NCBI GenBank assembly: GCA_026770705.1
Contig: JANJGN010000007.1
Span: 109,616,001 to 109,680,000 of the forward strand
Length of the DNA stretch: 64,000 bases
Source of the DNA: Isurus oxyrinchus
Lineage: Eukaryota
Direction: 5' to 3'
Below, piece by piece: positions 1 through 64,000 of the stretch. Numbering within the stretch: the first letter of the stretch is position 1; every line of letters starts with the position of its first letter. A program made the position numbers and the translations under genes. Below the pieces are notes generated by a model. That model worked only from the letters and a program-made list of their open reading frames with translations, was not told the DNA's origin and did not search any database.

Positions 1-901
1 GAAACCTCTGACTGAAAACAGACAAGGCACCTGCTCACCCATTTACAAACCTACCTGAAAATTGAATCAGGCATTAGTGTGCTTCGCTCAATTTCTATGC
101 GAGAAACAGGCAGCTGAAAACCAATCCCAATATTTACACATGGGCAAACCATTAGCACATATACACTAACACCAGCAGCACTAATGTTGGAACACGGAAC
201 TTATGCACGTAACAACTGAGTTGCTGTTAGGTAGGCAGTTGAGTCATACCTAGTACAAAGGAAGATGGTTGTCGTTGTTGGAGGTCAATCATCTCAGTTC
301 CAGGACATCATTGCAGGACGTCCTCAGGGTAGTGTCCTGGGATCAATCATCTTCAGCTGCTTCATCAATGACCTTCCTTCCATCATAAGGTCAAAAATGG
401 GGATGTTTGCTGATGATTGTACAACGTTCAGCAGCACTCACAACTCTTCAGGTACTGAAGCAGTCCATGTCCAAATACAGCAAGACTTGGACAATATTCA
501 GGCTTGCGCTGATGAGTGGCAAGTAACATTTGTGTTACACAAGTGCCAGGCAATGGCCATCTTTAACAAGAGAGACCTAAACATTGCCCCTTGAGAGTCA
601 ATGGCATTACCATCACTGAATCCTCCAATGTCAACACCCTGTGGGTTACCAATGACCATAAGCTGAACTGGACTAGCCATATAAATACTGTGACTACAAG
701 AGCACATTAGAGGCTAGGAATCCTGCAGTGAGTAACTCACCTCTTGACTCCTCAAAGTGAGTCCAATTTCTACAAGGCATAAGTCAGGAGTGTGATGGAA
801 TACTCCCTGCTTGCCTGGATGAGTGCAGCTCGAACAACACTCAAGAAGCTTGACACCATCCAGGACAATGCAGCCCGCTTGATCAGCACTCTATACATTA
901 A

Positions 902-1128
902 TATAAAAACAAAAAACTGCGGATGCTGGAAATCCAAAACAAAAACAGAATTACCTGGAAAAACTCAGCAGGTCTGGCAGCATCGGCGGAGAAGAAAAAG
1001 TCTTGGAAAAGTCTTGGACTCGAACTCAAGTTCTGTCGAAGGGTCATGAGGACTCGAAACATCAACTCTTTTCTTCTCTGCCGATGCTGCCAGACCTGCT
1101 GAGTTTTTCCAGGTAATTCTGTTTTTGT
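902..1128. mobile_element. Mini Penelope-like insertion (inverted pseudo-LTR ends) with a 14-bp TSD
   Basis: Inverted arms CAAAAACAGAATTACCTGG...; TSD ACTCTATACATTAA at 888-901 and 1129-1142; same sequence as the ends of the GIY-YIG element at 11935-14016. Confidence 0.88.
1029..1067 (+). ncRNA. Minimal hammerhead-ribozyme-like motif (variant core)
   Basis: AGTT-CTGTCGA-A-GGGTC(ATGAG)GACTC-GAAA-CATC-AACT; stem III has a mismatch relative to sister copies (CGTC). Confidence 0.6.
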
Positions 1129-1541
1129 ACTCTATACATTAACATTTACTCTCTCCACCAATGGCACAAGGTGGCAGCAGCATGCACCATTTACAAGATA
1201 CAATGCAGGAACTCACCGAGCACCTTCTAAATCCATGACCACCATGATATAGAAGGACAGGGGCAACAGACACATGGGAATACCACACCTTGAATCTCCC
1301 CTCCAAACCACATACCATCCTGACTTTGAAATACTTCACCATTCCTTCATTATTGCTGGGTCAAAATCCTGGACACCCCTATCCAACAGGACTGTGGGTG
1401 TACCTACATCACATGGACTGCAGCAGTTCAAGAAGACAGCTCACCATCATCTTCTCAGGTCCAATTAGAGATGGGCAATATATACTGGCCTAGTCAGTAA
1501 TGCCCACATTCTATGAATTAATTTTAAAAATGACAACCTAC

Positions 1542-1990
1542 GGGCATAATTTTATGGTCCTCTGTTGGTGGCTTACCAGGCAATGCTTGGCATGTAAATT
1601 TCCCCGGATGGCCTGTCCATCGCCCTGGCCTGACCACAATTTTACAAGGTTGTTTAAGGCCTAGGCCAGACCACCCACCTTTACCACAATTGACTCTCAA
1701 GTGCGCGATTAATGACCACTCATGGGCCATTTCCCACCAACCCTCAATTTTGAGGGTAGCAGGAGGAGCTCAGGGACAGAAGGGATGTCAGGCATGTCAC
1801 CCTGCTCAGACCTCAGGTGGGAAGGGGGAAGTACCTCCCTCAACAGCCTGCTATCCATATCAGGCCCTCCCCACTGCCCCACGCCAGGGTTTGCCCACTG
1901 CTCCTCACCCTCCTGGCCTCTCCATTAAGACCTCTACCCATCTCGCCCCAATGCTCCAGGCCTCACCTCCCCTGCCCACCATAAGACAAT
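1542..1990. mobile_element. Non-autonomous DNA-transposon (Harbinger-like) fragment
   Basis: Begins GGGCATAATTTT, resembling the terminus GGGCTGAATTTT seen (reverse strand) at 4945; no coding remnant. Confidence 0.35.
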
Positions 1991-2249
1991 GTGACTAACT
2001 GTCCAGTATTTTAAGGGATTGTCCCTTATTTTGTCTGTTTATCCCATGTCCCTTAAGGAATGCATTTTGTCCTTTATTCCTAGGACAGCCTGTGAGTTAC
2101 TGAGCCTGGGGATCACCTCTTTGTCTCTCTTTTTTCTTCTCTGAGCATGGGACCATCACTGTCCCCACCCTGTCCTTGTTCTTATGGTAACCAGAAACCC
2201 CCACCCCATGTCCCCAGAGTCAGAGAGTACCTTATTTTATTTCATAAGA

Positions 2250-3425
2250 GCGGAGGATGCGCGAGTGCAGGAGGTCTACTCTGCCCCGTCCTCTGCCAGG
2301 ATCAGCTGGAGCAAAAGTTCTGAAATCCTGGTCGATCAGTGGCAGATGGATCCCCTACCCGAGGAGCCCAGCCTTTTACCTGGAGCCGGACCAGCCTCCT
2401 GTACCTGGGGGTCCACCTCCGACCTGCTGAGGAATCCTGGCCGGCGAACTGGCAGGAACTGGAGGCCAAAGGCACCACCCACCTGCAGCACTAGACAGGA
2501 CTGCTCTGAGTGCTGTCTTACCGGAGTCGAGTTCTGGCCTTTAACCAGCTGATTGCCAACATGTTGTGGAACCGGCTGGTCACTTTAACTCCTCACCCGG
2601 ACTTAGTCACAAAATTCCAGAGAATGCTCGTCGACTTCTTCTGGGACAAAAGGTTGCATTGGGTCACTGCTGAGGTTCTGAGTCCCCTGCTTAGAGAGGG
2701 CGGTCAGGCATTGGTGTGCCTGCGCACCCAGGTGGCAACTTACCACTTTCAGGCCCTGCAGTGATACCATTACATCGAGCCCTCTCCAAGATGGTATGCC
2801 ATGTATTTTTTTTGCCAGGTGCATGGCCTGAATTATGATGTGCAGCTCTTGTTTGTAGACCAAAAGGGCCTTCGTGGCTCCTTGCAGGTGTTGCCCGTCT
2901 TTTACCAGGAACTAATCAAAGTCTGGAACATGGTCGCCTCTCAAGGCAGCTCTCCACCATCAAGAGTAGTGGCTGTCATCAGAAAGCCGCTGCTCAGGAA
3001 TCTGCCCCTCCACCCTTTTCAGTGGCTGGCAGAGTGGAAGGCTGTGGTTGTCAGGATGGCCAGGGCTGGGGGCATTTTGGGTGGCAGAGGAGTGGACTGG
3101 ATGCTGCCACAGGAGTTGGCGCATTGCGTGTCCATGGACGTCTGGCTCGCAGCCAATGCCATTCATGACCTTAGAACAGTCAGACTCAATGTCATCCTGT
3201 TTGGGTGGGATTCCACCTTTTCCCCAAGCCCCAAATCCTCCCTCAGAAGCCGGAGCCCTGCAACCTGAGTCACCTTACGGGATTGCACTTCATGTCCTTT
3301 AGCACAGCATGGAGGGGTTTCCTGAGTGGGCTGCTGCTGCACACCTTTCACTTCCTTGCCCTCATCCACCACCTGGACACACGCTAGTGTGCCTTGTTGC
3401 TGTCTAGTGCTGGAGGCTCCCAGCG
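2250..3425 (+). mobile_element. Tx1-type (L1 clade) LINE ORF2 fragment, decayed
   Basis: LSYRSRVLAFNQLIANMLW...DFFWDKRLHWV...LREGGQALV is the RT C-terminal region of Tx1; homologous to 32655-33700 and 39250-40465. Confidence 0.85.
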
Positions 3426-4945
3426 GGAGTGATTTCCTGGACAAAGTCTCCATGGCAGCCGCCATCCTGCCAGTGTTGACATCAGTGCATTGCAATGCTG
3501 GTGCTATCACCTCAGCCTGAAGATGGATGGACTCCTCCATCATGCCTTGCAATCTGAGGAGTGCAGTGGACATCCCTTCCTGTTATTCCCTAGCTTACCT
3601 TTGCAGTTCCAGCAACTGAGACATGACCGAGTCCAGAGGCTCATCATCTGACCCGGGCTCAGCAACATCCTGGCCTCCAGTGGTCGTCAGAGTGTCGGGG
3701 ACCTGCCTCCGCCTGCTGTGGATCAGAAAGTGCGATGTGCTCACCAGATTGTGATCCCGGGGCTACTGTAAAGCTAGGTCCCATCTAGGTGTGATTGTGC
3801 TCTGGTGAAGGGTGTGGGTGAGCACTGTGATGAGTATTCAGGGAGGGTGCCTTCGGATTCCTTGTCAGAGGTTTCTTTGGAACTCGAATGGAGGCACTGG
3901 GCCGTGGACTCCATTGGCTGCTTCCTCGATATGCCTGTGAAAGCAAGGGGAGATAATTAATGCATGACAGTGGCCTGTGAAAGAGGACACATCACTCACA
4001 GCATGGTTTTCTAATGTATGTTGAACTGCTGGATCCTCACTTGGTAGAGCAGCACCGACCTCACTGTCAGCACAGGAACAGTCCTGGTCATCGCTGGCCA
4101 GCTGGATGGCTCTGTTTTCAAATTCTGTGAGAACTTCGAATTCCACCAGCCCTCCACCTGTCTGCAACCTTTCCCTCCTGTTGTGAGGCAGTTTGTTCTG
4201 CATAGATAGTGATGGGGAGTGTGTATCAGAACACCTATCGGGCCAGATTATAGGTATGCCTGGCCTGTGTGGGTGGTGAGTGGTCCCATGGACAGCATGA
4301 GGACAATGATGGTGTGTGTAAGAGTGAATGGTGATGCTCCTTGCGCTGGTAGTGAGTGAGGGCCCTGTGGGTATGTGATGGGTTTGTGAGTGAGAAAGTT
4401 GGGAGTGATGAAGAGTGACTTAACTTGGTGGAATGGAGATCATTCATCCTTTTGTGGCACTGGGTGGCAGTCCTCCTCTACAGGGCATTTGTGCTGACCA
4501 TCACTGCCACCGCTTCCCAAGCCAGATTGATGGACATTGCTACCATTCCTCTGGACAGAGCAGGGATAGAACACATCCTGGGGAGACTCCACGGCACCAT
4601 CAGTCGCTCGAGGAACTTGCTGTTGAAGTGTGGGGGCAGGAGGGGGAGGGGGGCTGCAGTCTTTTTTCCGTTGCTTGCCATGTCTGCCAGGCAGTGGTTG
4701 TGAGCTGGTGGCGATGAGCACTTTGCTGGTGGCTGCCTTTTAATGATGGCAGCTGGGGTAATGACAAGCGGGCACATGAGAGCTCGCCTACCATGGAGCT
4801 CATCCAACGTGTCTCGCAGGAGTGAATATATAATGAGGTGGGCTTGGGAAAATACAGCGTGAAAACCCACCATTTTCAACGGTGGGGAGGACTCCATTTT
4901 ACCTGCCCGCTACCACATGAGTGCAATTCTGGGAAAATTCAGCCC
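3425..4945 (-). mobile_element. Harbinger/PIF-like transposon remnant with a spliced Myb/SANT-like ORF
   Basis: MASNGKKTAAP...WEAVAVMVSTNAL...MNDL, then an intron, then KLPHNRRERLQTGGG; terminus GGGCTGAATTTTCCC at 4945-4931. Confidence 0.7.
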
Positions 4946-6645
4946 AATGTATCTAACTGAGTTGTAAATCAAATAGTGTGATGGGGACCAAGGAAGGAAA
5001 GGAAAGACCCAACATCAATCACGTGTTTGTGCTTTATTAGTTATCAAGTACAACGTATCTCAGTACTTCCAGGCTCCAGGGTGGTTACAAAAACAGATCG
5101 GGTTCATCTGTCAATTTCTATATACTGGCTCCATTTTAGAAAGTGCATGGCTATATACATCAGCTGTGATGAGACTCAGAGAGCAATAGGCTTAGTGATG
5201 AAAATTCCACCACTAGGATGAGGTAACAGATGCTGTGGCATGAGATAGAATGGAAAATAGTGAATAAAACAATCGTGCTTAAAGTAGGTTTTCATCAAGT
5301 GTGTTTCAGAATTAAAAGTGGCTTTTCTTTTTGCATAAATTACAGGTTGATAAGTTATTCATTGATTTTTAGTATCAGGTCAATATCCCAAAACAAGAAG
5401 AAGCAAAAACCTATGAGGGACTATTTAATGCAACCAATAAACTGGTGTGGCTTCTTGTGCTGTACTTCATCATTTACACATTTTTAAAACAAAGGAGTTA
5501 GTTATATTTTAATTATATTTTAGCTCAATTACCATAACAGTATTGTACAAAAGTACATATTTGGAACTCAGTTCTTCAATAACAAATCATAATTGGTGCA
5601 GGATAACAGTATAAATAACTTACTACTGACATTCACTGGAATATGAAATTAATAAAAATAGAATCATAGAAAATTTACAACACGGAAGGAGGGCATTTGG
5701 CCCATTTCCTCCATGTCAGTCGATGAAGAGCTACCCAGTGTAACCGAGACTTCCTGCACTTGTTTTGTAGCCCTACAGGTCATGGCTCTTCAAGTAGATA
5801 TGCAAATGCTTTTTAAACATGGTGAAGGTTTCTGCCTCTACCACCCTATCAGGCAGAGAGTTCCAGGTCCCTACCAACCACTAGGTAAAAAAATGTTTCC
5901 TCATCTCCCTCCTAATCCTTCCACTAATATCTTTAACTCCATGCTCCCTAGTTTTTGATCCTTTTGCTGAGGTAAATAGGTTGTCCCTATTTACTCCAAC
6001 TAGGCCTCCTATGATTTTAAATATTACTTGCTTATCCCTCAACTGCTATCACTTTTAGGTTAGTACGGTATTATAGGTTGATTTACTTAACAATATAAAC
6101 ATTTGTATTATGTAGATTTAGAACATGATCAAACGTGTAATTTGGTGAAGTATTGACAGAAATTGATAACTGAAATTGGATATAAACTGGAGTCTTACAA
6201 ACTAATAATAAATGATACAGAATTCTGGACTCAGGTTTCAATGAGTATTAGAATTCTGTGCGCAAAGTTTGAATGCGAATTGGAATTCAATCCACCAAAT
6301 GTAAAAGGAAATTAAAATTTTACATAGTTTACATGACTAGGGCACTGAAATGCTGTGAGATGTACAGTACCTGAAACAGCAGTTAAATAAGGAGCCAATA
6401 AAAGGTAACATATTGGATGGAAATGGGCACTAAAATTCTGCAGTGGTAGTAAAGATTTGAGATGGAAAATGATGTATTGATTCCCTGTCACCTATTTTAT
6501 ACTAGCACACAAATTCCAAGTTACCCAAATCAGGTGCAAATGTAGCCCTGAATTCCATGGAAGGGGTATGAATGGAGAATGAAATTTTATATACTGGCTG
6601 TCAACAATGGAATCAAATTCTGTGTACTGGATATGAATGAGGCAA

Positions 6646-6651
6646 TTTATT
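6646..6651 (-). terminator. Candidate polyadenylation signal AATAAA for gene A (~400 nt after the stop)
   Basis: TTTATT on the + strand, conserved in copy B at 43445-43450. A second conserved candidate lies at 5033-5038 / 41875-41880. Confidence 0.4.
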
Positions 6652-7045
6652 CTATAAGCTGTAGGTGAACAGGCACACAAATTCCAGTGTGCGCGTGGCT
6701 GGAGCACTGGAATGGAGTGACATGTGTATATCACACTTTTCAACTCCTTCAGAAACTAATTCACTCACAACGATCCTCAGTGAAATATGAACACCTTTCT
6801 GAAGACCCTGTCATAACAACCGAAAGTGATCAGAGATAAAAAATGTTATCAATTCAGAAATATTAATTCACAGAACAGAAATAATCTTTCAGTGAGTAAT
6901 CAAGTACAGATAAATGCAGTAATTTTATGATATTGAGTCTTGCTGGATCCCCTTGTTGAATCACTTATGAAGAATACAATGATGGTGTTCTTTAAAGAGA
7001 AACTATGATTTTTACAAGATACTTTTCAGATTTTTTTCCCCACTA

Positions 7046-7251
7046 TCAGGCACACGTGGCATCTCTGTCTCTCTTACGGTGCTCCTTGTGCTTTGGTGCA
7101 GTTTCGTTAACTTTTTCTACTCTGCCTGGATTCCTCTGAGATAGCATCTGAATGTTGTCTTTTTTTACTCCTTGTTCCTTGCATTTGGGATTTTGTGTTA
7201 TTGGCTCAGAGCAGCGAACACATTGCTTCATTCGAATGTTGTTTCCATGAG
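7046..7251 (-). CDS. Gene A exon 5: cytoplasmic tail (AHGNNIRMKQCVRCSEP...RDATCA*)
   Basis: Acceptor GTTTTTCTTACAG| is phase-1 compatible. Open hydrophilic frame to TGA at 7048-7046 in non-repeat DNA; the homologous acceptor is kept in copy B. Small intervening exons cannot be excluded. Confidence 0.7.
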
Positions 7252-7399
7252 CTGTAAGAAAAACAGCATGGAATATAAGGTACAGAAGATGGCGGAACAC
7301 CTCAGATACGTCAGCAACTTTATTGCCTGGATTGGTACTTTGAACCATGTTGACCAGAGAATTTTGTGTTTGTCAAATTTTTGAATGAATCAATTTTCT

Positions 7400-7575
7400 A
7401 AGAAGTTACACATTTATGTAACAATATTCATAACATCTCTGATCACTCCACAAGTATATTTTGAAATGTAGTCGCCATTGTATCATAAGAAACAATCAAT
7501 TTTCCAACAGCATTGCCTATGGACAGCAATGAGATAATTACCAGTTTATCTGTTTTAGTGATGTTAGCTGAAGCT
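7400..7575 (-). mobile_element. SacSINE1/DeuSINE-like fragment (paralog ~44205-44380)
   Basis: TTTGAAATGTAGTC...ACAGCAATGAGATAAT...ATCTGTTTTAGTGATGTT matches the SINE at 17130-17410. Confidence 0.5.
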
Positions 7576-7839
7576 TAAGTCTCCTTCTGGTTAACTATGG
7601 TACAACATGTGGTAACTAATTTGTTATAAAGCCCTAAACAAGTGACTCAATCCTTCTAATGAAGAATAACTGACACAGAATATGAAATTGAAATGGTGTT
7701 GCAGGAGAGATGCTGTAAAACCACAATAGTCTGAAAGCATATTGTGGACCAGAAAATCTAGCCAATGTGCACCTTAAGCTACAAACCAGATATCAACACT
7801 TCAGGCTTCAAAAGGGAGAAACATTTTTATTTTACATTC

Positions 7840-8610
7840 AGATGTAGGCTGATAAATGGCAAGTAACATTGATGCCGCACAAATGCCAGGCAATGACCAT
7901 CCCCAGTAAGAGAAAATATAACCAAATCCCATTCTACAGCATTAGCAGTGTTGAATGCCCTCCCATCAACATCCTGGAGGTTACCATTGACCAGAAATTG
8001 AACTAGACCTGCCCTATAAATACTATGGCTATAAGAGCAGGTCAGAAGCTGGCAAATTTGTGGCAAGTAACTCACCTCCTGACTCCGCAAGGCCTGTTCA
8101 CCATTTACAAGGCACATATCATGAATAAAATGGAATACTTTTCCCTTGCCTGGATGACTGCAGCTCCATTTTTGCTCAGGAACTTAATATCATCCAGGAA
8201 AAAGAAGTCCACTTGATTGGTTCCCATCCACCACCTTAAACATTCACTTCCTCCAGCATTGATACACATTGGCAGCAATGTGTACCATTTACAATATGTA
8301 CTGCAGAAACTCAACAACACCTCCCAAACCCACAACTTCTATAAGCCTATCAGGACAAGGGCAGCAGAGACATGAGAACATCATTACCTGAAAGTTCCCC
8401 TGCAAGCTACACACCATCCTGAACTAAATTGCTGTTGCTTCGTTGTCGTTGGGTCAAGATCCTGGAACTCCTTTCCTATCAGCACAGTGCATGTACCTAC
8501 ATCAAATGGACTGCAGTGGTTCAAGAAGGCAGCTCACCACCACCTCTCAGACAGACAACAAATGCTGCCCTTGCCAGTGGTGCCCACATCCCATAAAAGG
8601 ATAAAAAATT
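7840..8610 (+). mobile_element. CR1/HER1-like LINE 3' fragment (paralog 44650-45415)
   Basis: HKCQAMTI...DQKLNW...YKAHI...EYFSLAWM and the same 3' tail as 236-1520. Confidence 0.8.
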
Positions 8611-10664
8611 AACCTTTTGTATATTTAAAATAACCTATTATTTATAAGTTTGTATTATTTGCTTCTAACGTATCGTTAAGGTTTCTATAAATATGAATTG
8701 AGGCCAATGTGGTTACTTCTCCTGAGGTTCTCCACTACCAGAACTACTTTTGGTTGATGGTAAAAGTTCGCCAAGTGATGGCTAGTTTGGTTATTTGATA
8801 GCTTCCTGAAATGGCAGATGGTGGACAGACCTCAGTGAGCAGGCTGATGTGACGTGTTCCATGCTCCGTGATGCATGGCCACAATTGTACTTATGTCACC
8901 CCTCCTAGTCCACTTTCAGAGCTGGTAACTGTATCATCCATGACCAGTGCAAATTCAATTGAGCCCTGAGGGACATCAATACCAGGGGCATCTTGATGAC
9001 AATTGAAATGTGGTCTCCCTGTGTGGGTTAGTTCATTGAGAACTTGCCAGCTAATGTCATCAAGATGACAAATGAGAGTGGCCTCCCAGTTTGTAAAGCA
9101 TGAAAGCATCAAATATGTTCTCTCACTCATCCACTGTAACTTCAGCAGAAGAGCAGCACGGACCCAGGAACAACTTTGTAAATGGCTTCTCACTAGTGTT
9201 TCCATGGTATTGCAGTGGAAACTTCAGCTACACGTGGGAGAAAACTTTCCCCCACCCGAAACTTATTATGGTAGTGATTGCTTAAGACTTTAACAGTATA
9301 CTGCTGAAATATAATAGAATATTAATCCTTCTGACTGAGAAATACAGGTAAGAACATAACATCCAGCAACCTTCATAACACTAAAAAGAAATTTTGGAAG
9401 TTGCAATAGAGTCAGAAGAAAAATTAAATGTAAAAAGAGCTCTCGAATACTGAATCAGCACTTCCTAATTAAGTTGAGACTTTTGAGCTATGGGCCAAAG
9501 GCACATGGAGCATATGTTGTTTGTGAGTTGAACTGATGTTGGCTGAAAATGAATTTACAGCTGCAATGACTGACAAACTTGGGATTTGGTTTCCGTTTGT
9601 GCTCTCTTCAGAGAAATGCTCACATAAAGCGATTCTTGTTTCATATTTTCAATGAATGCAAATAATGATTTATTACTATATTCAGAGTAGGCAGACTTCA
9701 TTACAAATTGGGGAAACTAAGTTACAGACCAAGACTCCGTGTAGAATACAACTAAAGCTGAAGAGAACAAAAGGGAAAAAAAATCTGATTCAGGGAGTCA
9801 TAATTAGTCAATGTCAAACTTGGCTGTGAAATCCCTGTCGATTTTTAGAGGAAGTGAAGACCATCAGAGATAGGGAGTTTCACAATTAGTCATTGAGACG
9901 GTGCCATGAATCTTCATTTTAACAAAGTGAGGTTACAGGGAGGAGGTACAGTGTGTATGATGACTTATTTTGAACTTAGAAAAAACAAGAGAGGAAATTC
10001 AATAGATAAATGACCATTGTAGTATCTTCAAAATAAAGATAGATAAGAAAATGTAGAGAGAAGTTGGAGACAAGAAGGAAAATAAGGATACACTAACGGA
10101 TAAGATTGGTCATAAGAGACCCTCTTTCGATATAGCAGAATTTAAATCTTGGAAATAATTGAAAGAAAGTATTCAGTCTTAAAGCGAATATCAATCTTCC
10201 TGGAGGCAAAATTTAGTGGTGAAATAATGTTGATAACTAATTCAGTGGGTGAAGGTCTAATTATTGACAAAACAGATGAGGTTAGACTTGTTGCATAATT
10301 TGCAAACAACATAAAAAAACTGTTTCTAAACAGTTGAAAACAACCATTTCTTTGTTGTTCTGAATGCCCTGTTGTAAACTAATTGGCATAATTATTCACA
10401 AGAAACTATGTAGAGTCAAACAGGTCTAGAAAGGACAGTAATGGTGGGAGAGGAAAATTATATGTAAGGGGTGGAAACAATGAATAAGCAACAAAAATTC
10501 AGAACATCTTGAAATAGTCCAAAAGCCATTTCAGACACTTAGCAATCTTTGCCAAGGCTGTAGGGAAAGGGAATTTAAAAACAGACTGTAAAAAAAGTGA
10601 AAGGGAACCCTAGGTCTATGTAAGCCTGCAGAATAATGGTGGGAAAACAAATGCACAACATCAT

Positions 10665-11375
10665 AAGAACTTAAGAAATAGGAGGAGTAACCAATTTGGC
10701 CCCTCAAACCTGCTCTGCCATTCAACAAGATCATGGTTGATCTGACTATGGTTTTAATTCCAGTTCCCTGCCTGCCCCAATAATCTTTGGCTGTCTTGTA
10801 GATCAAAAATCAGTCTAACTGTGTCTTAAATATATTCAATGGCCCAGTCTTCACTGCTCTCTGGAATACTGAATTCCAAAGATTAACCACCGTCTGGCAG
10901 AAGAAATTCCACCTCATCTCCACCTTTAATGGGAGACCCAATGCTTTTAAATTGTGCCCCCTAGTTCTAGGTTCCCCCACGAGAGGAAACTTCCTCTCAG
11001 CATCTATGATCCTTTCATCCTTCTAAACTCCAATGACTAAAGCCCCAAACTGCTCAAACGTTCCTCGTAAGACTACATCTTCATCCCTTTCATTCCAGGG
11101 ATAAAGCTCGTCAAATTTCTCTGAACTGTCTCCATTGCACGTATATCCCTCCTTAAATAAGAAAACCAAAAATGTACACAGTACTGTAGGTGTGGGCTCA
11201 CCAATGCCCTGTTCAGTTGCAGTATCTCCATCTTCCTTGCAATAAAGGCCAACATTGAATTCACCTTTCTAATTACTTGCTGTACCTGCATGCTAACTTT
11301 TGTTTCTTCTTGGACAAGGACATTCAGATCCCCCTATACAGCAAAATTCTGCAGCTACTCTCCATTTAAATAATA
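10665..11375 (-). mobile_element. CR1 LINE 3' fragment (paralog 47490-48195)
   Basis: QVIRKVNSMLAFI...LVSPHLQYCVHFW...METVQRNLT is the CR1 ORF2 C-terminal signature. Confidence 0.8.
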
Positions 11376-12039
11376 TTCTACTGTCTGATGTTAGTGTAAC
11401 TTGTGGTGATGCTGCTTGAGATACTGAAGAGGTAGTTGCCCTCTGTACCACTCTTTGGTACCATTTTTCCATAGACTAGCATTGCAAACAGCTCCGCAAA
11501 GAGGTTCAGCCAAGTTTTGAGAAACAACTGACTATTATTATCCTTGTGTGCTGCTGTTTGGCGCTGAATGTATTTGTAGATGATGGTACAGCTCTGCATC
11601 TGCCTGTTGGCCAAGACCTTAAAAACATTGGCTCACATAATCATTGCCAGGTATGTGTATCAGGGCGTGCTGAAAGGTTAGTAGCAATTTGGCGAGTTTG
11701 GCCAATGCTAAGTCGTGATCAGCCTGCTAGTCACTATCAACATCCTGGAAGTTACTACTGACCAGAAACTGAATTGGACGAGCCATAAAAATACTGTGGT
11801 TACAACAGCAGGTCAGAGATTGGGAATCCTGTGGTGAATAACTGACCTCCTGTCTCCCCATAGTCCGTCCATCATCTACAAGACACAAGTCAGGACTATG
11901 ATGGAATACCCTCCACTTGCCTGGAGAAGTATAGAGATAAAAACAAAAAACTGTGGATGCTGGAAATCCAAAACAAAAACAAACACAGAATTACCTGGAA
12001 AAACTCAGCAGGTCTGGCAGCATCGGCGGAGAAGAAAAG

Positions 12040-12078
12040 AGTTGACGTTTTGAGTCCTCATGACCCTTCGACAGAACT
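12040..12078 (-). ncRNA. Hammerhead-ribozyme-like motif in the left arm (GAAA mutated to AAAA)
   Basis: Reverse complement reads AGTT-CTGTCGA-A-GGGTC-ATGAG-GACTC-AAAA-CGTC-AACT. Confidence 0.55.
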
Positions 12079-13800
12079 TGAGTTCGAGTCCAAGAAAGAG
12101 TTGAAATATAAGCTGTTTTAAGTTGTGTGTGTGGGGGGCGGAGAGAGAGAGAGAGAGAGAGAGAGAGGTGGAGTGGGGGTGTGGTTGTAGGGACAAACAA
12201 GCAGTGATAGAAGCAGATCATCAAAAGATGTCAACAACAATAATACAAAAGAACACATAGGTGTTAAAGTTAAAGTTGGTGATATTATCTAAACGAATGT
12301 GCTAATTAAGAATGGATGGTAGGGCACTCAAGGCATAGCTCTAGTGGGGGTGGGCAGAGCATAAAAGATATAAAAAAAATAAAAAAAATAAATATTTTTT
12401 TTTTCTTTTTCTCTTTTTATAATGGAAATAGGTGGGAAAAGAAAAATCTATATAATTTATTGGAAGAAAAAGAGAAAAGGAAGGGGGAAACAGAAAGGGG
12501 GTGGGGATGGGAGAGGGAGCTCACAACCTAAAGTTGTTGAATTCAATATTCAGTCCGGATGGCTGTAAAGTGCCTAGTCGGAAGATGAGGTGTTGTTCCT
12601 CCAGTTTGCGTTGGGCTTCACTGGAACAACGCAGCAAGCCAAGGACAGACATGTGGGCAAGAGAGCAGGGTGGAGTGTTAAAATGGCAAGCGACAGGGAG
12701 GTTTGGGTCATTCTTGCGGACAGACCGCAGGTGTTCTGCAAAGCGGTCGCCCAGTTTACGTCTGGTCTCTGCAATGTAGAGGAGACCACATTGGGAGCAA
12801 CGAATGCAGTAGACTAAGTTGGGGGAAGTGCAAGTGAAATGCTGCTTCACTTGAAAGGAGTGTTTGTGTCCTTGGACGGTGAGGAGAGAGGAAGAGAAGG
12901 GGCAGGTATTGCATCTTTTGCGTGGGCATGGGGTGGTGCCATAGGAGGGGGTTGAGGAGTAGGGAGTGATGGAGGAGATGGAGGACACCCTGGTCCAGTC
13001 CTCCATCACCCCCTACTCCTCAACCCCCTCCTATGGCACCACCCCATGCCCATGCAAAAGATGCAATACCTGCCCCTTCACTTCCTCTCTCCTCACTGTC
13101 CAAGGACCCAAACACTCCTTTCAAGTGAAGCAGAATTTCACTTGCATTTCCCCCAACTTAGTCTACTGCATTCGTTGCTCCCAATGTGGTGTCCTCTACA
13201 TTGGAGAGACCAAACGTAAACTGGGCGACCGCTTTGCAGAACACCTGCGGTCTGTCCGCAAGAATGACCCAAACCTCCCTGTCGCTTGCCATTTTAACAC
13301 TCCACCCTGCTCTCTTGCCCACATGTCTGTCCTTGGCTTGCTGCATTGTTCCAGTGAAGCCCAACGCAAACTGGAGGAACAACACCTCATCTTCCGACTA
13401 GGCACTTTACAGCCATCCGGACTGAATATTGAATTCAACAACTTTAGGTTGTGAGCTCCCTCCACCATCCCCACCCCCTTTCTGTTTCCCCCTTCCTTTT
13501 CTCTTTTTTTTCCAATAAATTATATAGATTTTCCTTTTCCCACCTATTTCCATTATAAAAAGAGAAAAAGAAAAAAAATATTTATTTTTTTTTTATTTTT
13601 TACATCTTTTATGCTCTCCCCACCCCCACTGGAGCTATACCTTGAGTGCCCTACCATCCATTCTTAATTAGCACATTCATTTAGATAATATCACCAACTT
13701 TAACTTTAACACCTATGTGTTCTTTTGTATTATTTTTGTTGACATCTTTTGATGATCTGCTTCTATCACTGCTTGTTTGGAACAACCACACCCCCACTCC

Positions 13801-13803
<3 letters not shown>

Positions 13804-13848
<45 letters not shown>
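13804..13848 (+). repeat. (CT)n microsatellite in the Penelope 3' region; shorter (GA)n mirror at ~12141-12167
   Basis: Direct reading of the sequence. Confidence 0.95.
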
Positions 13849-13851
<3 letters not shown>

Positions 13852-13909
13852 CCCCACACACACACCTTAAACCAGCTTATATTTCAACTCTTTCTTGGAC
13901 TCAAACTCA

Positions 13910-13948
13910 AGTTCTGTCGAAGGGTCATGAGGACTCGAAACGTCAACT
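13910..13948 (+). ncRNA. Minimal type I hammerhead-ribozyme-like motif in the Penelope pLTR
   Basis: Stem I AGTT/AACT, core CTGTCGA, stem II GGGTC/GACTC, GAAA, palindromic ACGT stem III, cleavage triplet GUC. Confidence 0.7.
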
Positions 13949-14239
13949 CTTTTCTTCTCCGCCGATGCTGCCAGACCTGCTGAGTTTTTCCAGGTAATTC
14001 TGTTTTTGTTTTTGTTCTGGAGAAGTATAGCTCCAACAATATTCAAGAAACTCAACACCATCCAGGACAATGCAATCTGCTTGATTGGCACCTCATCCAC
14101 CACATTCAACATTCCTTCCCTCCACCATCAACACACAGTGGTAGCAGGGTGTACCATCTACAAGATGCACTGCACAAACTCATCAAGGATCCTTCCGCAA
14201 CACCATCTAAACCTGTGACCTCTACCAGGTCACAGCTAA

Positions 14240-15545
14240 TCTATTATTCGGAATCTATTATAAGGAAACTTTAGCAATGCGCTTAGCAAAGCATAGCATG
14301 GTTAGAGCAAGTCAACATGGTTTTATGAAAGGGAAATCCTTTTTAACAAATTTATCAGCATTTTTGAGGATGTAACTAGTAGGGTAAATGAAGTGAAACC
14401 AGTATATGTCATATACTGTGATTTCCAAAAGGCGTTTAATAAGGTCCATACAAAAGGTTAATAGGCAATGGCTCATGGAGTTTGGGGCAATATATGGCAA
14501 TGGATAAAGGGTTGGTTAATGGACAGGAAGCAAAGAATAGGTGTAAATGGGCCATTTTCAGGTTGGCAGACTGATTCATGGAGCACCGCAAGGATCAGGG
14601 CTAGGGCCTCAGCTATATACAATCTATACTCTCTTCATCTAAGTCATTAATACTGTGTCTAAGTTTACTGATGTTACAAAGCTCGGTAAGAAGGTAATCA
14701 AATGGAGAGGACATAGAGAGGCTGCAAAGAGAGAAAGACAGCTTAAGTGAGTAAAAAACAAGGTGGTTGATGGAGTATAATGTGGAGAAGTGTGGTCATA
14801 AGAATAGGAAAGCAGGAAATATTTTGAAAAATATGAAATTTGTAAATGTTGACGTTCAGCAAAGCGTGGATGTGCTTGTACAAGGGATGCAGAAAGGTAC
14901 AGCAAGCATTTAGGAAGGTAAATGGTATATTGGCCTTCATTGATAGGTGATTGGAGTATTGGAATAAAGAAGTCTTGCTACAATTGTATAGGACTTTGGA
15001 GAGACCCTATCTGGAACACTGTGTGCAGCTTTCATCTCCATATTTAAGGAATTTAAGGTGTTGCATCAGAGGCACTACCAAGAAGGTTCACTAGATTAGC
15101 CCCTAGGATGAAAGGTTGTCCTATGATAAGGAACTGAGTAAACTGGGCTTATATTCCCTGGAATTTGGAAGAATGAGAGGCAACTCATTGAAACATACAA
15201 GAAACTGAAGGAGGCTTGATAGGATAGATGACGAGAGATTTTTTCCCACTGGTCAAGAAATCTAAAGCATAAGCGGCACAGTCTCAGGACAAAAGGCGGC
15301 TCATTTAGGACTGAGATGAGGAGAAATGGTTGTGAATCTTTGGAATTCTCTACCCCAGAGGGCTGTGGATGATCCAACATTGAATACATTTAAGGCTGGG
15401 TAGACAGATCTTTGGTCTCTCAGGGAACCCAGGGATAGGGGGAACAGATGGGAAAGTAAAGTTGAAGCCCAAGGTCAGCCAAGTCATATTCAATGGCAGT
15501 GCAGGCTCAATGGGCTGTATGGTACACTCCTGCTCCTCTTTCATT
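14240..15545 (+). mobile_element. CR1 LINE 3' fragment, decayed
   Basis: QHGFMKGKS, DFQKAFNKV and WIKGWLMDRKQRI remnants plus a CR1 3' tail. Confidence 0.8.
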
Positions 15546-16044
15546 TTCTTAATTGGAGGCCTGTGGGTTGCTGGCTGCTCACCCCCTCACCATCACTTTC
15601 AAAATTGAGGCACAATCCTGAGGCATTGGAAGGTTGACACACCAGCTGGGAGTACCATTTTCAAAGTGCACCCACAACCAATATTGCTCCAATGGGCGAT
15701 TCAAAATCCAACCCTCTGAATTGTATCACATTACTGTAGAGAGACGGAGGAGCTTTATCTGGCTTTAAATATTCTATACCTAATCTGGAAGTTCTTAGTG
15801 CCTAGAAAGGAAGTGTTCCAATCTGCAAAATTAACATTGTTCACCTTGATGAACTCAAAAGTAAATTGCATAAAATATCATCTAAGAATTGAAGTAGAAT
15901 TTTTCATCCTAAAGTTTACTTATTGCAGATTAATAAATTAGTTCACATATCCTTTCAATCTGTTATCATTTCTATATTTGTATAATTGATGAATATTAAC
16001 TCACGAAGTCCAACCATTAATGTAGTGAGGTGGCTCCTCCTTAC

Positions 16045-16164
16045 CTTTAGATTTTTTGCAACAGCAGAATTTACAACAAAGTGCCAATGCAATAATTAGA
16101 AGCAGTAAAGCTATTGCTCCACAGAGGTAGATCCACCAAGGAAAAATGGGATTGGATTCATTTT
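16045..16164 (-). CDS. Gene A exon 4: stalk, transmembrane helix and Cys/Lys-rich juxtamembrane segment
   Basis: Acceptor GTCTTGCAG| and donor AAAG|GTAAGG; 120 nt, phase 1-1. WWIYLCGAIALLLLIIALAL followed by CCKFCCCKKSK. The same exon is conserved in copy B. Confidence 0.9.
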
Positions 16165-17129
16165 CTGCAAGACACATGCAAAACAAAAACATAGTCATTC
16201 ACTTTCAGAAGTACGTTAGCAGGTTCTTAGACCCCAGCTCTTTCTCATGGCTCTATATGGGTGATGTTATGAATGTACACTTCCTGCACAAATACAGAAT
16301 ACCAATCTTCACACCCAATATTCCAATTACTGCTCTTGGGCCATAAAAGATTTGAATCATGACTGTCAAACCCATAAACGTACACTTCATGAGGTGTAAT
16401 GAGTGTGAGAATGTCAAACTTGTTCCTGGTTGGTGTGGGCTAAATCTGTCCACGATTAAGTCCAGGTTAGGTTTTATCAATTAAACAAGGTTGGCTAATA
16501 GAAGTGAACAAATGGCATAGGTATAGTTGATGGTGCTCTCATAAAGATGATGTTAAAAGCATTTACTCTGCATCTTACGCATGTAGAGTTGAAGCCCAAG
16601 ATCAGCCATGATAACAATGAATGGTGGCACAGGCTCAATGGGCTGCATAGTCTACTACAGCTCCTATTTTGTGCGTTTTTGTGTTCTTAATTGGACTCAG
16701 AAGTGTTTGAAGCTCTAACAAAGAAAATATTCTTCTCCGCAGCATTTGCCTTGGTGTAGATCAAAATAAAGCTCCGCCAGACATAATTTTTAAAAATGAT
16801 ATGTCCAACATAAAGCAGCAATAAAAGATTTTTACACTGGGGGAAACACATTTGTAAAAATGCAGCAACAACTTCATAAATGTTTGTGAACACTTTTGCT
16901 CCTATTTCCAAAGAAATTATAAATATGCTGGTAAAGAACACAGTTTACTTAGAAATGCTGAAGAGAGTAGATCTTTAAACATGAATTTATTGCTTGAACT
17001 CTTGCTACAATATCTCAGTTTGCACATATTTCAAAAGTCAAATGTTGAATCTTTAACTCTTTATATAGAAATCACATGAATAATTAGGATAATTGGCATC
17101 CATTTGTTTCTGTCTATCCTGCTTAATGA

Positions 17130-17410
17130 AAGAACTTACGTTTACATAAATATGCGTCACACCCTTGGTCAATCCTGAAGTGCCTTACAACCAGCTTAGT
17201 ACATTTTAAAGTGTAGTTATCGTAATAATGTTGGAAACATGCAGCCAATTTGTGTACAGCAAGGTCCCACAAACACCAATGAAATAAATGACTGCTTCAT
17301 CTGTTTCAGTAACGTTAGTTGAGATAAATGATGGCCAGGACATTGAGAGATCTACCCTGCTCTTCTTTCAAAAGTGTCAAGGAATATTTCACGACCACCT
17401 GAGAGGACAG
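17130..17410 (-). mobile_element. SacSINE1/DeuSINE-like element (paralog 55680-55960)
   Basis: GCAGCCAATTTGTGTACAGCAAGGTCCCACAAAC...GGCCAGGACA...CCTGCTCTTCTT...CCACCTGAGAGG resembles the common shark SINE; recognised from memory. Confidence 0.6.
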
Positions 17411-17954
17411 ATTAAGTTGCCTGTCTCCTGTGGGTTAAATAATTGGTGACAGACAGTGTCTAAACTTACATGTTGATGAGGTACTGGGGATGTGGTAGAT
17501 GTCTGTCTGTTAGAAGAGGACGGAGGAGAAAGGCAGGAACAACATGAGGTTACTGCCAATGGGAATGCATTCTATCTTTTACTTATTAGGTTATCTGCTC
17601 TAAGACCCCTTTGTCCTACAAGAATTAGTGTGCATCAAACAGTGAAGCCGCTGGTCAGCAAGGTATCACTGCTTGCTCATGTCACTGAAATGTGAAAGGC
17701 AGAGTTCTGCAAACACTCTAAAACTTATGAAGGGCCATCAACCACTGATCTCCACTAACAAGTAACTTTCTGGCGACTTGAAAACAATTGGTGGGATAGT
17801 GAGACAACCGTGTTTCTTAGTTATTCTCACTCTAACTTTAATCTTTCATAATTACTATCCACAAATTGCCATGTTATTGCTGTATTGTAGCCCTCAGAAC
17901 ATATCATCTGAGATCTGTACTTCAATCATACAAAACGGCAGGCTGTGGCAATGA

Positions 17955-18100
17955 GCAATGGTAGTATAGTGGAGAAGCAACCCATAAGCATGGACTAATG
18001 ATCCAGACACAAGAGTTCAAAATACCACAACAGAAGCTGGAAAATTTAAATTCATTTAATTAATTAAATCTAGAATCAATGATGGTGACCATGTAACTCC
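17955..18100 (+). mobile_element. HE1-like SINE, 5' part only (truncated at ~18100)
   Basis: tRNA-like head (TGGTAGTATAGTGG...GGACTAATGATCCAGA...GAGTTCAAAATACCAC); the paralog at 56505-56890 is complete. Confidence 0.6.
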
Positions 18101-18258
18101 TGTGTTGACTTAAATTGTTAGTTTGGGGTTTTTTGCCCTTTTATGTCTTCTGTCTTTTCACTCATGTTCAGTCAAAAAGTCCCAAATTTAAATCATAATC
18201 TGTGTTAGGCTAGCCAGAGGGAGCAACTGTTGATGTGCTGCAAGTGGTCTTAATACTA

Positions 18259-19907
18259 ATATACTGGGACATGGGCCCCAGTTATGCCTGTCCCTTTATG
18301 GGGTATGTGGAACATTCCTTGTTCCAGTTCCTACTCTGGCCCCCTCCCATAACTCTTTCTCCGGTACATCAATGACTGCTTCGGTGCCGCTTCATGCTCT
18401 CTTCTGGATCTGGAAAAATTTATTAATTTTGTTTCTAATTTCCAGCCCCCCACCCCCCATCATTTTCATGTGGTCCATCACTGACATTTCCCTTCCCTTC
18501 CTTGACCTCAGTCTCAATTTCTGGTGATAGACTGTCCACCAATATTCATTACAAGCCTACCGACTCCCACTGCTATCTTGACTCACACCCCACTTCCTGT
18601 AAGGAGTCCATCCCATTCTTTCAGTTCCTTCGCCTCCGTTGCAACTGGTCTGATGATGCCACTTTCCAAAACAGTTCCTGTGAATGTCTTTCTTCTTCCT
18701 TAACTGAGGTTTTCCAACCATGGTGGTTGACAGGGCCCTCAACCGTGTCCAGCCCATCTTCTGAGCATCCGCCCTATCACCTTCCTCTCACTCCCAGAAC
18801 CATGATAGGGTCCCCCTCGTCTGCACTTATTATCCCACCAGTCTCCACGTTCAAAGGATCATCCTCTGCCATTTCCACCAACTCCAGCATGATTCCACTA
18901 CCAAATACATCTTCCCTTCACCCTCCGCTGGTGGCTTTCCACAGGGATCATTCCCTCCAGGATACCCTGGTCCACTCCTCCATCACCACCTACACCTCAA
19001 CCCCCTCCCACAGCACCTTCCCATGCAACCACAGAAGGTGCAACACCTGCCCCTTTACTTCCCCTTTCCTCACCGTCCAAGGGCCCAAACATTCCTTTCA
19101 AGTGAAGCAGCACTTCACTTGCACTTCCCTCAATTTAGTCTACTGCATTCGATGCTCCCAATGTGTTCTCCTCTACATTGGAGAGACCAAATGCAGACTG
19201 TCCAAGGGCATGACCCAGACCTCCCTGTCGCTTGCCATTTCAACACAGCACCCTGCTTTCATGCCCACATGTCCGTCCTTGGCTTGCTGCATTGTTCCAG
19301 TGAAGCTCAATGCAAACTGGAGGAACAGCACCTCATCTTCCGACTCGGCACTTTGCAGCCAAACTTAATATTGAGTTCAACAATTTCAGATCATGAACTC
19401 TCTCCTCCATCCCCACCCCCTTTCCGATCCCTCCCTTTTCCAATAATTTATAGTTTTTTTTAATTATAATTTTTTTGTTTTTTTATACACTATTTTTCCT
19501 TTTCCCTCCTATTTTTAAATTTATTTTGATCTATTGTTTCAGCTTCCACCTTTTAGCCCATTTTGATCCCTTCCCCCCACCCCACCCGCACTAGGGCCAT
19601 CTGCCACTAGCTTGTCCTGTTTGCTACCCTCACTGTCCCCATTAGCACACCTTTTAGATAATACCACCACCATCAACACTCCTTTGTCCTTTTGTCTATG
19701 ACATCTTTGGCAGTCTCTTCTTGGCTTCCACCTATCACTGGCCCTCTGTCGAGTTCTCCTGTCCCACCCCCTTCTTCTAACTTATATTTCATCTCATTTC
19801 TGTATGTCTTAGTTCTGATGAAGGGTCATCCAAACTCGAAAGGTCAACTGTGTCCCTCTCCACAGATACTGACAGACCTGCTGAGTTTTTCCAGGTATTT
19901 TTGTTTT
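18259..19907 (+). mobile_element. Older 5'-truncated Penelope-like retroelement (RT C-terminus, GIY-YIG, pLTR), frameshifted
   Basis: MGPSYAC...RYIND (YIDD-like), LPFLD...HYKPTD, NLVYCIRC...LYIGETK; 14-bp TSD TGGTCTTAATACTA at 18245-18258 and 19908-19921. Confidence 0.92.
19811..19849 (+). ncRNA. Hammerhead-ribozyme-like motif with canonical CUGAUGA core, decayed stems
   Basis: AGTT-CTGATGA-AGGGTCATCCAAACTC-GAAA-GGTC-AACT. Confidence 0.6.
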
Positions 19908-20350
19908 TGGTCTTAATACTAGTCTTCTAAGGAGAATAAAAGAACAGATCAGCCAAAATGCCTAATTGATTTCCATTAACAATTACATGTGTACGTGCAT
20001 GTGGGCATGCATATGTGTCCTGATCACACATGAAGAACAAGCAATTAAGTGAGGTACTATGAGATTACGTCAGCAAGGCTCAAGGCACTGAGGAAAGGAA
20101 CAGAGAGAACAAAGGAAAACATTGCATAAAATTAAGTTTTAAAAGTTGTGTAAAATCATATCACTGAGCTCAGCAGATGCAGCTGATGGACTGTGTGAGT
20201 CTGAACCAGCTCCACCGAGTTCACAATAACTGAAAAATCACCAGCACTGCACTTACTGCCTTCCTGGCATCACCGTGAAAATATTTCCTACCAATAGCAG
20301 TGAAACCACAATATACAATGTTTTCACAATTAAATAGGTTTTGTTCCTAC

Positions 20351-20647
20351 CTGCAAAGCGAACAGTGTAATTGACCCAAGTTGGAACCTTGAGAGTCGAG
20401 TGATATACCTCACAGATAAAAACAGTCCCACTCTGAGGAGGCTGTGGCTCTTCCAAATAACTGGAAGCTTCATATAGTCCCTTAGCATTCTTCTCGCTGG
20501 ATGTCTTGACTCCAGCTGTAACTTTTTGACCATCTTTATGCCAAACAATGGTGACATCAGCAGGATAGAACTCAGATGTTTTACACAAACACGTTAGAGA
20601 GCCATTTGCAGAAAAGTTTGGCAAAATCGTCAGAGGATGTGGAGAAG
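20351..20647 (-). CDS. Gene A exon 3: C1-set Ig domain
   Basis: Acceptor TTTATCTCTAG| and donor GCAG|GTAGGA; 297 nt, phase 1-1. C1 hallmarks: CxxxxFYPxxVxIxW, GLYEASSYL and F-x-C-x-V-x-H (FICEVYH). Confidence 0.93.
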
Positions 20648-20722
20648 CTAGAGATAAATTAAAAAACAACAAATTTCTGAATTTCCAAGTTGGATACGAT
20701 ATACTGATATATTCCTCTTGGA

Positions 20723-20904
20723 CAAAAACAGAATTACCTAGAAAAACTCAGCAGGTCTGACAGCATCGGCGGAGAAAAAAAGAGTTGACATTTCGAGTCC
20801 TCATGACCCTTCGACAGAACTGTCGGATGCTGTCAGACCTGCTGAGTTTTTCCAGGTAATTCTGTTTTTGTTTTGGATTTCCAGCATCCGCAGTTTTTTG
20901 TTTT
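20723..20904. mobile_element. Mini Penelope-like insertion with a 13-bp TSD, ~75 nt upstream of the C1 exon acceptor
   Basis: Inverted pLTR ends; TSD TATTCCTCTTGGA at 20710-20722 and 20905-20917; hammerhead motif on the minus strand at ~20783-20821. Confidence 0.88.
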
Positions 20905-22024
20905 TATTCCTCTTGGATATCATTTCACAATATTGCAGTTGTGCTTTACCTATGAGTATTAACTGTTCCGTAGTTCATCGAAACTGCATTCTGGCTGTCA
21001 ATTATGTTGCATCAATTTTCAGAGCTGGGCAACTGAGAACAAGCAAAAATGAGAGACATGGCGTGTTCACAACACATTGCCATGCAATAACACTGCATAC
21101 AAAAATGTAGGTTATCCAAGAATTTATTCGATGAATATGTTGTTTGTTGGTTCAATCTCTGGTCTGCTCTGGATTAACCAGTCTCATTTATGCATAATTA
21201 AAATTTGGCTCAGCATCCCAGAGCTAGGTAGAGAAAATTAAATCAGCCCATGTTTCAAATTGCTACCTAACAGTGCCTGTGGAAATGTCACGTGAGAACA
21301 TCAGTCCAGGCTACAATTGGGTTTAATTGCAATGTTTCATGAAACTCATTGCCCAGGCTAACACATTGGATATTTAAGCAAAATTGCTGTTCAACAGATA
21401 AAAGAGAGGGAGCTGAATGATAATGGTAAATGATGTAAACTACTTGTGTACAATGTGACATTTCACTTTGCTAAATTTGTAAAAAAAAAATGCAGAGCTT
21501 TGGGGAAAGGGCAGGGGAGCAGGAGTTGCTCTTGCAGAGAGCTGGCACAGACACAAAGGGCTGAATGGCATCCTTTTGTGCGACAACCATTTTATGATTC
21601 TATTCTGTTGCTATAAATTTGTATTAGCTAGGATCAAGAAAAATTTTAACCTAATTATGACTTTTTTCCAGAATACTGTTTCAACAAGAATAATAATTGC
21701 CAATTTTAATAGAAGACTCAGCACCACAATCTACAGCACAGAACAGATAATTCGACCAAGCTAGTCTATGCTGGTGTTTATACACCAAACAATCCACTTC
21801 CCATGCTACCTAATATCTCTCTATTCCCTTCTTCATTTGTTCATCAAGTCTTCCTTAAAAGGTGACGATGCAATCTTCTTTAAACACTAATAGATTTAGC
21901 TCTTACACGGTTGTGGGGGAGGAAAATTGCTGGTTACTCTGCATAGCAACAGTTTAAGTGCATTCATGTGGGTCAATTTAATATAAATACGTTAAATCAT
22001 TTACACATTATTGCACAGTACAGC

Positions 22025-22330
22025 TTCAAGACTTAACATTACAGTTAGGAGCAGGAGACCACCAGATGATCCCTCAGGCTTGCTCTTCCATTAAATAAAA
22101 CAATGGTTGTTCTGATTTCAATTCCACTTTCCAGCCTGCTCCTTATTACCTTGACCTCCCTATAGTTCATGAATTTGTCTGTCTCAGCCTTGAATATATT
22201 CAATGACTTAGCTTCCACCGCTGTCTGATGTAGAGAATTCCAAAGATTCATGAATTTGAGAGAAGAAATTCCTCCTCAGCTTCATCCTAAATGGACAACA
22301 CCTTATTGTGAAATTGAATCTCTAATTATA
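22025..22330 (-). mobile_element. CR1 3' tail fragment (paralog 57365-57670)
   Basis: NLWNSL...AVEAKSLNIFKAETDKF. Confidence 0.7.
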
Positions 22331-23024
22331 GATTCTCCTTTAAGGGGAAAGAATTCTCTTGGTTAAAGTTTATAGTAAAATTCTAAATGTGTTCTTTCCA
22401 ATTTCACTAGAATCTCCATTCACAGGAAATCTTTATGACTATGTTTACATGGTGTAACATAAAACCATAGTAATTTTCATTCCTCCTGATGTGTTCTAGC
22501 AGACATTTTAACAAAAAAATGCAACTAAGACAGATTTTTCACCGAATTTTTACATTTTCATATTAAGTTTATCTTTCTGCTTCATATCACTGTGTTCAGG
22601 GACATGCAAGCATAATTAAAATGCAAATACTTAAATTCATTTTCATTTAAACATTCACAAAACTGGTGAGAAATGGTCTCAAAGCAGGGAAAAATGTGGA
22701 ATTTTAACTTGCACTGCCTAAGTGAAACTACATTTGGCTATGCTACACCTGACCTGGGAGGTGCATCCTCCCAAACGGAGAGACAGAGGGCTAACACTGG
22801 GTGTCCAAATGGGACAATTTGCATTCTGCAGCATTAACCTTAAAGAGCATTTTTTCTTTTAAAATCACAAAAAGAAGCTGTGATGTTATTTACTGTCAGG
22901 AGCTAAACCATAAAAAACAGTTCCATCTGATTGTTTCCTTTGTCAGATGAAATGCACATCACTATTAAAGTTGAACTTCCATTTACATAGCCTCTTTTAC
23001 AATGCCACAGCAAGTTCCTATAAA

Positions 23025-23430
23025 GAGGAGAGGAGAAAAGGAGACGGCTAAGAGGAGATTTGATAGAGGTGTTCAAAATCATGAGGTGGGTGGAAATAGT
23101 AGATAGAGAGAATTGTTCCCACTTGTAAAACAATCAAGAACGATGAGATTTAAAGTGATTTGCAAAAATATCAAATGCGATGTGAGAAAAAACTTTTTCT
23201 CCCAGCAAGTGGTTCAGTGGAATGCACTGCCTGGAAGTGTGATGGAGGTAGGTTCAATCAAGGTATTCAAGAGGGCATTAGATGATTATTTAAATAGAAA
23301 CAATGTGCAGGGTTATGGAGAAAAGGGAGAATAATGGTGCTGAGTCTTAATGCTCATTTGGAGAGCCAGTGCAGTTATGATGGGCCAAATGTTCTTCTGC
23401 ACCATAACAATTCTGCGATTCTGTGATAGA
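23025..23430 (+). mobile_element. CR1 3' tail inserted into a SacSINE1-like element (paralog 58375-58765)
   Basis: RLRGDLIEVFKIM...KNFFSQ...WNALP...FKRALD; the SINE sequence resumes at ~23430. Confidence 0.7.
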
Positions 23431-23995
23431 CAATGAGATCAGCTTTTGGATGATATTGCTTGAGGGATTTATGCTGACCAGGACACTGGGACTTCACGAC
23501 TTTTTTAAATAGTGCCATGAGATTTTATACTTGCACCCGAGTGGGTAGTCCTGTACTTGGCTTATTGTTCCATCTGGATTGCACTGAATTTCAGCCCATG
23601 AGCCCAAGCCTCTGAAGTGCTGCTTGAATTCAAACCCAAGGCTGTTAAATACGGTTATTCTATCTACAATTAAATCAAATCTATGAAATTATAATAAATC
23701 AGTCTAGAACCAGAGGATAAAGATTTTTGATTGAATGCGAAAGCTTTAAGAAAAAGGACAGGAAAAACAGACAGAAATTCATAGGTTTGACCTAATAGCT
23801 ATTACAGGGATGTGATTGCAAAGTGACCATGGTTGGCAACTAAATATTCATGATACTTAACTTTTAGAAGACATAGGCAAAATAGAAAAGGAGGAGGATA
23901 GCCGTGAAAATAAAGAATGGGGTGAAGTCAGTGGAGAAAAAATGGATCTTACTCAGAAAATCAAGAAGTGGAATCAGTTAGGGTAGAGCTAAGAA

Positions 23996-24205
23996 CATGG
24001 AAGGTGTGTTCATGATGTGGCCAAAGAGGTTGATCATCAACCTGTAAATCCTTCCAATATGCCTGATGGCAGGCAGAAAGAGCTGGTGAGTTTCCTGGTC
24101 AATCATACTGCAGAAGGCAACAGCAAACTACTGCAGTACTTTGCCAAACATAACAACTGAGCAATGCAATGGTCGCCATGGGCATGGTACCTGAAGGAGG
24201 AAGGG
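23996..24205 (+). mobile_element. ~210-bp short retroposon (RTE-SINE-like) with TSD GAGCTAAGAA (paralog 59339-59557)
   Basis: TSD at 23986-23995 and 24206-24215; GAAGGAGGAAGG tail; internal GAAGGCAACAGCAAACTACTGCAGTA resembles the RTE/Bov-A-type GAAGGCAATGGCAAACCAC motif. Confidence 0.6.
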
Positions 24206-24924
24206 GAGCTAAGAAAAAGCAAGGTGCAGAAACATTGTTAGGAGTTATTTGTAGGCTACCTAGCTTTAGTTGTGGTGTAGGGCAGATTATAAATCAGGAA
24301 ATTCGACATGCATAAAATAAAGATAATACAGTAGTCAGCAGGACAGTAATCTTCATTTAGGCTGTACAGACCAAATTGGCAGTAACAGTGTGGAAGGGGA
24401 AAAGTTCATGGAATGTATAGAAGATAGTTGTATAAGTCAGTATGGTAAGGAACCAGCTAGGGAACAGGCAATTTTGGATTTAACATTGTGCAATGAGAAG
24501 GAGTTGATTAATAGACTTGTAGGGACCTTTGGGGAAGAGTGGCCATAAAATAATAGAATTTTATATTGAGTTTGAAAATGATTTAGTTAAGATTGAAACT
24601 AGGCTCTTAAATTTTAAAATAAACTATGTGGATGAAGATAAATTGGGAAACTACATTAAAATGATGACAGTGGACAAGCAATGTCTAGCACTTCAAGAAT
24701 TGCGACATGGTTTGCATCAACTATAAATTCCTTTAAGACACAAAAAAATCCACTGAAAAAGTGGTTCAACCATGGTTAATCACAGGAGCTATGGAAAAGA
24801 AATGGTCAAGGAAGAAATTTACAATGTTGGAAATGAGCAGTAAGCCTGAGTATTATGAAGAGTATTAATATTCAGAAAAGGAGGGCCAAGAAATTGATAA
24901 GGAGAGAGAAAAGAGACTAAAAAA

Positions 24925-26155
24925 AAAGAGGTTAACAAATTTGATTGAAATTTTTGAGGAGGTGACTAGTTGTGTAGATGAGGGTAGTGCAATTGCTGTC
25001 ATCTACATGGACTTCAGTAAGGGTTTTGACTAGGTCCCACATGGGATAATAGTCAAGTTGGTTAAGAGCCCATGGGATCCAGGCAATTTGGCAAATTGGA
25101 TCCAAAATTGGCTTAATGGCAGGAGGCAGAGGGTGATGGTCGAAGGTTGTTTTTGTGATTGGAAACCTGTGACAAGTGGTGTACTACAGGAATCGGTACT
25201 GGGACCCTTGTTGTTTGTAGTGTGCATGAATGATTTAGACATGAATATAGTAGGTATGATCTGTAAGCTCATAGATGACACAAAAATTGGTATTGTAAAT
25301 AGTGAGGAGGAAAGCCTTAGGATAATGTAGATGGGCTGGTAAAACGGGCATAGCAGTGGCAAGTGGAATTTATTCCAGAGAAGTGTGAGGTGATGCATTT
25401 TGAGAAGACTAACATGGAAAACGAATACACAGTGAATGGTAGGACCCTGGGCAGTACAGGGGATCAGAGGGACCTTAGTATACATGTCCACGGACCCTTG
25501 AAGGCAGCAGCACTGGTAGTTAAGGTGGTTAAGAAGGCAGATAGGATACTTGCCTTTAATGGCTGAGAAGTAGAATATAGGAGCAGGGAGGTTATGTTGG
25601 AGCTGTATAAAATGCTAGTTAGGCCACAGCTGGAGTAATGTGTGCAGTTCTTGTCGCCAGACTCTAGGAAGGATGTGATTGCTCTGGAAAGGGTGCAGAG
25701 GAGATTCAACAGGACGTTGCCTGGGCAGGAGCATTTCAGCTATGAGGAGAGATTGGGTTGGCTCGGGTTGTTTTCCTTAGAGCAGGGAAGGCTGAGGGGG
25801 GACATTATGGGTTCATAGATAGGGTAGATAGGAAGAAGCTTTTCCCCTTAGCGGAGTAGTCAATAACCAGGGGGCACAGACTTAAGGGAAGGGGCAGGTG
25901 GTTTAGAGGGGATTTGAGGATTTTTTTTTCACCCAAAGGGTCATTGAAACTTGGGACACACTGCTTGAGGGGTTGGTAGGGACAGGAGCCCTCACAACAT
26001 TTAAGACGTATTTACATGAGCACTTGAAATACCATAGCAAGCAGGGCTACAGGCCAAGTGCTGGAAAATGAGATTAGAATACATGGGCGACTGTTGGGCA
26101 GCACAGACATGATGGGCCAAAGGACCTGTTTCTGTGCTGTATAACTCTATGACTA
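24925..26155 (+). mobile_element. Second CR1 subfamily nested in the long CR1 (paralog 60260-61375)
   Basis: WIQNWLNGRRQRV...SVLGPLLF...DDTKIG; ends in a CTCTATGACT tail. Confidence 0.8.
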
Positions 26156-29027
26156 AATTCATAAAAACCGATTGTGGTTTTTTTCTATATATATGTAAAT
26201 TGAAAGAGATTACTGAAAGTAAATGCGGGTCCATATGAGGCAGAGAAAATTGAAATTATAATGGGGAATAAGGAAGTGACAGAGACATTAAACATATTTT
26301 GTATCTGCCTTCACGGTGGGAAGAAATATTCTGCAAATTATGAGCTACCAAATGTCTAGCAAAATTGAGGAACTTGAAAATCAGTATGAGTAGAAAAATA
26401 GTACTGGAGAAATTAATGGGGCTAAGGTGACAAATCCCTGAACCTGATAACCTGCATCCTGGGTTTTAAAGGAGGGAGCTGCAAGTGATAATGGATGAAT
26501 TTTTGATCTTCCAGAATTCCTTAGATTTGAAAACAATTCCAAAGGAGTGGAAGGTAGCAAGCATAAACCCAACTATTTAATAAATGAGAAAGAGATAAAG
26601 CTGCGAACAATGAACCAGTTATTCTAACATCAGTAGCAGGCAGAATGGAGAATCTATTGTTTGGGGCATGGTAACAGGGCACTTAGAAAATCATAATATG
26701 ATTAAGCAGAGTCAACGTGGATTTAGGAAAGGAAACTTATGTTTAACGAATCTGTTAAGGGTTTCTGAGAATGTGACTAGAAAGATGGATAAAGGCTAGA
26801 TAGTGTATTTGGATTTTCGAAAAGCATTCAATAAGGTGCTGCACAAGGGGTTATTAAACAAAATTAGGATTCATAGGATTTGTGATAATATATTAGCATG
26901 GATGGAGAGAAAACAAAAAAGTAGGGCATTTTTAGTTTGACAGGCTGCAGTTAGCAGGGTGCCACAAGGATCAATATTTAGATCTCAGCTACTTACAATC
27001 TATATCGGCAACTTAGATAAGGGGAGTGAGTGCAATGTAGTCAAACTTGCTTATGGTACAAAGTTAGATGGAGAAGTAAACCACGAGGAGAATGCAAAGA
27101 GGCTGCAGAGAAACATAGACAAGTTGGGTGAGTGGACAAGAGCAAGGCAGATGAAACAATATGGTGAAGGTGAAGTTGCCCACTTTGGTTAAAAAAAATA
27201 GAAAAGCAGAATATTTTTTGAATGGTGAGAGGCTGGGAAGATGTTTCATTTCAGAGGGACCTGGGTGTTCTTGTACAAGAATCACAAAGTTAACATGCTG
27301 GTACAGCAAGCAATTAGGAAGGCCAATGATGTGTTAAGTTTTGTGGCAAAGGGATTAGAGTATAAAAGTAAAATTAGTCTCACTACAATTATACAGGGCA
27401 TTGGCGAGACCACACCTGGAGCAGCATGTGCAGTTTTGCTGTCGGTACTTAAAGAAGGACATACTTGCCCTAGAGGGAGTGCAACAGGGGCTCAGAAGAA
27501 GATGAGGGAATTGTCCTATGAGGAGAGGCCGAGTAGACTTGCCCAATGTTTCCTAGAGTTTAGAAGAATGTGAGTTGATCTAATTGAAACCTGTAAAATA
27601 TTTTAAAAGAGGCTTGATGGGATAGAGAGTGTTTCCCCTGCCTGGGGAATCTAGAACAAGGGGTGACAGTTTCAAAATAAAGGTCGAGCATTTAAGACTG
27701 AAATGGAGCGAAATTTCTTCACTCACAGGATTGTGAATCTGGAATTATCTACCCCACAGGGCGGTGGTTGATTGTATTGATGCAGGGATCAATAGATTTT
27801 TGAATACCTGGGGAATTAAGGGATATTGCAACAGGGATGAAAGGGGTATTGGGACAGGGATGGAAGGGATATAAGGATAGTGCGTGAAGGCCGAGTTGGC
27901 TAAAATGTCAGTCAAGATCTAGCTGAATGGCGGAGCAGGCTGGAAGGGTCAAATGTCCTTCCTCAGGTCATATTTCTTACTTTCTTTTCTTAGGTTCTTA
28001 ACATCGACTAGATAAGCCAGACGGTCCACTTTCCCGGTATATCTATGCTATAAATAATTTGCGTTCAGCAATATGATGCAATAATTAAACAATAGCTTGG
28101 TGCTGTGGGTAAAAGGCGAATCGCTGGATGAAACTGAAATTGTCATTCTTTACCTTTCCTGTTTTGTCATAAGGTTCAAAATATCTGGAATGTTGAAGAA
28201 AACGACTAGATAAAAGTCGTTGCACTCTGCATTTACAACGGCAGGTGCGTGAAGGGCCAGCTAACTTCAGGCTAGTGACAGCATTTTTAAAATACACCAA
28301 ACATCCTAATTTTTATTAGAATTCAGAAATACTGTTTGTTAGCTAAGGTCATAAATTATAGGGCACAATGTGCACCACAAATTAAATCCCAAGGCTAACC
28401 ATTGATTCAAACGACGATTAAAGATTCGCCTCAGACTCAGACCTTGAATTTTCTTACCCAGTTATTAGTTGGCTCAACTATTTATTCGTGCGCATCAAGG
28501 TTGAAGTGAATGGTTGTGATTAAACCCACTGAATTGTCTGTTAACAGCTTGGCAAGAACATACATTTGATACAAAGTTGAAATAAGTTTTTAACATTTAA
28601 ATACTTTTACTTTATAGGGATAGAAGAGTTTGTTATGTAGATTTGGGATTAATCTTTTGGGTATTTCACTTAGACCAGAGGAAGAGCCGGCGGGCCAGAT
28701 GCGGCAGACACTCTCTCCATAGGGAGACGGGTCCTGTTGAAGATCGCTCCTGAAATAACAGCCGCAGCACTAAAACGCCTTCTAATAACTTCATTTAGGG
28801 ACGTATTTCGCTCGTGTAATCCCGGAATTTCGGTATTTGCTAACCTGATTTTTGTGTGTAGCCCGTGAGTTAAAACAAAATGATCAGTTAATACAGGATA
28901 CAAACAAAATACTGCGGATGCTGTAAATCTAAAACAAAAACAGAAAATGATGGAAAAACTGAAGTCTAGCAGCATCTGTGGAGAAAGTTGCAGTTTGTTG
29001 TAATAATTCTCAACAATACTTTAGGGC

Positions 29028-29243
29028 AAAAACAGAATTACCTGGAAAAACTCAGCAGGTCTGGCAGCATCGGCGGAGAAGAAAAGAGTTGACGTTTCGA
29101 GTCCTCATGACCCTTTGACAGAACTTGAGTTCGAGTCCAAGAAAGAGTTTTCTTCTCCGCCGATACTGCCAAACCTGCTGAGTTTTTCCAGGTAATTCTG
29201 TTTTTGTTTTGGATTTCCAGCATCCGCAGTTTTTTTTGTTTTT
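29028..29243. mobile_element. Mini Penelope-like insertion with TSD ACTTTAGGGC
   Basis: Inverted pLTR ends; TSD at 29018-29027 and 29246-29255; minus-strand hammerhead remnant. An older Penelope end lies next to it at ~28900-28990. Confidence 0.85.
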
Positions 29244-30699
29244 ACACTTTAGGGCGACTGGGAGTGATTTTGGCAATAATGCTAAACGAATGATATCAAT
29301 GGGAATAAAACATTGGAGAGATGGGCTTGTCGATTCGCTATCAACCCTCTTCGTTCAGTAATGTACCTCTGACTACATAGAGGGTAATTTAATTTTGGCC
29401 TGTTGTTTAAAATGCCTTTGATACTCCTAGTCGGAGCATACTTAAACAAATTAAGCAAAGGCAGAAGACCTGCGGATACATTAAATTGCAGACTGTATCA
29501 ATTACAGGTGGCGGTAATACTTTCATGTTTGATTTACAACACCGTCTGATGCTCAAGAGTCGAGCAATAACTAGAGTCGGCGGAATGCCACAATGCGGTT
29601 ATAATCCTCTATCTTTAAAATCTCTCTGATCCGAGTGAAATTGCATTCTGAGTTTGGGAGAATTGACGAACTGGAACAATTGGTTCAAAATAACATCGTT
29701 GACGACCATTTCGCTCCAGATTCCCAATCAAAAAAATCTCCACTCGTGTCTAACGCCGACCGTAAGAGACAGATCCTACACAACATCCTTTAACGTGAAA
29801 CATTCTTCACACTCCAGTGGACAAGTTTCCATGTTATTCGGATCTGTTTCTGTTCAGTTCCGCGGAAATACCTCCAATGTATCCTGGAGAAGAACTTTGA
29901 AATTCTCAGTATTCTTCTGATGAAGAGACATTCGATTTAATCATTAACTCTGTTTCTTTCACCACAGACACTACCAAACTGGCTGAATATTTCTAGCACC
30001 TTCTGTTATTATTATATAAAAAAGATTCCGTCCTGCAGCCGCCCAGCAAATACCTTAGCCCAGGTTTATGCTTCTGTGTTGCCAAGCCCTCGATTTTCAT
30101 TTCAGAAAACCCCGACTAACTTTTTGAAGGGAGTAATAATGAAAGATTTTAAAAAGTGCGTTAAAAGTAGCGGATTTTGTTCTAAACGTAAAGGACTCAA
30201 GACTGGAGGGTTAATTAGCGATTTCACCGGACGCGAGGCGATAGATAATTGCAAGCGCTTGTTATATTTCTCAACCACGTCTTGTAACTGTTAGAAAAGA
30301 TTGTGAAGTATATATTTTAAAATGAATGTCACTTTCTGCAGAAAATGATTTCGAAATAGCAGTTAAAGCACGTCTCACGGAAACCCCAGAACCCAACAGA
30401 CAAATGCCGAGGTATGAGTCGATTTGCGCAATACTCAGCATTTTATTTTTTTGTTCTGAGCTTTCACTAACAAAAGCGCTGACCTTCTGTGGCCAAATTC
30501 TGCCAGCTTCAAACCACAGTCATAATGGCCGGCTGTGCATTGTAAATGTACCATAAGGAAGGATCACAAATGAGAAATTAATGACAGTTTTATCCATCCC
30601 AGCCGTTCCTCACCCCATCCCTCTGTCCTATATCACTGGACCCTATTATTTGTAAATGTAACTGCTATATTTTCCACTTCGCTGTGAATGATTACTCAC

Positions 30700-31005
30700 C
30701 GCTTACATCCAGCTGTGTGCCGGTCCCATTTCCAGTAAATTCTCCTTCCACTCTGCAATAATAGACTCCAGCGTCTCCAAAACGCACCTTCTGGAGGCGC
30801 AGAATGGCGCTCGCTTTGCTCTCAACCCTGAAGCTTCTCCTGGGATCGTGCTGCGAGTTTAAGAATTCCTGTTCGCCACCTTTCCACCAGCGCACTACAA
30901 TTTTATACTTATCTCTGAACAGCGGGAACGAGCAGTGAAAAGTCACCGTCTGTCCTGTGGTTGCATTTTTCTTAGGAGGTAATTGTACCACATTGCCGGC
31001 GACTA
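30700..31005 (-). CDS. Gene A exon 2: V-set Ig domain with germline-encoded J-like G strand
   Basis: Polypyrimidine tract plus TGCAG acceptor and AGCG|GTGAGT donor. B-strand Cys (TVTFHC), C-strand Trp (VRWWK), DxGxYYC motif, and GxGTxLxV motif (GTGTQLDV). Confidence 0.93.
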
Positions 31006-31273
31006 CTGCAAAAAACAAAAACACAAAACATGTATTTCTGGGAGGAAGAGGGCGAGTGGAATACCTCTGGAAGGAAACGGGACAAAAATAATTGAATTCG
31101 ATATATCTCCTTTCTTGAATATAGAGCGACCAGAAGAAACTCTATAAGGAACAATATAAAACTACTTCCGCTCTAACTTGCGATGCAATTTGACACATAT
31201 ACACTCTAATTATTCCCATCAGCTTAATTTACAGCCTTTTCGATGTAGGGGTTGTTAAACTGAAGACACGTAC

Positions 31274-31328
31274 CTGTGCAAGAAAGGGCCAGGATGAGTA
31301 TGGGCTGAAGGTGGGTTCTTCCAGACAT
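31274..31328 (-). CDS. Gene A exon 1: signal peptide (MSGRTHLQPILILALSCT)
   Basis: ATG at 31328-31326, hydrophobic core ILILAL, donor ACAG|GTACGT in phase 1. Joins the V exon to give ...SCTVVAG|NVVQ, a plausible signal-peptidase site. Confidence 0.8.
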
Positions 31329-31369
31329 ACTGACATTTGGAACTGAGTACCGGCTGAGCACCAGACCCT

Positions 31370-31600
31370 CAGCTGGTTGGGCGGGGCGCGGGGAGAGGAA
31401 GGTGACTTTGTTTTCCAGTTAATGCAATGTGCAATCGTTCGATATCAGGCTTACAATCTTCCGGTTTCAATACTGGGTGCACTTTGTAAGTAAAACCTGC
31501 AAGCCACGGTGTGAGCTGTAAGCATAAATTGCAGCGGTTTAGATCTCACCAACTTTTGAAAGCCTATTATCTAAACCTGAAATCAAAGGTCACGTCATGC
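31370..31600 (-). promoter_or_regulatory. Putative proximal promoter of gene A
   Basis: Immediately upstream of the ATG: E-box CAGCTG (31370-31375), GC box GGGCGGGG (31379-31386), ETS-like GAGGAA (31395-31400), and overlapping ATCAAAG / AAAGGTCA / TCACGTCA (31582-31597). The 28-31.8 kb region is visibly richer in CpG than its flanks. Confidence 0.4.
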
Positions 31601-31777
31601 GCAAGAAGAGGTGTTGGGGATATTAGTCTGTGAGGTGGGGGGGGGGGGAGCTGTGTTGTCCACTCGGTTTCCTCTCTTGAAGCCAGTGCCGCGGGCATCA
31701 CACACCCACACACGCACGTTAGCTGCACAATTCACAGCTGCACGAAAGCTAAACGCGCAAGAGGCTCCACCACCCTC

Positions 31778-32655
31778 GAGAGGGAGGGGGCGAGGGAGGG
31801 AGGGGAGGGAAAGGGGAGGGAGGAGGGGAGGGGGAAGAAGAAGAGGAGAGGGAGGAGGAGGAGGGGGAAGGGGGGCGGGGGGAAGGAGAGGGGAGAAGGG
31901 GATGGGGGAGCAGTGGGAAGAGGGAGGGATGGAAGGGGAGGGTTTGTGGGGGGATGGGGTGGGTGTGTGGGGATGGGGGAGGGTGTGTGAAGGGGTCGAG
32001 GTGGGGGGAGGAGGTGGAGGAGAGGGGAGTGGGAGGCGGGAGGGAGAGGGGAGGTGGGAGGGAGAGGGGAGGGCAAGGTAGGAGGGAGGGTGTAGGAAGT
32101 GAGGTGGTGGGGAAGAGTGATGTGGGGAGCAAGGGGGTGATGTGGGGGAAAGGGGCGAGGTGGGAGGGAGGGGGAGCAGTCGGAGGGCAGAGGAGGCAAG
32201 AGGGGAGGGATCAAAATGGGAGGGGACGAGGTGGGAGGGGGAAGGGAGACATGGGAGTGGGGAGAGGGCAGTGGAGGGAATGAGGTGGGAGTGGTTAGGG
32301 TACGGGGAGGGGATGTGGGGGGAGCATGGAGGGGATGATGTAGTTGGGAGGGGGAAGGGTGTGAGGTGAGGTGGGGAGGGGCAGGGGAGGGGTCAAGGGA
32401 GAGGGGGTGGGGGCAAGGGGGACGTTGTGAGCTGGGAGGGCAAGGGGGTGAGAGGCCAAGGGGGTAGGAGGGGTGTTGGGAGGGGGAAGGGGGCGAGGTG
32501 GGGAGGGGTGAGGTGGGGAGGGGTCAAGAGGGAGGTGGGGGAGCAAGGTGTGGGGAGGGCCAAGGTGGGGGGGTAAGGGAGGCAGGGGGCAAGGTGGGGA
32601 GGACAGGGCGAAGTGGGGAGAAGGGGACAAGGTGAGGATAAGGAGGTGAAGGGGG
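31778..32655 (+). repeat. G/purine-rich low-complexity tract (~880 bp)
   Basis: Dense GGG/GGGG runs separated by A/T; very few C residues. Confidence 0.95.
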
Positions 32656-34375
32656 GCAAATGTTCTGGACTCCTGGTCGATCCATGGTGGGTGGATCCCT
32701 GCCCAAAGAATCCTGGCCAGCGAACTGGCAGGAGCTGGAGACCAAAGTCACCAATCGCTTGCAGTGCTGGACAGGACTGCTCCGAGTGCTGTCTTACCAG
32801 AGTCGACTGCTGGTCGTAAACCAGTTGATTGCCGCTGTGTTCTGGTACCAGCTGCTCACTTTGACCCTTCCCCCAGACTTTGTCACAAAAATCCAGATCA
32901 TTCTCTTCGATGACTTCTGGGACAAAAGGCTGCACTGGGTCACTGCTGAGGTTCTGAGTCTCCTGCTTAGGGAGGGCGGTCAGGTGGTGACTTTCCACCT
33001 TCAGGCCCTGCAGCAATACTGTTACATCCTCTCCAAGATGGTGTGCTCTGGTGAGGTATTTCTTCTGCCAGGTGCCGAGCCTGAATTATGATGTGCAGCT
33101 CCTGTTTGTAGATTGGAGGGGCCTTTGTGGCTCCTTGCAGACATTGCATATCTTTTACCAGGACCCAATCAAAGTCTGGAACATGGTCATCACGCAATGC
33201 AGCTCTTTGTTATCAGGAGTAGGGGATATCATCAGAGAGCCGCTGCTCAGGAATCCACCCTTCCACCCTTTACAGTGGCTGGTGGAGTGGAGGGCTGTGG
33301 CTGCTGTGGTGAGCAGGATCAGGAATGTGCTGGGTAGTGGATGAGTGGGCTGGATGCTTCCATAGGAGTTGGTGCCTCGTGCGTCCGTGGATGAATGGCT
33401 CGCAGCCAGTGCCATTCATTACATTAAGACAGTCATGCTCAGCCCTGGCATCACCCCAGTTCTTGAGGTGTCACAGCGCGTGGTGGTCTTCCATCTGAGC
33501 CTATCCCTGTTCGGACGGATTGCCACATTGGCTCCAGGACCAGAGCCCTCCCTTGGGCGCCGGTGCCCTGCAACCTGAGTCACCTCACAGAATCGCCCTC
33601 CTTGTCCTTTAGCATGGCACAGAAGTGTTTCCTGTATGGGCTGCTGCTGCACACCCTTCCTTGTCCTCGCCCACCTCCCAGACACCCTGGCGTGCCTTGG
33701 TACCGTCCAGCAGCGGAGGTCCACTGTGGGGTGTCCTCTACGGGGGTGTTCTCCCAGTTTCTACTGGGGACATGAGGTGGAGGGGGTTGCATGCAGCAGT
33801 CTCATACAGCAGTCAGTTGCGTCAGTTCACAGGCTCCCAGGATAGCATCTTTTGCGGCCTTGTGGGGACTGTGGACCATATATTATTAGGATGTCATAGG
33901 CTGCACACCCTTTTCAGTTTGCGGAAAAACATTTTACTGAAGTTTTGTTTGAATTTCAGTCCCACGCTCCTGATTTACGGGCACCCAGTGCAGAGGGGGG
34001 CGCTGGGAGGGAGGAGGATCTCCTCGTGAACCTGCTCCTGGGCCCAGCCAAGTTGGCCATTAATAGGCCCAGTCAGTGGGCAATCGAGGAGGTCGTCTGA
34101 CCCGACTGTCTGCCCCTCTTCCATGGCTATGTCCACAGCCAGTGTCCCTGAAGAGGGAGCACACGGTTTCAGCCAGCACTGTCAAGGCCTTCCATGCCCA
34201 GTGGGCACCGCTGTGACTGGGGTGCTTTATTCACCCTCCCAATCACATTTTGGTTTAAAGTTTGTAAGTTTCCTTTAAATTGTCTTTTTGTTTGCATTCT
34301 CCTTAATTCAAGGGGCTACTTTTATTTTGTCCCTCATTTTGTTAATTTAGTTTAATTGGATGGACGCAAAAGAGT
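32655..34375 (+). mobile_element. 5'-truncated Tx1-type LINE (ORF2 C-terminus with Zn-finger remnant and T-rich 3' UTR)
   Basis: NWQELETKVTNRLQCWTG...LSYQSRLLVVNQL...FWDKRLHWV; IFCGLVGTVDHILLGC is a CCHC remnant. Confidence 0.85.
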
Positions 34376-34379
34376 TAAT

Positions 34380-37300
34380 TCTCCCTGAATGGTCTCTGTT
34401 GCACCTTTTTGCTACCGCAGATGGGAGTTGGGTTTGTTGCTCCTGCGGATCTGGCTGCAGTTTTGCTGCTGCTCTGGGATTTCCTTCTGGCTGTTCGTAC
34501 TACCATTTCTCTGTGGCTGTTTTTCTACTGTTGTTCCTGCAAGGGCTGAGGCCTGAAGAATTGGAGGAGAGAGAGAGAGAGAGAGGAGGTGCTGCAAGAC
34601 AGGGATGCTGGGAGGCAAGGACTTTTTCATTTGATCTGCAGTGGATGTCTGGACTTTTGTCTGGTGGGGACTGTGAAGATTGTGGTGTTCTGTAGAGGGA
34701 GGAAGAAGACTACTGAAGGGACTTAGGGAGAAGGGGTGCATGCGTGTGTCCATTTAAGATCTTCCAGCACTGCCTTCTCCCTGCTTCCACCCTTCTCACC
34801 CAGCCCTTGTCCAAGTCCAGGTAGTGGGTGCTGCCTGGTGAACATGGACGGACATTACTTCCGTGTGCCAGGCAATACCGGCCGCCTGGCGAAGACATCA
34901 CCCTCTTCTTACAGGAGGAACAGCTAAGCCTCCACCACCCCGCTCCACTCCACCCAGTGACACCCAACCACCCTGCACCCATTACCCCTTCCCCTTCTGT
35001 GCCTCTCTGTCCTTTTCCCCTCTCTCTCTCCCCTCCCCTTCTGTCTTTATACACCATCAGGAGGGAGAGGATAATCCTTATTTCCCCATCTTCCCCTTTA
35101 TAAACACTTTTGCTACCACCAACAGAGCTTGGGGTGGTTTTGGCTCATCCCCCTATGCCTGCCTCAAGGTCACTGGTGGCCAGGCCCTCCAGGGCAGCTG
35201 TGGAGGCAGTTCTATCACCAGTGGCAGGGCCCACCAAGAAGACCCATGTGGGATTGGCTGTTTCAGTGGCCTCCACTGCTCCCGCGGCCCTGTCACTGTT
35301 CCACCTCCTGACCAGGGCCATGGGGGTAAAGGGCTGCATTCACCCCAAGATGACTGTAGAAACATGTGTGAAGGCTTTGGCTGGGGTTGTCGGCCCCTCG
35401 GCCATTGTTGTACGCTCACATGTGTATGGGAAGGCAGTTTTCTTCCTGAGGCCTTAGCAGGCGATACACCTGGCCCTGACCAAGGGGCTCACCGTAGGCG
35501 GCACCTATCTGGTGGTGGATCCTCTTGAGGCTACCGCGGAGAGGCAGGTCTTATCCAATGTCCTGCCCTTCATTCCCAGTGTGCTCCTCCTCCCCCACCT
35601 TCACCAACTTGGGGAGGTTTCGTCCAGGGTGGTGCCGATGCTGCTCGGCCTCAGGGAGCACAGTCTCCACCATGTGTGCACCTTCTGGCACCAAGTCCTT
35701 TTTTGCCTGGCCCAGGACGAGTGCACAGAGGGGTGGTTTGATGCCAAATTTGAAGGGCTGCCTACTGCGTCTTCTGGTCGGCAGACAGTGTCATCCTGCA
35801 AGGAGGTGGGGCATATCCAAAAGAACTGCCCTGTCTCAAAGGCTGCCAGCACCACCCAGGCAGCTGCAGCTGGCACCGCCGCTCCTCCCCCGCCACCACT
35901 CCATCTTGCTACATGCAAGGGGAGGTGCCTCCGGTAGCCACTGCCATCTTGGCTGTCAGCGAGGCGGGGGAGAGCCTCGCGCCACAATAAGGTGCAGAGG
36001 AAAACCCGCCACCTGGGGGTGGCCCCTCTGACTCCCCAGACCCCTCAAAACCATCTGAACCAAACACCCTTGATGACACTGGCTCGGGGGGAAAGAAATC
36101 AGCCGGCCCGGCGAGGTTTCCACACATGCTCCCGGGCCAGTGAGCACCTCAGTGCCATGTGCTGGGTCTGGCGTTGTCCTGGCATGAGTTCCCAGGTCCC
36201 GCGGTGGTGGGGCACACGAAACAGAGCCGGTGGTCTTGTTTAAAAGGGTGGACTTTCCCAAACCCCAGAGGGCAGAGCATCCAGGAGGGCTGGATGAGGC
36301 GATGGAGGTCTCCCAAGCCCCCAGCCTACCCCTCAGAGAAGGAGAACATCCTGACAAGTGAGGCTGGATGTGTTCCCTCCCCCAGTGAAGAGGTCGTGGC
36401 ATCTTCATCTCAGAAGTCCTTGCTCTGTCCCCTGGGGGGAGTCTAAACCCCTGGCCCCTCGCTGTGGTCCCCTGAGCAGGGCCCCTTGGTGGTTGCTGAG
36501 GGTAGAACCCAAGCAGTGGTGCCCCACCCTGACCCACCTTGTACCCACGAGAAGCCATTTGGCTCACCAGGGGACTGCGGCAGCCCTTTCATGGCACCAA
36601 CACCTGGGCCATTGGGTGGAGGTGATGAGGAGGGCCTTCCCACTCCATCTCAGCCTCTGGCACTGGGTGCTACTGTTCTGGGCCTGGAACCCCTCTGGCC
36701 TTGATCCTGGGGGTGGGATTGAGGCAGGGATAGAACCAGCTGGCAGCTCTGAAACAGCCCTCGCATCCAATGCAGGGGAGGGCTCAGAAGACGGAGGCCA
36801 CGACCCAGAAGAGGATGAGAAGTCGCTAGCCAGCACCACTGATGACCCAGAGTCATTGGAGCCCGGTGAGGTGATGGGGGCTTTGGTTCCTATTGTTGAT
36901 TCACCCCTCATCCCCGTTGGGGAGCTCTGGGATTTTTTGGCGAGCAATCACAGTCACCGAGTTGGTCTTGGACTGGTGGCATTCGTATCCACTGGTGTTC
37001 TGGCCCACCCGCAAGGCATTAAAAGCCCCCAAGATGGACCAGAACACCCGGTGGAGGGTTGAGACATTTCTCGCTGGGTTTTTGAAGGAAAGAAAGACAT
37101 AAAAATGTCCTCTCCTTTTTGCACTTTTTCTGGGTGATGGCAGCACATACTTCTGACAACGAAGACTACCATAGCCAGCCTCAACACCAAAGGGAGCAGG
37201 GACACATAGCGCTTGAAGCAGAACCTCTCGGTCCTCAGCGACAGGAAGTATGTGTTGTGGTTCTTGCAGGAAACCCATACTGTTCCAGGAGACAAAGCTG

Positions 37301-40300
37301 CCTCACTCCTGGAATGGTGAGGGGGTGTCCCCATGAGTCACCCAGCCTCCAATTCTGGTGGGGTGGCTTCCTTGTTGGCCCCACACTTTCAGCCAGAGAT
37401 CTTGGGGGTCAAGGAGCCGGTGCCAGGCCAGTTGCTGCACCTTACTGTGCACCTCGGGGGTGCGGCGCTTCACTTTGTGAATGTATACACTCCCCTGGGC
37501 GTGCAGCAGCCAGTGAGCTTCATTGAGGAAGTGTCCACTCATCTGGGATCCATCAATGAGAGTCAGTGCATCGTCCTCGGGGGCGAGGGGGGGATTTCAA
37601 CTGTACCCCCAAGGCCCAGGACTATCACAGTGCCCAGCACTGCTCACTAGGTGTGAGTAAGTTGCAGGACCTGGTCGGGCCCATTGACTAGATGGACGTC
37701 TAGCGACATTTTCATCCTGACTCCAGCGTTTTTACTTTCCTGTCATCTGGAGTTGGAGCATCCAGACTCAACTGTCTTTGTGTTTCCCAAGCATTTGTGT
37801 CCTGCGTTCTGTCTGCTTCTGTGCAGCAAGTGCCACACACGGATCACCATCTGGCATGGGAGGAGCTCACTCCATTCTGCGCTCAGATAGGGTCTGCATA
37901 CTGGCACTTTAACAACCTGCTGCTGGAGCATGAGCTGTTCCTGGACTCATTTCATCGTTTCTGGGCTGGCTGGAGAAGGAAGCAGGGGGCTTCCCTTCCT
38001 AGAGGCTTTGGTGGATCATGGGCAAGGCCCACATCCACGTCTTCTGTCAGGAGTACGCGAGGAAGTCAACAAAGAGGCAGAAATCCAGTGTCAAGGAGTT
38101 GGAGAAGAAGATGCTCCACCTGGAGGCACAACTCCATCAGCCCCATGCGGACCTGGCCCTGCGGCTGGCATACAAAGAGAAGGATTGCACGCTGTGGGAC
38201 TTGCAACTCATTGGGTCTTGTGGCACATACATGAGGTCGCGGATCCAGTTCCTTCGGGGCCTGGACTGTGGCTCCCCCTTCTTCTACTTGCTGTAAAAAA
38301 GGCACGGGGTCTGTCAGCAGCTCCTTACACTGCTGGCCGACAGCGGATCCCTTCGATCCAGAGGTCATCAGGAATATCGCCTGAGACCTTTACACTGCCC
38401 TGTTCTTTCTGGATCCATCCAGCGAGGAAGCTTGCAGAGGTTTGTGGGAGCACCTGCCACAGGTTGGCCTGGAGCTTGACCCCCCTGTAAGTCTGGGGGA
38501 GCTGACCGGCACCCACGACCGTGTCTTCAAGGGGAAATCCCCGGGGTTGGACGGGTTGATCCTGGAGTTATTCACGGCGTTCTGAGGTGTCTTGGGCAGT
38601 GACTACGTGAGGGTCCAGAGGGAGAGTATCACAACTGGAGAGATGCCCCTCTCTTGGCGGAGAGCAGTTATTGCCCTGCTGCATAAGAAGGGGGGATCTC
38701 CGCCTACTTAAAAACTGGCACGAATCTCAGCACAAATTACAAGATCTTTGCCAGAGCAATGTCTTCCCGCCTTGGTGCTGTGCTGGACCTCATGATCCAC
38801 CCTGACCAGTCCTACATGGCCTGGGCTGTTCTATATTTGATAACATCCATCTGGTCTGGCACATCCTTCACTTTTCCCAGAGGACTAGTCTGTCGAGCGC
38901 CTTCCTGTTTCTTGACTAGGCGAAGCTGTTCAACAGGGTGGATCATGAATATTTATACGGCACTCTGGGAGCATTCGGGTTCGGGACACATTTTGTGCCC
39001 GGGTCTGAGTTCTGTTCACTGCCACAGAGTGACTAGTTAAGGTTAACAGCACCCCTTTGCTTTGGAGAAAGGGGTGCATTAGGGCTGCCCGCGCCTGGCC
39101 AATTGTATTCTATCTTGTGGATCCTTTCCTGCGCCTCTTGCAGAGGTGGTTGTCGGGATTGGTTTTGCACAGACCTGGCATCAGGGTGGTCCTCTCAGCT
39201 CACGTCGATAACATGCTCCTCATCTTCACTGACCAGGCTGACCTGCAGAGGATGTGCGAGTGCCAGGAGGTCTAATCTGCTGCGTTGTCTGCCAGGATCA
39301 ACTGCGGCAAATGTGCAGGCCTCCTGGTCAGTCATTAGCAGATGGAACCCCTATCTGAGGTGCACAGACCTTTCACCTGGAGAAGGACCAGCCTCCTGTA
39401 CCTGTGGCTCCACCTTTGCCCTGCTGAGGAATCCTGGCCGGCGAATTGGCGGGAGCTGGAAGCCACCTCTTGCCTGTGGTGCTGGACAGGACTGCTCCGA
39501 ATGCTGTCTTACTGGGGTCGAGTTCTGGTCATAAACCAGCTGATTGCCACCATGTTGTGGGACTGGCTGGTCACTTTAACCCCTCCTCCGGACTTTGTCA
39601 CAAAAATCCAGAAAATGCTCATTGACTTCTTCTTCTGGGACAAAAGGCTGCACTTTATCACTGCTGAGGTTCTGAGTCTCCTGCTTAGGGAGGGTGGTCA
39701 GGCATTGGTGTGCCTATGGACCCAGGTGGCGACTTTCCACTTTCAGGCCCTGCAGTGATGTCTTTATGTCAAGCCCCCTCTGAGTTGGTGTGCCCTGGTG
39801 ATGTAATTTTTCTGCCAGGTGCATGGCCTGATTCATGACGTGCAGCTCCTGTTTGTAGACCAGAGGGGCCTTCGTGACTCCTTGCAGGTGTTGCTCGTCT
39901 TTTACTAGGACCTGATCAAAGTCTGGAACATGGCTGCCTCGTGACGCAGTTCTCCATCAAAGGGAGTAGCGGCTATCATCAGAGAGCCGCTGCTCAGGAA
40001 TCTGCCCTTCCACTCTTTTCAGCCGCTGGTGGAGAAGAGGGCTGTGGCTGCCAGGGTGACCAGAATCGGGGACATGCTGGGTAGCCAACTGCCACAGCAG
40101 TTGGTGCATCACATGCCTATGGACATCCGACTCGCAGCCAATGCCAGTCATGACTTTTGGATGGTTGTGCTCATCCCTAATCTCATCCTGGGTCTCGAGG
40201 TGGCACAAATGCGCAGTGGCCTTCCATCTGAGCATAGCACTATTTGGACAGAATTCGACATTGACCTGGAGCCCCTAACTCTCCCTTGGAATCCGGTGTT

Positions 40301-40465
40301 GCAACCTGAGCTACCTCGCAGAATTGCCCTCGGTGTCCTTTAGCACAGCACGGAGGGGTTTCCTGTATGGGCTGCTGCTGCACACCTTTCACTTCCTTGC
40401 CCTCACCCACCACCTGGACATGCGCTGGTGTGCCTTGTTGCTATCCATCGGCAGAGGCCCCCAGT
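34380..40465 (+). mobile_element. Near full-length, decayed Tx1-type LINE (ORF1 ~35320-37102; ORF2 from ~37159: APE endonuclease and RT); 3' end cut by a Harbinger remnant
   Basis: ORF1: TVETCVKALAGVVGPSAIV...GKAVFFL, LSNVLPFIP and zinc knuckle CKEVGHIQKNC. ORF2: IASLNTKG, FLQETH, GGVASL, VNVYTP, TDHH, YWHFNNLLL, KSPGLDGL, HPDQSY, SAHVDN. Many stops and frameshifts; the 5' boundary is uncertain. Confidence 0.88.
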
Positions 40466-41865
40466 GGGAGTGATTTCCTGATCCAAGGTCTCCATAGCGG
40501 CCGCCATCCTGCTAGTGTTGACATTCGTGCATTGCAATGCCGGTGCTATCACCTCAGCCTGAAAACAGATGGACTCCTCTATCCTGCTTTGCAATTCGAG
40601 GAGGGCAGTGGACATCCCTTCCTGTTGTTCCCCAGCTTGTCTTTGCAGCCCCAGTATCTGTGACATGACCAAGTCCAGAGGCTCATCATCTGACCCAGAC
40701 CCAGCAACGTTCTGGCCTCCAGCAATCCCTCAAGTGCCAGGGACCTGGGAAGTCCCTGCCTCTGCCTGCAGTGGATCAGAAAAATGATGTGCTCACCAGA
40801 TTGTGATTGTGAGTGTGAGGCTACTCAAATGCTAGGTCCCACCGAGATTTCTCTCTCTGCACAGTTGGACAATGTGGGTGAGTGCTGTGACGGGACTTCA
40901 GGGAGGGTGCCTTCAGATTCCTTGTCAGAGGTTTCTTTGGAGCTTGCTTCTAGGCTCTGGGCCCATGGACTCCATCAGCTGCTTCCTAGATGTGCCTGCA
41001 AAAGCAAGGGGAGATAATTAATGTATGGCAGTGACCTGTGAACGAGGTACGGTTGTCTGATGGATATTGCACTGCTGGATCCTCACTTGGTAGAGCAGTG
41101 CCAACCTGACTGTCTGCACAGGACCAGTCCCGGTCATCGCTGGCCAGCTGGATGGCTCTGTTTTCAAATTCTGAGAGAACTTTGAATTCCAGCTTTCCTC
41201 CACCTGTCTGCAACCTTTCCCTCCTGTTGTGAATCAGTTTGTCCTGCATAGATACAGATGAGGAGAGTGGATCAGGACGTCTGCCAGGCTAGATGATAAG
41301 TATGCCTGGAATGTGTGGATGATGAGTGGTCCCCTGGATAGGAGGACGACAATGACGATGATTGTGAGAGAGTGAAAGGTGATGTCCCTTGCATTGCTAG
41401 TGAGTGAAGGCCCTGTGTGTGTGTGATTGCTTTGCAAATATGAGTTGGGAGTGATGAAAACAGTGACTTACCCTGGCGGAATGGAGATCATTCATCCTTT
41501 TGCAGCACTGGGTGGCTGCCCTCCTCTGTAGGGCAGTTGCACTGACCACCGCTGCCACCACCTCCCAAGCTGGGTTGGTGACATTGCTACCCATCCTGCA
41601 GCCAGAACGGGGGTAGAGCACATCCTGGGGAGCCTCCACGGCATCATGCACTTGCTCGAGGGACCCGTCGTCAAAGTTGGAGGGCTGCAGCCTTTTTTCC
41701 TTTGCTGGCCGTGTCTGCCAAGCAGTGGTAGTGAGCTGGTGGTGATGAGCACTTTGCTGGCGGCTGCCTTCTAAAGATAACAGCCAGGATGATGGCGAGC
41801 CGGGCAAATGAGAGCCCGCCCACCATGGAAACAGCCTGTCTCATGGGAGTGAATATGTATTTAGG
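40465..41865 (-). mobile_element. Harbinger-like Myb/SANT ORF remnant (paralog of 3425-4945)
   Basis: SLEQVHDAVEAPQDVLYP...AWEVVAAVVSATALQRRAATQCCKRMNDLHSAR|GTAAGT...TATGCAG|DKLIHNRRERLQTGGG. Confidence 0.75.
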
Positions 41866-43851
41866 TGGTCATGCTTTATTAGTTTTCAGCAACCACAACT
41901 TATCTCAGCATTTCCAGGCTCCAGCCTGGTTACAAAAACAGCTCGGGTTCATCTGTCAATTTCTATAGACTGACACCATTTTAAAAAGTGCATGGCTATA
42001 CACATCAGCTGTGATGAGACTCAAGGAGCAATAGGCTTAGTGAAAAAAATTCCACCACTAGGATGAGGTAACAGAGATGCTGTGGCATGAGATAGAATGG
42101 AAAATTGTGCTTAAAAAAATAGAGTTTAAAGTAGGTTTTCATCAAGTATGTTTCAGAATTGAGAGCAGCTTTTCTTTTTTGCATAAATTATAGGTTCATT
42201 GACTTTTAGTATCAGATCAATATCCCAAAATAAAAAGTAGCAAAAGCCTCTGATGAGGGACTATTTAATGCAACCAATAAACTGGTGTGACTTCTTGTGC
42301 TGTACTTCATCATTTATACATTTTTAAAACAAAGCAGTTAGTTATACTTTTATTATTTTAGCTCAATTACCATTACAGTTCAGAAGTACATATTTAGAAC
42401 ATACTCGTTTAATAACAAATCATATTTGGTGCAGGATGACAGTACAAATAACTTACTACTGACAGTCACTGGAATATGAAATTAATCAAACAGAATCATT
42501 GAAAATTTACAACACTGAAGGAGGGCACTTGGCCCATTTTCTCCATGTCAGTTGATGAAGAGCTACCCTACCTTCCTGCGCTTGTTCTATAGCCCTGCAG
42601 GTCATGGCTCTTCAAGTAGACACACAAATACTTTTTAAACATAATGACGGTTTCTGCCTCTACCACTCTATCAGGCAGAGTGTTCCAGGTACCTACCAAC
42701 CCCTAGGCGAAAAAATGTTTGCTCATCTCCCTCCTAATCCTTCCACCAATTACTTATACATTCATGCTCCCTAGTTTTTGATCCCTATGCTAAGGTGAAT
42801 AGGTTGTCATTATTTACGCCTAGGCCTCCTTTGATTTTAACTATTACTTAGTTATCCCTCCACTGCTACCACTTTTAGGTTATGGTTTTATAGCTTGATT
42901 TCCATAACAATATAAGCATTTGCATAATGTAAATTTAGAACATGATCAAACGTGCAATTTGGTGAAGTATTGACAGAAATTGATAACTGAAATTGGATAT
43001 AAAGTGGAGTCTTGCAAACTAGAAATAAATGATACAGAATTCTAGACAACAGATTTAAATGAGTACTAGAATACTGTGCACATGGTGTGAATGGGAATTG
43101 GAATTCAATCCACTGACTGTAAAAGGAAATTAAAATTCTACATTGTGTATATGACTAGAGCACTGAAATATTATGAGATGTACAGTACCTGAAACAGCAG
43201 TTAAATAAGGAGCCAATAAAATGTAATATATTGGATGGAAATGAACACTAAAATTCTGAAGTGGTGGTAAAAATTGGAGGCATTGTAAGGTGAGGTGTTG
43301 ATTCCTTATCACCTATTTTATACTAATGCACAAATTCCAAATTACCCAAATCAGGCGCACATATGGCCCTGAATTCCATAGAAAGAGTATGAATGGCTGT
43401 CAGTGGCAGACTCAAATTCTGTGTGCTGGATATGAATAAGGCAATTTATTCTATGAACTAAGTGAATAGACACAATTTCCAGAGTGTGTGTGGCTGGAGC
43501 AATGGAATGGAGTTAAATTTATGTTCATTAGATTTTTCAACATGTGGGACTCCTTCAGAAATTAATTCGCTCACAATGATTCTCAGCGAAATATGAACAT
43601 CCTTCTGAAGACCCTGTCATAACAACCAAAAGTAATCAGAGATTTAAAAAAATTATCAAGTGAAATATTAATTCACAGGACAGAAATAATATTTTAGTGA
43701 GTTAACTTGTACAGATAAATGCAGTAATTTTATGACCTTGAGTCTTGCTGGAATCCTCTTGTTGAATCACATATGAAGAATACAATGGAGGTGTTATTTA
43801 AAGGGAAGCTATGATTCTTATAAAATACTTCTCAGATTTGTTTCCCCACTA

Positions 43852-44057
43852 TCAGGCACACGTGGGGTCATTGTCTCTTTTATAGTGTTTCTTGCACTTT
43901 GATGCAGTTTAGTTAACTTTTTCTACTCTGCTTGGATTCCTCTGAGATGGTGTCTGAGTGATGTGGTCTCTTACTCCTTGTCTTTTGCATTTGAGATTTT
44001 GTGTTCTTGGCTCAGAGCAGCGAACACATTGCCTCATTCAAATGATGTTTTCATGGC
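43852..44057 (-). pseudogene. Gene B cytoplasmic-tail exon with premature stops (would encode only GHENII*)
   Basis: Collinear 206-nt homologue of 7046-7251 with the acceptor retained. CGA>TGA at 44040-44038 and GAA>TAA at 43911-43909. Confidence 0.8.
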
Positions 44058-47000
44058 CTGCAAGAGAAACAGCAAGAAATATCAGGGATAGAAGTTGGCG
44101 GAACACTTCAGATATGTAAGCAACTTTATTGCCTGGATTGGTATTTTGAACCATGTTGATCAGGGAGTTTTGTGTTTGTCAAATTATTGAATGCATCCAT
44201 TTTCTAAGAAGGTACGCATTTATGTAGTACTTTTCATAACATCCCAAAGCACTCCACAAGTATATTTTGCAATATAGTCACCACTGTATCATAAGAAACA
44301 ATCAATTTTCAAACACCATTGCCCATGGACAGCAATGAGATAGTCTCCAGTTTATCTGTTTTAGTGATGTTGGCTGATTCTCAAGTCTCTTTCTAGTTAA
44401 CTGTGGTGCAACATGTGATAACCAATTTGTCATAAAGCCCTAAACAAGTGAATCAATCCTTCTAAGGCAGGATAATGGACACAGAATATGAAGCTGAAAT
44501 AGTGTTGCGGGAGAGTTGCTGTAAAACCACAATAGTCTGAAAGCATATTGTGGACCAGAAAATCTTGCCAATGTGCACCTTAAGCTACAAACCAGATATC
44601 AACACTTTAGGCTCTAAAAAGGAGAAACATTTTTATTTTACATTCAGATGTAGACTGATAAGTGGCAAGTAACATTGATGCCACACAAATGCCAGGCAAT
44701 GACCATCTCCAATAAGAGAAAATATAACCAAATCCTTTTGACATTCAACAGCATTAGCAGTGCTGAATGCCCTCCCATCAACATCCTGGAGGTTACCATT
44801 GACCAGAAATTGAACTGGACCTGCCCTATAAATACTATGGCTATAAGAACAGGTCAGAAACTGGGAAGTCTGTGGAAAGTAACTCACCTCCTGAATCCCC
44901 TAGGGCTGTTCACCATTTACAAGGCACAAATCATAAGTAAGGTGGAATACTCTTCACTTGCCTGGATGACTGCAGCTCCATCTTTGATCAGGAACTCAAC
45001 ACCATGCAAGAAAAAGCAGCCCACTTGATTGGTTCCCATCCACTGCCTTAACCATTCACTCCCTCCAGCATGAACACACACTGGCAGCAGTGTGTACCAT
45101 TTACAAGATGCACTGCAGAAACTCGACAACACCTTCCAAACTCACAACTTCTATAATCTATAAGGACAAGGGCAGCAGAGGCATGAGAACACCGCCACCT
45201 GGAAGTTTCCCTCCAAGCTGCACACCATCCTGAACTAAATTGCTGTTGCTTCATTGTCATTGGGTCAAGATCCTGGAACTCTTTTCCTATCAGTGCATGT
45301 ACCTACATCAGATAGGCTGCAGTGGTTCAAGAAGGCAGCTCACCACCATCTCTCAGACAGGAAACAAATGCTGGCCTTGCCAATGGTGCTCATATCCCAT
45401 AAAAGGATAAAAAAGTAACATTATGTATATTTAAAATAACCTATCATTTAAAAGTTTGTACAATTTGTTTCTAATGTATTTTAAATCATTAAGGTTTCTA
45501 TAAGTGTGAGTGAAAACAAATGGGGTTACTTTCCCTCAGGTTCTCCACTACCACAACTACTTTTGTTTGATGGGAAAAGTTTGTCATGTGATGGCTAGCT
45601 TGGTTATCCATTCAATAGCCTCCTGAAATGCAAGATGGTGAACAGGCCTCAGTGAGCAGGTTGATGTGATGTGTTCCATGCTCTGCGATGAACAGCCACA
45701 ATTGCACTTTGGGTCACCCCTTCTAGTCCACTTTCAGAGCAGGTAACTGCATCATCCATGCCCAGTCCGGATTCACTTGAGCCCTGAGGGACATCAATAC
45801 CAGGGGCATCTTGATGACAATCGAAATGTGGTCTCCCTGTGTGGGCTAGTTCATTGAGAACTTGCCAGCTAATGTCATCAAAACAACAAATGAGAGTGGC
45901 CTCCCAGTTTGTAAAGCATCAAATATGTTCTCTTACTCATCCACTGTAACTTCAGCAGAAGAGCAACGGGAACCCTGGAACAACTTTGTAAATGCCTTCT
46001 TACTAGCTTTTCCGTGGTATTGCAGTGGAAGCTTCAGCTACACGTGGGAGAAAATATGTAGAAATTCACCCCACCCGAAACTTATTATGGCAGTGCCTAG
46101 TTTAAGGCTTCAACAGCGTACTGCTGAAATACAATAGAATATTAATCCTTCTGAGTGAGAAATACAGGTAATAACATACCATACTTGCTTCATCCAGCAA
46201 CCTTCATAACACTAAAAAGAAATCTTGGAAGTTGCAATAGAGTCAGAAGAAAAATTAAATGTAAAAAGAGCTCTCGAATACTGTATCAGCACTTCCTAAT
46301 TAAATTGAGACTTTTGAGCTAAGGGCCAAAGGCCCATGGAGCATCTATTGTTTGTGAGTTGTACAGATGTTGGCTGAAAATTAATTTATAGCTGCAATGA
46401 CTGACAAACTTGGGATTTGGTTTCTGTTTTTGCTCTCTTCAGAGAAATTCTCACATAAAGTGATTCTTCTTTCATAATTTGAATGAATGTAGATAATAAT
46501 TTATCACTATATTCAGAGTAGACAGATTTCATTACAAATTGGGGAAACTAAGTTACAGACCAACTAAGGCTGAAGAAAGTAAAATGGAAAAAATCTGATT
46601 CAGGAAGTCGTAATTCAGGCTTTCAAATCCCTGTAGATTTTTAGAGGAAGTGAAAACTGCCAGGGGTAGGGCGTTTCACAATTAGAGGCTGAGACAGTCC
46701 CATGTATTTTCATTTCAGCAAAGTGAGGTTACAGGGAGGAAGTACATTGTTATGATGACTTATTTTGAACTTGGACAAAACAAGAGAGGAAATTCAATGG
46801 ATAAATGACCATTGTGCTATCTTCAAAATAAAGATAGACAAGAAAAGGTAAAAAGAATTTGGAGACAAGAAGGGAGCGAAGGATGAACTAAGAGATAAGA
46901 ATGGTCACAAGAAAGCCTCTTTTGATATAGCAGGATTTAAACTTTGAAAATAATTGAAAACGTGTTGTTTTAAAGTGGATATTAATCTTTTTGAAGGCAA

Positions 47001-50000
47001 CTTTTAGTGGTGTAATATAAAGTTTCAGCGGAGAATGTAGATAATAATCCAGTGGATGAAGGTCCAAATATTGAACAAAAGGTCAGCGGTTAGATTTGTT
47101 GGATACTTTGGAAGCAACATAAAAAAACAGTTTCTAAACAGTTGAAACAACCAAATTTTTGGTCACACTGAATGCTCTGTTGTAAACTAATTTGCATAAT
47201 TAATCACAAGAAAATACAGAGGTCTAAAAAGGACAGTAATGGTGGGAGTGAAAAATTGAATGCAACTCAGAGTTAAGGGGTTGGGAACAATTAAAGGCAG
47301 TGTCACAATAGGCAACAACAATTCAGAAAGTCTTGAGATAGTTCAAAAGCCATTTCAGGCACTTAGCAATCTTTGCCAAGGCTGTAGGGAAAGGGGATTT
47401 AAAAACACACTGCAAAACAAAAGGGAAATGGAATCCTAGGTCTACGTATGAGTCTGTAGAACAAAGGTGGAGTAATAAACACCCAACCTCATAAGAAAAA
47501 GGAGTCGGCCATTTGGCCCCTCGAGCCTGCTCTGCCATTCTATAAGATCATAGTTGATCTGGCCATGGTTTTAACTCTACTTTCCTGCTTGCCCCCAATA
47601 ATCTTTGGCTGCCTGGTAAATCAAAAATCTGTCTAACTGAGCCTTAAATGTATTCAGTGGCCCAGTCTTCACTGCTCTCTGGAATACTGAATTCCAAAGA
47701 TTAACCACCATCTGGCAGAAGAAGTTCCACCTCAGCTCCATCTTAATTGGGAGACCAATGCTTTTAAATTGTGCCCCCTAGTTCTAGGTTCCCCAACAAG
47801 AGAAAACATCCTCTCAGCATCTATGACCACCTTTCATTCTTCTAAACCCCAATGACTAAAGTCCCAAACTGCTCAAATGTTCCTCATAAGACTACACCTT
47901 CATCCCTTTCATTCCAGGAATAAAGCTAGTGAACTTTCTCTGAACCATCTCCACTGCACGTATATCCCTCCTTAAGTAAGAAAACCAAAAATGTACACAG
48001 TACTGTAGGTGTGGGCTCACCAATGCCCTGTTCAGTTGCAGTATCTCCATCTCCCTTGCAATAAAGGCCAACACTGAATTCGCCTTTCTAATTACTTGCT
48101 GTACCAGCATGCTAACTTTTGTTTCTTCTTGGACAAGGACATTCAGATCCCCCTGTACAGCAAAATTCTGCAGCTACTCTCCATTTAAATAATATTCTAC
48201 TGTCTGATGTTAGTGTAACTTGTGGTGATGCTGCTTGAGATACTGAAGAGGTAGTTGCCCTCTGTACCACTCTTTGGTACCATTTTTCCACAGACTAGCA
48301 TTGCAAACAGCTCTGCAAAGAGGTTCAGCCAAGTTTCGAGAAACAACTGACTATTATTATCTTTGTGTGTTGCTGTTTCAAGCTGAATGTATTTGTAGAT
48401 GATGGTACAGCTCTGCGTCTGCCTAGCCAAGACCTTAAAAAGATTGGCTCACATAATCATTGCCAGGTATGTGTACCAGGGCCTGCAGAAAGGTTAGTAG
48501 CAATTTGGCAGGTTTGGCCAATGCTAAGTCTTGATCAGCCTGCTAGTCACTATCAACATCCTGGAAGTTACCACTGAACAGAAACTGAACTAGCTGAGCC
48601 ATATAAATACTGTGGTTACAACAGCAGGTCAGAGACAGAGAATTGTGTGGTGAGTAACTTACCTCTTGTCTCTCCATAGCCTGTCCATCATCTACAAGAC
48701 ACAAGTCAGGACTATGATGGAATACCCTCCACTTGCCTGGAGAAGTATGACTTCAACAACACTCAAGAAACTCAACGCCATCCAGGACAAAGCAATCTGT
48801 TTCATTGGCACCTCATCCACAACATTCAACATTCATTCCCTCCACCACCAACACACAGTGGTAGCAGCGTGTACCATCTACAAGATGCACTGCAGGAACT
48901 CACCAAGGATCCTTCCACAGCACATTCCAAACCTGTGACCTCTACCAGGTCACAGCTAATCTATTATTTGGATCTACTGTAAGGGAATTTTAGCAATGCA
49001 CTTAGCAAAGTGTAGTGTACTTAGAGCAAGTCAACGTGGTTTTACGAAAGGGAAATCTGATTTAACAAATTTATCAAAGTTTTGAGTATGTAACTAGGAT
49101 GGTAAATGAAGGGGAACCAGTATACGTCATATACTTGGATTTCCAAAAGGCATTTAATAAGGTGCCACACAAAAGATTAATAGGCAAGGGTTCATGGGGT
49201 CTCAGGCAATACATGGCAATGGATAAAGGATTGGTTAATGGACGGGAAGCCAAGAATGGGCATAAATGGGTCATGTTCAAGTTAGCAGACTGACTCATGA
49301 GTACCACAAGGATCAGTGCTGGGCCCTCAGCTTTTTATAATCTACATTCTCTTCATCTCAGTTATTAATAACGTATCTAAGTTCACCGATGCTACACAGC
49401 CAGGCAAGAAGGTAATTAAACCGAGAGGCTACAAAGAGAGAAAGACAGGTTAAGTGAGTAAGCAACAAGGTGGCTGATGGAATATAATGTCCAGAAGTTT
49501 GGTCATAAGAATAGGAAAGCAGGATATTCTTTGAAAGATATGAAACTTGTAAATATTGATGTTCAGAGAGACCTGGATGTGCTTGTACAAGGAATGTGGA
49601 AAATTAACATGCAGGTACAGCAAGCATTTAGGAAGGCAAATGGCATATTGGCCTTCATTGAAAGGTGATTGGAGTATTGGAATAAAGAAGTCTTGCTACA
49701 ATTGTATAGTTCTTTGGCGAGACCAAAACTGGAACACTGTGTGCAGTTTTGATCTCCATATTGAGGGAAGGATCGGCTTGCATTAGAGGCGCTATCGAGA
49801 AGGTTCACTAGATTAGCCCCTGGGATGAAGGGTTGTCCTATGATATGGGATTGAGTAAATTGGGTTTATATTCCCTGGAGTTTAGAAGAATGAGAGGCAA
49901 ATCATTGAAACATACAAAAAACTGAAGGAGGCTTGATAGGGCAGATGCTGAGAGATTTTTTTCCCCACTGGTCAGGAAATCTAAAACACGAGCAGTATAG

Positions 50001-50256
50001 TCTCAGGACAAGAGGCTGATCATTTAGAACTGAGATTAGGAGAAATTATTTCACTCCAATGGTTGTGAATCTTTGGAATTCTCTACCCAGAGGGCTGTGG
50101 ACGATCCAACATTGAATCCATTTAAGGCTGGGTGGACAGATGTTTGGTCTTCCAGGGAATCCAGGGATAGGGGGAGCAGCTGGGAAAGTAGAGTGAAGCC
50201 CAAGATCAGCCAAGGTCATATTGAATGGCAGTGCAGGCTCAACAGACTGTATGGTA

Positions 50257-52555
50257 TAGAGTCATAGAGGTCTACAGCACAGAAAAAGGCCCTTTGGCCC
50301 ATCGTGTCTGCGCCAGTCAAACAAGTATCTAACTATTCTAATCCAATTTTCCAGCACTAGGCCCATAGTCTTCTATGCCATGGCATCACAAGTGCACATC
50401 CAAATACTTCCTAAATGTTATGAGGGTTTCTGCCTCTACCACCCTTTCAGGCAGTGAGTTCCAGATTCCCACCGCCTTCTGGGTGAAAAAATTCTTCCTC
50501 ACATCCCCTCTAAGCCTCCTGCCTCTTACCTTAAATCTATGCCCCCTGGTTATTGATCCCTCCACCAAGGGGAAAAGTTCCATCCTATCTACCTTACCTA
50601 TGCCCCTCATAATTTTATACACCTCAATCATGTCCCCCCTCAATCTTCTCTGCTCCAGGGAAAATAACCCCAGTCTATCCAATCTCTGCTCATCACTAAA
50701 ACTCTCCAGCCCAGGCAACATCCTGGTAAATCTCCTCTGCACTCTCTCTAATGCAATCACATCCTTCCTATAATGCGGATTCCAGAACTGCATATAATAC
50801 TCTTGCTGTGGCCTAACCAGCGTTTTCTACAGCTCCAGCATAACCTCCCTGCTCTTATATTCTATGCTTCGGCTAATAAAGGCAGGTACCTCATATGCCT
50901 TCTTAACCATCTTATCTACCTGTCCCGCTATCTTAAGTGACCAGTGGACACGTAGCCCAAGGTCCCTCTGATCCTCAGTGCTTCCCAGGGTCCTACCATT
51001 CATCGTGTATTCCTATGCCTTCTTTGTCCTGCCCAAGTGCATCACCTCACACTTATCAGGATTATATTCCATTTGCCACTGATCAGCCACACACTGTCTA
51101 TATCCTCCTGAAATTTAAGGCTATCCTCGTCACTATTTACCACCTCACCAATTTTTGTATCATCTGCAAACTTATTGATCAACCCTCCTACATTAAAGCC
51201 GAAATTGTTTATGTATACCACAAACAGCAAGGGACCCAATACTGATGGAACCCCACTGGACACAGGCATCCAGTCACAAAAACACCCCTCGACCAACACC
51301 CTCTGCTTCCTGCCAATCAGCCAATTCTGGATACAATTTGCCAAATGGCCTTGGATCCCATGTGCTCTTACCTTCGTTATCAGTCTCCCATGCCAGACCT
51401 TATCAAAAGCCTTGCTGAAGTCCAAGTAGACTACGTCAAATGCATTGCCCTCATCTACAGACCTGCTTACCTCTTTGAAAAATTCAATCAAATTGGTCAG
51501 ACGTGATCTACCCTTAACAAAACCATGCTGACTGTCCTTGATTAATCCCTGCCTCTCCAAGTATAGATTAATTCTGTCCCTCAGAATCGCTTCCAATAGT
51601 TTCCCCACCACTGAGGTTTGACTGTCCTGTAGTTCCTTTCTTCCTTCCTCCCTTCTTGAATAATGGTACCACATTGGCTGTCCTCCAGTCCTCTGGCACC
51701 TCTCCTGTGGCCAGCGAGCTACTGAAAATTATTGCCAGCGCCCCTGCTATCGCCTTCCTTGCCTCACTGAACAGCCTGGATTACATTTCAGCCAGGCCTG
51801 GAGGTTTAACTACTTTTAAGCCTGCCAGACCACTAAGAACCTCCTCCCTTTCTTTGCCAATTTTTAAAATTATATCACAGTCCTTCTGCCTGATTACATA
51901 TCCACGTCATCCCTCTCACTTGTGAACACCAACACAACATATTCATTTAGAATCCTGCCTCCGTCTTCTGGCTCCACACACAAATTACCACTATGGTTCT
52001 TAACGGGCACTACTCTTTCCCTAGTTATTCTCTTACTCTTAAGGTACTTGTAAAATAACTTTGGATTTTCCTTTATTTTACCTGCCAATGTTTTTTTCAT
52101 GCCCCCTTTTAGCTCTCCTAATTTCCTTCTTAAGTTTCTCCCCTTGCACATTCTATACTCCTCCAGGACTTCCGCTGTTTTGAGCTCTCGGTATCTGCCA
52201 TAAGCCTCCCTTTTTCTCTTTATCCGATCATGTATATCCCTGGATTTGTTGGTCCCCACTCTTTGTCTTTATTGGAATATGTTGGCCCTGTACTCTCTCT
52301 ATTTCCTTCTTGAATGAGTCCCACTGCTCTGACGCAGATTTACCTAAAAGTAGCTGCTCTCAGTCCAAATCATATCTGATCTTATTAAAATCAGCCTTCC
52401 CCCAATTTAGAACTCTTATTTCTGGCCCATCCTTGTCCTTTTCCATAATAACCTTGAATCTAACGGAGTTATGAGCATTATCTGCAAAATGCTCCCCCAC
52501 TGATATCTCTACCTCTTGCCTGGCTTCGTTCCCTAAAATTAAATCTAGGACCATA
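50257..52555 (-). mobile_element. Younger CR1 LINE insertion specific to copy B
   Basis: Long RT remnants (SQHGFVKGRS, DFSKAFDKV, FADDTKIG, LERVQRRFTRMLPGL) and a CTCTATGACTCTAT tail; absent from the collinear position in copy A. Confidence 0.9.
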
Positions 52556-54579
52556 GATGGTGTACATATAAATATATTAAAGTCTTAAACTCTTAGAATT
52601 TATTACACTAATCTTTTGAGTCTTGAGGTTATCTTATGAACTTACAACAGTATACGTAACCAATTCTGTAGATTTATGTTTCTGAAGTTGAACATATAAA
52701 ATCACATAATAGCCTCTAAATACATTTCTCAACATGTTTTTTAAATTTTGGTGCAGTAATAGTACAGATGTTTCTAGATGGATGACTTTTTAACAGAAAA
52801 AAAATATATATTATGACTTATGCTTTAAGTTTGAATTTAGGAATATATGGCCTCAATTGCTCAGTGCTCCTTATTTCCAAATCTGCTTCTTATCCAGACT
52901 CTGTTGGTCAGAACACTTTTTCATCAATTGTGCATGAAGCCTATGCTTATTAATCTGTTCAGCATCTGGTCAGGAATTTTAAATGAAAATTTGCACAGGT
53001 TGCTGTACCAATGTGCAGAGCAATACAACAGTTCAATGTAAGCTTGTGGTGTATCATAGTTTTCTAGTGGTGCAATCCTTATCTCAGCATTATCTTCACA
53101 GTGTGCTGATGTGGAAATGTTGAGTGGGCTTCAAAATCTATCTGCAAGAAATTTGATTTTGTTTTTAAATGGATGGAGCATTAGTCTTTAGAGCTGGGGA
53201 AGCAGGTGAATTCTTGGTTCAGGAAGAGTAAGGAATACAAAGAAACCTGAATAGTAAAAGGGAAAAAGTGAAACACTAAGAAAATAATGCTGATAATCAA
53301 ATGTTTTGCTCATAAATTAGGAAACAACCACCAAGACCTAGAAACGTGCCATCACGATATTTAGGTGAGCAGGCGCACGATGTTCTCAGATGCGCACCCA
53401 CCATTAATTAATCAGCTAGTGAAGGCCCTTGAGGCAGCAATTGACTGCAATTTTTCAGGGCCTGTGCAATCTTCAGGACATCACATGGGCGCAACGGGTA
53501 GGAGACATTTGTATAAACCTCATGCACTGGCAGGATAAAAGGGGTGAGCAGGGTCATGAGTGGTATGTGTCAGATATTTAATTGTGAATGTTACTGACAC
53601 TTGCCTATGTAAGCAGGAATACTTCAAAACACTTCACAGCTGCTTGGACAAGAATAATAGGCTTCAGGTCAGGACTCTGCAGTAAAGATCATTTTTGGGG
53701 CCTGCAGGTTTCAGGAAGCTTTCCTTTAGCCTGGGAATGGGAGTTGTGCTATCCCCTGGAGGCACTTCCCCTGAGGAGGAAGGGAGAGCCAGAAGGGGGA
53801 GGAAGCCAGGAGCACATTCAGCTTCCAGGACTGAGATGAGGAGAAATTATTTCACTCAAATGGTTGTGAATCTTTGGAATTCTCTACCCCAGAGGGCTGT
53901 GGATGATCCAACATTGAATACATTTAAGGCTGGGTAGACAGATCTTTGGTCTCTCAGGGAATCCAGGGATAGGGGGAACAGGTGGGAAAGTAGAGTTGAA
54001 GCCCAAGGTCAGCCAAGTCATATTCAATGGCAGTGCAGGCTCAATGGGCTGTATGGTACACTCCTGCTCCTCTTTCATTTTCTTAATTGGAGGCCTGTGG
54101 GTTGCTGGTTGCTCAGCCCCTCACTATCACTTTCAAAATTGAGACACAATCCTGAGGCACTGGAAGATTGAGACACCAGCTGGGAGTACTATTTTCAAAG
54201 TGCACCCGCACCTAATATTGCTCCCATGGGCGATTCAAAATCCAACACTCTGAATTGTACCACATTTCTGTAGAGAGTCGGAGGAGCTTTATCTTGCTTT
54301 AAACATGCTATACCTAATCTGGAAGTTCTTAGTGCCTAGAATGGAAGTGTTCTGATCTGCAAAATTAACATTGTTCACCGTGATGAGTTCAAAAGTAAAT
54401 TGGATAAAATATCATCTAAGAATTGAAGTAATATTTTTTTGTCCTAAAGTTTACTTATTGCAGATTAATAAATTAGTTCACATATCTTATCAATCTGTTA
54501 TCATTTATGTATTGGTATAATTGATGAATATTAACTCAAGAAATCCAATCATAAATGTAGTGATCTGGCTCCTCCTTAC

Positions 54580-54699
54580 CTTTAGATTTTTTGCAACAAC
54601 AGAATTCACAACAAAGTACCAGTGCAATAATCAGAAGCAGTAAAGCTATTACTCCACAGATGTAGATCCACCAAGGAAAAGTGGGATTGGAGTCATTTT
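54580..54699 (-). CDS. Gene B (paralog) transmembrane exon, intact
   Basis: ENDSNPTFPWWIYICGVIALLLLIIALVLCCEFCCCKKSK; same 120-nt length and splice sites as the copy A exon at 16045-16164. Confidence 0.85.
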
Positions 54700-56504
54700 C
54701 TGCAAGACACATGCAAAACGAAAACATAGTCATTCACTTTCAGAAGGAAAACAATGGTACAGTATGTTAGCAGGTTCTTAATTTACCTCTCAAAGCCCAG
54801 CTCATTCTGAAGGCTCTATATGGGTGATGTTATGAATTTATGCTTACTGCACAAATACAGAACACCAGTCTTCACATCCAATATTCTAATTACTGCTCTT
54901 GGGCTATAATGGATTTGATTCATGACTGTCAAACCCATAAAATTACTCTTCGTGGGGTGTAACGGGTGCAAGAATCTCAAACTTGTTCCTGTTTAGTGTG
55001 GGCTAAAACTGTCCACGATTCAGTCCAGATTAGCAATAATAGGTTATATCAATTAAATAATCCATAAGGTTGGCTAATGGGAGTGAAAAAATGCCATAGG
55101 TATAATTGATGGTGCTCTCATAAAGATGATGTTAAAAGCATTTACTCTGCATCTTAGGCATGTAGAGTTGAAGCCCAGGATCAGCCATGATAACAATGAA
55201 TGGTAGCACAGGCTCAATGGGCTGCGTAGTCTACTCCAGCTCCTATTTTGTGTGTTTGTGTGATCTTAATTGGATTCAGAATTGTTTGAATCTCTAACAA
55301 AGAAAATATTCTTCTCTGCAGCACTTGGCTTGGTCTAGATCAAAATAAAGCTCCCCCAAGCATAATTTTTAAAAAGATATATCGAAGATAAAGCAGCAAT
55401 AAAAGAATGTTACACTGAGGGAAACGCATTTGTAAAAATGCAGCAACAACTTCATAATAATAAGAAATTATAAATATTCTGGTAAAGAACACAGTTTAAT
55501 TAGAAATGCTGAAGAGAGTAGAACTTTAAACATGTATTTATTGCTTGAACTCTTGCTACAATATCTCAGTTTGCACATATTACAATAGTCAAATGTTGAA
55601 TCTTTAACTCCTTATATAGAAATCACATGAATAATTAGGATTAATGGCATCCATTTGTTTCTGTCTATCCTGTTAATGAAAAAACTTGCATTTATATAAG
55701 CATCCGTCACACCCTCGGTCAATCCTGAAATGCTTTACAGCCAGTTTAGTACATTTTAAAGTGTAGTCACTGTAATAATGTTAGAAACATGCAGCCAATT
55801 TGTATACAGCGAGGTCCCAAAAACACCAATGAAATAAATGACTGCTTCATCTGTTTCAGTAATGTCAGTTGAGATAAATGATGGTCAGGACATTGGGAGA
55901 TCTACCCTGCTCTTCTTTCAAAAGTGTCAGGGAATCTTTCATGACCACCTGAGAGGACAGATTAAGTTGCCCATCTCCTGTGGGTTAAATAATTGGTGAC
56001 AGTCAGTGTCTAAACGTACGTGTCGATGAGGTACTGGTGATGTGATAGATGTCTGTCTCTTAGAAGAGGAGGGAGGAGAAAGGTAGGAAAAACATGAGGT
56101 TACTGCCAATGGGAATGCATTCTATCTTTTACTTATCAGGTTATCTGCTCTGAGACCCCTTTGTCCAACAAGAATTAGTGTGCATCAAACAGTGAAGCTG
56201 CTGGTCAGCAAGTTATCCCTGCTTGCTCATGTCACTGTGAAACGTGAAAGGCAGAGTTCTGCTTACACACTAAAACTTATGAAGGACCATCATCAACTGA
56301 CCTCCACTAACAAGTAGCTTTCTGGTGACTTGAAAACAATTGGTGGGATTGTGAGACAACCATTTTTCTCAGTTACTCTTGCTCTAATTTTAATCTTTCA
56401 TAATTACCATCCACAAATTGCCATGTTATTGGTGTCTTGTGGCCCTCAGCACACATCATCTGAGATCTGTACTTCAGTGGTACAAATCAGCAGGCTCGGA
56501 CAAT

Positions 56505-56890
56505 GAACAATGGTCGTATAGTGGAGAAGCAACCCATAAGCATGGACTAATGATCCAGACACAAGATTTGAAATACCACCACAGAAGTTGGAAAACTTAA
56601 ATTCATTTAATTAATTAAATCTAGAATCAATGATGGTGATTATGTAACTCCTGGATTGTCATAACAACCCATCTAGTTCACTAATGTCCTTCATGAAAAG
56701 CAATTTGTCATCCTTACTCAGGCTAGTCCATATGTGACTCAAGGCCCAGTGTAAAGGAACCATCTATTCTGTATTCTGGTATAGCCTAGAAAACCTGCTG
56801 ATTTCAAGAATGCGGCTCATCACCACCCACCCAAGGGTAATAAGGGATGGGCAATAAATGTGGTGCTCACATCCTATAAATGAATTTTAA
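56505..56890 (+). mobile_element. Complete HE1-like SINE (tRNA-like head, core, CR1-type tail)
   Basis: Ends TTTCAAGAATGCGGCTCATCACCAC...AGGGATGGGCAATAAATG...CACATCC, the tail shared with the HER1-like LINEs in this window. Confidence 0.7.
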
Positions 56891-59800
56891 AAATGTCTGG
56901 CTCTGGTTCATCATGTTCACTGTTAGGGGGGAATATAGGGATATAATTTGTATTAGCTGGGATCAAGTAAATTTTTAAACTAATTATGACTTTTTTCCAG
57001 AATACTGTTTCATCAAGAATAATTGCCAATTTCAGTAGAAGACCCAGCATCACAATCTACAGCACAGAAACAAGCCATTCAGCCAAGCTAGTCTATGCTG
57101 GTGTTTATACACAAAGCAACCCACTTCCCATCCTACCTAATATCTTTCTATTCCCTTCTTAATGTGTTCATCAAGCCTTCCTTAAAAGGTGACAATGCAA
57201 TCTTCTTTAAACACAGAGATTTAGCTGTTACAAGGTCATGGATGAGGAAAATTGCTGGTTGCTCTGTGCAGCAACATTTTAAGTATATTCAGGTGGGTCT
57301 ATTTCATATAAATACATTAAATTATTTACACACTATCGCAGAGTACAGCTTCAAGGCTTAACATTACAGTTAGGAGCAGGAGACCACCAGATGATCCCTC
57401 AGGCTGCTCTGCCATTAAATAAAACAATGGTTGCTCTGATTTCAATTCCACTTTCCAGCCTGCTCCTTATTACCTTGACATCCCTATAGTTCATAAATTT
57501 GTCTGTCTCAGCCTTGAATATGTTCAATGACTTAGCTTCCACAGCTGTCTGATGCAGGGAATTCCAAAGATTCACGACTTTGAGAGAAGAAATTCCTCCT
57601 CATCTTCGTCCTAAATGGACAACCTCTCATTTTGAAACACAGTCTCTAATTATTGATTCTCCTTTAAGAGGAAAGAGCTCTCTTGGTTAAAGTTTATAGT
57701 AAAATTCTAAATGTATTCTTTCCAATTTCACTAGAATTTCCATTCAGAGGAAATTTTTATGACCATGTTTACATGGTGCAACACAAAGACCATAGTAATT
57801 TTCATTCCTCTCAATGTGTTCTGGCAGATATTTTAACATGTAAAATAGAAATAAGGCTGTTTTTTCTGAATTTTTATCTTCTCATATTAATTTTATCTTT
57901 CTGCTTCATATCATTGTGTCCAGGGACATGCATGCATAATTAAAATGCAAACATTTCAATTCATTTTCATTTAAACACCTTCAAAAACTGGTGACAAATG
58001 GCCTCAAAGCAGGGCAAAAGATGGAACTTTAACTTCCATCGCCTAAGTGAAACTACATTTCGCTATGCTACACCTGATCTGGGAGGTGCACCCTCCCAAA
58101 CGGAGGGACAGAGGGTTAACACTGGGTGTCTAAATGGGAAGATTTGCATTGGCAGCATTAACCTCAATGAGCATTTTTTCTTTTAAAATCTCAGAAAGAT
58201 GCTGTGATGTTACATATTGTCAGGAGCCAAACCATGAAAATAGTTCCATCTGATTGTTTCCCCTTGTCAGATGAGATGTACATCACTGTCAAAGTTGAAC
58301 TTCCTTTTACATAGCCTTTTTTACAATGCTCCAAAGCACTTCACCTATTTGGCCACAGCAAATTCCTATAAAGGGGAGAGGAGAAAATAAGAAGGCTAAG
58401 AGGAGATTTGATAGAGGTGTTCAAAATCGTGAGATGGGCGGACAGAGTAGATAGGGAGAAACTGTTACCACTCGTAAAATGATCAAGAACAATGGGGCAC
58501 TGATTTAAAATGATTTGCAAAAGAATGTGAGAAATAACTTTTTCACACAGGTCTGGAATGCACTGGAAGGAAGTGTGGTAGAGGCAGGTTCAATTAAGGC
58601 ATTTAGGAGGGCATTAGATGATTATTTAAATAGAAACAATGTGCAGGGTTACGGAGAAAAGGGAGAATAATGATGCTGAGTCATAATGCTCATTCAGAGA
58701 GCCAGTGCAGAATGAAGGGCCAAATGGCCTCCTTTTGCACTGTAACAACTCTGTGTTTCTGTGATAAACAATGAGATCAGTTTTTTGATGATTTTCCTTG
58801 TGGGATGTGTGTTGACCAGGACACTGGGATAACACGCCTGCTCTTTTTTTTTAATAGTACCATGAGATTTTATACTTGCACCCGAGTGGGTAGTCATGTA
58901 CTTGGCTTAATGTTCCATCTGGATTGCACTGAATTTCAGACAATGTACCTAAGTCTTTGAAGTGCTGCTTGAATTCAAACCCAACCTAAATCAGAATGTA
59001 CTAATCTACAATTAAAACAAGTCTATGAAATTATAATAATTCAGCCTAGAACCAGGGGATAAACATTTTTGATTGGATGTGAAAGGTTTAAGAAAGAGGA
59101 CAGGAAAAACAGTGGGAAGTTCATAGGTTTGACCTAATAGCTATTACAGGGATGTGGTTGCAAAGTGACCATGGTTTTCAACTAAATATTCATGATACTT
59201 AACTTTTAGAAGACATAGGCAAAATAGAAAAGGAGGAGGATAGCCCTGACAATAAAGAATGGGGTGAAGTCAGTGGAGAAAAAATGGACCTTAGCTCAGA
59301 AAATCAAGAAGTAGAATCAATTAGGTTGGAGCTAAGAACATGGAAGGTGTGTCCACGATGTGGCCAAAGAAGTTGACTACCAACCTGTAAATTCTTCCAA
59401 TATGCCTGATGGCAGGCAGAAAGAGCTGGAGAGTTTCCTGGTCAGTCATACTGCATAAGGCAACAGCAATCTACTGCAATGCTTTGCCAAACATAATGAT
59501 CGAGCAATGCAATGAAAGTCCATGATCTCCATGGGCACGGTACCTAAAGGAGGAAGGGGAGCTAAGAAATAGCAAGGCACAGAAACATTTGTAGGAGTTG
59601 TTTATAGGCCACCTAGCTTTAGTTGTAGTGTAGGGCAAAGTATAAATTAGGAAATTAGAGGTGCATAATATAAAGATAATACAGTAGTCAGCGGGACAGT
59701 AATCTTCATTTAAGCTGTGCAAACCAAACTTGCAGTAATAGTGTGGAGGGGGGAAGTTCATGCAATGTATAGAAGATAGTTATATAAATCAGTATGGTAA

Positions 59801-62800
59801 GGAGCCAAACAGGGAACAGGCAATTTTGGATTTAATATTGTGCAATGAGAATGAGTTGATTAATAGACTTATATGGACCTTTGGGGAAGAGTGGCCATAA
59901 AATAATAGAATTTTATATTGAGTTTGAAAATGATTTACTTGAAACTGAAACTAGGGTCTTAAATTTTAAAATAAACTATGTAGACTAAGATAAATTGGGA
60001 AACTACATTAAAAGTTATCACGGGGACAAACATTTCAAGTAAAAAGACATAGTTTGCAACAATTATAAATTCCTTTAAGACACAAAAAAAACCAAAGAAA
60101 AAGTGTTTCAACCATGGTTAACAAGAGGAGTTAAGAATAAGAAAAGATCAAAAGAAGAAAGTTACAATGTTGCAAATGAGCAGTAAGCCTGAGAATTGGA
60201 AAAGTATTAATATTCAGAAAAGGAGGACCAAGAAATTGTTAAAAGAGATGAAGAAAAAAAAAGTCTAACAAATTTGATTGAATTTTTCAAGGAGGTGACT
60301 AGTTGTGTAGATGACGGTAGTGCAGTTGCTGTCGTCTACATGGAATTTAGTAATGCTTTTGACAAGGTCCCGCATGGGATAATGGTCAAGGAGGTTAAGA
60401 GCCCATGGGATCCAGTCAATTTGGCAAATTGGATCCAAAATTGGCTTAGTGGCAGGAGGCAGAGGGTGTTGGTCGATGGTTGTTTTTGTGATTGGAAACC
60501 TGTGACAAGTGGTGTACTGCAGGAATTGGTACTGGGACCCTCGTTGTTTGTAGTGTGCATTAATGATTTAGACATGAATATAGGAGGCATGATCAGTAAG
60601 CTCACAGCTGACACAAAAATTGGTGGTGTCGTAAATAGTGAGGAGGAAAGCCTAAGATTACAGGAGAATATAGATGGGCTGATAACATAGTCAGAACAGT
60701 GGCAAATGGAATTTAATCCAGAGAAGTGTAAGGTGATGCATTTTGGGAGGATTAACATGGCAAAGGAATACACAATGAATGGTAGGACCCTAGGAATTAG
60801 AGAGAATCAGATGGATCTTAGTGTACATGTCAATTGATCCCTAAAGGCAGCAGCACAGATAGAAAAAGTGGTTAAGAAGGGATATGGGATACTTGCCTTT
60901 ATTAGCCGAGGCATAGAATATAAGAGCAGGGAGGATATATGGGAGTTGTATAAAACACTAGTTAGAGTACCGTGTGCAGTTCTGGCCACACCTATAGGAA
61001 GGATGTGATTGCACTGGAAAGGGTGCAGAGGAGGTTCACCAGGATGTTGCCTGGGCAGGAGCGTTTCAACTGGGTCAGCTAGGGTTGTTTTCCTTAAAGC
61101 AGAGAAGGCTGAGGGGGGGAACATTATGGGAGGCATAGAAAAGGTATAAAGGAAAAAGCTTTTCCTCTTAGCAGAGTTGTCAATAACTAGGGGACATAGA
61201 TTTAAGGCAAGGGGCAGAAGGTTTCGAGGGGATTTGAGCACTCAAAATGCCATAGTGTACAGGGCTATGGGCCAAGTGCTGGGAAGAGAGATTAGAATAG
61301 ATAGGTGATTGCTGGCCAGCAGAAACATGATGGGCCGAAGGACCTGTTTCTGTGCTGTATAACTCTATGACTAAATTCATAAAAACCGATTGTGGTTTTT
61401 TTCTATATATATATAAATTGAAAGAAATTAGTTAAAGTAAATGTGGGCCCATATGAGGCAGAGAAAAGTGAAATTATAATGGGGAATAAGGAAATAGTAG
61501 AGATATTACACAGATATTTTGTATCTGCTTCATGGTGGAAAAAATATTCTGCAAATAATGACCTACCAAATGTCTAGCAAAAATGAGGAACGTGAAAATC
61601 AGTATGAGTAGAAAAATAGTACTGGAGAAATTAATGGGACTAAGGTGACAAATCCCTGGACCTGCATCCTGGGTTTTAATGGAGGAAGCTGCAAGTGATA
61701 ATGGATGAATTTTGATCATCCAGAATTCCTTAGATTTTAAAACAATTCTGAAGGAGTGGAAGGTAGCAAACATAAACCCAACTATTTGATAAATGAGAAA
61801 GCTGGGGATCATGAGCCAGATATTCTAACATCATTAGCAGGCAGAATGGAGAATCTATTGTTTGGGGCATGGTAACAAGGCACTTAGAAAATCATAATAT
61901 GATTAAGCAGAGTCAACATGGATTTGGGAAAGGAACCTGATGTTTAATAAATCTGTTAAAAGTTTTTGAGGATGTGACTAGGAAATGGATAAAGGGTAGA
62001 TAGTGTATTTAGACTTTCGAAAAGCATTCAACAAGGTGCTGCACAGGAGGTTATTAAACAAAATTAGGACTCATAGGATTTGTGGTAATATAATAGCATA
62101 GTTGGAGAGAAACCAAAAAGAGTAGGACATTTTTGGTTTGACAGGCTGCAGTTAGCAGGGTACCACAAGGATCAATACTTGGACCTCAGCTTTTTACAAT
62201 CTATATTGGTAACTTAGATAAGGGGACTGAGTGCAATGTAGCCAAATTTGCTTGTGATACAAAGTTAGATGGAGAAGTAAGCCACGAGGAGAATGTAAAA
62301 AGGCTCAGAGAAACATAGACAAGTTGGGTGAGTGGACAAGAGCAAGGCAGATGAAACATAAATATGGTGAAGGTGAAGTTGCACACCTTGGTAAAAAAAA
62401 GAAAAGCAGAATAGTTTTTTGAATGGTGAGAGGCTGGGAAGATGTTTCATTTCAGGGGGACCTGGGTGTTCTTGTACAAGAATCACAAAGTTAACACACG
62501 AGTGCAGCAAGCAATTAGGAAGGCCAATGATGTGTTAAGTTTTGTGGCAAAGGGACTAGAGCATAATAGTAAAATAAGTCTTACTACAATTATACAGGGC
62601 ATTGGTGAGACCACACCTGGAGTATTGTGTGCCGTTTTGGTGCCTATACTTAAAGAAGGAGCTACTTGCCCTGGAGGGAGTGCCACAGGGGTTCAGAAAA
62701 AGATGAGGGAATTGTCCAATGAGGAGAGGCTGAGTAGGCTTGCCCAATGTTTCCTAGAGTTTAGAAAAATGTGAGTTGATCTAACTGAAACCTGTAAAAT

Positions 62801-63029
62801 AATTTCAAAAGAGGCTTGATAGAGTAGAAGGAGTTTCCCCTGCCTGGGGAATCTAGATCAAGGGGTGGCAGTCTTAAAATAAAGATCGACCATTTTAAGA
62901 CTGAAATGGGGAGAAATTTCTTCACTCAAAGGATTATGAATCTTTGGAATTATCTACCCCAGAGGGCGGTGGACGCTCAGTCATTGATTATATTAATACA
63001 GGGATCAATAGATTGGGTACTTGGGGAAT

Positions 63030-63136
63030 GAAGGGATATCGGGACCGGGACGGAAGGGATATCGGGACCGGGACGGAAGGGATATTGGGACCGGGACGGA
63101 AAGGATATTGAGACAGGAATGGAAGGGATATTGGAA
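63030..63136 (+). repeat. 23-bp minisatellite GAAGGGATATCGGGACCGGGACG, ~4.6 copies, inside a CR1 tail
   Basis: Units start at 63030, 63053, 63076, 63099 and 63122; the paralog at 27817-27880 has ~2.8 degenerate units. Confidence 0.9.
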
Positions 63137-64000
63137 CAGTGCGTGAAGTTGGCGTAAAATGTCAGTCAAGATCTAGCTGAAAGGCGATGCAGGCTGGAAG
63201 GGTCAAATAGCCTCCCCCAGCTACTACTTCTTACCTTATCTTAGGTTCTTAACAACGACCAGATAAGCCATTCGTAAACTCCATTTTCCAGTATATCTAT
63301 GCTGTAAATAATTTGCATTTAGCAATTTGAAGCAATAACTAAACAATAGCTTGGTGCTGTGGGCTAAAGGCGAGTCGTTGGGTAGAAACTGAAGTTGTCA
63401 TTCTCTATCTTTCCTGTTTTATCGTAAATTCAAAACATCTGGAATGTTGAAGAAAACGACTAGATAAAAGACGTTGCACTCTGCATTTACGACGGCAGGT
63501 AGATGAAGAGCCATCTAACTTCAGGCTAGTGACAGCATTTTTAAACTACACCAAACATTCCAATTTACAATGGAATTCAGAAATGCTGGTTGTTAGCTCA
63601 GGTCATAAATTCTAAGGGACAATGTGCATCACAAATTAAATCCCAAGGCTAATCTCTGTTCAAACGACAAATAAAGATTCATCTCAGAATCAGACCTTGA
63701 ATTTTCTTACCCAGTTATTAGTTGGCGCATCTATTCATTCATGCGCATCAAGGTTGAAGTGAACGGTTGGGTTTAAACCCACTGAATTGTCTGTGAACAA
63801 CTTGGCAAGAACATACATTTGACACGGAGTTGAATAAGTTTTAACATTTAAATACTATTACTTTACAGGGATAGAAGAGTTTGTTATCTAGATTTGGGAT
63901 TAATCTAATGGGTATTTCACTCGGACCAGAGGAAGAGCCAGCGGGCCAGATGTGGCAGACGAGTCCTTGTAACACTCTCTCCATGGGGAGATGTGTCCTG

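What the first reader, a model, noticed from the sequence alone, without database searches (positions are those of the whole stretch)
7046..31328. Non-rearranging, germline-joined VJ-C1 antigen-receptor-like gene in a shark-like genome
A single exon encodes a full V domain including a J-like G strand (YYCRVEGEFTGNGTGTQLDVS; compare human NKp30 YVCRVEVLGLGVGTGNGTRLVVE, quoted from memory). It is followed by a true C1-set domain, a fold largely restricted to Ig, TCR, MHC, tapasin, SIRP and B7-H6. VJ+C1+TM without RSSs is the architecture proposed for the pre-RAG antigen-receptor ancestor and is described for PRARP/VJ-C1-type genes and shark UrIg. This protein differs from TCR and NKp30 in having no charged TM residue, and from inhibitory SIRPs in having no cytoplasmic Tyr. 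It may represent a distinct, tandemly expanded receptor family. Family assignment and novelty are inferences.
Basis: partly seen in the sequence, partly recalled or inferred. Interest (0 to 1): 0.9.

Follow-up and report, generated by a model that had tools for sequence, protein, structure and literature searches.

The report
Conserved shark VJ-C1 membrane receptor gene
This shark DNA holds a real, expressed gene for a membrane protein shaped like one antibody light chain or T-cell-receptor chain but fixed in the germline; all cartilaginous fishes checked have it, gene catalogues list it under misleading names, and I found no paper describing it.

Summary
A five-exon minus-strand gene (31328 to 7046) encodes a 327-aa protein: leader, one-exon V domain with a J-like GNGTGTQLDV strand, one true C1-set domain, an uncharged TM segment, and a 67-aa tyrosine-free tail. 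All junctions are GT..AG and phase 1. RNA-type contigs from three public runs join the C1 and TM exons exactly as predicted.

The same five-exon model already exists as a great white shark RefSeq protein ("immunoglobulin lambda-1 light chain-like", 94-100% identical exon by exon). One-to-one orthologues occur in at least 13 sharks, rays and a chimaera. Their names are contradictory: Ig lambda-, tapasin-, B7-H6-, SIRP-alpha-, CD276- and butyrophilin-like.

The gene is one conserved lineage inside a large VJ-C1 receptor family found only in cartilaginous fishes. Many paralogues carry ITIM/ITSM tails or a TM arginine. This scan noted related clusters earlier on other pieces of the genome.

It fails the defining features of NKp30, UrIg, UrIg2, SIRP and rearranging Ig/TCR.

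The second tandem copy lacks the C1 exon and has a stopped tail. Function is unknown. Interest is moderate.

The parts
31274..31328 (-). Exon 1: start codon and 18 residues of a split signal peptide (MSGRTHLQPILILALSCT), ending in phase 1 with a GT donor.
   Evidence: Sequence read. It is 94% identical to residues 1-18 of RefSeq protein P0161. RNA-type runs hold 0.36-0.43 of the sampled words of 30650-31400, about the exonic share of 0.48.
30700..31005 (-). Exon 2: the end of the leader plus a complete V domain with a germline-joined J-like G strand (YYCRVEGEFTGNGTGTQLDVS). Phase 1 at both ends.
   Evidence: Pfam V-set E 3.8e-10. 99% identical to P0161 residues 20-120. The GNGTG..L.V motif is invariant in 12 orthologues. 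The AF2 model has pLDDT above 95 here.
20351..20647 (-). Exon 3: a C1-set constant domain (FYPADVTIVW ... CEVYH).
   Evidence: Pfam C1-set E 4.6e-13. The best PDB domain match is Ig lambda C at 40 bits, followed by UrIg2 C1 at 28 bits. Structural matches to MHC II, Ig CL, IgNAR C and TCR C have rmsd 1.2-2.0 A. RNA contigs cover it and end at its predicted borders.
16045..16164 (-). Exon 4: a short stalk, an uncharged TM helix with the conserved PWWIYxC motif, and a juxtamembrane cysteine cluster (CCKFCCCKK).
   Evidence: The joint 16164->20351 is seen in runs X1, X6 and X7. W229, W230, Y232 and C234 are invariant in orthologues. The AF2 model puts a helix at 229-260.
7046..7251 (-). Exon 5: a 67-aa basic cytoplasmic tail without Tyr, with a conserved CxRC motif and a KKHRK-type end. 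Stop codon at 7046-7048.
   Evidence: 98.5% identical to P0161 residues 261-327, and 34-68% identical in the other orthologues. C270, R272, C273, N300 and H317 are invariant. No Pfam family matches. Its join to exon 4 is inferred: contigs run on 951-993 nt past 16045.
18102..21613 (.). A 3.5-kb block that carries the C1 exon, present in copy A but missing from the tandem copy B. It also holds Penelope-like repeat copies.
   Evidence: Self-BLAST. The C1 exon has no second match in the window. Very high repeat depth at 18.2-19.9 kb.
54580..54699 (-). Copy B TM exon. It is intact and differs from copy A at 9 of its 120 bases (6 replacement and 3 silent changes).
   Evidence: A 257-nt RNA-type contig with 10 mismatches to copy A may come from it (record 18).
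43852..44057 (-). Copy B tail exon, with an in-frame TGA after six codons (44038-44040) and a second stop further on. It encodes a truncated tail or belongs to a pseudogene.
   Evidence: Alignment A1.

Best explanation
This is an intact, transcribed, non-rearranging immunoglobulin-superfamily gene. It encodes a type I membrane glycoprotein with one VJ-type variable domain, one C1-set constant domain, an uncharged TM helix and a tyrosine-free basic tail.

It is the lamniform orthologue of a single conserved gene lineage present in sharks, rays and chimaeras. That lineage sits inside a large VJ-C1 receptor family seen only in cartilaginous fishes, whose other members look like classical inhibitory/activating paired receptors (ITIM/ITSM tails, or a short tail with a TM arginine).

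Inferred, not shown:
- Its V loops, TM motif and tail are conserved over roughly 400 million years (established knowledge of the shark-chimaera split), while its paralogues diversify. So it most likely binds a conserved self partner rather than varied pathogens.
- It probably sits in membrane rafts through palmitoylation of its juxtamembrane cysteine cluster.
- It probably signals or is regulated through partners recruited by the conserved PWWIYxC TM motif and the CxRC/polybasic tail, not through tyrosine motifs of its own.
- A TM-exon-skipping isoform annotated in five species suggests a secreted form as well.
For: - Gene structure and domains.
- Splicing: RNA-type contigs of 1.7-1.8 kb join the C1 and TM exons at the predicted bases in three runs from three studies. 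These runs leave most intron bins uncovered apart from repeats.
- Existing model: an identical five-exon model exists as Carcharodon RefSeq protein P0161, with exon-wise identity of 94-100%.
- Orthologues: they are present in 13 or more species including Callorhinchus. Their alignment shows an invariant GNGTG, FPL in the BC loop, WW.Y.C in the TM segment, C.RC and KKH.
- Tree: the elasmobranch orthologues form a clade with 98% SH-aLRT support whose branching order broadly follows the accepted phylogeny. The nearest paralogues are P0017 and P0202, which have Tyr-bearing tails.
- Paralogue tails and TM segments.
- Taxonomic range: all 30 profile hits at E<=1e-8 are chondrichthyan.
- Isoforms: 285-aa X2 isoforms lacking the TM exon are annotated in Hemiscyllium, Chiloscyllium, Heterodontus, Heptranchias and Callorhinchus.
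- Structure: the AF2 model shows two confident Ig domains and a TM helix.
Against: - No functional datum exists. The ligand, cell type, oligomeric state and signalling are all unknown.
- The runs are only guessed to be RNA.
- The V-C1 and TM-tail joins were not seen directly.
- The restriction to cartilaginous fishes rests on searches with limited reach. The word index used is one limit, and only the best 150 hits were seen.
- The homodimer test gave no answer.
- Palmitoylation, raft targeting and a role for CxRC are inferred from motifs alone.
- The X2 isoforms are automatic gene models.
Confidence: 0.6

Rival explanations
1. It is the cartilaginous-fish counterpart of B7-H6 (NCR3LG1). On this reading it is a V-C1 ligand displayed on cells and read by NKp30-type receptors, not a receptor itself.
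For: - RefSeq names six orthologues or near relatives 'NCR3 ligand 1-like'.
- Human B7-H6 scores 78 bits against the orthologue profile, from the end of V through C1 and the stalk.
- It is the best two-domain structural match: Z 15.3, 192 residues aligned, 26% identity.
- The tail lacks ITIM/ITAM motifs and the TM segment lacks charge, as in B7-type ligands.
Against: - UrIg2 (91 bits), Ig heavy chains (80-100 bits) and SIRP-alpha (80 bits, aligned over V plus C1) score the same or better.
- The Z values of the best 50 structural rows differ by under 2.
- The closest paralogues carry tyrosine tails, and others carry a TM arginine, which is typical of receptors.
- The V domain has the GxG J-type strand.
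- No tree with B7H6 references could be built.
Confidence: 0.12
2. It is a third surviving lineage, beside UrIg and UrIg2, of the non-rearranging VJ-C1 precursor of Ig and TCR. It keeps the one-V, one-C1, TM layout of a single receptor chain.
For: - The architecture is VJ + C1 + TM with a split leader.
- The C1 domain is closest to Ig lambda C, and UrIg2 C1 follows.
- UrIg2 is the best non-antibody hit of the orthologue profile.
- Foldseek's best matches are Ig light chains at 22-30% identity over both domains.
- The gene is present in chimaeras as well as elasmobranchs.
Against: - The similarity to antigen receptors is no greater than to SIRP-alpha or B7-H6.
- V-only profile hits are generic: Robo, titin, pIgR, CD79b.
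- The family could equally be a SIRP-like innate receptor family.
Confidence: 0.15
3. It is one chain of a dimeric receptor that pairs through its C1 domain and TM motif with itself or with another VJ-C1 chain. The partner supplies the signalling motifs.
For: - C1 domains of Ig, TCR and MHC are normally paired (established knowledge).
- UrIg and UrIg2 are homodimers (PMC12227049).
- The TM motif PWWIYxC, including a cysteine near the outer leaflet, is conserved in orthologues and in the tyrosine-tailed paralogue P0017.
Against: - The homodimer prediction gave no answer, with a score of 0.00.
- The stalk has no conserved cysteine.
- The C1 domains of SIRP and B7-H6 are unpaired.
- The predicted V-C1 arrangement resembles extended B7/SIRP-type ectodomains.
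- No head-to-head partner gene lies in the window.
Confidence: 0.1
4. It is a germline-joined immunoglobulin light-chain cluster, or a mis-joined gene model.
For: RefSeq calls several orthologues 'immunoglobulin lambda-1 light chain-like'. The C1 exon's best match is Ig lambda C. Germline-joined IgL clusters do exist in sharks (established knowledge).
Against: - The C1 exon is spliced to a TM exon in RNA contigs.
- The V domain is not IgL-like.
- The TM segment and tail are conserved in orthologues down to the chimaera.
- The V-C intron is 10 kb.
Confidence: 0.02

Closest known systems
SIRP family (SIRP-alpha, -beta, -gamma)
   Same: It has a non-rearranging VJ-type V domain followed by C1-set domains, a TM segment and paired-receptor logic in the wider family. 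Paralogues carry ITIM/ITSM tails, or a short tail with a TM arginine. SIRP-alpha aligns over both V and C1 at 80 bits. SIRP-gamma gives Z 13.8 with 23% identity. Like SIRP-gamma, this gene has neither an ITIM nor a TM charge.
   Different: It has one C1 domain, not two. Its 67-aa conserved tail with CxRC and a polybasic end, its PWWIYxC TM motif and its juxtamembrane cysteine cluster are not SIRP features. No orthology is shown. The close relatives found are all from cartilaginous fishes.
UrIg and UrIg2 (shark non-rearranging antibody-like genes; PMC12227049, PDB 9dmx)
   Same: It has a single-exon VJ domain with a split leader, C1-type domains, no rearrangement, and occurs in cartilaginous fishes. 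UrIg2 is the best non-antibody sequence match of the orthologue profile at 91 bits.
   Different: UrIg has three C1 domains and is only secreted. UrIg2 has 9-11 C domains. This gene has a single C1 domain, a TM segment and a distinct tail. It is also present in a chimaera, whereas UrIg and UrIg2 are reported from elasmobranchs only. Identity to UrIg2 is about 25%.
B7-H6 / NCR3LG1
   Same: The layout is V + C1-type C domain + TM + a tail without ITIM/ITAM motifs. It is among the best two-domain structural matches (Z 15.3, 26% identity) and is the source of several RefSeq names.
   Different: This V domain is of the VJ type, with a GNGTG bulge motif. The gene's family includes receptor-type paralogues with tyrosine tails or charged TM segments. 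The scores are not better than those to Ig, UrIg2 or SIRP.
NKp30 / NCR3
   Same: It has a germline VJ-type V domain with a glycosylated GNGT in the G strand. The V-only isoform of the sawfish orthologue is named NCR3-like by RefSeq.
   Different: NKp30 has no C domain and has a TM arginine. This gene has a C1 domain and an uncharged TM segment. Similarity to NKp30 is weak: E about 4e-4, and it is not in the best 60 of the V profile search.
PRARP (Fu et al. 2019, J Immunol 202:1992; cited in PMC10751288 and PMC11599192)
   Same: It is a non-rearranging IgSF gene with a joined VJ domain, proposed as a remnant of an antigen-receptor precursor. Earlier notes of this scan suggested PRARP for related clusters in this genome.
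   Different: No bony-vertebrate V-C1 relative appeared among the close hits. The window shows a same-strand tandem duplicate, not a gene pair.
Ig light chains and TCR chains
   Same: It has a two-domain VJ-C1 ectodomain. Foldseek's best matches are lambda and kappa light chains at 22-30% identity. The C1 domain is closest to C-lambda. For TCR chains, a TM segment follows the C domain, as here.
   Different: V and J are joined in the germline with no RSS. There is no charged TM residue. The gene has its own conserved 67-aa tail, and orthologues are single genes rather than V/J/C clusters.

Membership tests
Rearranging antigen receptors (Ig/TCR) | Separate V and J (and D) segments flanked by RSS, joined somatically. 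| tested here: not met
   V and J-like strands lie in one exon from YYC to the splice donor. No RSS-like site lies between them, and the window has 10 weak sites against 5.75 expected from shuffles.
Rearranging antigen receptors (Ig/TCR) | A V domain followed by a C1-set domain. | tested here: met
   Pfam V-set E 3.8e-10 and C1-set E 4.6e-13. The best Foldseek matches are Ig light chains.
NKp30 / NCR3 | A single VJ-type V domain with no C domain. | tested here: not met
   A C1 exon is present and is spliced to the TM exon in RNA contigs.
NKp30 / NCR3 | A positively charged TM residue for CD3-zeta/FcR-gamma association (mammalian NKp30; from established knowledge). | tested here: not met
   The TM segment PIFPWWIYLCGAIALLLLIIALALCC has no charged residue, and the same holds in all orthologues.
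NKp30 / NCR3 | Specific sequence kinship of the V domain. | tested here: inconclusive
   Human NKp30 matches at E about 4e-4 over the whole V domain but is not in the best 60 of the V profile search. The nurse shark NCR3 family sequences (MT914154-61) and the paper describing them (PMC8273117) were not available.
UrIg | VJ + three C1 domains, secreted only, with no TM segment (PMC12227049). | tested here: not met
   The gene has one C1 exon and one TM exon, and no further Ig-like exon was found in the introns.
UrIg2 | VJ + nine to eleven C domains + TM (PMC12227049). | tested here: not met
   There is a single C1 domain. UrIg2 scores 91 bits against the profile, with about 25% identity.
SIRP | VJ-type V + two C1 domains. 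| tested here: not met
   Only one C1 domain is present, in this gene and in its orthologues of 318-327 aa.
SIRP | ITIMs (SIRP-alpha) or a TM lysine (SIRP-beta). | tested here: not met
   This gene has no Tyr in the tail and no TM charge. Paralogues do have ITIM/ITSM tails or a TM Arg.
B7-H6 / NCR3LG1 | V + C1-type C domain + TM, orthologous to vertebrate NCR3LG1. | tested here: inconclusive
   The architecture fits. The scores (78 bits, Z 15.3, 26% identity) are no better than those for Ig, UrIg2 or SIRP. No reference sequences were at hand for a tree.
PRARP | Non-rearranging VJ-joined IgSF genes of bony vertebrates (Fu et al. 2019). Further features are known to me only from memory. | not testable with these tools
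   The paper and sequences are not held. Close hits are all chondrichthyan.
Chondrichthyan VJ-C1 receptor family (unnamed; RefSeq 'SIRP-alpha-like', 'tapasin-related-like' and similar) | A shared V (WWK, GNGTG.L.V) and a related C1 domain (33-47% identity), forming one tree with this gene. | tested here: met
   In the 75-row tree, the orthologue clade has 98% SH-aLRT support inside a clade with 96% support that also holds P0017 and P0202.

The most novel reading that the evidence does not exclude
This conserved single-C1, membrane-bound VJ-C1 gene is an independent relic of the pre-RAG antigen-receptor precursor, a third lineage beside UrIg and UrIg2. It would be the only one that keeps the one-V, one-C1, TM layout of a TCR-like chain, and the only one retained in chimaeras as well as elasmobranchs. 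That would make the ancestral chain architecture, and possibly its ligand and partner, open to experiment.
Probability: 0.15. Interest if true: 0.8.

Novelty: new member of a known kind. Interest (0 to 1): 0.5.

Why it matters
Non-rearranging VJ-C1 genes are the closest living stand-ins for the gene that the RAG transposon split to create antibodies and T-cell receptors. The two shark examples studied so far, UrIg and UrIg2, are multi-C-domain, antibody-like proteins.

This gene is simpler: one V, one C1 and a membrane anchor. It has been conserved one-to-one for roughly 400 million years, including in chimaeras, and it is expressed. It sits next to a fast-evolving set of inhibitory and activating paralogues. 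Comparing the two could show how a germline receptor family splits into a conserved self-recognition member and diversifying immune receptors.

There is a practical point too. Public annotation gives this one gene at least six unrelated names, which will mislead comparative immunogenomics.

Tried and rejected
- **Joined model:** Exons were searched one by one by reference. The natural RefSeq protein P0161 (94-100% identical exon by exon) served as a proxy for whole-protein work.
- **Region search:** The search for homologous proteins with the C1 region of P0161 found only 5 candidates and was uninformative.
- **Profile search:** the search with 34 family members returned only chondrichthyan proteins. 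The word index limits its reach, so the absence of bony-vertebrate kin is weak evidence.
- **Homodimer test:** Complex prediction with the P0161 ectodomain, residues 20-224, in two copies gave 'no answer' with a score of 0.00. This is no evidence either way.
- **Papers not held:** Kinlein 2021 (PMC8273117), Flajnik 2012 (PMC3709836), Ohta 2019 (PMC6761025), Flajnik 2023 (PMC10530332), Ohta and Flajnik 2015 (PMC4594805) and Fu 2019. I therefore cannot exclude that this family was described there as shark NCR3, B7H6 or PRARP.
- **Atlas search:** it gave only generic V-C1 clusters.
- **NKp30-specific kinship:** considered and rejected.
- **IgL cluster reading:** considered and rejected.


Full report
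**Observation**

The window has no N runs. Five exons lie on the minus strand, with ends read directly from the sequence:

| Exon | Coordinates | Length |
|---|---|---|
| Leader | 31328-31274 | 55 nt |
| V | 31005-30700 | 306 nt |
| C1 | 20647-20351 | 297 nt |
| TM | 16164-16045 | 120 nt |
| Tail (with TGA stop) | 7251-7046 | 206 nt |

- Each intron starts GT and ends AG, and every junction is phase 1.
- Pfam scores the V exon as V-set (E 3.8e-10) and the next exon as C1-set (E 4.6e-13, 49.8 bits against a cut-off of 21).
- The V exon reads without interruption from YYCRVEGEFTGNGTGTQLDVS into the donor site, so the J-like strand is germline-joined.
- A scan for heptamer-spacer-nonamer sites found 10 weak matches in the window against 5.75 in shuffles. 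None separates V from J.
- The TM segment has no charged residue and the 67-aa tail has no tyrosine.
- No Pfam family matches the tail.

**Expression and splicing**

- A word search with the leader-V stretch found runs guessed to be RNA. They hold 0.36-0.43 of the sampled words, close to the exonic share of that stretch.
- I laid four of these runs on 16000-20750.
- Contigs of 1794 nt (X6) and 1734 nt (X7), and a 681-nt contig (X1), carry the joint 16164->20351. The skipped DNA ends in CT..AC on the plus strand, which is GT..AG on the gene's strand.
- The laid pieces end exactly at 16045 and at 20648. The extra base at 20648 also fits the last base of the V exon.
- The X6 contig runs on 425 nt beyond the C1 exon, which equals 306 + 55 + 64. 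It also runs on 951 nt beyond the TM exon.
- These lengths fit the V, leader and tail exons plus UTRs. That last step is inference, because those exons lay outside the stretch.
- Intron bins free of repeats have little or no depth in these runs, so they behave as RNA.

**The gene is already in public catalogues**

- A full HMMER search with the V exon and a word-index search with its best hit led to P0161, a 327-aa great white shark RefSeq protein named "immunoglobulin lambda-1 light chain-like".
- The window's five exon translations match it in order: 94% (leader), 99% (V), 100% (C1), 97% (TM) and 98.5% (tail).
- Orthologues of 318-327 aa with the same layout occur in Scyliorhinus (two species), Mustelus, Heterodontus, Hemiscyllium, Chiloscyllium (two species), Stegostoma, Heptranchias, Pristiophorus, Pristis, Hemitrygon, Hypanus, Mobula, Narcine and Callorhinchus.
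- RefSeq names them variously:
  - Ig lambda-1 light chain-like
  - tapasin-related protein-like
  - NCR3 ligand 1-like
  - SIRP-alpha-like
  - CD276 homolog
  - butyrophilin-like 10
- In the alignment of 12 orthologues, these positions are invariant:
  - the two V cysteines, WW after strand C, DxGVYYCRV and GNGTG..L.V
  - the C1 hallmarks C..YP..W and C.V.H
  - WW.Y.C in the TM segment
  - C.RC and a histidine of the KKHRK-type end in the tail
- 285-aa X2 isoforms that lack exactly the TM exon are annotated in five species.

**Place in a larger family**

- About 75 distinct V-C1 ectodomains among the hits share the WWK and GNGTG(S/T).L.V motifs and a C1 domain 33-47% identical to this one.
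- All those whose source I could look up are from cartilaginous fishes. All 30 profile hits at E<=1e-8 are too.
- In a maximum-likelihood tree, the elasmobranch orthologues form a clade with 98% SH-aLRT support. Its branching order broadly follows the accepted phylogeny: rays, then Heptranchias, Pristiophorus, Heterodontus, lamniform plus carcharhiniforms, and orectolobiforms.
- A clade with 96% support adds the chimaera orthologue and the paralogues P0017 and P0202, which share the PWWIY TM motif but have tyrosine-bearing tails.
- The other 52 rows form several clusters. Many have ITIM plus ITSM tails (for example LTYAAL ... TEYAQL), and some have short tails and an arginine in the TM segment. 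This is the pattern of paired inhibitory and activating receptors.
- In at least nine species, the orthologue and such paralogues sit on a contig of the same length, which I take to be the same chromosome.
- In Callorhinchus the locus numbers are consecutive (LOC103185890 to 103185897).
- Earlier notes of this scan describe related VJ-C1 clusters on other pieces of this genome.

**Comparison with known families**

- With the single C1 exon, the best PDB domain matches are Ig lambda C (40 bits) and UrIg2 C1 (28 bits).
- With the orthologue profile, the scores fall in one band:

| PDB match | Score | Profile region aligned |
|---|---|---|
| UrIg2 | 91 bits | end of V through C1 |
| SIRP-alpha | 80 bits | V and C1 |
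| B7-H6 | 78 bits | end of V, C1 and stalk |
| Antibody chains | about 75-100 bits | mostly from the second half of V through C1 |

- A V-only profile finds multi-Ig adhesion proteins first, then pIgR, CD79b, VNAR and TCR. NKp30 is not in the best 60. With the single V exon, NKp30 reaches only E about 4e-4.
- An AlphaFold2 model of P0161 built with the family alignment has pLDDT above 95 for both Ig domains, a TM helix and a disordered tail.
- Foldseek's best matches are lambda and kappa light chains at 22-30% identity.
- In the wide structural search, the C1 domain superposes on MHC II, Ig CL, IgNAR C, CH3 and TCR C domains at 1.2-2.0 A.
- The best two-domain matches are B7-H6, PD-L2, B7-H3, PD-L1, butyrophilin, SIRP-gamma and UrIg2. 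All lie within 2 Z units of each other.
- The fold assignment (V plus true C1) is therefore firm, but no known family stands out.
- By their defining features the gene is not any of these:
  - a rearranging receptor
  - NKp30, which has no C domain and a charged TM segment
  - UrIg, which has three C1 domains and is secreted
  - UrIg2, which has 9-11 C domains (PMC12227049)
  - a SIRP, which has two C1 domains
- B7H6, the shark NCR3 family and PRARP could not be tested.

**How it probably works**

Shown:
- It is an expressed type I membrane protein with a VJ-C1 ectodomain.
- It has several N-glycosylation sequons, including the invariant GNGT.
- It has an uncharged TM segment with a conserved aromatic-cysteine motif.
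- It has a juxtamembrane cysteine cluster.
- It has a conserved basic tail without tyrosines.

Inferred:
- The strong conservation of the BC loop (FPLFRD), the FG loop, the TM motif and the tail contrasts with diversifying paralogues. This points to recognition of a conserved self partner, and to signalling or regulation through associated proteins.
- The cysteine cluster suggests palmitoylation.
- The CxRC motif and polybasic end are candidate contact sites.
- A secreted form may arise by skipping the TM exon.
- Whether the chain pairs through its C1 domain is open. The homodimer prediction gave no answer.

**The duplicate**

- The window holds a tandem segmental duplication: 2250-28709 matches 39245-63960 at about 86-92% identity.
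- Copy B keeps the TM exon (54580-54699), with six replacement and three silent changes.
- Copy B lacks the 3.5-kb block with the C1 exon. Its tail exon has TGA after six codons and a second stop.
- All orthologues have the C1 domain, so copy B lost it. Its V exon would lie beyond the window.
- 'Tandemly expanded' is therefore true of the wider family, but here it means one intact gene and one decaying copy.

**Verdict**

It is a conserved, apparently unstudied member of a non-rearranging VJ-C1 receptor family of cartilaginous fishes. It is already present in gene catalogues under misleading names. The link to the pre-RAG ancestor remains an open hypothesis. Tools that were closed, or steps left out, are listed under Tried and rejected.

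Noticed in passing
window 39245-63960 (copy B; TM exon 54580-54699, tail exon 43852-44057): This is a tandem duplicate of the gene's 3' two-thirds. It has an intact TM exon, no C1 exon, and a tail exon stopped after six codons (TGA at 44038-44040). A 257-nt RNA-type contig with 10 mismatches to copy A's TM exon suggests that it, or a similar copy, is transcribed.
   Followed up: partly
window 16003-16044, and 54538-54579 in copy B: The reading frame stays open past the TM exon donor in both copies (GKEEPPHYINGWTS* and GKEEPDHYIYDWIS). If the intron were retained, this would give a short tail with a YxN motif. The RNA contigs seen use the donor at 16045, so no read-through was observed.
   Followed up: partly
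window 31334-31336 (minus strand): An upstream ATG lies 8 nt before the start codon, in another frame. Its 21-codon frame runs to the end of exon 1 and meets TAG at the first bases of the V exon. It is a possible overlapping upstream ORF.
   Followed up: no
window 11967-14021 and 18200-19950: Penelope-like retroelement copies with GIY-YIG-type ORFs lie in the introns, including a 2.1-kb inverted pair at 94% identity. They show very high depth in the RNA-type runs, so the element family is abundantly transcribed or abundant in those libraries.
   Followed up: no
window 31600-42800 and 1-5000: A GC-rich (53-59%) spacer lies between the two gene copies. It is made of low-complexity Pro/Gly-rich frames and fragments that look like decayed LINE-type reverse transcriptase. 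No intact gene was seen.
   Followed up: no
P0157, P0158, P0164, P0168, P0170 (orthologue isoforms in five species): These 285-aa models skip exactly the TM exon. They would attach the conserved 'cytoplasmic' tail to a secreted V-C1 protein. This recurs from chimaera to sharks, so it may be a real conserved isoform.
   Followed up: partly

What the first reader, a model, noticed from the sequence alone, without database searches (positions are those of the whole stretch)
18101..21612. The C1 exon sits in a 3.5 kb block present in copy A only: V-C1-TM versus V-TM paralogs
Collinearity breaks at 18100/56652 and resumes at ~21613/56944. Copy A has 3.5 kb here, including the C1 exon; copy B has ~290 bp. 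All introns are phase 1, so V can splice to TM in frame and copy B would be a single-V, NKp30-like receptor. Copy B retains the intact HE1-like SINE across the left breakpoint while copy A's SINE is cut. That is compatible either with gain of the C1 block in A (exon shuffling onto a V-TM gene) or with two independent deletions. Either way, neighbouring paralogs differ by a whole C1 domain.
Basis: partly seen in the sequence, partly recalled or inferred. Interest (0 to 1): 0.8.

Follow-up and report, generated by a model that had tools for sequence, protein, structure and literature searches.

The report
Shark immune-receptor duplicate lost its C1 exon
A shark immune-receptor gene has a neighbouring duplicate that lost its constant-domain exon by deletion and carries stop codons in its tail exon, so this is ordinary decay of a gene copy, not the birth of a new receptor by exon shuffling.

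Summary
A ~37 kb unit is duplicated (A 2250-28736, B 39245-64000). Collinearity breaks at 18113/56664 and resumes at 21616/56945. Copy A has 3.5 kb there and copy B 281 bp.

The A-only block holds a minus-strand C1-set exon (20351-20647). All four introns are phase 1.

- **Polarity is settled as loss in B.** All 16 of 16 relatives, from sharks to the chimaera Callorhinchus, carry V plus C1. So do 55 of 56 strong hits in the exhaustive search.
- **Copy A is the conserved gene.** It is near-identical, exon by exon, to an annotated great white shark V-C1-TM-tail protein, so the "gain by exon shuffling" model fails.
- **About 2 kb of the block is Penelope-like retroelement.** The cut in A's SINE coincides with the start of that element.
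- **"V-TM receptor" cannot be shown.** The window has only one V exon, copy A's. Copy B's would lie beyond base 64000.
- **Copy B looks decayed.** Its tail exon has two stops and pN/pS 1.39.
- **Copy B is still expressed.** Its TM exon is intact and appears in exon-bounded RNA contigs.
- **The deletion is real and old.** Its right-hand junction is bridged in an independent sample and in a sister species.

Copy B is best read as a transcribed, decaying duplicate. Interest is low to moderate.

The parts
18114..21615 (.). Block present in copy A only (3502 bp)
   Evidence: Self-BLAST; breakpoint alignments
18114..19920 (+). Old, 5'-truncated Penelope-like retroelement (PLE#1); its start coincides with the cut in A's SINE
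   Evidence: 18959-19440 is 81% identical to 12982-13501, whose ORF gives a GIY-YIG hit at E 1.6e-4, just under Pfam's cut-off. 19811-19909 matches the element terminus 13910-14008. A 309-aa ORF at 18439-19365 runs continuously into the GIY-YIG-homologous part. The stretch 18114-18438 is assigned by inference only.
20351..20647 (-). C1-set exon of copy A (297 nt, phase 1 on both sides)
   Evidence: Pfam C1-set E 7.2e-13. 98 of 98 residues identical to P0005. An RNA contig of run X19 joins the C1 exon end to the TM exon.
20722..20907 (.). Short palindrome of young Penelope-like termini, 75 bp upstream of the C1 splice acceptor
   Evidence: 94-96% identical to 11979-12078 and 13910-14009 in both orientations
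17954..18113 (+). 5' part of the tRNA-headed SINE kept in copy A
   Evidence: Alignment with B 56505-56664
56505..56896 (+). Whole SINE in copy B, spanning the left breakpoint
Evidence: Contig depth of 89,568 and 173,727 in two bins against about 30-45 in flanks.
56897..56944 (.). 48 bp of non-repeat sequence present only in copy B, between the SINE end and the deletion junction
   Evidence: no match elsewhere in the window
31275..31328 (-). Leader exon of copy A
   Evidence: 16 of 17 residues identical to P0005
30700..31005 (-). VJ-type V exon of copy A; the only V exon in the window
   Evidence: Pfam V-set E 8.3e-10; 100 of 101 residues identical to P0005; no second V exon
16045..16164 (-). 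TM exon of copy A
   Evidence: 38 of 39 residues identical to P0005
7049..7251 (-). Cytoplasmic tail exon of copy A, intact
   Evidence: 64 of 64 aligned residues identical to P0005
54580..54699 (-). TM exon of copy B: open frame, AG and GT kept, transcribed
   Evidence: In run X7 a 386-nt contig matches 54579-54699 with 0 mismatches and continues 261 nt off the stretch. In run X19 a 257-nt contig matches with 3 mismatches.
43855..44057 (-). Tail exon of copy B with two in-frame stops (codons at 44040-44038 and 43911-43909)
   Evidence: pN/pS 1.39 against copy A

Best explanation
The window holds two tandem copies of a ~37 kb unit carrying a minus-strand, non-rearranging IgSF gene. The gene's exons are leader, VJ-type V, C1, TM and cytoplasmic tail, all joined by phase-1 introns.

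Copy A is the conserved, functional gene. It is the orthologue or allele of an annotated great white shark protein.

After the duplication two separate events hit the C1-TM intron:
1. **In copy B** a deletion of at least ~1.5 kb of non-repeat DNA removed the C1 exon. It left the old SINE, 48 bp of flank, and then the sequence homologous to A 21616 onward.
2. **In copy A** a 5'-truncated Penelope-like element sits exactly where the SINE is cut. Its insertion, or a later deletion at its edge, removed the SINE's 3' part and the 48 bp.

Copy B also acquired two stop codons and unconstrained change in its tail exon. Its TM exon is still transcribed and spliced.

Copy B is therefore most likely a transcribed, decaying duplicate (pseudogene).

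**Shown:**
- the breakpoints;
- the exon structure;
- the ancestral V-C1 architecture;
- the stops;
- transcription of the B TM exon;
- the right-hand junction in a sister species.

**Inferred:**
- the order and mechanism of the two events;
- that B makes no useful protein.
For: **Duplication and breakpoints:**

**Exons and phases:**

**V-C1 is ancestral**
- The C1 exon query found a 284-aa Heterodontus protein with V and C1.
- A search with that protein gave 16 proteins from 10 chondrichthyan genera. All 16 carry Pfam V-set and C1-set.
- The exhaustive search with P0005 gave 56 hits below 1e-30. In 55 of them the best stretch runs through the C1 region. The exception, P0058, is a V-only isoform X2 of a Pristis gene whose X1 isoform is 324 aa.

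**Copy A is the conserved gene**
- Against P0005 (C. carcharias): leader 16/17, V 100/101, C1 98/98, TM 38/39, tail 64/64.

**A and B are young relative to the family**
- K2P between A and B is 0.084-0.136 over five intronic segments (17,937 aligned bases). It is 0.19-0.20 in two GC-rich distal segments.
- Callorhinchus relatives are only 36-42% identical in protein.

**Copy B is decaying**
- The tail exon has two stops.
- Tail pN/pS is 1.39 (25.5 non-synonymous against 4.5 synonymous differences).
- The TM exon's K2P of 0.080 equals that of its flanks (0.087 and 0.101).

**Retroelement content of the block:**

**The junction is real and old**
- Contigs bridge 56945 in X7 (56706-57083, another sample of the same species).
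- They also bridge it in X5 (at least 56885-57003, sister species, DNA).
- X19 covers 56915-57244, with 30 letters on the left side.
Against: - Copy B's V exon and promoter are outside the window, so B could still be a complete V-TM gene.
- B's TM exon keeps its frame and both splice sites. It appears in exon-bounded RNA contigs in two species, which a functional gene would also show.
- TM pN/pS is 0.54 (6 against 3 differences). That is too few changes to exclude weak constraint.
- The first stop in B's tail would still leave a membrane protein with a short tail.
Polarity therefore rests on protein architecture, not on an outgroup's intron.
- The left breakpoint lies inside a high-copy SINE, and none of the 32 contig pieces listed crosses it (2253 further pieces were not shown).
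- The 5' limit of the Penelope-like element at 18114 is inferred.
Confidence: 0.8

Rival explanations
1. Copy B is a working gene: a single-V (or otherwise shortened) membrane protein with a very short cytoplasmic tail, acting as a decoy or paired partner of the V-C1-TM receptor encoded by copy A.
For: - B's TM exon has an open frame with AG and GT kept.
- An X7 contig matches it with 0 mismatches, stops exactly at both exon ends and continues 261 nt elsewhere.
- A B-type contig with 3 mismatches is seen in the sister species' run X19.
- The deletion junction is shared by the sister species, so B has persisted.
- All introns are phase 1, so V to TM stays in frame.
Against: - No V exon of B is visible.
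- The tail exon has two stops and pN/pS 1.39.
- The TM exon is no more conserved than its flanking intron.
- Keeping 40 codons open and four splice bases intact at this divergence is expected by chance (my estimate, not a tool result).
- No V-TM protein appears among the 16 hits or the 150 listed.
- Only four letters upstream of the TM exon are in the X7 contig. They do not continue the match into the intron, so the upstream partner is unknown.
Confidence: 0.13
2. Copy A gained the C1 exon by exon shuffling onto an ancestral V-TM gene, and copy B shows the ancestral state.
For: - B has the intact SINE and A a cut one.
- The A-only block is rich in retroelement sequence that could in principle have carried DNA in.
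Against: - All 16 of 16 relatives, including batoid and holocephalan ones, have C1 in the same place.
- A's C1 is 98 of 98 identical to the Carcharodon orthologue. tblastn identities of the other relatives to it range from 38-41% (Callorhinchus) and 45-60% for P0007, P0008, P0010 and P0011, whose alignments run past the exon end, up to 61-73% for the remaining eight sharks.
- A and B introns are still 86-92% identical, so the duplication is far younger than the family.
- B keeps 48 bp after the SINE that A lacks, so A also lost sequence.
Confidence: 0.03
3. The missing 3.5 kb in copy B is an assembly collapse.
For: - The left breakpoint lies inside a high-copy SINE where short-read contigs break.
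- None of the 32 contig pieces listed crosses 56606-56671; 2253 further pieces were not shown.
Against: - The right junction 56945 is bridged by contigs from another sample of the species (X7, 56706-57083).
- It is also bridged by a sister species' DNA run (X5, at least 56885-57003).
- The SINE is continuous across 56664.
- A B-type TM exon exists as a distinct sequence in RNA contigs.
Confidence: 0.03

Closest known systems
Annotated chondrichthyan V-C1-TM gene (P0005, named by NCBI 'immunoglobulin lambda-1 light chain-like', Carcharodon carcharias) and its relatives in sharks, rays and Callorhinchus
   Same: Copy A has the same five-exon product and is near-identical to P0005. It shares the J-like motif at the end of V, the C1-set domain, the Cys-rich juxtamembrane stretch and the conserved tail.
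   Different: Copy B lacks the C1 exon and has a stop-ridden tail. The automatic names disagree with one another: tapasin-like, CD276 homolog, NCR3 ligand 1-like, SIRP-like, lambda light chain-like. The family therefore has no agreed name in the sources I saw.
NKp30 / NCR3 (single VJ-type V domain receptor)
   Same: A non-rearranging V exon with a J-like end. The V domain matches PDB NKp30 chains along its whole length at E about 5e-4. A V-TM product of copy B would have a comparably short stalk (stalk length of NKp30 is recalled).
   Different: The conserved gene has a C1 domain. The TM segment has no charged residue, whereas NKp30's arginine is recalled. The similarity is weaker than to pIgR or Robo Ig domains. 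Shark NCR3-family papers (Kinlein 2021, Flajnik 2012) were not held, so I could not check whether this gene is one of their subtypes.
UrIg / UrIg2 (non-rearranging shark VJ-C genes; PMC12227049, section 7 and passages read)
   Same: A single-exon VJ domain, a split leader and C1-set domains. The C1 exon hits PDB 9dmx (UrIg2) at E 1.7e-15 for the whole chain, best domain 4e-5.
   Different: Nurse shark UrIg2 has nine C domains, and UrIg also has several. This gene has one C1 and a distinct tail.
Exon-loss pseudogenes in tandem segmental duplications
   Same: A young duplicate with one exon deleted, stops in another, extra transposon insertions, and residual transcription.
   Different: Nothing essential. 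The only open point is the unseen V exon.

Membership tests
Chondrichthyan V-C1-TM-tail IgSF gene (P0005 orthologue group) | Leader, VJ-type V, C1-set, TM and conserved tail exons in that order, all phase 1 | tested here: met
   Copy A. Exon-wise identity to P0005 is 16/17, 100/101, 98/98, 38/39 and 64/64.
Chondrichthyan V-C1-TM-tail IgSF gene (P0005 orthologue group) | Copy B carries the C1 exon and an open tail exon | tested here: not met
   No C1 exon in 39245-64000. Two stops in the tail exon.
NKp30 / NCR3 | Single V domain with no C domain | tested here: not met
   Copy A and all 16 relatives have C1. For copy B it is not testable because its V exon is outside the window.
NKp30 / NCR3 | Charged residue in the TM segment for adaptor pairing (feature recalled, not from a call) | tested here: not met
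   The hydrophobic core of both TM exons has no Arg, Lys, Asp or Glu.
NKp30 / NCR3 | Specific V-domain sequence kinship | tested here: inconclusive
   PDB NKp30 chains match at E about 5e-4 (23 bits), below pIgR and Robo Ig domains.
NKp30 / NCR3 | Linkage to the MHC | not testable with these tools
   The window holds no MHC marker, and no genome context was available.
UrIg / UrIg2 | VJ domain followed by several C domains | tested here: not met
   One C1 exon only. For the UrIg2 architecture.
B7 family (V plus C, TM) | V-set plus CD80-like C domain | tested here: inconclusive
   Pfam C2-set_2 scores E 4.9e-5 but C1-set scores E 7.2e-13 on the same exon. Atlas neighbours mix B7, CD200, butyrophilin and light-chain-like clusters.
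Unprocessed pseudogene (copy B) | Premature stops, a lost exon and relaxed constraint | tested here: met
   Two stops and the deleted C1 exon. Tail pN/pS is 1.39. TM exon K2P is 0.080 against 0.087 and 0.101 in its flanks. Transcription persists.

The most novel reading that the evidence does not exclude
Copy B is not dead. It has been kept since before the two lamnid-like species split, as an expressed, C1-less and almost tail-less membrane protein (V-TM). It would act as a decoy or pairing partner for the V-C1-TM receptor, a natural case of domain loss creating an NKp30-like single-V receptor from a V-C1 ancestor.
Probability: 0.12. Interest if true: 0.55.

Novelty: new member of a known kind. 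Interest (0 to 1): 0.25.

Why it matters
The evidence points the other way: V-C1 is ancestral here and the C1-less copy is a derived, decaying duplicate.

What remains of some value:
- There is a clean exon map of a V-C1-TM gene that is conserved across chondrichthyans and has no agreed name.
- There is a dated example of exon loss in a tandem duplicate. The A/B K2P of about 0.12 is roughly five times the ~0.023 mismatch rate between the two species' contigs.
- A C1-less copy is still transcribed in two species.

Tried and rejected
**Steps that led nowhere or could not be done**
- **Other array units.** I looked for notes on them or on the sequence beyond 64000 in the scan's findings. Nothing useful turned up beyond the notes on this window and one palindrome 14.6 kb upstream.
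- **tRNA and Rfam scans.**
  - ARAGORN on the B SINE found no tRNA.
  - Rfam at E up to 0.1 on 17800-21800 gave only a chance hairpin match on the 20741-20852 palindrome, and no hammerhead.
- **Pfam on the block's ORFs.** The three ORFs of 18234-19460 gave nothing. The Penelope-like reading of 18114-18958 rests on ORF continuity and on my recall of Penelope reverse-transcriptase motifs.
- **Naming the family.**
  - The Atlas gave only generic V-plus-C neighbours.
  - I searched papers for 'UrIg' with 'shark', 'PRARP', 'VJ-C1' with 'cartilaginous fish' and 'nonrearranging', and 'shark NCR3'. None named this gene.
  - Kinlein 2021, Flajnik 2012 and Ohta & Flajnik 2015 were not held. I know them only from reference lists and recall.
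  - Kinship to chicken PRARP is a recalled lead and was not tested.
- **Papers actually read.** PMC12227049: outline, section 7 and found passages. PMC10751288 and PMC10450919: found passages only. No supplements were opened.
- **V-TM junction in copy B.** The single read-laying run gave an X7 contig with only 4 letters upstream of the B TM exon, so the partner exon is unknown.
- **Searches not run.** I did not use the third homologous-protein search, structure prediction or fold search, because the question did not turn on them.
- **Spliced model.** The joined spliced model of the window gene was never built or searched. Exons were handled one by one, and the database protein P0005 served as the full-length query.
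Full report
**1. What is there**

The window holds two tandem copies of a long unit: A at 2250-28736 and B at 39245-64000, 80-89% identical by BLAST. The alignment is cut by the window end, so B continues beyond 64000.

Within the copies, collinearity breaks at 18113/56664 and resumes at 21616/56945. A has 3502 bp in the gap and B has 280 bp.

**2. The gene**

The gene is on the minus strand:

| Exon | Coordinates |
|---|---|
| Leader | 31328-31275 |
| V | 31005-30700 |
| C1 | 20647-20351 |
| TM | 16164-16045 |
| Tail | 7251-7049 |

- Every exon border has AG and GT, and every intron is phase 1.
- Pfam calls V-set (E 8.3e-10) and C1-set (E 7.2e-13).
- The best solved-structure matches of the C1 exon are antibody constant domains and UrIg2.
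- The V exon ends in a J-like Gly-x-Gly-Thr motif and matches NKp30 only weakly, at E about 5e-4.
- tblastn finds no second V or C1 exon anywhere in the window.

This last point matters. The only V exon belongs to copy A, and copy B's would lie about 2 kb past the window end. "V-TM" for copy B is thus an extrapolation, not an observation.

**3. Which state is ancestral**

- The C1 reading frame found a 284-aa Heterodontus protein with V and C1.
- Searching with that protein gave 16 proteins. They come from Heterodontus, Chiloscyllium, Hemiscyllium, Carcharodon, Heptranchias, Stegostoma, Mustelus, Scyliorhinus (two species), Pristiophorus and Callorhinchus. All 16 carry V-set and C1-set.
- The exhaustive profile-free search with P0005 gave 56 hits below 1e-30. 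In 55 of them the best matched stretch runs through the C1 region.
- The one exception, P0058, is a V-only isoform X2 of a Pristis gene whose X1 isoform has 324 aa.
- A candidate without C1, P0082, turned out to hold half a C1 domain.
- The ten clusters I looked up are all from sharks, rays or Callorhinchus.
- Copy A matches the Carcharodon carcharias protein P0005 at 16/17, 100/101, 98/98, 38/39 and 64/64 residues, exon by exon.

A and B differ by K2P 0.084-0.136 over five intronic segments and share transposon insertions. Their split is therefore far younger than a family that reaches the chimaera at 36-42% protein identity. Copy A keeps the ancestral architecture and copy B lost the exon. 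The exon-shuffling (gain) model is not tenable.

**4. Anatomy of the block and the breakpoints**

The A-only block has four parts:
- **18114 to about 19920:** an old, 5'-truncated Penelope-like element on the plus strand.
  - It is 81% identical to the GIY-YIG-bearing arms of the 11932-14017 palindrome.
  - Its terminus is at 19811-19909.
  - A 309-aa ORF runs into the homologous part.
- **19920-20722:** unique sequence holding the C1 exon.
- **20722-20907:** a small palindrome of young Penelope-like termini.
- **20907-21615:** unique sequence.

Only about 1.5 kb of the block is thus non-repeat DNA.

In B the 280 bp is the 3' part of a repeat with a tRNA-like head, plus 48 bp of unique sequence. 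That repeat reaches contig depths of 89,568 and 173,727, against about 30-45 in the flanks. A keeps only the first ~160 bp of the repeat, and the cut coincides with the start of the Penelope-like element.

At least two events are therefore needed:
- Loss of the SINE 3' part and the 48 bp in A, most simply as a target deletion at the retroelement's 5' junction. This is inference.
- A deletion of at least 1.5 kb in B that took the C1 exon.

The exact left end of B's deletion cannot be defined, because A has lost the matching sequence.

**5. State of copy B**

- **TM exon (54699-54580).** It keeps its frame and both splice sites. It is no more conserved than its flanks: K2P 0.080 against 0.087 and 0.101. 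Its pN/pS is 0.54, from 6 against 3 changes.
- **Tail exon (44057-43855).** It has two in-frame stops. Its K2P against A is 0.195 and its pN/pS is 1.39.

**6. Reads**

The stretch 54100-57350 is held at about 0.9 of its sampled words by runs of one species. It is held at about 0.38 by runs of a second species whose contigs differ by roughly 2-3%.

- **X7** (first species, another sample, probably RNA):
  - A 386-nt contig matches the B TM exon from 54579 to 54699 with no mismatch.
  - It stops at both exon ends and runs on for 261 nt elsewhere.
  - The introns on either side have zero depth.
  - The B TM exon is therefore transcribed and spliced at its donor.
  - Only four letters lie upstream, so the partner exon is unknown.
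- **X19** (second species, probably RNA), which holds two distinct contigs:
  - A 1794-nt contig has 8 mismatches, and its loose end reads the end of the C1 exon. This is the A-type mRNA and confirms the C1-to-TM splice.
  - A 257-nt contig has 3 mismatches. This is the B type.
- **The right junction at 56945** is bridged by three runs:
  - X7 covers 56706-57083.
  - X5 (second species, DNA) covers at least 56885-57003.
  - X19 covers 56915-57244.

The deletion is therefore real and predates the split of the two species. The left breakpoint lies inside the high-copy repeat, and none of the 32 contig pieces listed crosses it; 2253 further pieces were not shown.

**7. Comparison with known families**

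- Copy A belongs to a V-C1-TM-tail gene conserved across chondrichthyans. Automatic annotation names it inconsistently.
- It is not UrIg or UrIg2, which have several C domains.
- It fails two NKp30 features: it has a C domain, and it has no charged TM residue.
- I could not read the shark NCR3-family paper, so this gene may already be described there as a subtype.

**8. Verdict**

- Polarity is resolved as loss.
- The "V-TM receptor" reading is unproven and, given the tail stops and neutral pattern, unlikely.
- This is an ordinary case of a tandem duplicate losing an exon and decaying while still transcribed.
- The boldest reading still open is a retained C1-less decoy, at about 0.12.

Noticed in passing
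P0001, P0003, P0004, P0006, P0014/P0015: In five species NCBI predicts an isoform that skips the phase-1 TM exon and joins C1 directly to the conserved tail. This would be a possible soluble form of the receptor. Pristis also has a V-only isoform (P0058).
   Followed up: partly
window 50256-53827: A 3.6 kb insert present only in copy B, in the TM-tail intron. It carries a LINE-type reverse transcriptase on the minus strand (RVT_1, E 4.8e-15) and is flanked by a 230-bp direct repeat (50026-50256 and 53827-54058, 92% identical). Copy A has that sequence only once (15307-15524).
   Followed up: partly
window 11932-14017: A palindrome present only in copy A, made of two inverted Penelope-like arms in the TM-tail intron (12474-12982 and 12982-13501 are inverted copies). 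One arm's ORF gives a borderline GIY-YIG hit at E 1.6e-4.
   Followed up: partly
window 55549-57083: The probable RNA run X7 has near-perfect contigs over this intronic stretch of copy B (769, 239 and 375 nt), while neighbouring intron has none. This could be unspliced, antisense or repeat-driven transcription, or DNA carry-over.
   Followed up: no
window 15307-18113 versus 53827-56664: The segment around the TM exon is less diverged between the copies (K2P 0.084) than the other intronic segments (0.118-0.136). That could reflect a past gene-conversion tract.
   Followed up: no
window 2250-4841 and 31500-42000: GC-rich (0.53-0.59), low-complexity, proline- and glycine-coding sequence with repeats between the two gene copies. 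The A/B divergence there is higher (K2P 0.19-0.20).
   Followed up: no
window 16045-16164 and 7049-7251: The juxtamembrane Cys cluster and a Cys-x-x-Cys tail motif are conserved from Callorhinchus to sharks. The tail has no obvious tyrosine signalling motif, so how the receptor signals is unknown.
   Followed up: no

Follow-up and report, generated by a model that had tools for sequence, protein, structure and literature searches.

Copy B of an elasmobranch V-C1-TM receptor gene is probably a 5′-truncated pseudogene with borrowed transcription

Results

Gene A and its array

The window, that is the whole 64,000-nucleotide stretch of Isurus oxyrinchus DNA analysed here (contig JANJGN010000007.1, positions 109,616,001 to 109,680,000), carries a receptor gene of 327 codons, gene A, and a partial copy of it, copy B (Table 1). 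Positions above 64000 carry the window scale on into the adjoining contig sequence. Five RNA-type runs with the same species label were used (X20-X24, three samples), and both the C1-TM and the TM-tail junctions of gene A are present in contigs of X20, X22 and X24. Gene A aligned over its full length with 15 of 115 candidate proteins, all of them from sharks and rays (V 56-99%); a white shark protein matches its V exon at 99% identity and shares a 90% cluster with a basking shark protein, which places the animal among the mackerel sharks. Gene A is thus a real, old and expressed gene encoding a conserved elasmobranch V-C1-TM receptor. Its domains are V-set and C1-set, with UrIg2, B7H6 and SIRP-alpha among the best PDB matches, and the automatic names of its homologs (NCR3LG1, SIRP, tapasin, Ig lambda) are inconsistent across species. 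The tail of 78 residues is tyrosine-free and carries a CxxC motif, with a Cys-rich juxtamembrane stretch. None of the 11 TM-bearing orthologs of A contains an ITIM-like motif or a charged TM residue.

Table 1. Positions of gene A and copy B features on the window scale.
Feature	Position	Strand	Remarks
Gene A leader exon	31274..31328	-	No counterpart in B
Gene A V exon (single exon with V and J-like parts)	30700..31005	-	No counterpart in B
Gene A C1 exon	20351..20647	-	No counterpart in B
Gene A TM exon	16045..16164	-	C1-TM junction in RNA contigs
Gene A tail exon	7046..7251	-	Open, no tyrosine; TM-tail junction in RNA contigs
Duplicated block B	39245..64000	-	Matches A 2250-29410; continues about 445 bases beyond the window end
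Copy B 3′ UTR remnant	43445..43851	-	AATAAA at 43450
Copy B tail exon, coding part	43852..44057	-	TGA 44040-44038, TAA 43911-43909; spliced to B TM exon in RNA
Copy B TM exon	54580..54699	-	Intact frame and splice sites; matched by RNA contigs with 0 mismatches
B-specific unspliced RNA, upstream of TM exon	55537..58283	.	Strand and ends unreadable from contigs
Gap for the C1-bearing segment of A in B	56664..56945	.	A 18113-21616 missing

A search of the 4.98-Gb genome placed gene A in a large array. The count of array units, which a sequence-only reading of this DNA had proposed, came to at least 47 V exons on the contig (47 of the 50 matches listed), 17 at 96.4-97.6 Mb, 29 at 108.6-110.0 Mb and 1 at 114.8 Mb. 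Six of the 30 array V exons taken contain an internal stop. Forty three cartilaginous-fish homologs were examined, of which 33 have a TM segment; by simple patterns, 8 of these 33 have ITIM-like tails and 9 a charged TM residue, with one protein in both groups (three bony-fish matches, P0043, P0045 and P0046, were left out of this count). No description of the array or the locus was found in the literature searched, and we do not claim novelty.

Structure of copy B

Block B is collinear with A over 25 kb, retains its introns and is 85-89% identical over most of its length. As the sequence-only reading had stated, the TM exon keeps its frame and splice sites: it comprises 120 nt with acceptor TTGCAG, donor GTAAGG and an open frame, and encodes no basic or charged TM residue. 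Its two further claims on the exons, a tail disrupted by two nonsense changes and the loss of the C1 exon, were also borne out. The tail stops are a TGA at codon 6 (CGA>TGA), which is a common CpG transition, and a TAA at codon 49 (GAA>TAA), whilst A 18113-21616, the segment with C1, is represented in B by about 280 nt in its stead. The two copies cease to be homologous beyond A ~29410 (B ~64445), which leaves the V exon of A 1.3 kb further on.

A V exon of B had been predicted 1.7-2.3 kb past the window end. None was found there by blastn, nhmmer, family profile or genome search. The 1-kb V-leader stretch of A has a single genome match, which is itself, making the V-leader-promoter stretch single-copy, and DNA searches with A 29.4-31.6 kb and the C1 regions returned only a short repeat. 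Family profiles, made from 30 V and 10 C1 exons, were used to scan 262 kb in six frames, a stop counting as X. They gave no match on either strand between the V exon of A and the plus-strand gene at 119.4 kb (31-119 kb), and no same-strand V or C1 was found upstream of B within 108 kb. A leader scan over 64.6 kb of minus strand recovered both control leaders and yielded one candidate, a frame at 105.9 kb, which was rejected as a receptor leader as it overlaps the upstream region of OGFOD1 exon 1 in another frame. Use of a neighbour's V exon by B was likewise rejected, the closest upstream V genes being on the opposite strand; all 7 V matches listed for 109.73-109.99 Mb have the opposite orientation, and the next same-strand V listed lies 5.1 Mb away. 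Pfam matches in 78 minus-strand frames of the gap comprised one to OGFOD1, three retrotransposon frames and one below threshold. Rfam gave no match in 124 kb, and a protein search with the B TM stretch, a weak search, found no match among 3 candidates. V-leader, C1 and family profile matches are all lacking, and the 262 kb examined contain no N gap; B therefore lacks an ectodomain, a leader and an A-type promoter.

That the 5′ truncation is an assembly error is highly unlikely. The ~64445 junction, as read from the assembly, lies in a 184-Mb contig free of N, and since A and B differ by 9-12% a second V exon should have assembled or matched separately, yet only one match exists. Moreover, V is lacking in two other copies as well. 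Four full copies of the TM region, and four of the tail region, exist in the genome, namely A, B, C (109.30-109.31 Mb) and D (108.73-108.75 Mb). Homology ends before V in both of the latter; C is broken by a C1 stop and a frameshift in the tail, D by a frameshift in C1 and a stop in TM. A and B are mutually closest (shared-site counts 11/7/0, 35/21/16 and 38/16/16). In a DNA run of a second species, of which 48% was read, contigs were 96-99% identical to B introns, and B therefore predates that species split; no B-type contig over the TM exon was among the second-species contigs listed from this part of the run.

Divergence and selection

The TM exons of A and B differ at 9 of 117 coding nucleotides, with 6 replacements (6 amino acids) and 3 silent changes. 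Polarised by outgroups C and D, the A branch carries 3 replacement and 2 silent changes and the B branch 3 and 1, and three of the six replacements, including E/D, fall on the branch of A. The sequence-only reading had called the TM changes mostly conservative; L>I, A>V and E>D are indeed real, but I/T, a second A/V and K>E had been omitted. Introns of A and B diverge by 12% in two flanking alignments and by 9% around the TM exon, and the TM exon divergence of 9/117 against the 12% of introns gives p = 0.09. The TM exon stays open with both splice sites in 33-37% of neutral simulations, and its pN/pS is 0.76 (p = 0.47, at low power with 4 changes on the B branch). On this test, a weak one, the intact TM exon therefore does not point to selection.

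The tail presents a different picture, with 32 of 201 nucleotides differing between A and B, 28 of them replacements. On the B branch there are 17 changes in 201 against 4.4% expected (p = 0.008), which is more than drift, and 16 of these are replacements and 1 silent (p = 0.04 for kind). Two tail stops arise in 4-7% of neutral simulations. Plain neutral decay thus falls short of a full explanation for the excess of changes in the B tail. The per-exon substitution comparison that had been proposed gives a non-significant ratio for the TM exon and a replacement-rich B branch for the tail. Overall, the exons of B appear to be decaying without purifying selection.

RNA from copy B

Paralog-specific RNA, another of the proposed checks, was found in one sample. 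A 386-nt contig of X20 matches 54699-54579 with 0 mismatches and 44056-43796 with 2, and a 257-nt contig of X22 matches 54579-54609 with 0 mismatches and 43831-44056 with 1; the halves of each contig were paired by length, depth and complementary positions. The TM-tail junction of B is thus present in 2 of 5 RNA-type runs and 1 of 3 samples (X20 and X22 being one sample), at a depth of 2-4. The TM contigs have 0 mismatches to the B TM exon and 9 to the A type, and a B-specific contig covers 43479-43720 of the 3′ UTR remnant with 0 differences. A processed retrocopy was rejected as the source, an intronless TM-tail copy being absent from the genome. Each of the 4 places in the genome that match the TM region has intron sequence on its flanks, and the TM-tail contigs therefore reflect splicing. 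Copy B is spliced into RNA with locus-specific contigs, so that the claim of a transcribable B whose first stop lies in the last exon holds. The one or two differences between the tail contigs and the genome might mean that one of the stops is absent in that animal.

Upstream of the TM exon, at least 11 unspliced pieces from X20, X21 and X22 (one sample) cover 55549-58283 with 0-2 differences each. The lowest piece stops 7 bases short of an AATAAA at 55542 on the minus strand, no more than a weak hint, as the contigs show neither strand nor ends. No B cover was seen in X23 or X24, nor a B TM contig among the X21 contigs listed, and we do not take this as absence.

The X20 contig also bears on what precedes the TM exon. 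Four letters stand before it, and the alignment does not extend into the G of the acceptor, although it extended over single matching letters elsewhere; the upstream exon in the RNA would therefore not end in G. The leader, V and C1 exons of A all end in G. This tells against the proposal of the sequence-only reading that makes B a short V-TM receptor, a decoy or the paired partner of A. The open TM exon, the spliced RNA and a first stop in the last exon would suit such a receptor, as would the ITIM-tailed and charged-TM members of the wider family. However, V, C1 and leader exons are absent from sequence free of N gaps, B lacks a charged TM residue and A lacks an ITIM, and for this assembly we regard the proposal as refuted.

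The neighbouring gene OGFOD1

The nearest same-strand gene upstream of B is OGFOD1, first signalled by a Pfam Ofd1_CTDD match at 83.4 kb and confirmed by comparison with human OGFOD1 in the PDB. It lies on the minus strand (G000:C7:109721830-109685403), with 13 exons running from 105830 to 69403 on the window scale, and its open frame of 547 aa is identical to amphibian OGFOD1 at 347 of 548 positions. His155, Asp157, His218 and Arg231, which we take to be the catalytic residues, are all present. All 9 genomic matches fall at this single locus (in a stricter first look). The stop at 69403 is 5 kb from the edge of B and 14.7 kb from the B TM exon. Exon 1 sits within a single-copy CpG-rich stretch; between B and the OGFOD1 stop there are no CpG-rich windows, the others being a repeat at 81 kb and V exons.

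Transcription of B, as a pseudogene fragment or lncRNA, could also start independently of OGFOD1, at a cryptic promoter or one within a transposon in the interval that separates OGFOD1 from the TM exon. Repeat-like sequence makes up about 35% of the 64-119 kb stretch, the RNA pieces listed upstream of the TM exon reach no further than 58283, and the OGFOD1-B junction is one we infer rather than see. Given the lack of a CpG-rich window between B and the OGFOD1 stop, and a same-strand housekeeping gene ending 5 kb away, we nevertheless consider such a promoter unlikely.

A second possibility is that an OGFOD1 exon is joined in frame to the B TM exon. The receptor fragment would then have been recruited as an OGFOD1 3′ end (exon 10 or 11 to TM), giving a mackerel-shark isoform of the ribosomal prolyl hydroxylase tethered to the membrane, with the catalytic domain, an anchor and 6 further residues, from an RNA escaping decay. 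Exons 1, 4, 5, 10 and 11 end in phase 1, matching the B TM acceptor, and a phase-1 exon joined to TM would run in frame to a stop 20 nt into the last exon, which shortens the tail to anchor length. The exon 10 product is a predicted 477-aa fusion that retains the catalytic residues, and, as in just one other OGFOD1 exon, the last letter of exon 10 is not G, in keeping with the X20 letter before TM. However, the other is the out-of-frame exon 7 (its best-scoring donor is weak, and a canonical donor 4 bases earlier gives phase 0 with length unchanged), and a non-G letter also ends 15 of the 19 cryptic donors lying between the stop of OGFOD1 and the B TM exon. Read-through usually joins from the penultimate exon, according to the accessible part of PMC2953495, and this exon of OGFOD1 is phase 0 and out of frame with B TM. 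The TM exon moreover carries no selection signal, and the first stop arose by a frequent kind of mutation. We therefore hold this fusion to be quite improbable. No description of OGFOD1 read-through was found in the literature searched.

Discussion

We think it probable that copy B is a 5′-truncated unprocessed pseudogene of A, of which TM and tail are left, that is spliced, likely as OGFOD1 read-through, and likely makes no useful protein. Read-through from OGFOD1 would be the simplest source of its RNA. A local duplication would have placed a copy of A between OGFOD1 and A, in which the V-leader-promoter part, like C1, was never copied or was deleted afterwards. Polymerase passing missed OGFOD1 poly(A) sites would enter B, and the read-through RNA would either stop at the intronic AATAAA or splice into the B TM acceptor and then to the tail exon. 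RNAs starting from 3′ UTR donors or from phase-0 or phase-2 exons would reach a stop at least 69 nt before the last junction and become decay targets by the usual 50-nt rule. With introns after the OGFOD1 stop or a shifted frame, most read-through RNAs would be decay substrates, and the exons of B would decay free of purifying selection. Read-through splicing is common between close same-strand genes, with a median gap of 10 kb in the available portion of PMC2953495.

The sequence-only reading had named a simple pseudogene as its alternative. This is supported by the two stops, by the absent V, C1 and leader and by the lack of visible purifying selection, but B is not silent, since transcripts are present, and to that extent it is not so simple. 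On the likeliest reading, copy B is an ordinary remnant left by a receptor array that evolves by birth and death. It also serves as a warning that an intact exon and spliced RNA can stem from the run-on transcription of a neighbour. If true, the OGFOD1 fusion would show in clear form how an immune pseudogene can supply a housekeeping enzyme with a membrane anchor. A larger lead comes from the array itself, with its V exons numbering at least 47, joined V-J-like exons, C1 partners and homologs of both ITIM and charged-TM type.

Gene A resembles B7H6 (NCR3LG1), SIRP and UrIg2-type proteins in its V-C1 arrangement and differs from them in its Cys-rich juxtamembrane stretch and CxxC tail. The array is like SIRP, KIR, LILR and PILR, as described in the accessible parts of PMC3533184 and PMC5112662, in being clustered, in frequent duplication and loss and in having members with an ITIM-like tail or a basic TM. 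By the criteria given in the former part, the wider family has the look of paired receptors, yet copy B and gene A do not form a pair of this kind. B lacks an ectodomain and a charged TM residue, and the tail of A is tyrosine-free; the two share no ligand-binding domain, no signal-peptide exon stands upstream of the B TM exon, A has no ITIM and the B TM segment has no basic residue.

Copy B is like the conjoined transcripts of PMC2953495, as far as the available text describes them, in its same-strand arrangement, the 5 kb gap and entry at an internal downstream exon, with OGFOD1 as the adjoining same-strand upstream gene. It differs in that the downstream partner is a gene fragment and that the junction to OGFOD1 is a predicted one. 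Copy B may also be compared with the transcribed unprocessed pseudogene, a GENCODE biotype. Unlike a typical example, B has lost the whole 5′ half and the parent promoter and is probably transcribed from an unrelated neighbour. As in that biotype, in so far as the accessible part of PMC3431492 sets it out, B is a duplicate that has kept its introns, carries disabling changes and gives rise to a spliced, locus-specific transcript (in one sample) distinct from that of its parent.

Extra copies of gene A

The V and leader exons were missing from all three extra copies (B, C and D) of gene A, the V-C1-TM-tail receptor gene, and each copy ends at a different position within the V-C1 intron. Over A 20905-26791, D (89%) is nearer to A than B is, which suggests gene conversion. 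A decayed retrotransposon-like sequence separates A from B and may have had a role in the duplication; related pieces lie at window 2250-4841. The LINE-like inverted pair of A is absent from B.

Changes in the tail exon of B (window 43852-44057) are about twice as many as expected, and 16 of the 17 are replacements. In 4 of 15 annotated A ortholog proteins, from four shark genera, the TM exon is skipped in frame. Such a form would be a secreted V-C1-tail protein and would make a better decoy candidate than copy B does. Two cysteine features of A may serve in palmitoylation or metal-bridged kinase binding.

Features of gene A, its copies and their surroundings (C7, contig JANJGN010000007.1)
Feature	Position	Strand	Remarks
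Copy C	C7 109.30-109.31 Mb		
Copy D	C7 108.73-108.75 Mb		
OGFOD1	G000:C7:109721830-109685403	minus	intact, single-copy
Retrotransposon-like sequence	window 32400-41870		decayed, GC-rich; between A promoter and B
Inverted pair of LINE-like fragments	window 11980-14010		TM-tail intron of A
Cys-rich stretch after TM of A	window 16045-16090		conserved sharks to rays
CxxC in tyrosine-free A tail	window 7200-7235		conserved sharks to rays

The receptor array

At least 46 joined V-J-like exons were found in two clusters on C7 (96.4-97.6 Mb and 108.6-110.0 Mb), most of them with a C1 exon close by. The housekeeping gene OGFOD1 sits inside the array, where gene orientation switches from minus to plus, and offers a synteny anchor for naming it. 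No published description of this V-J-like/C1 array was found in the literature searched. Its shark and ray homologs include both ITIM-tailed members and short-tailed members with a charged TM, as do paired receptor families.
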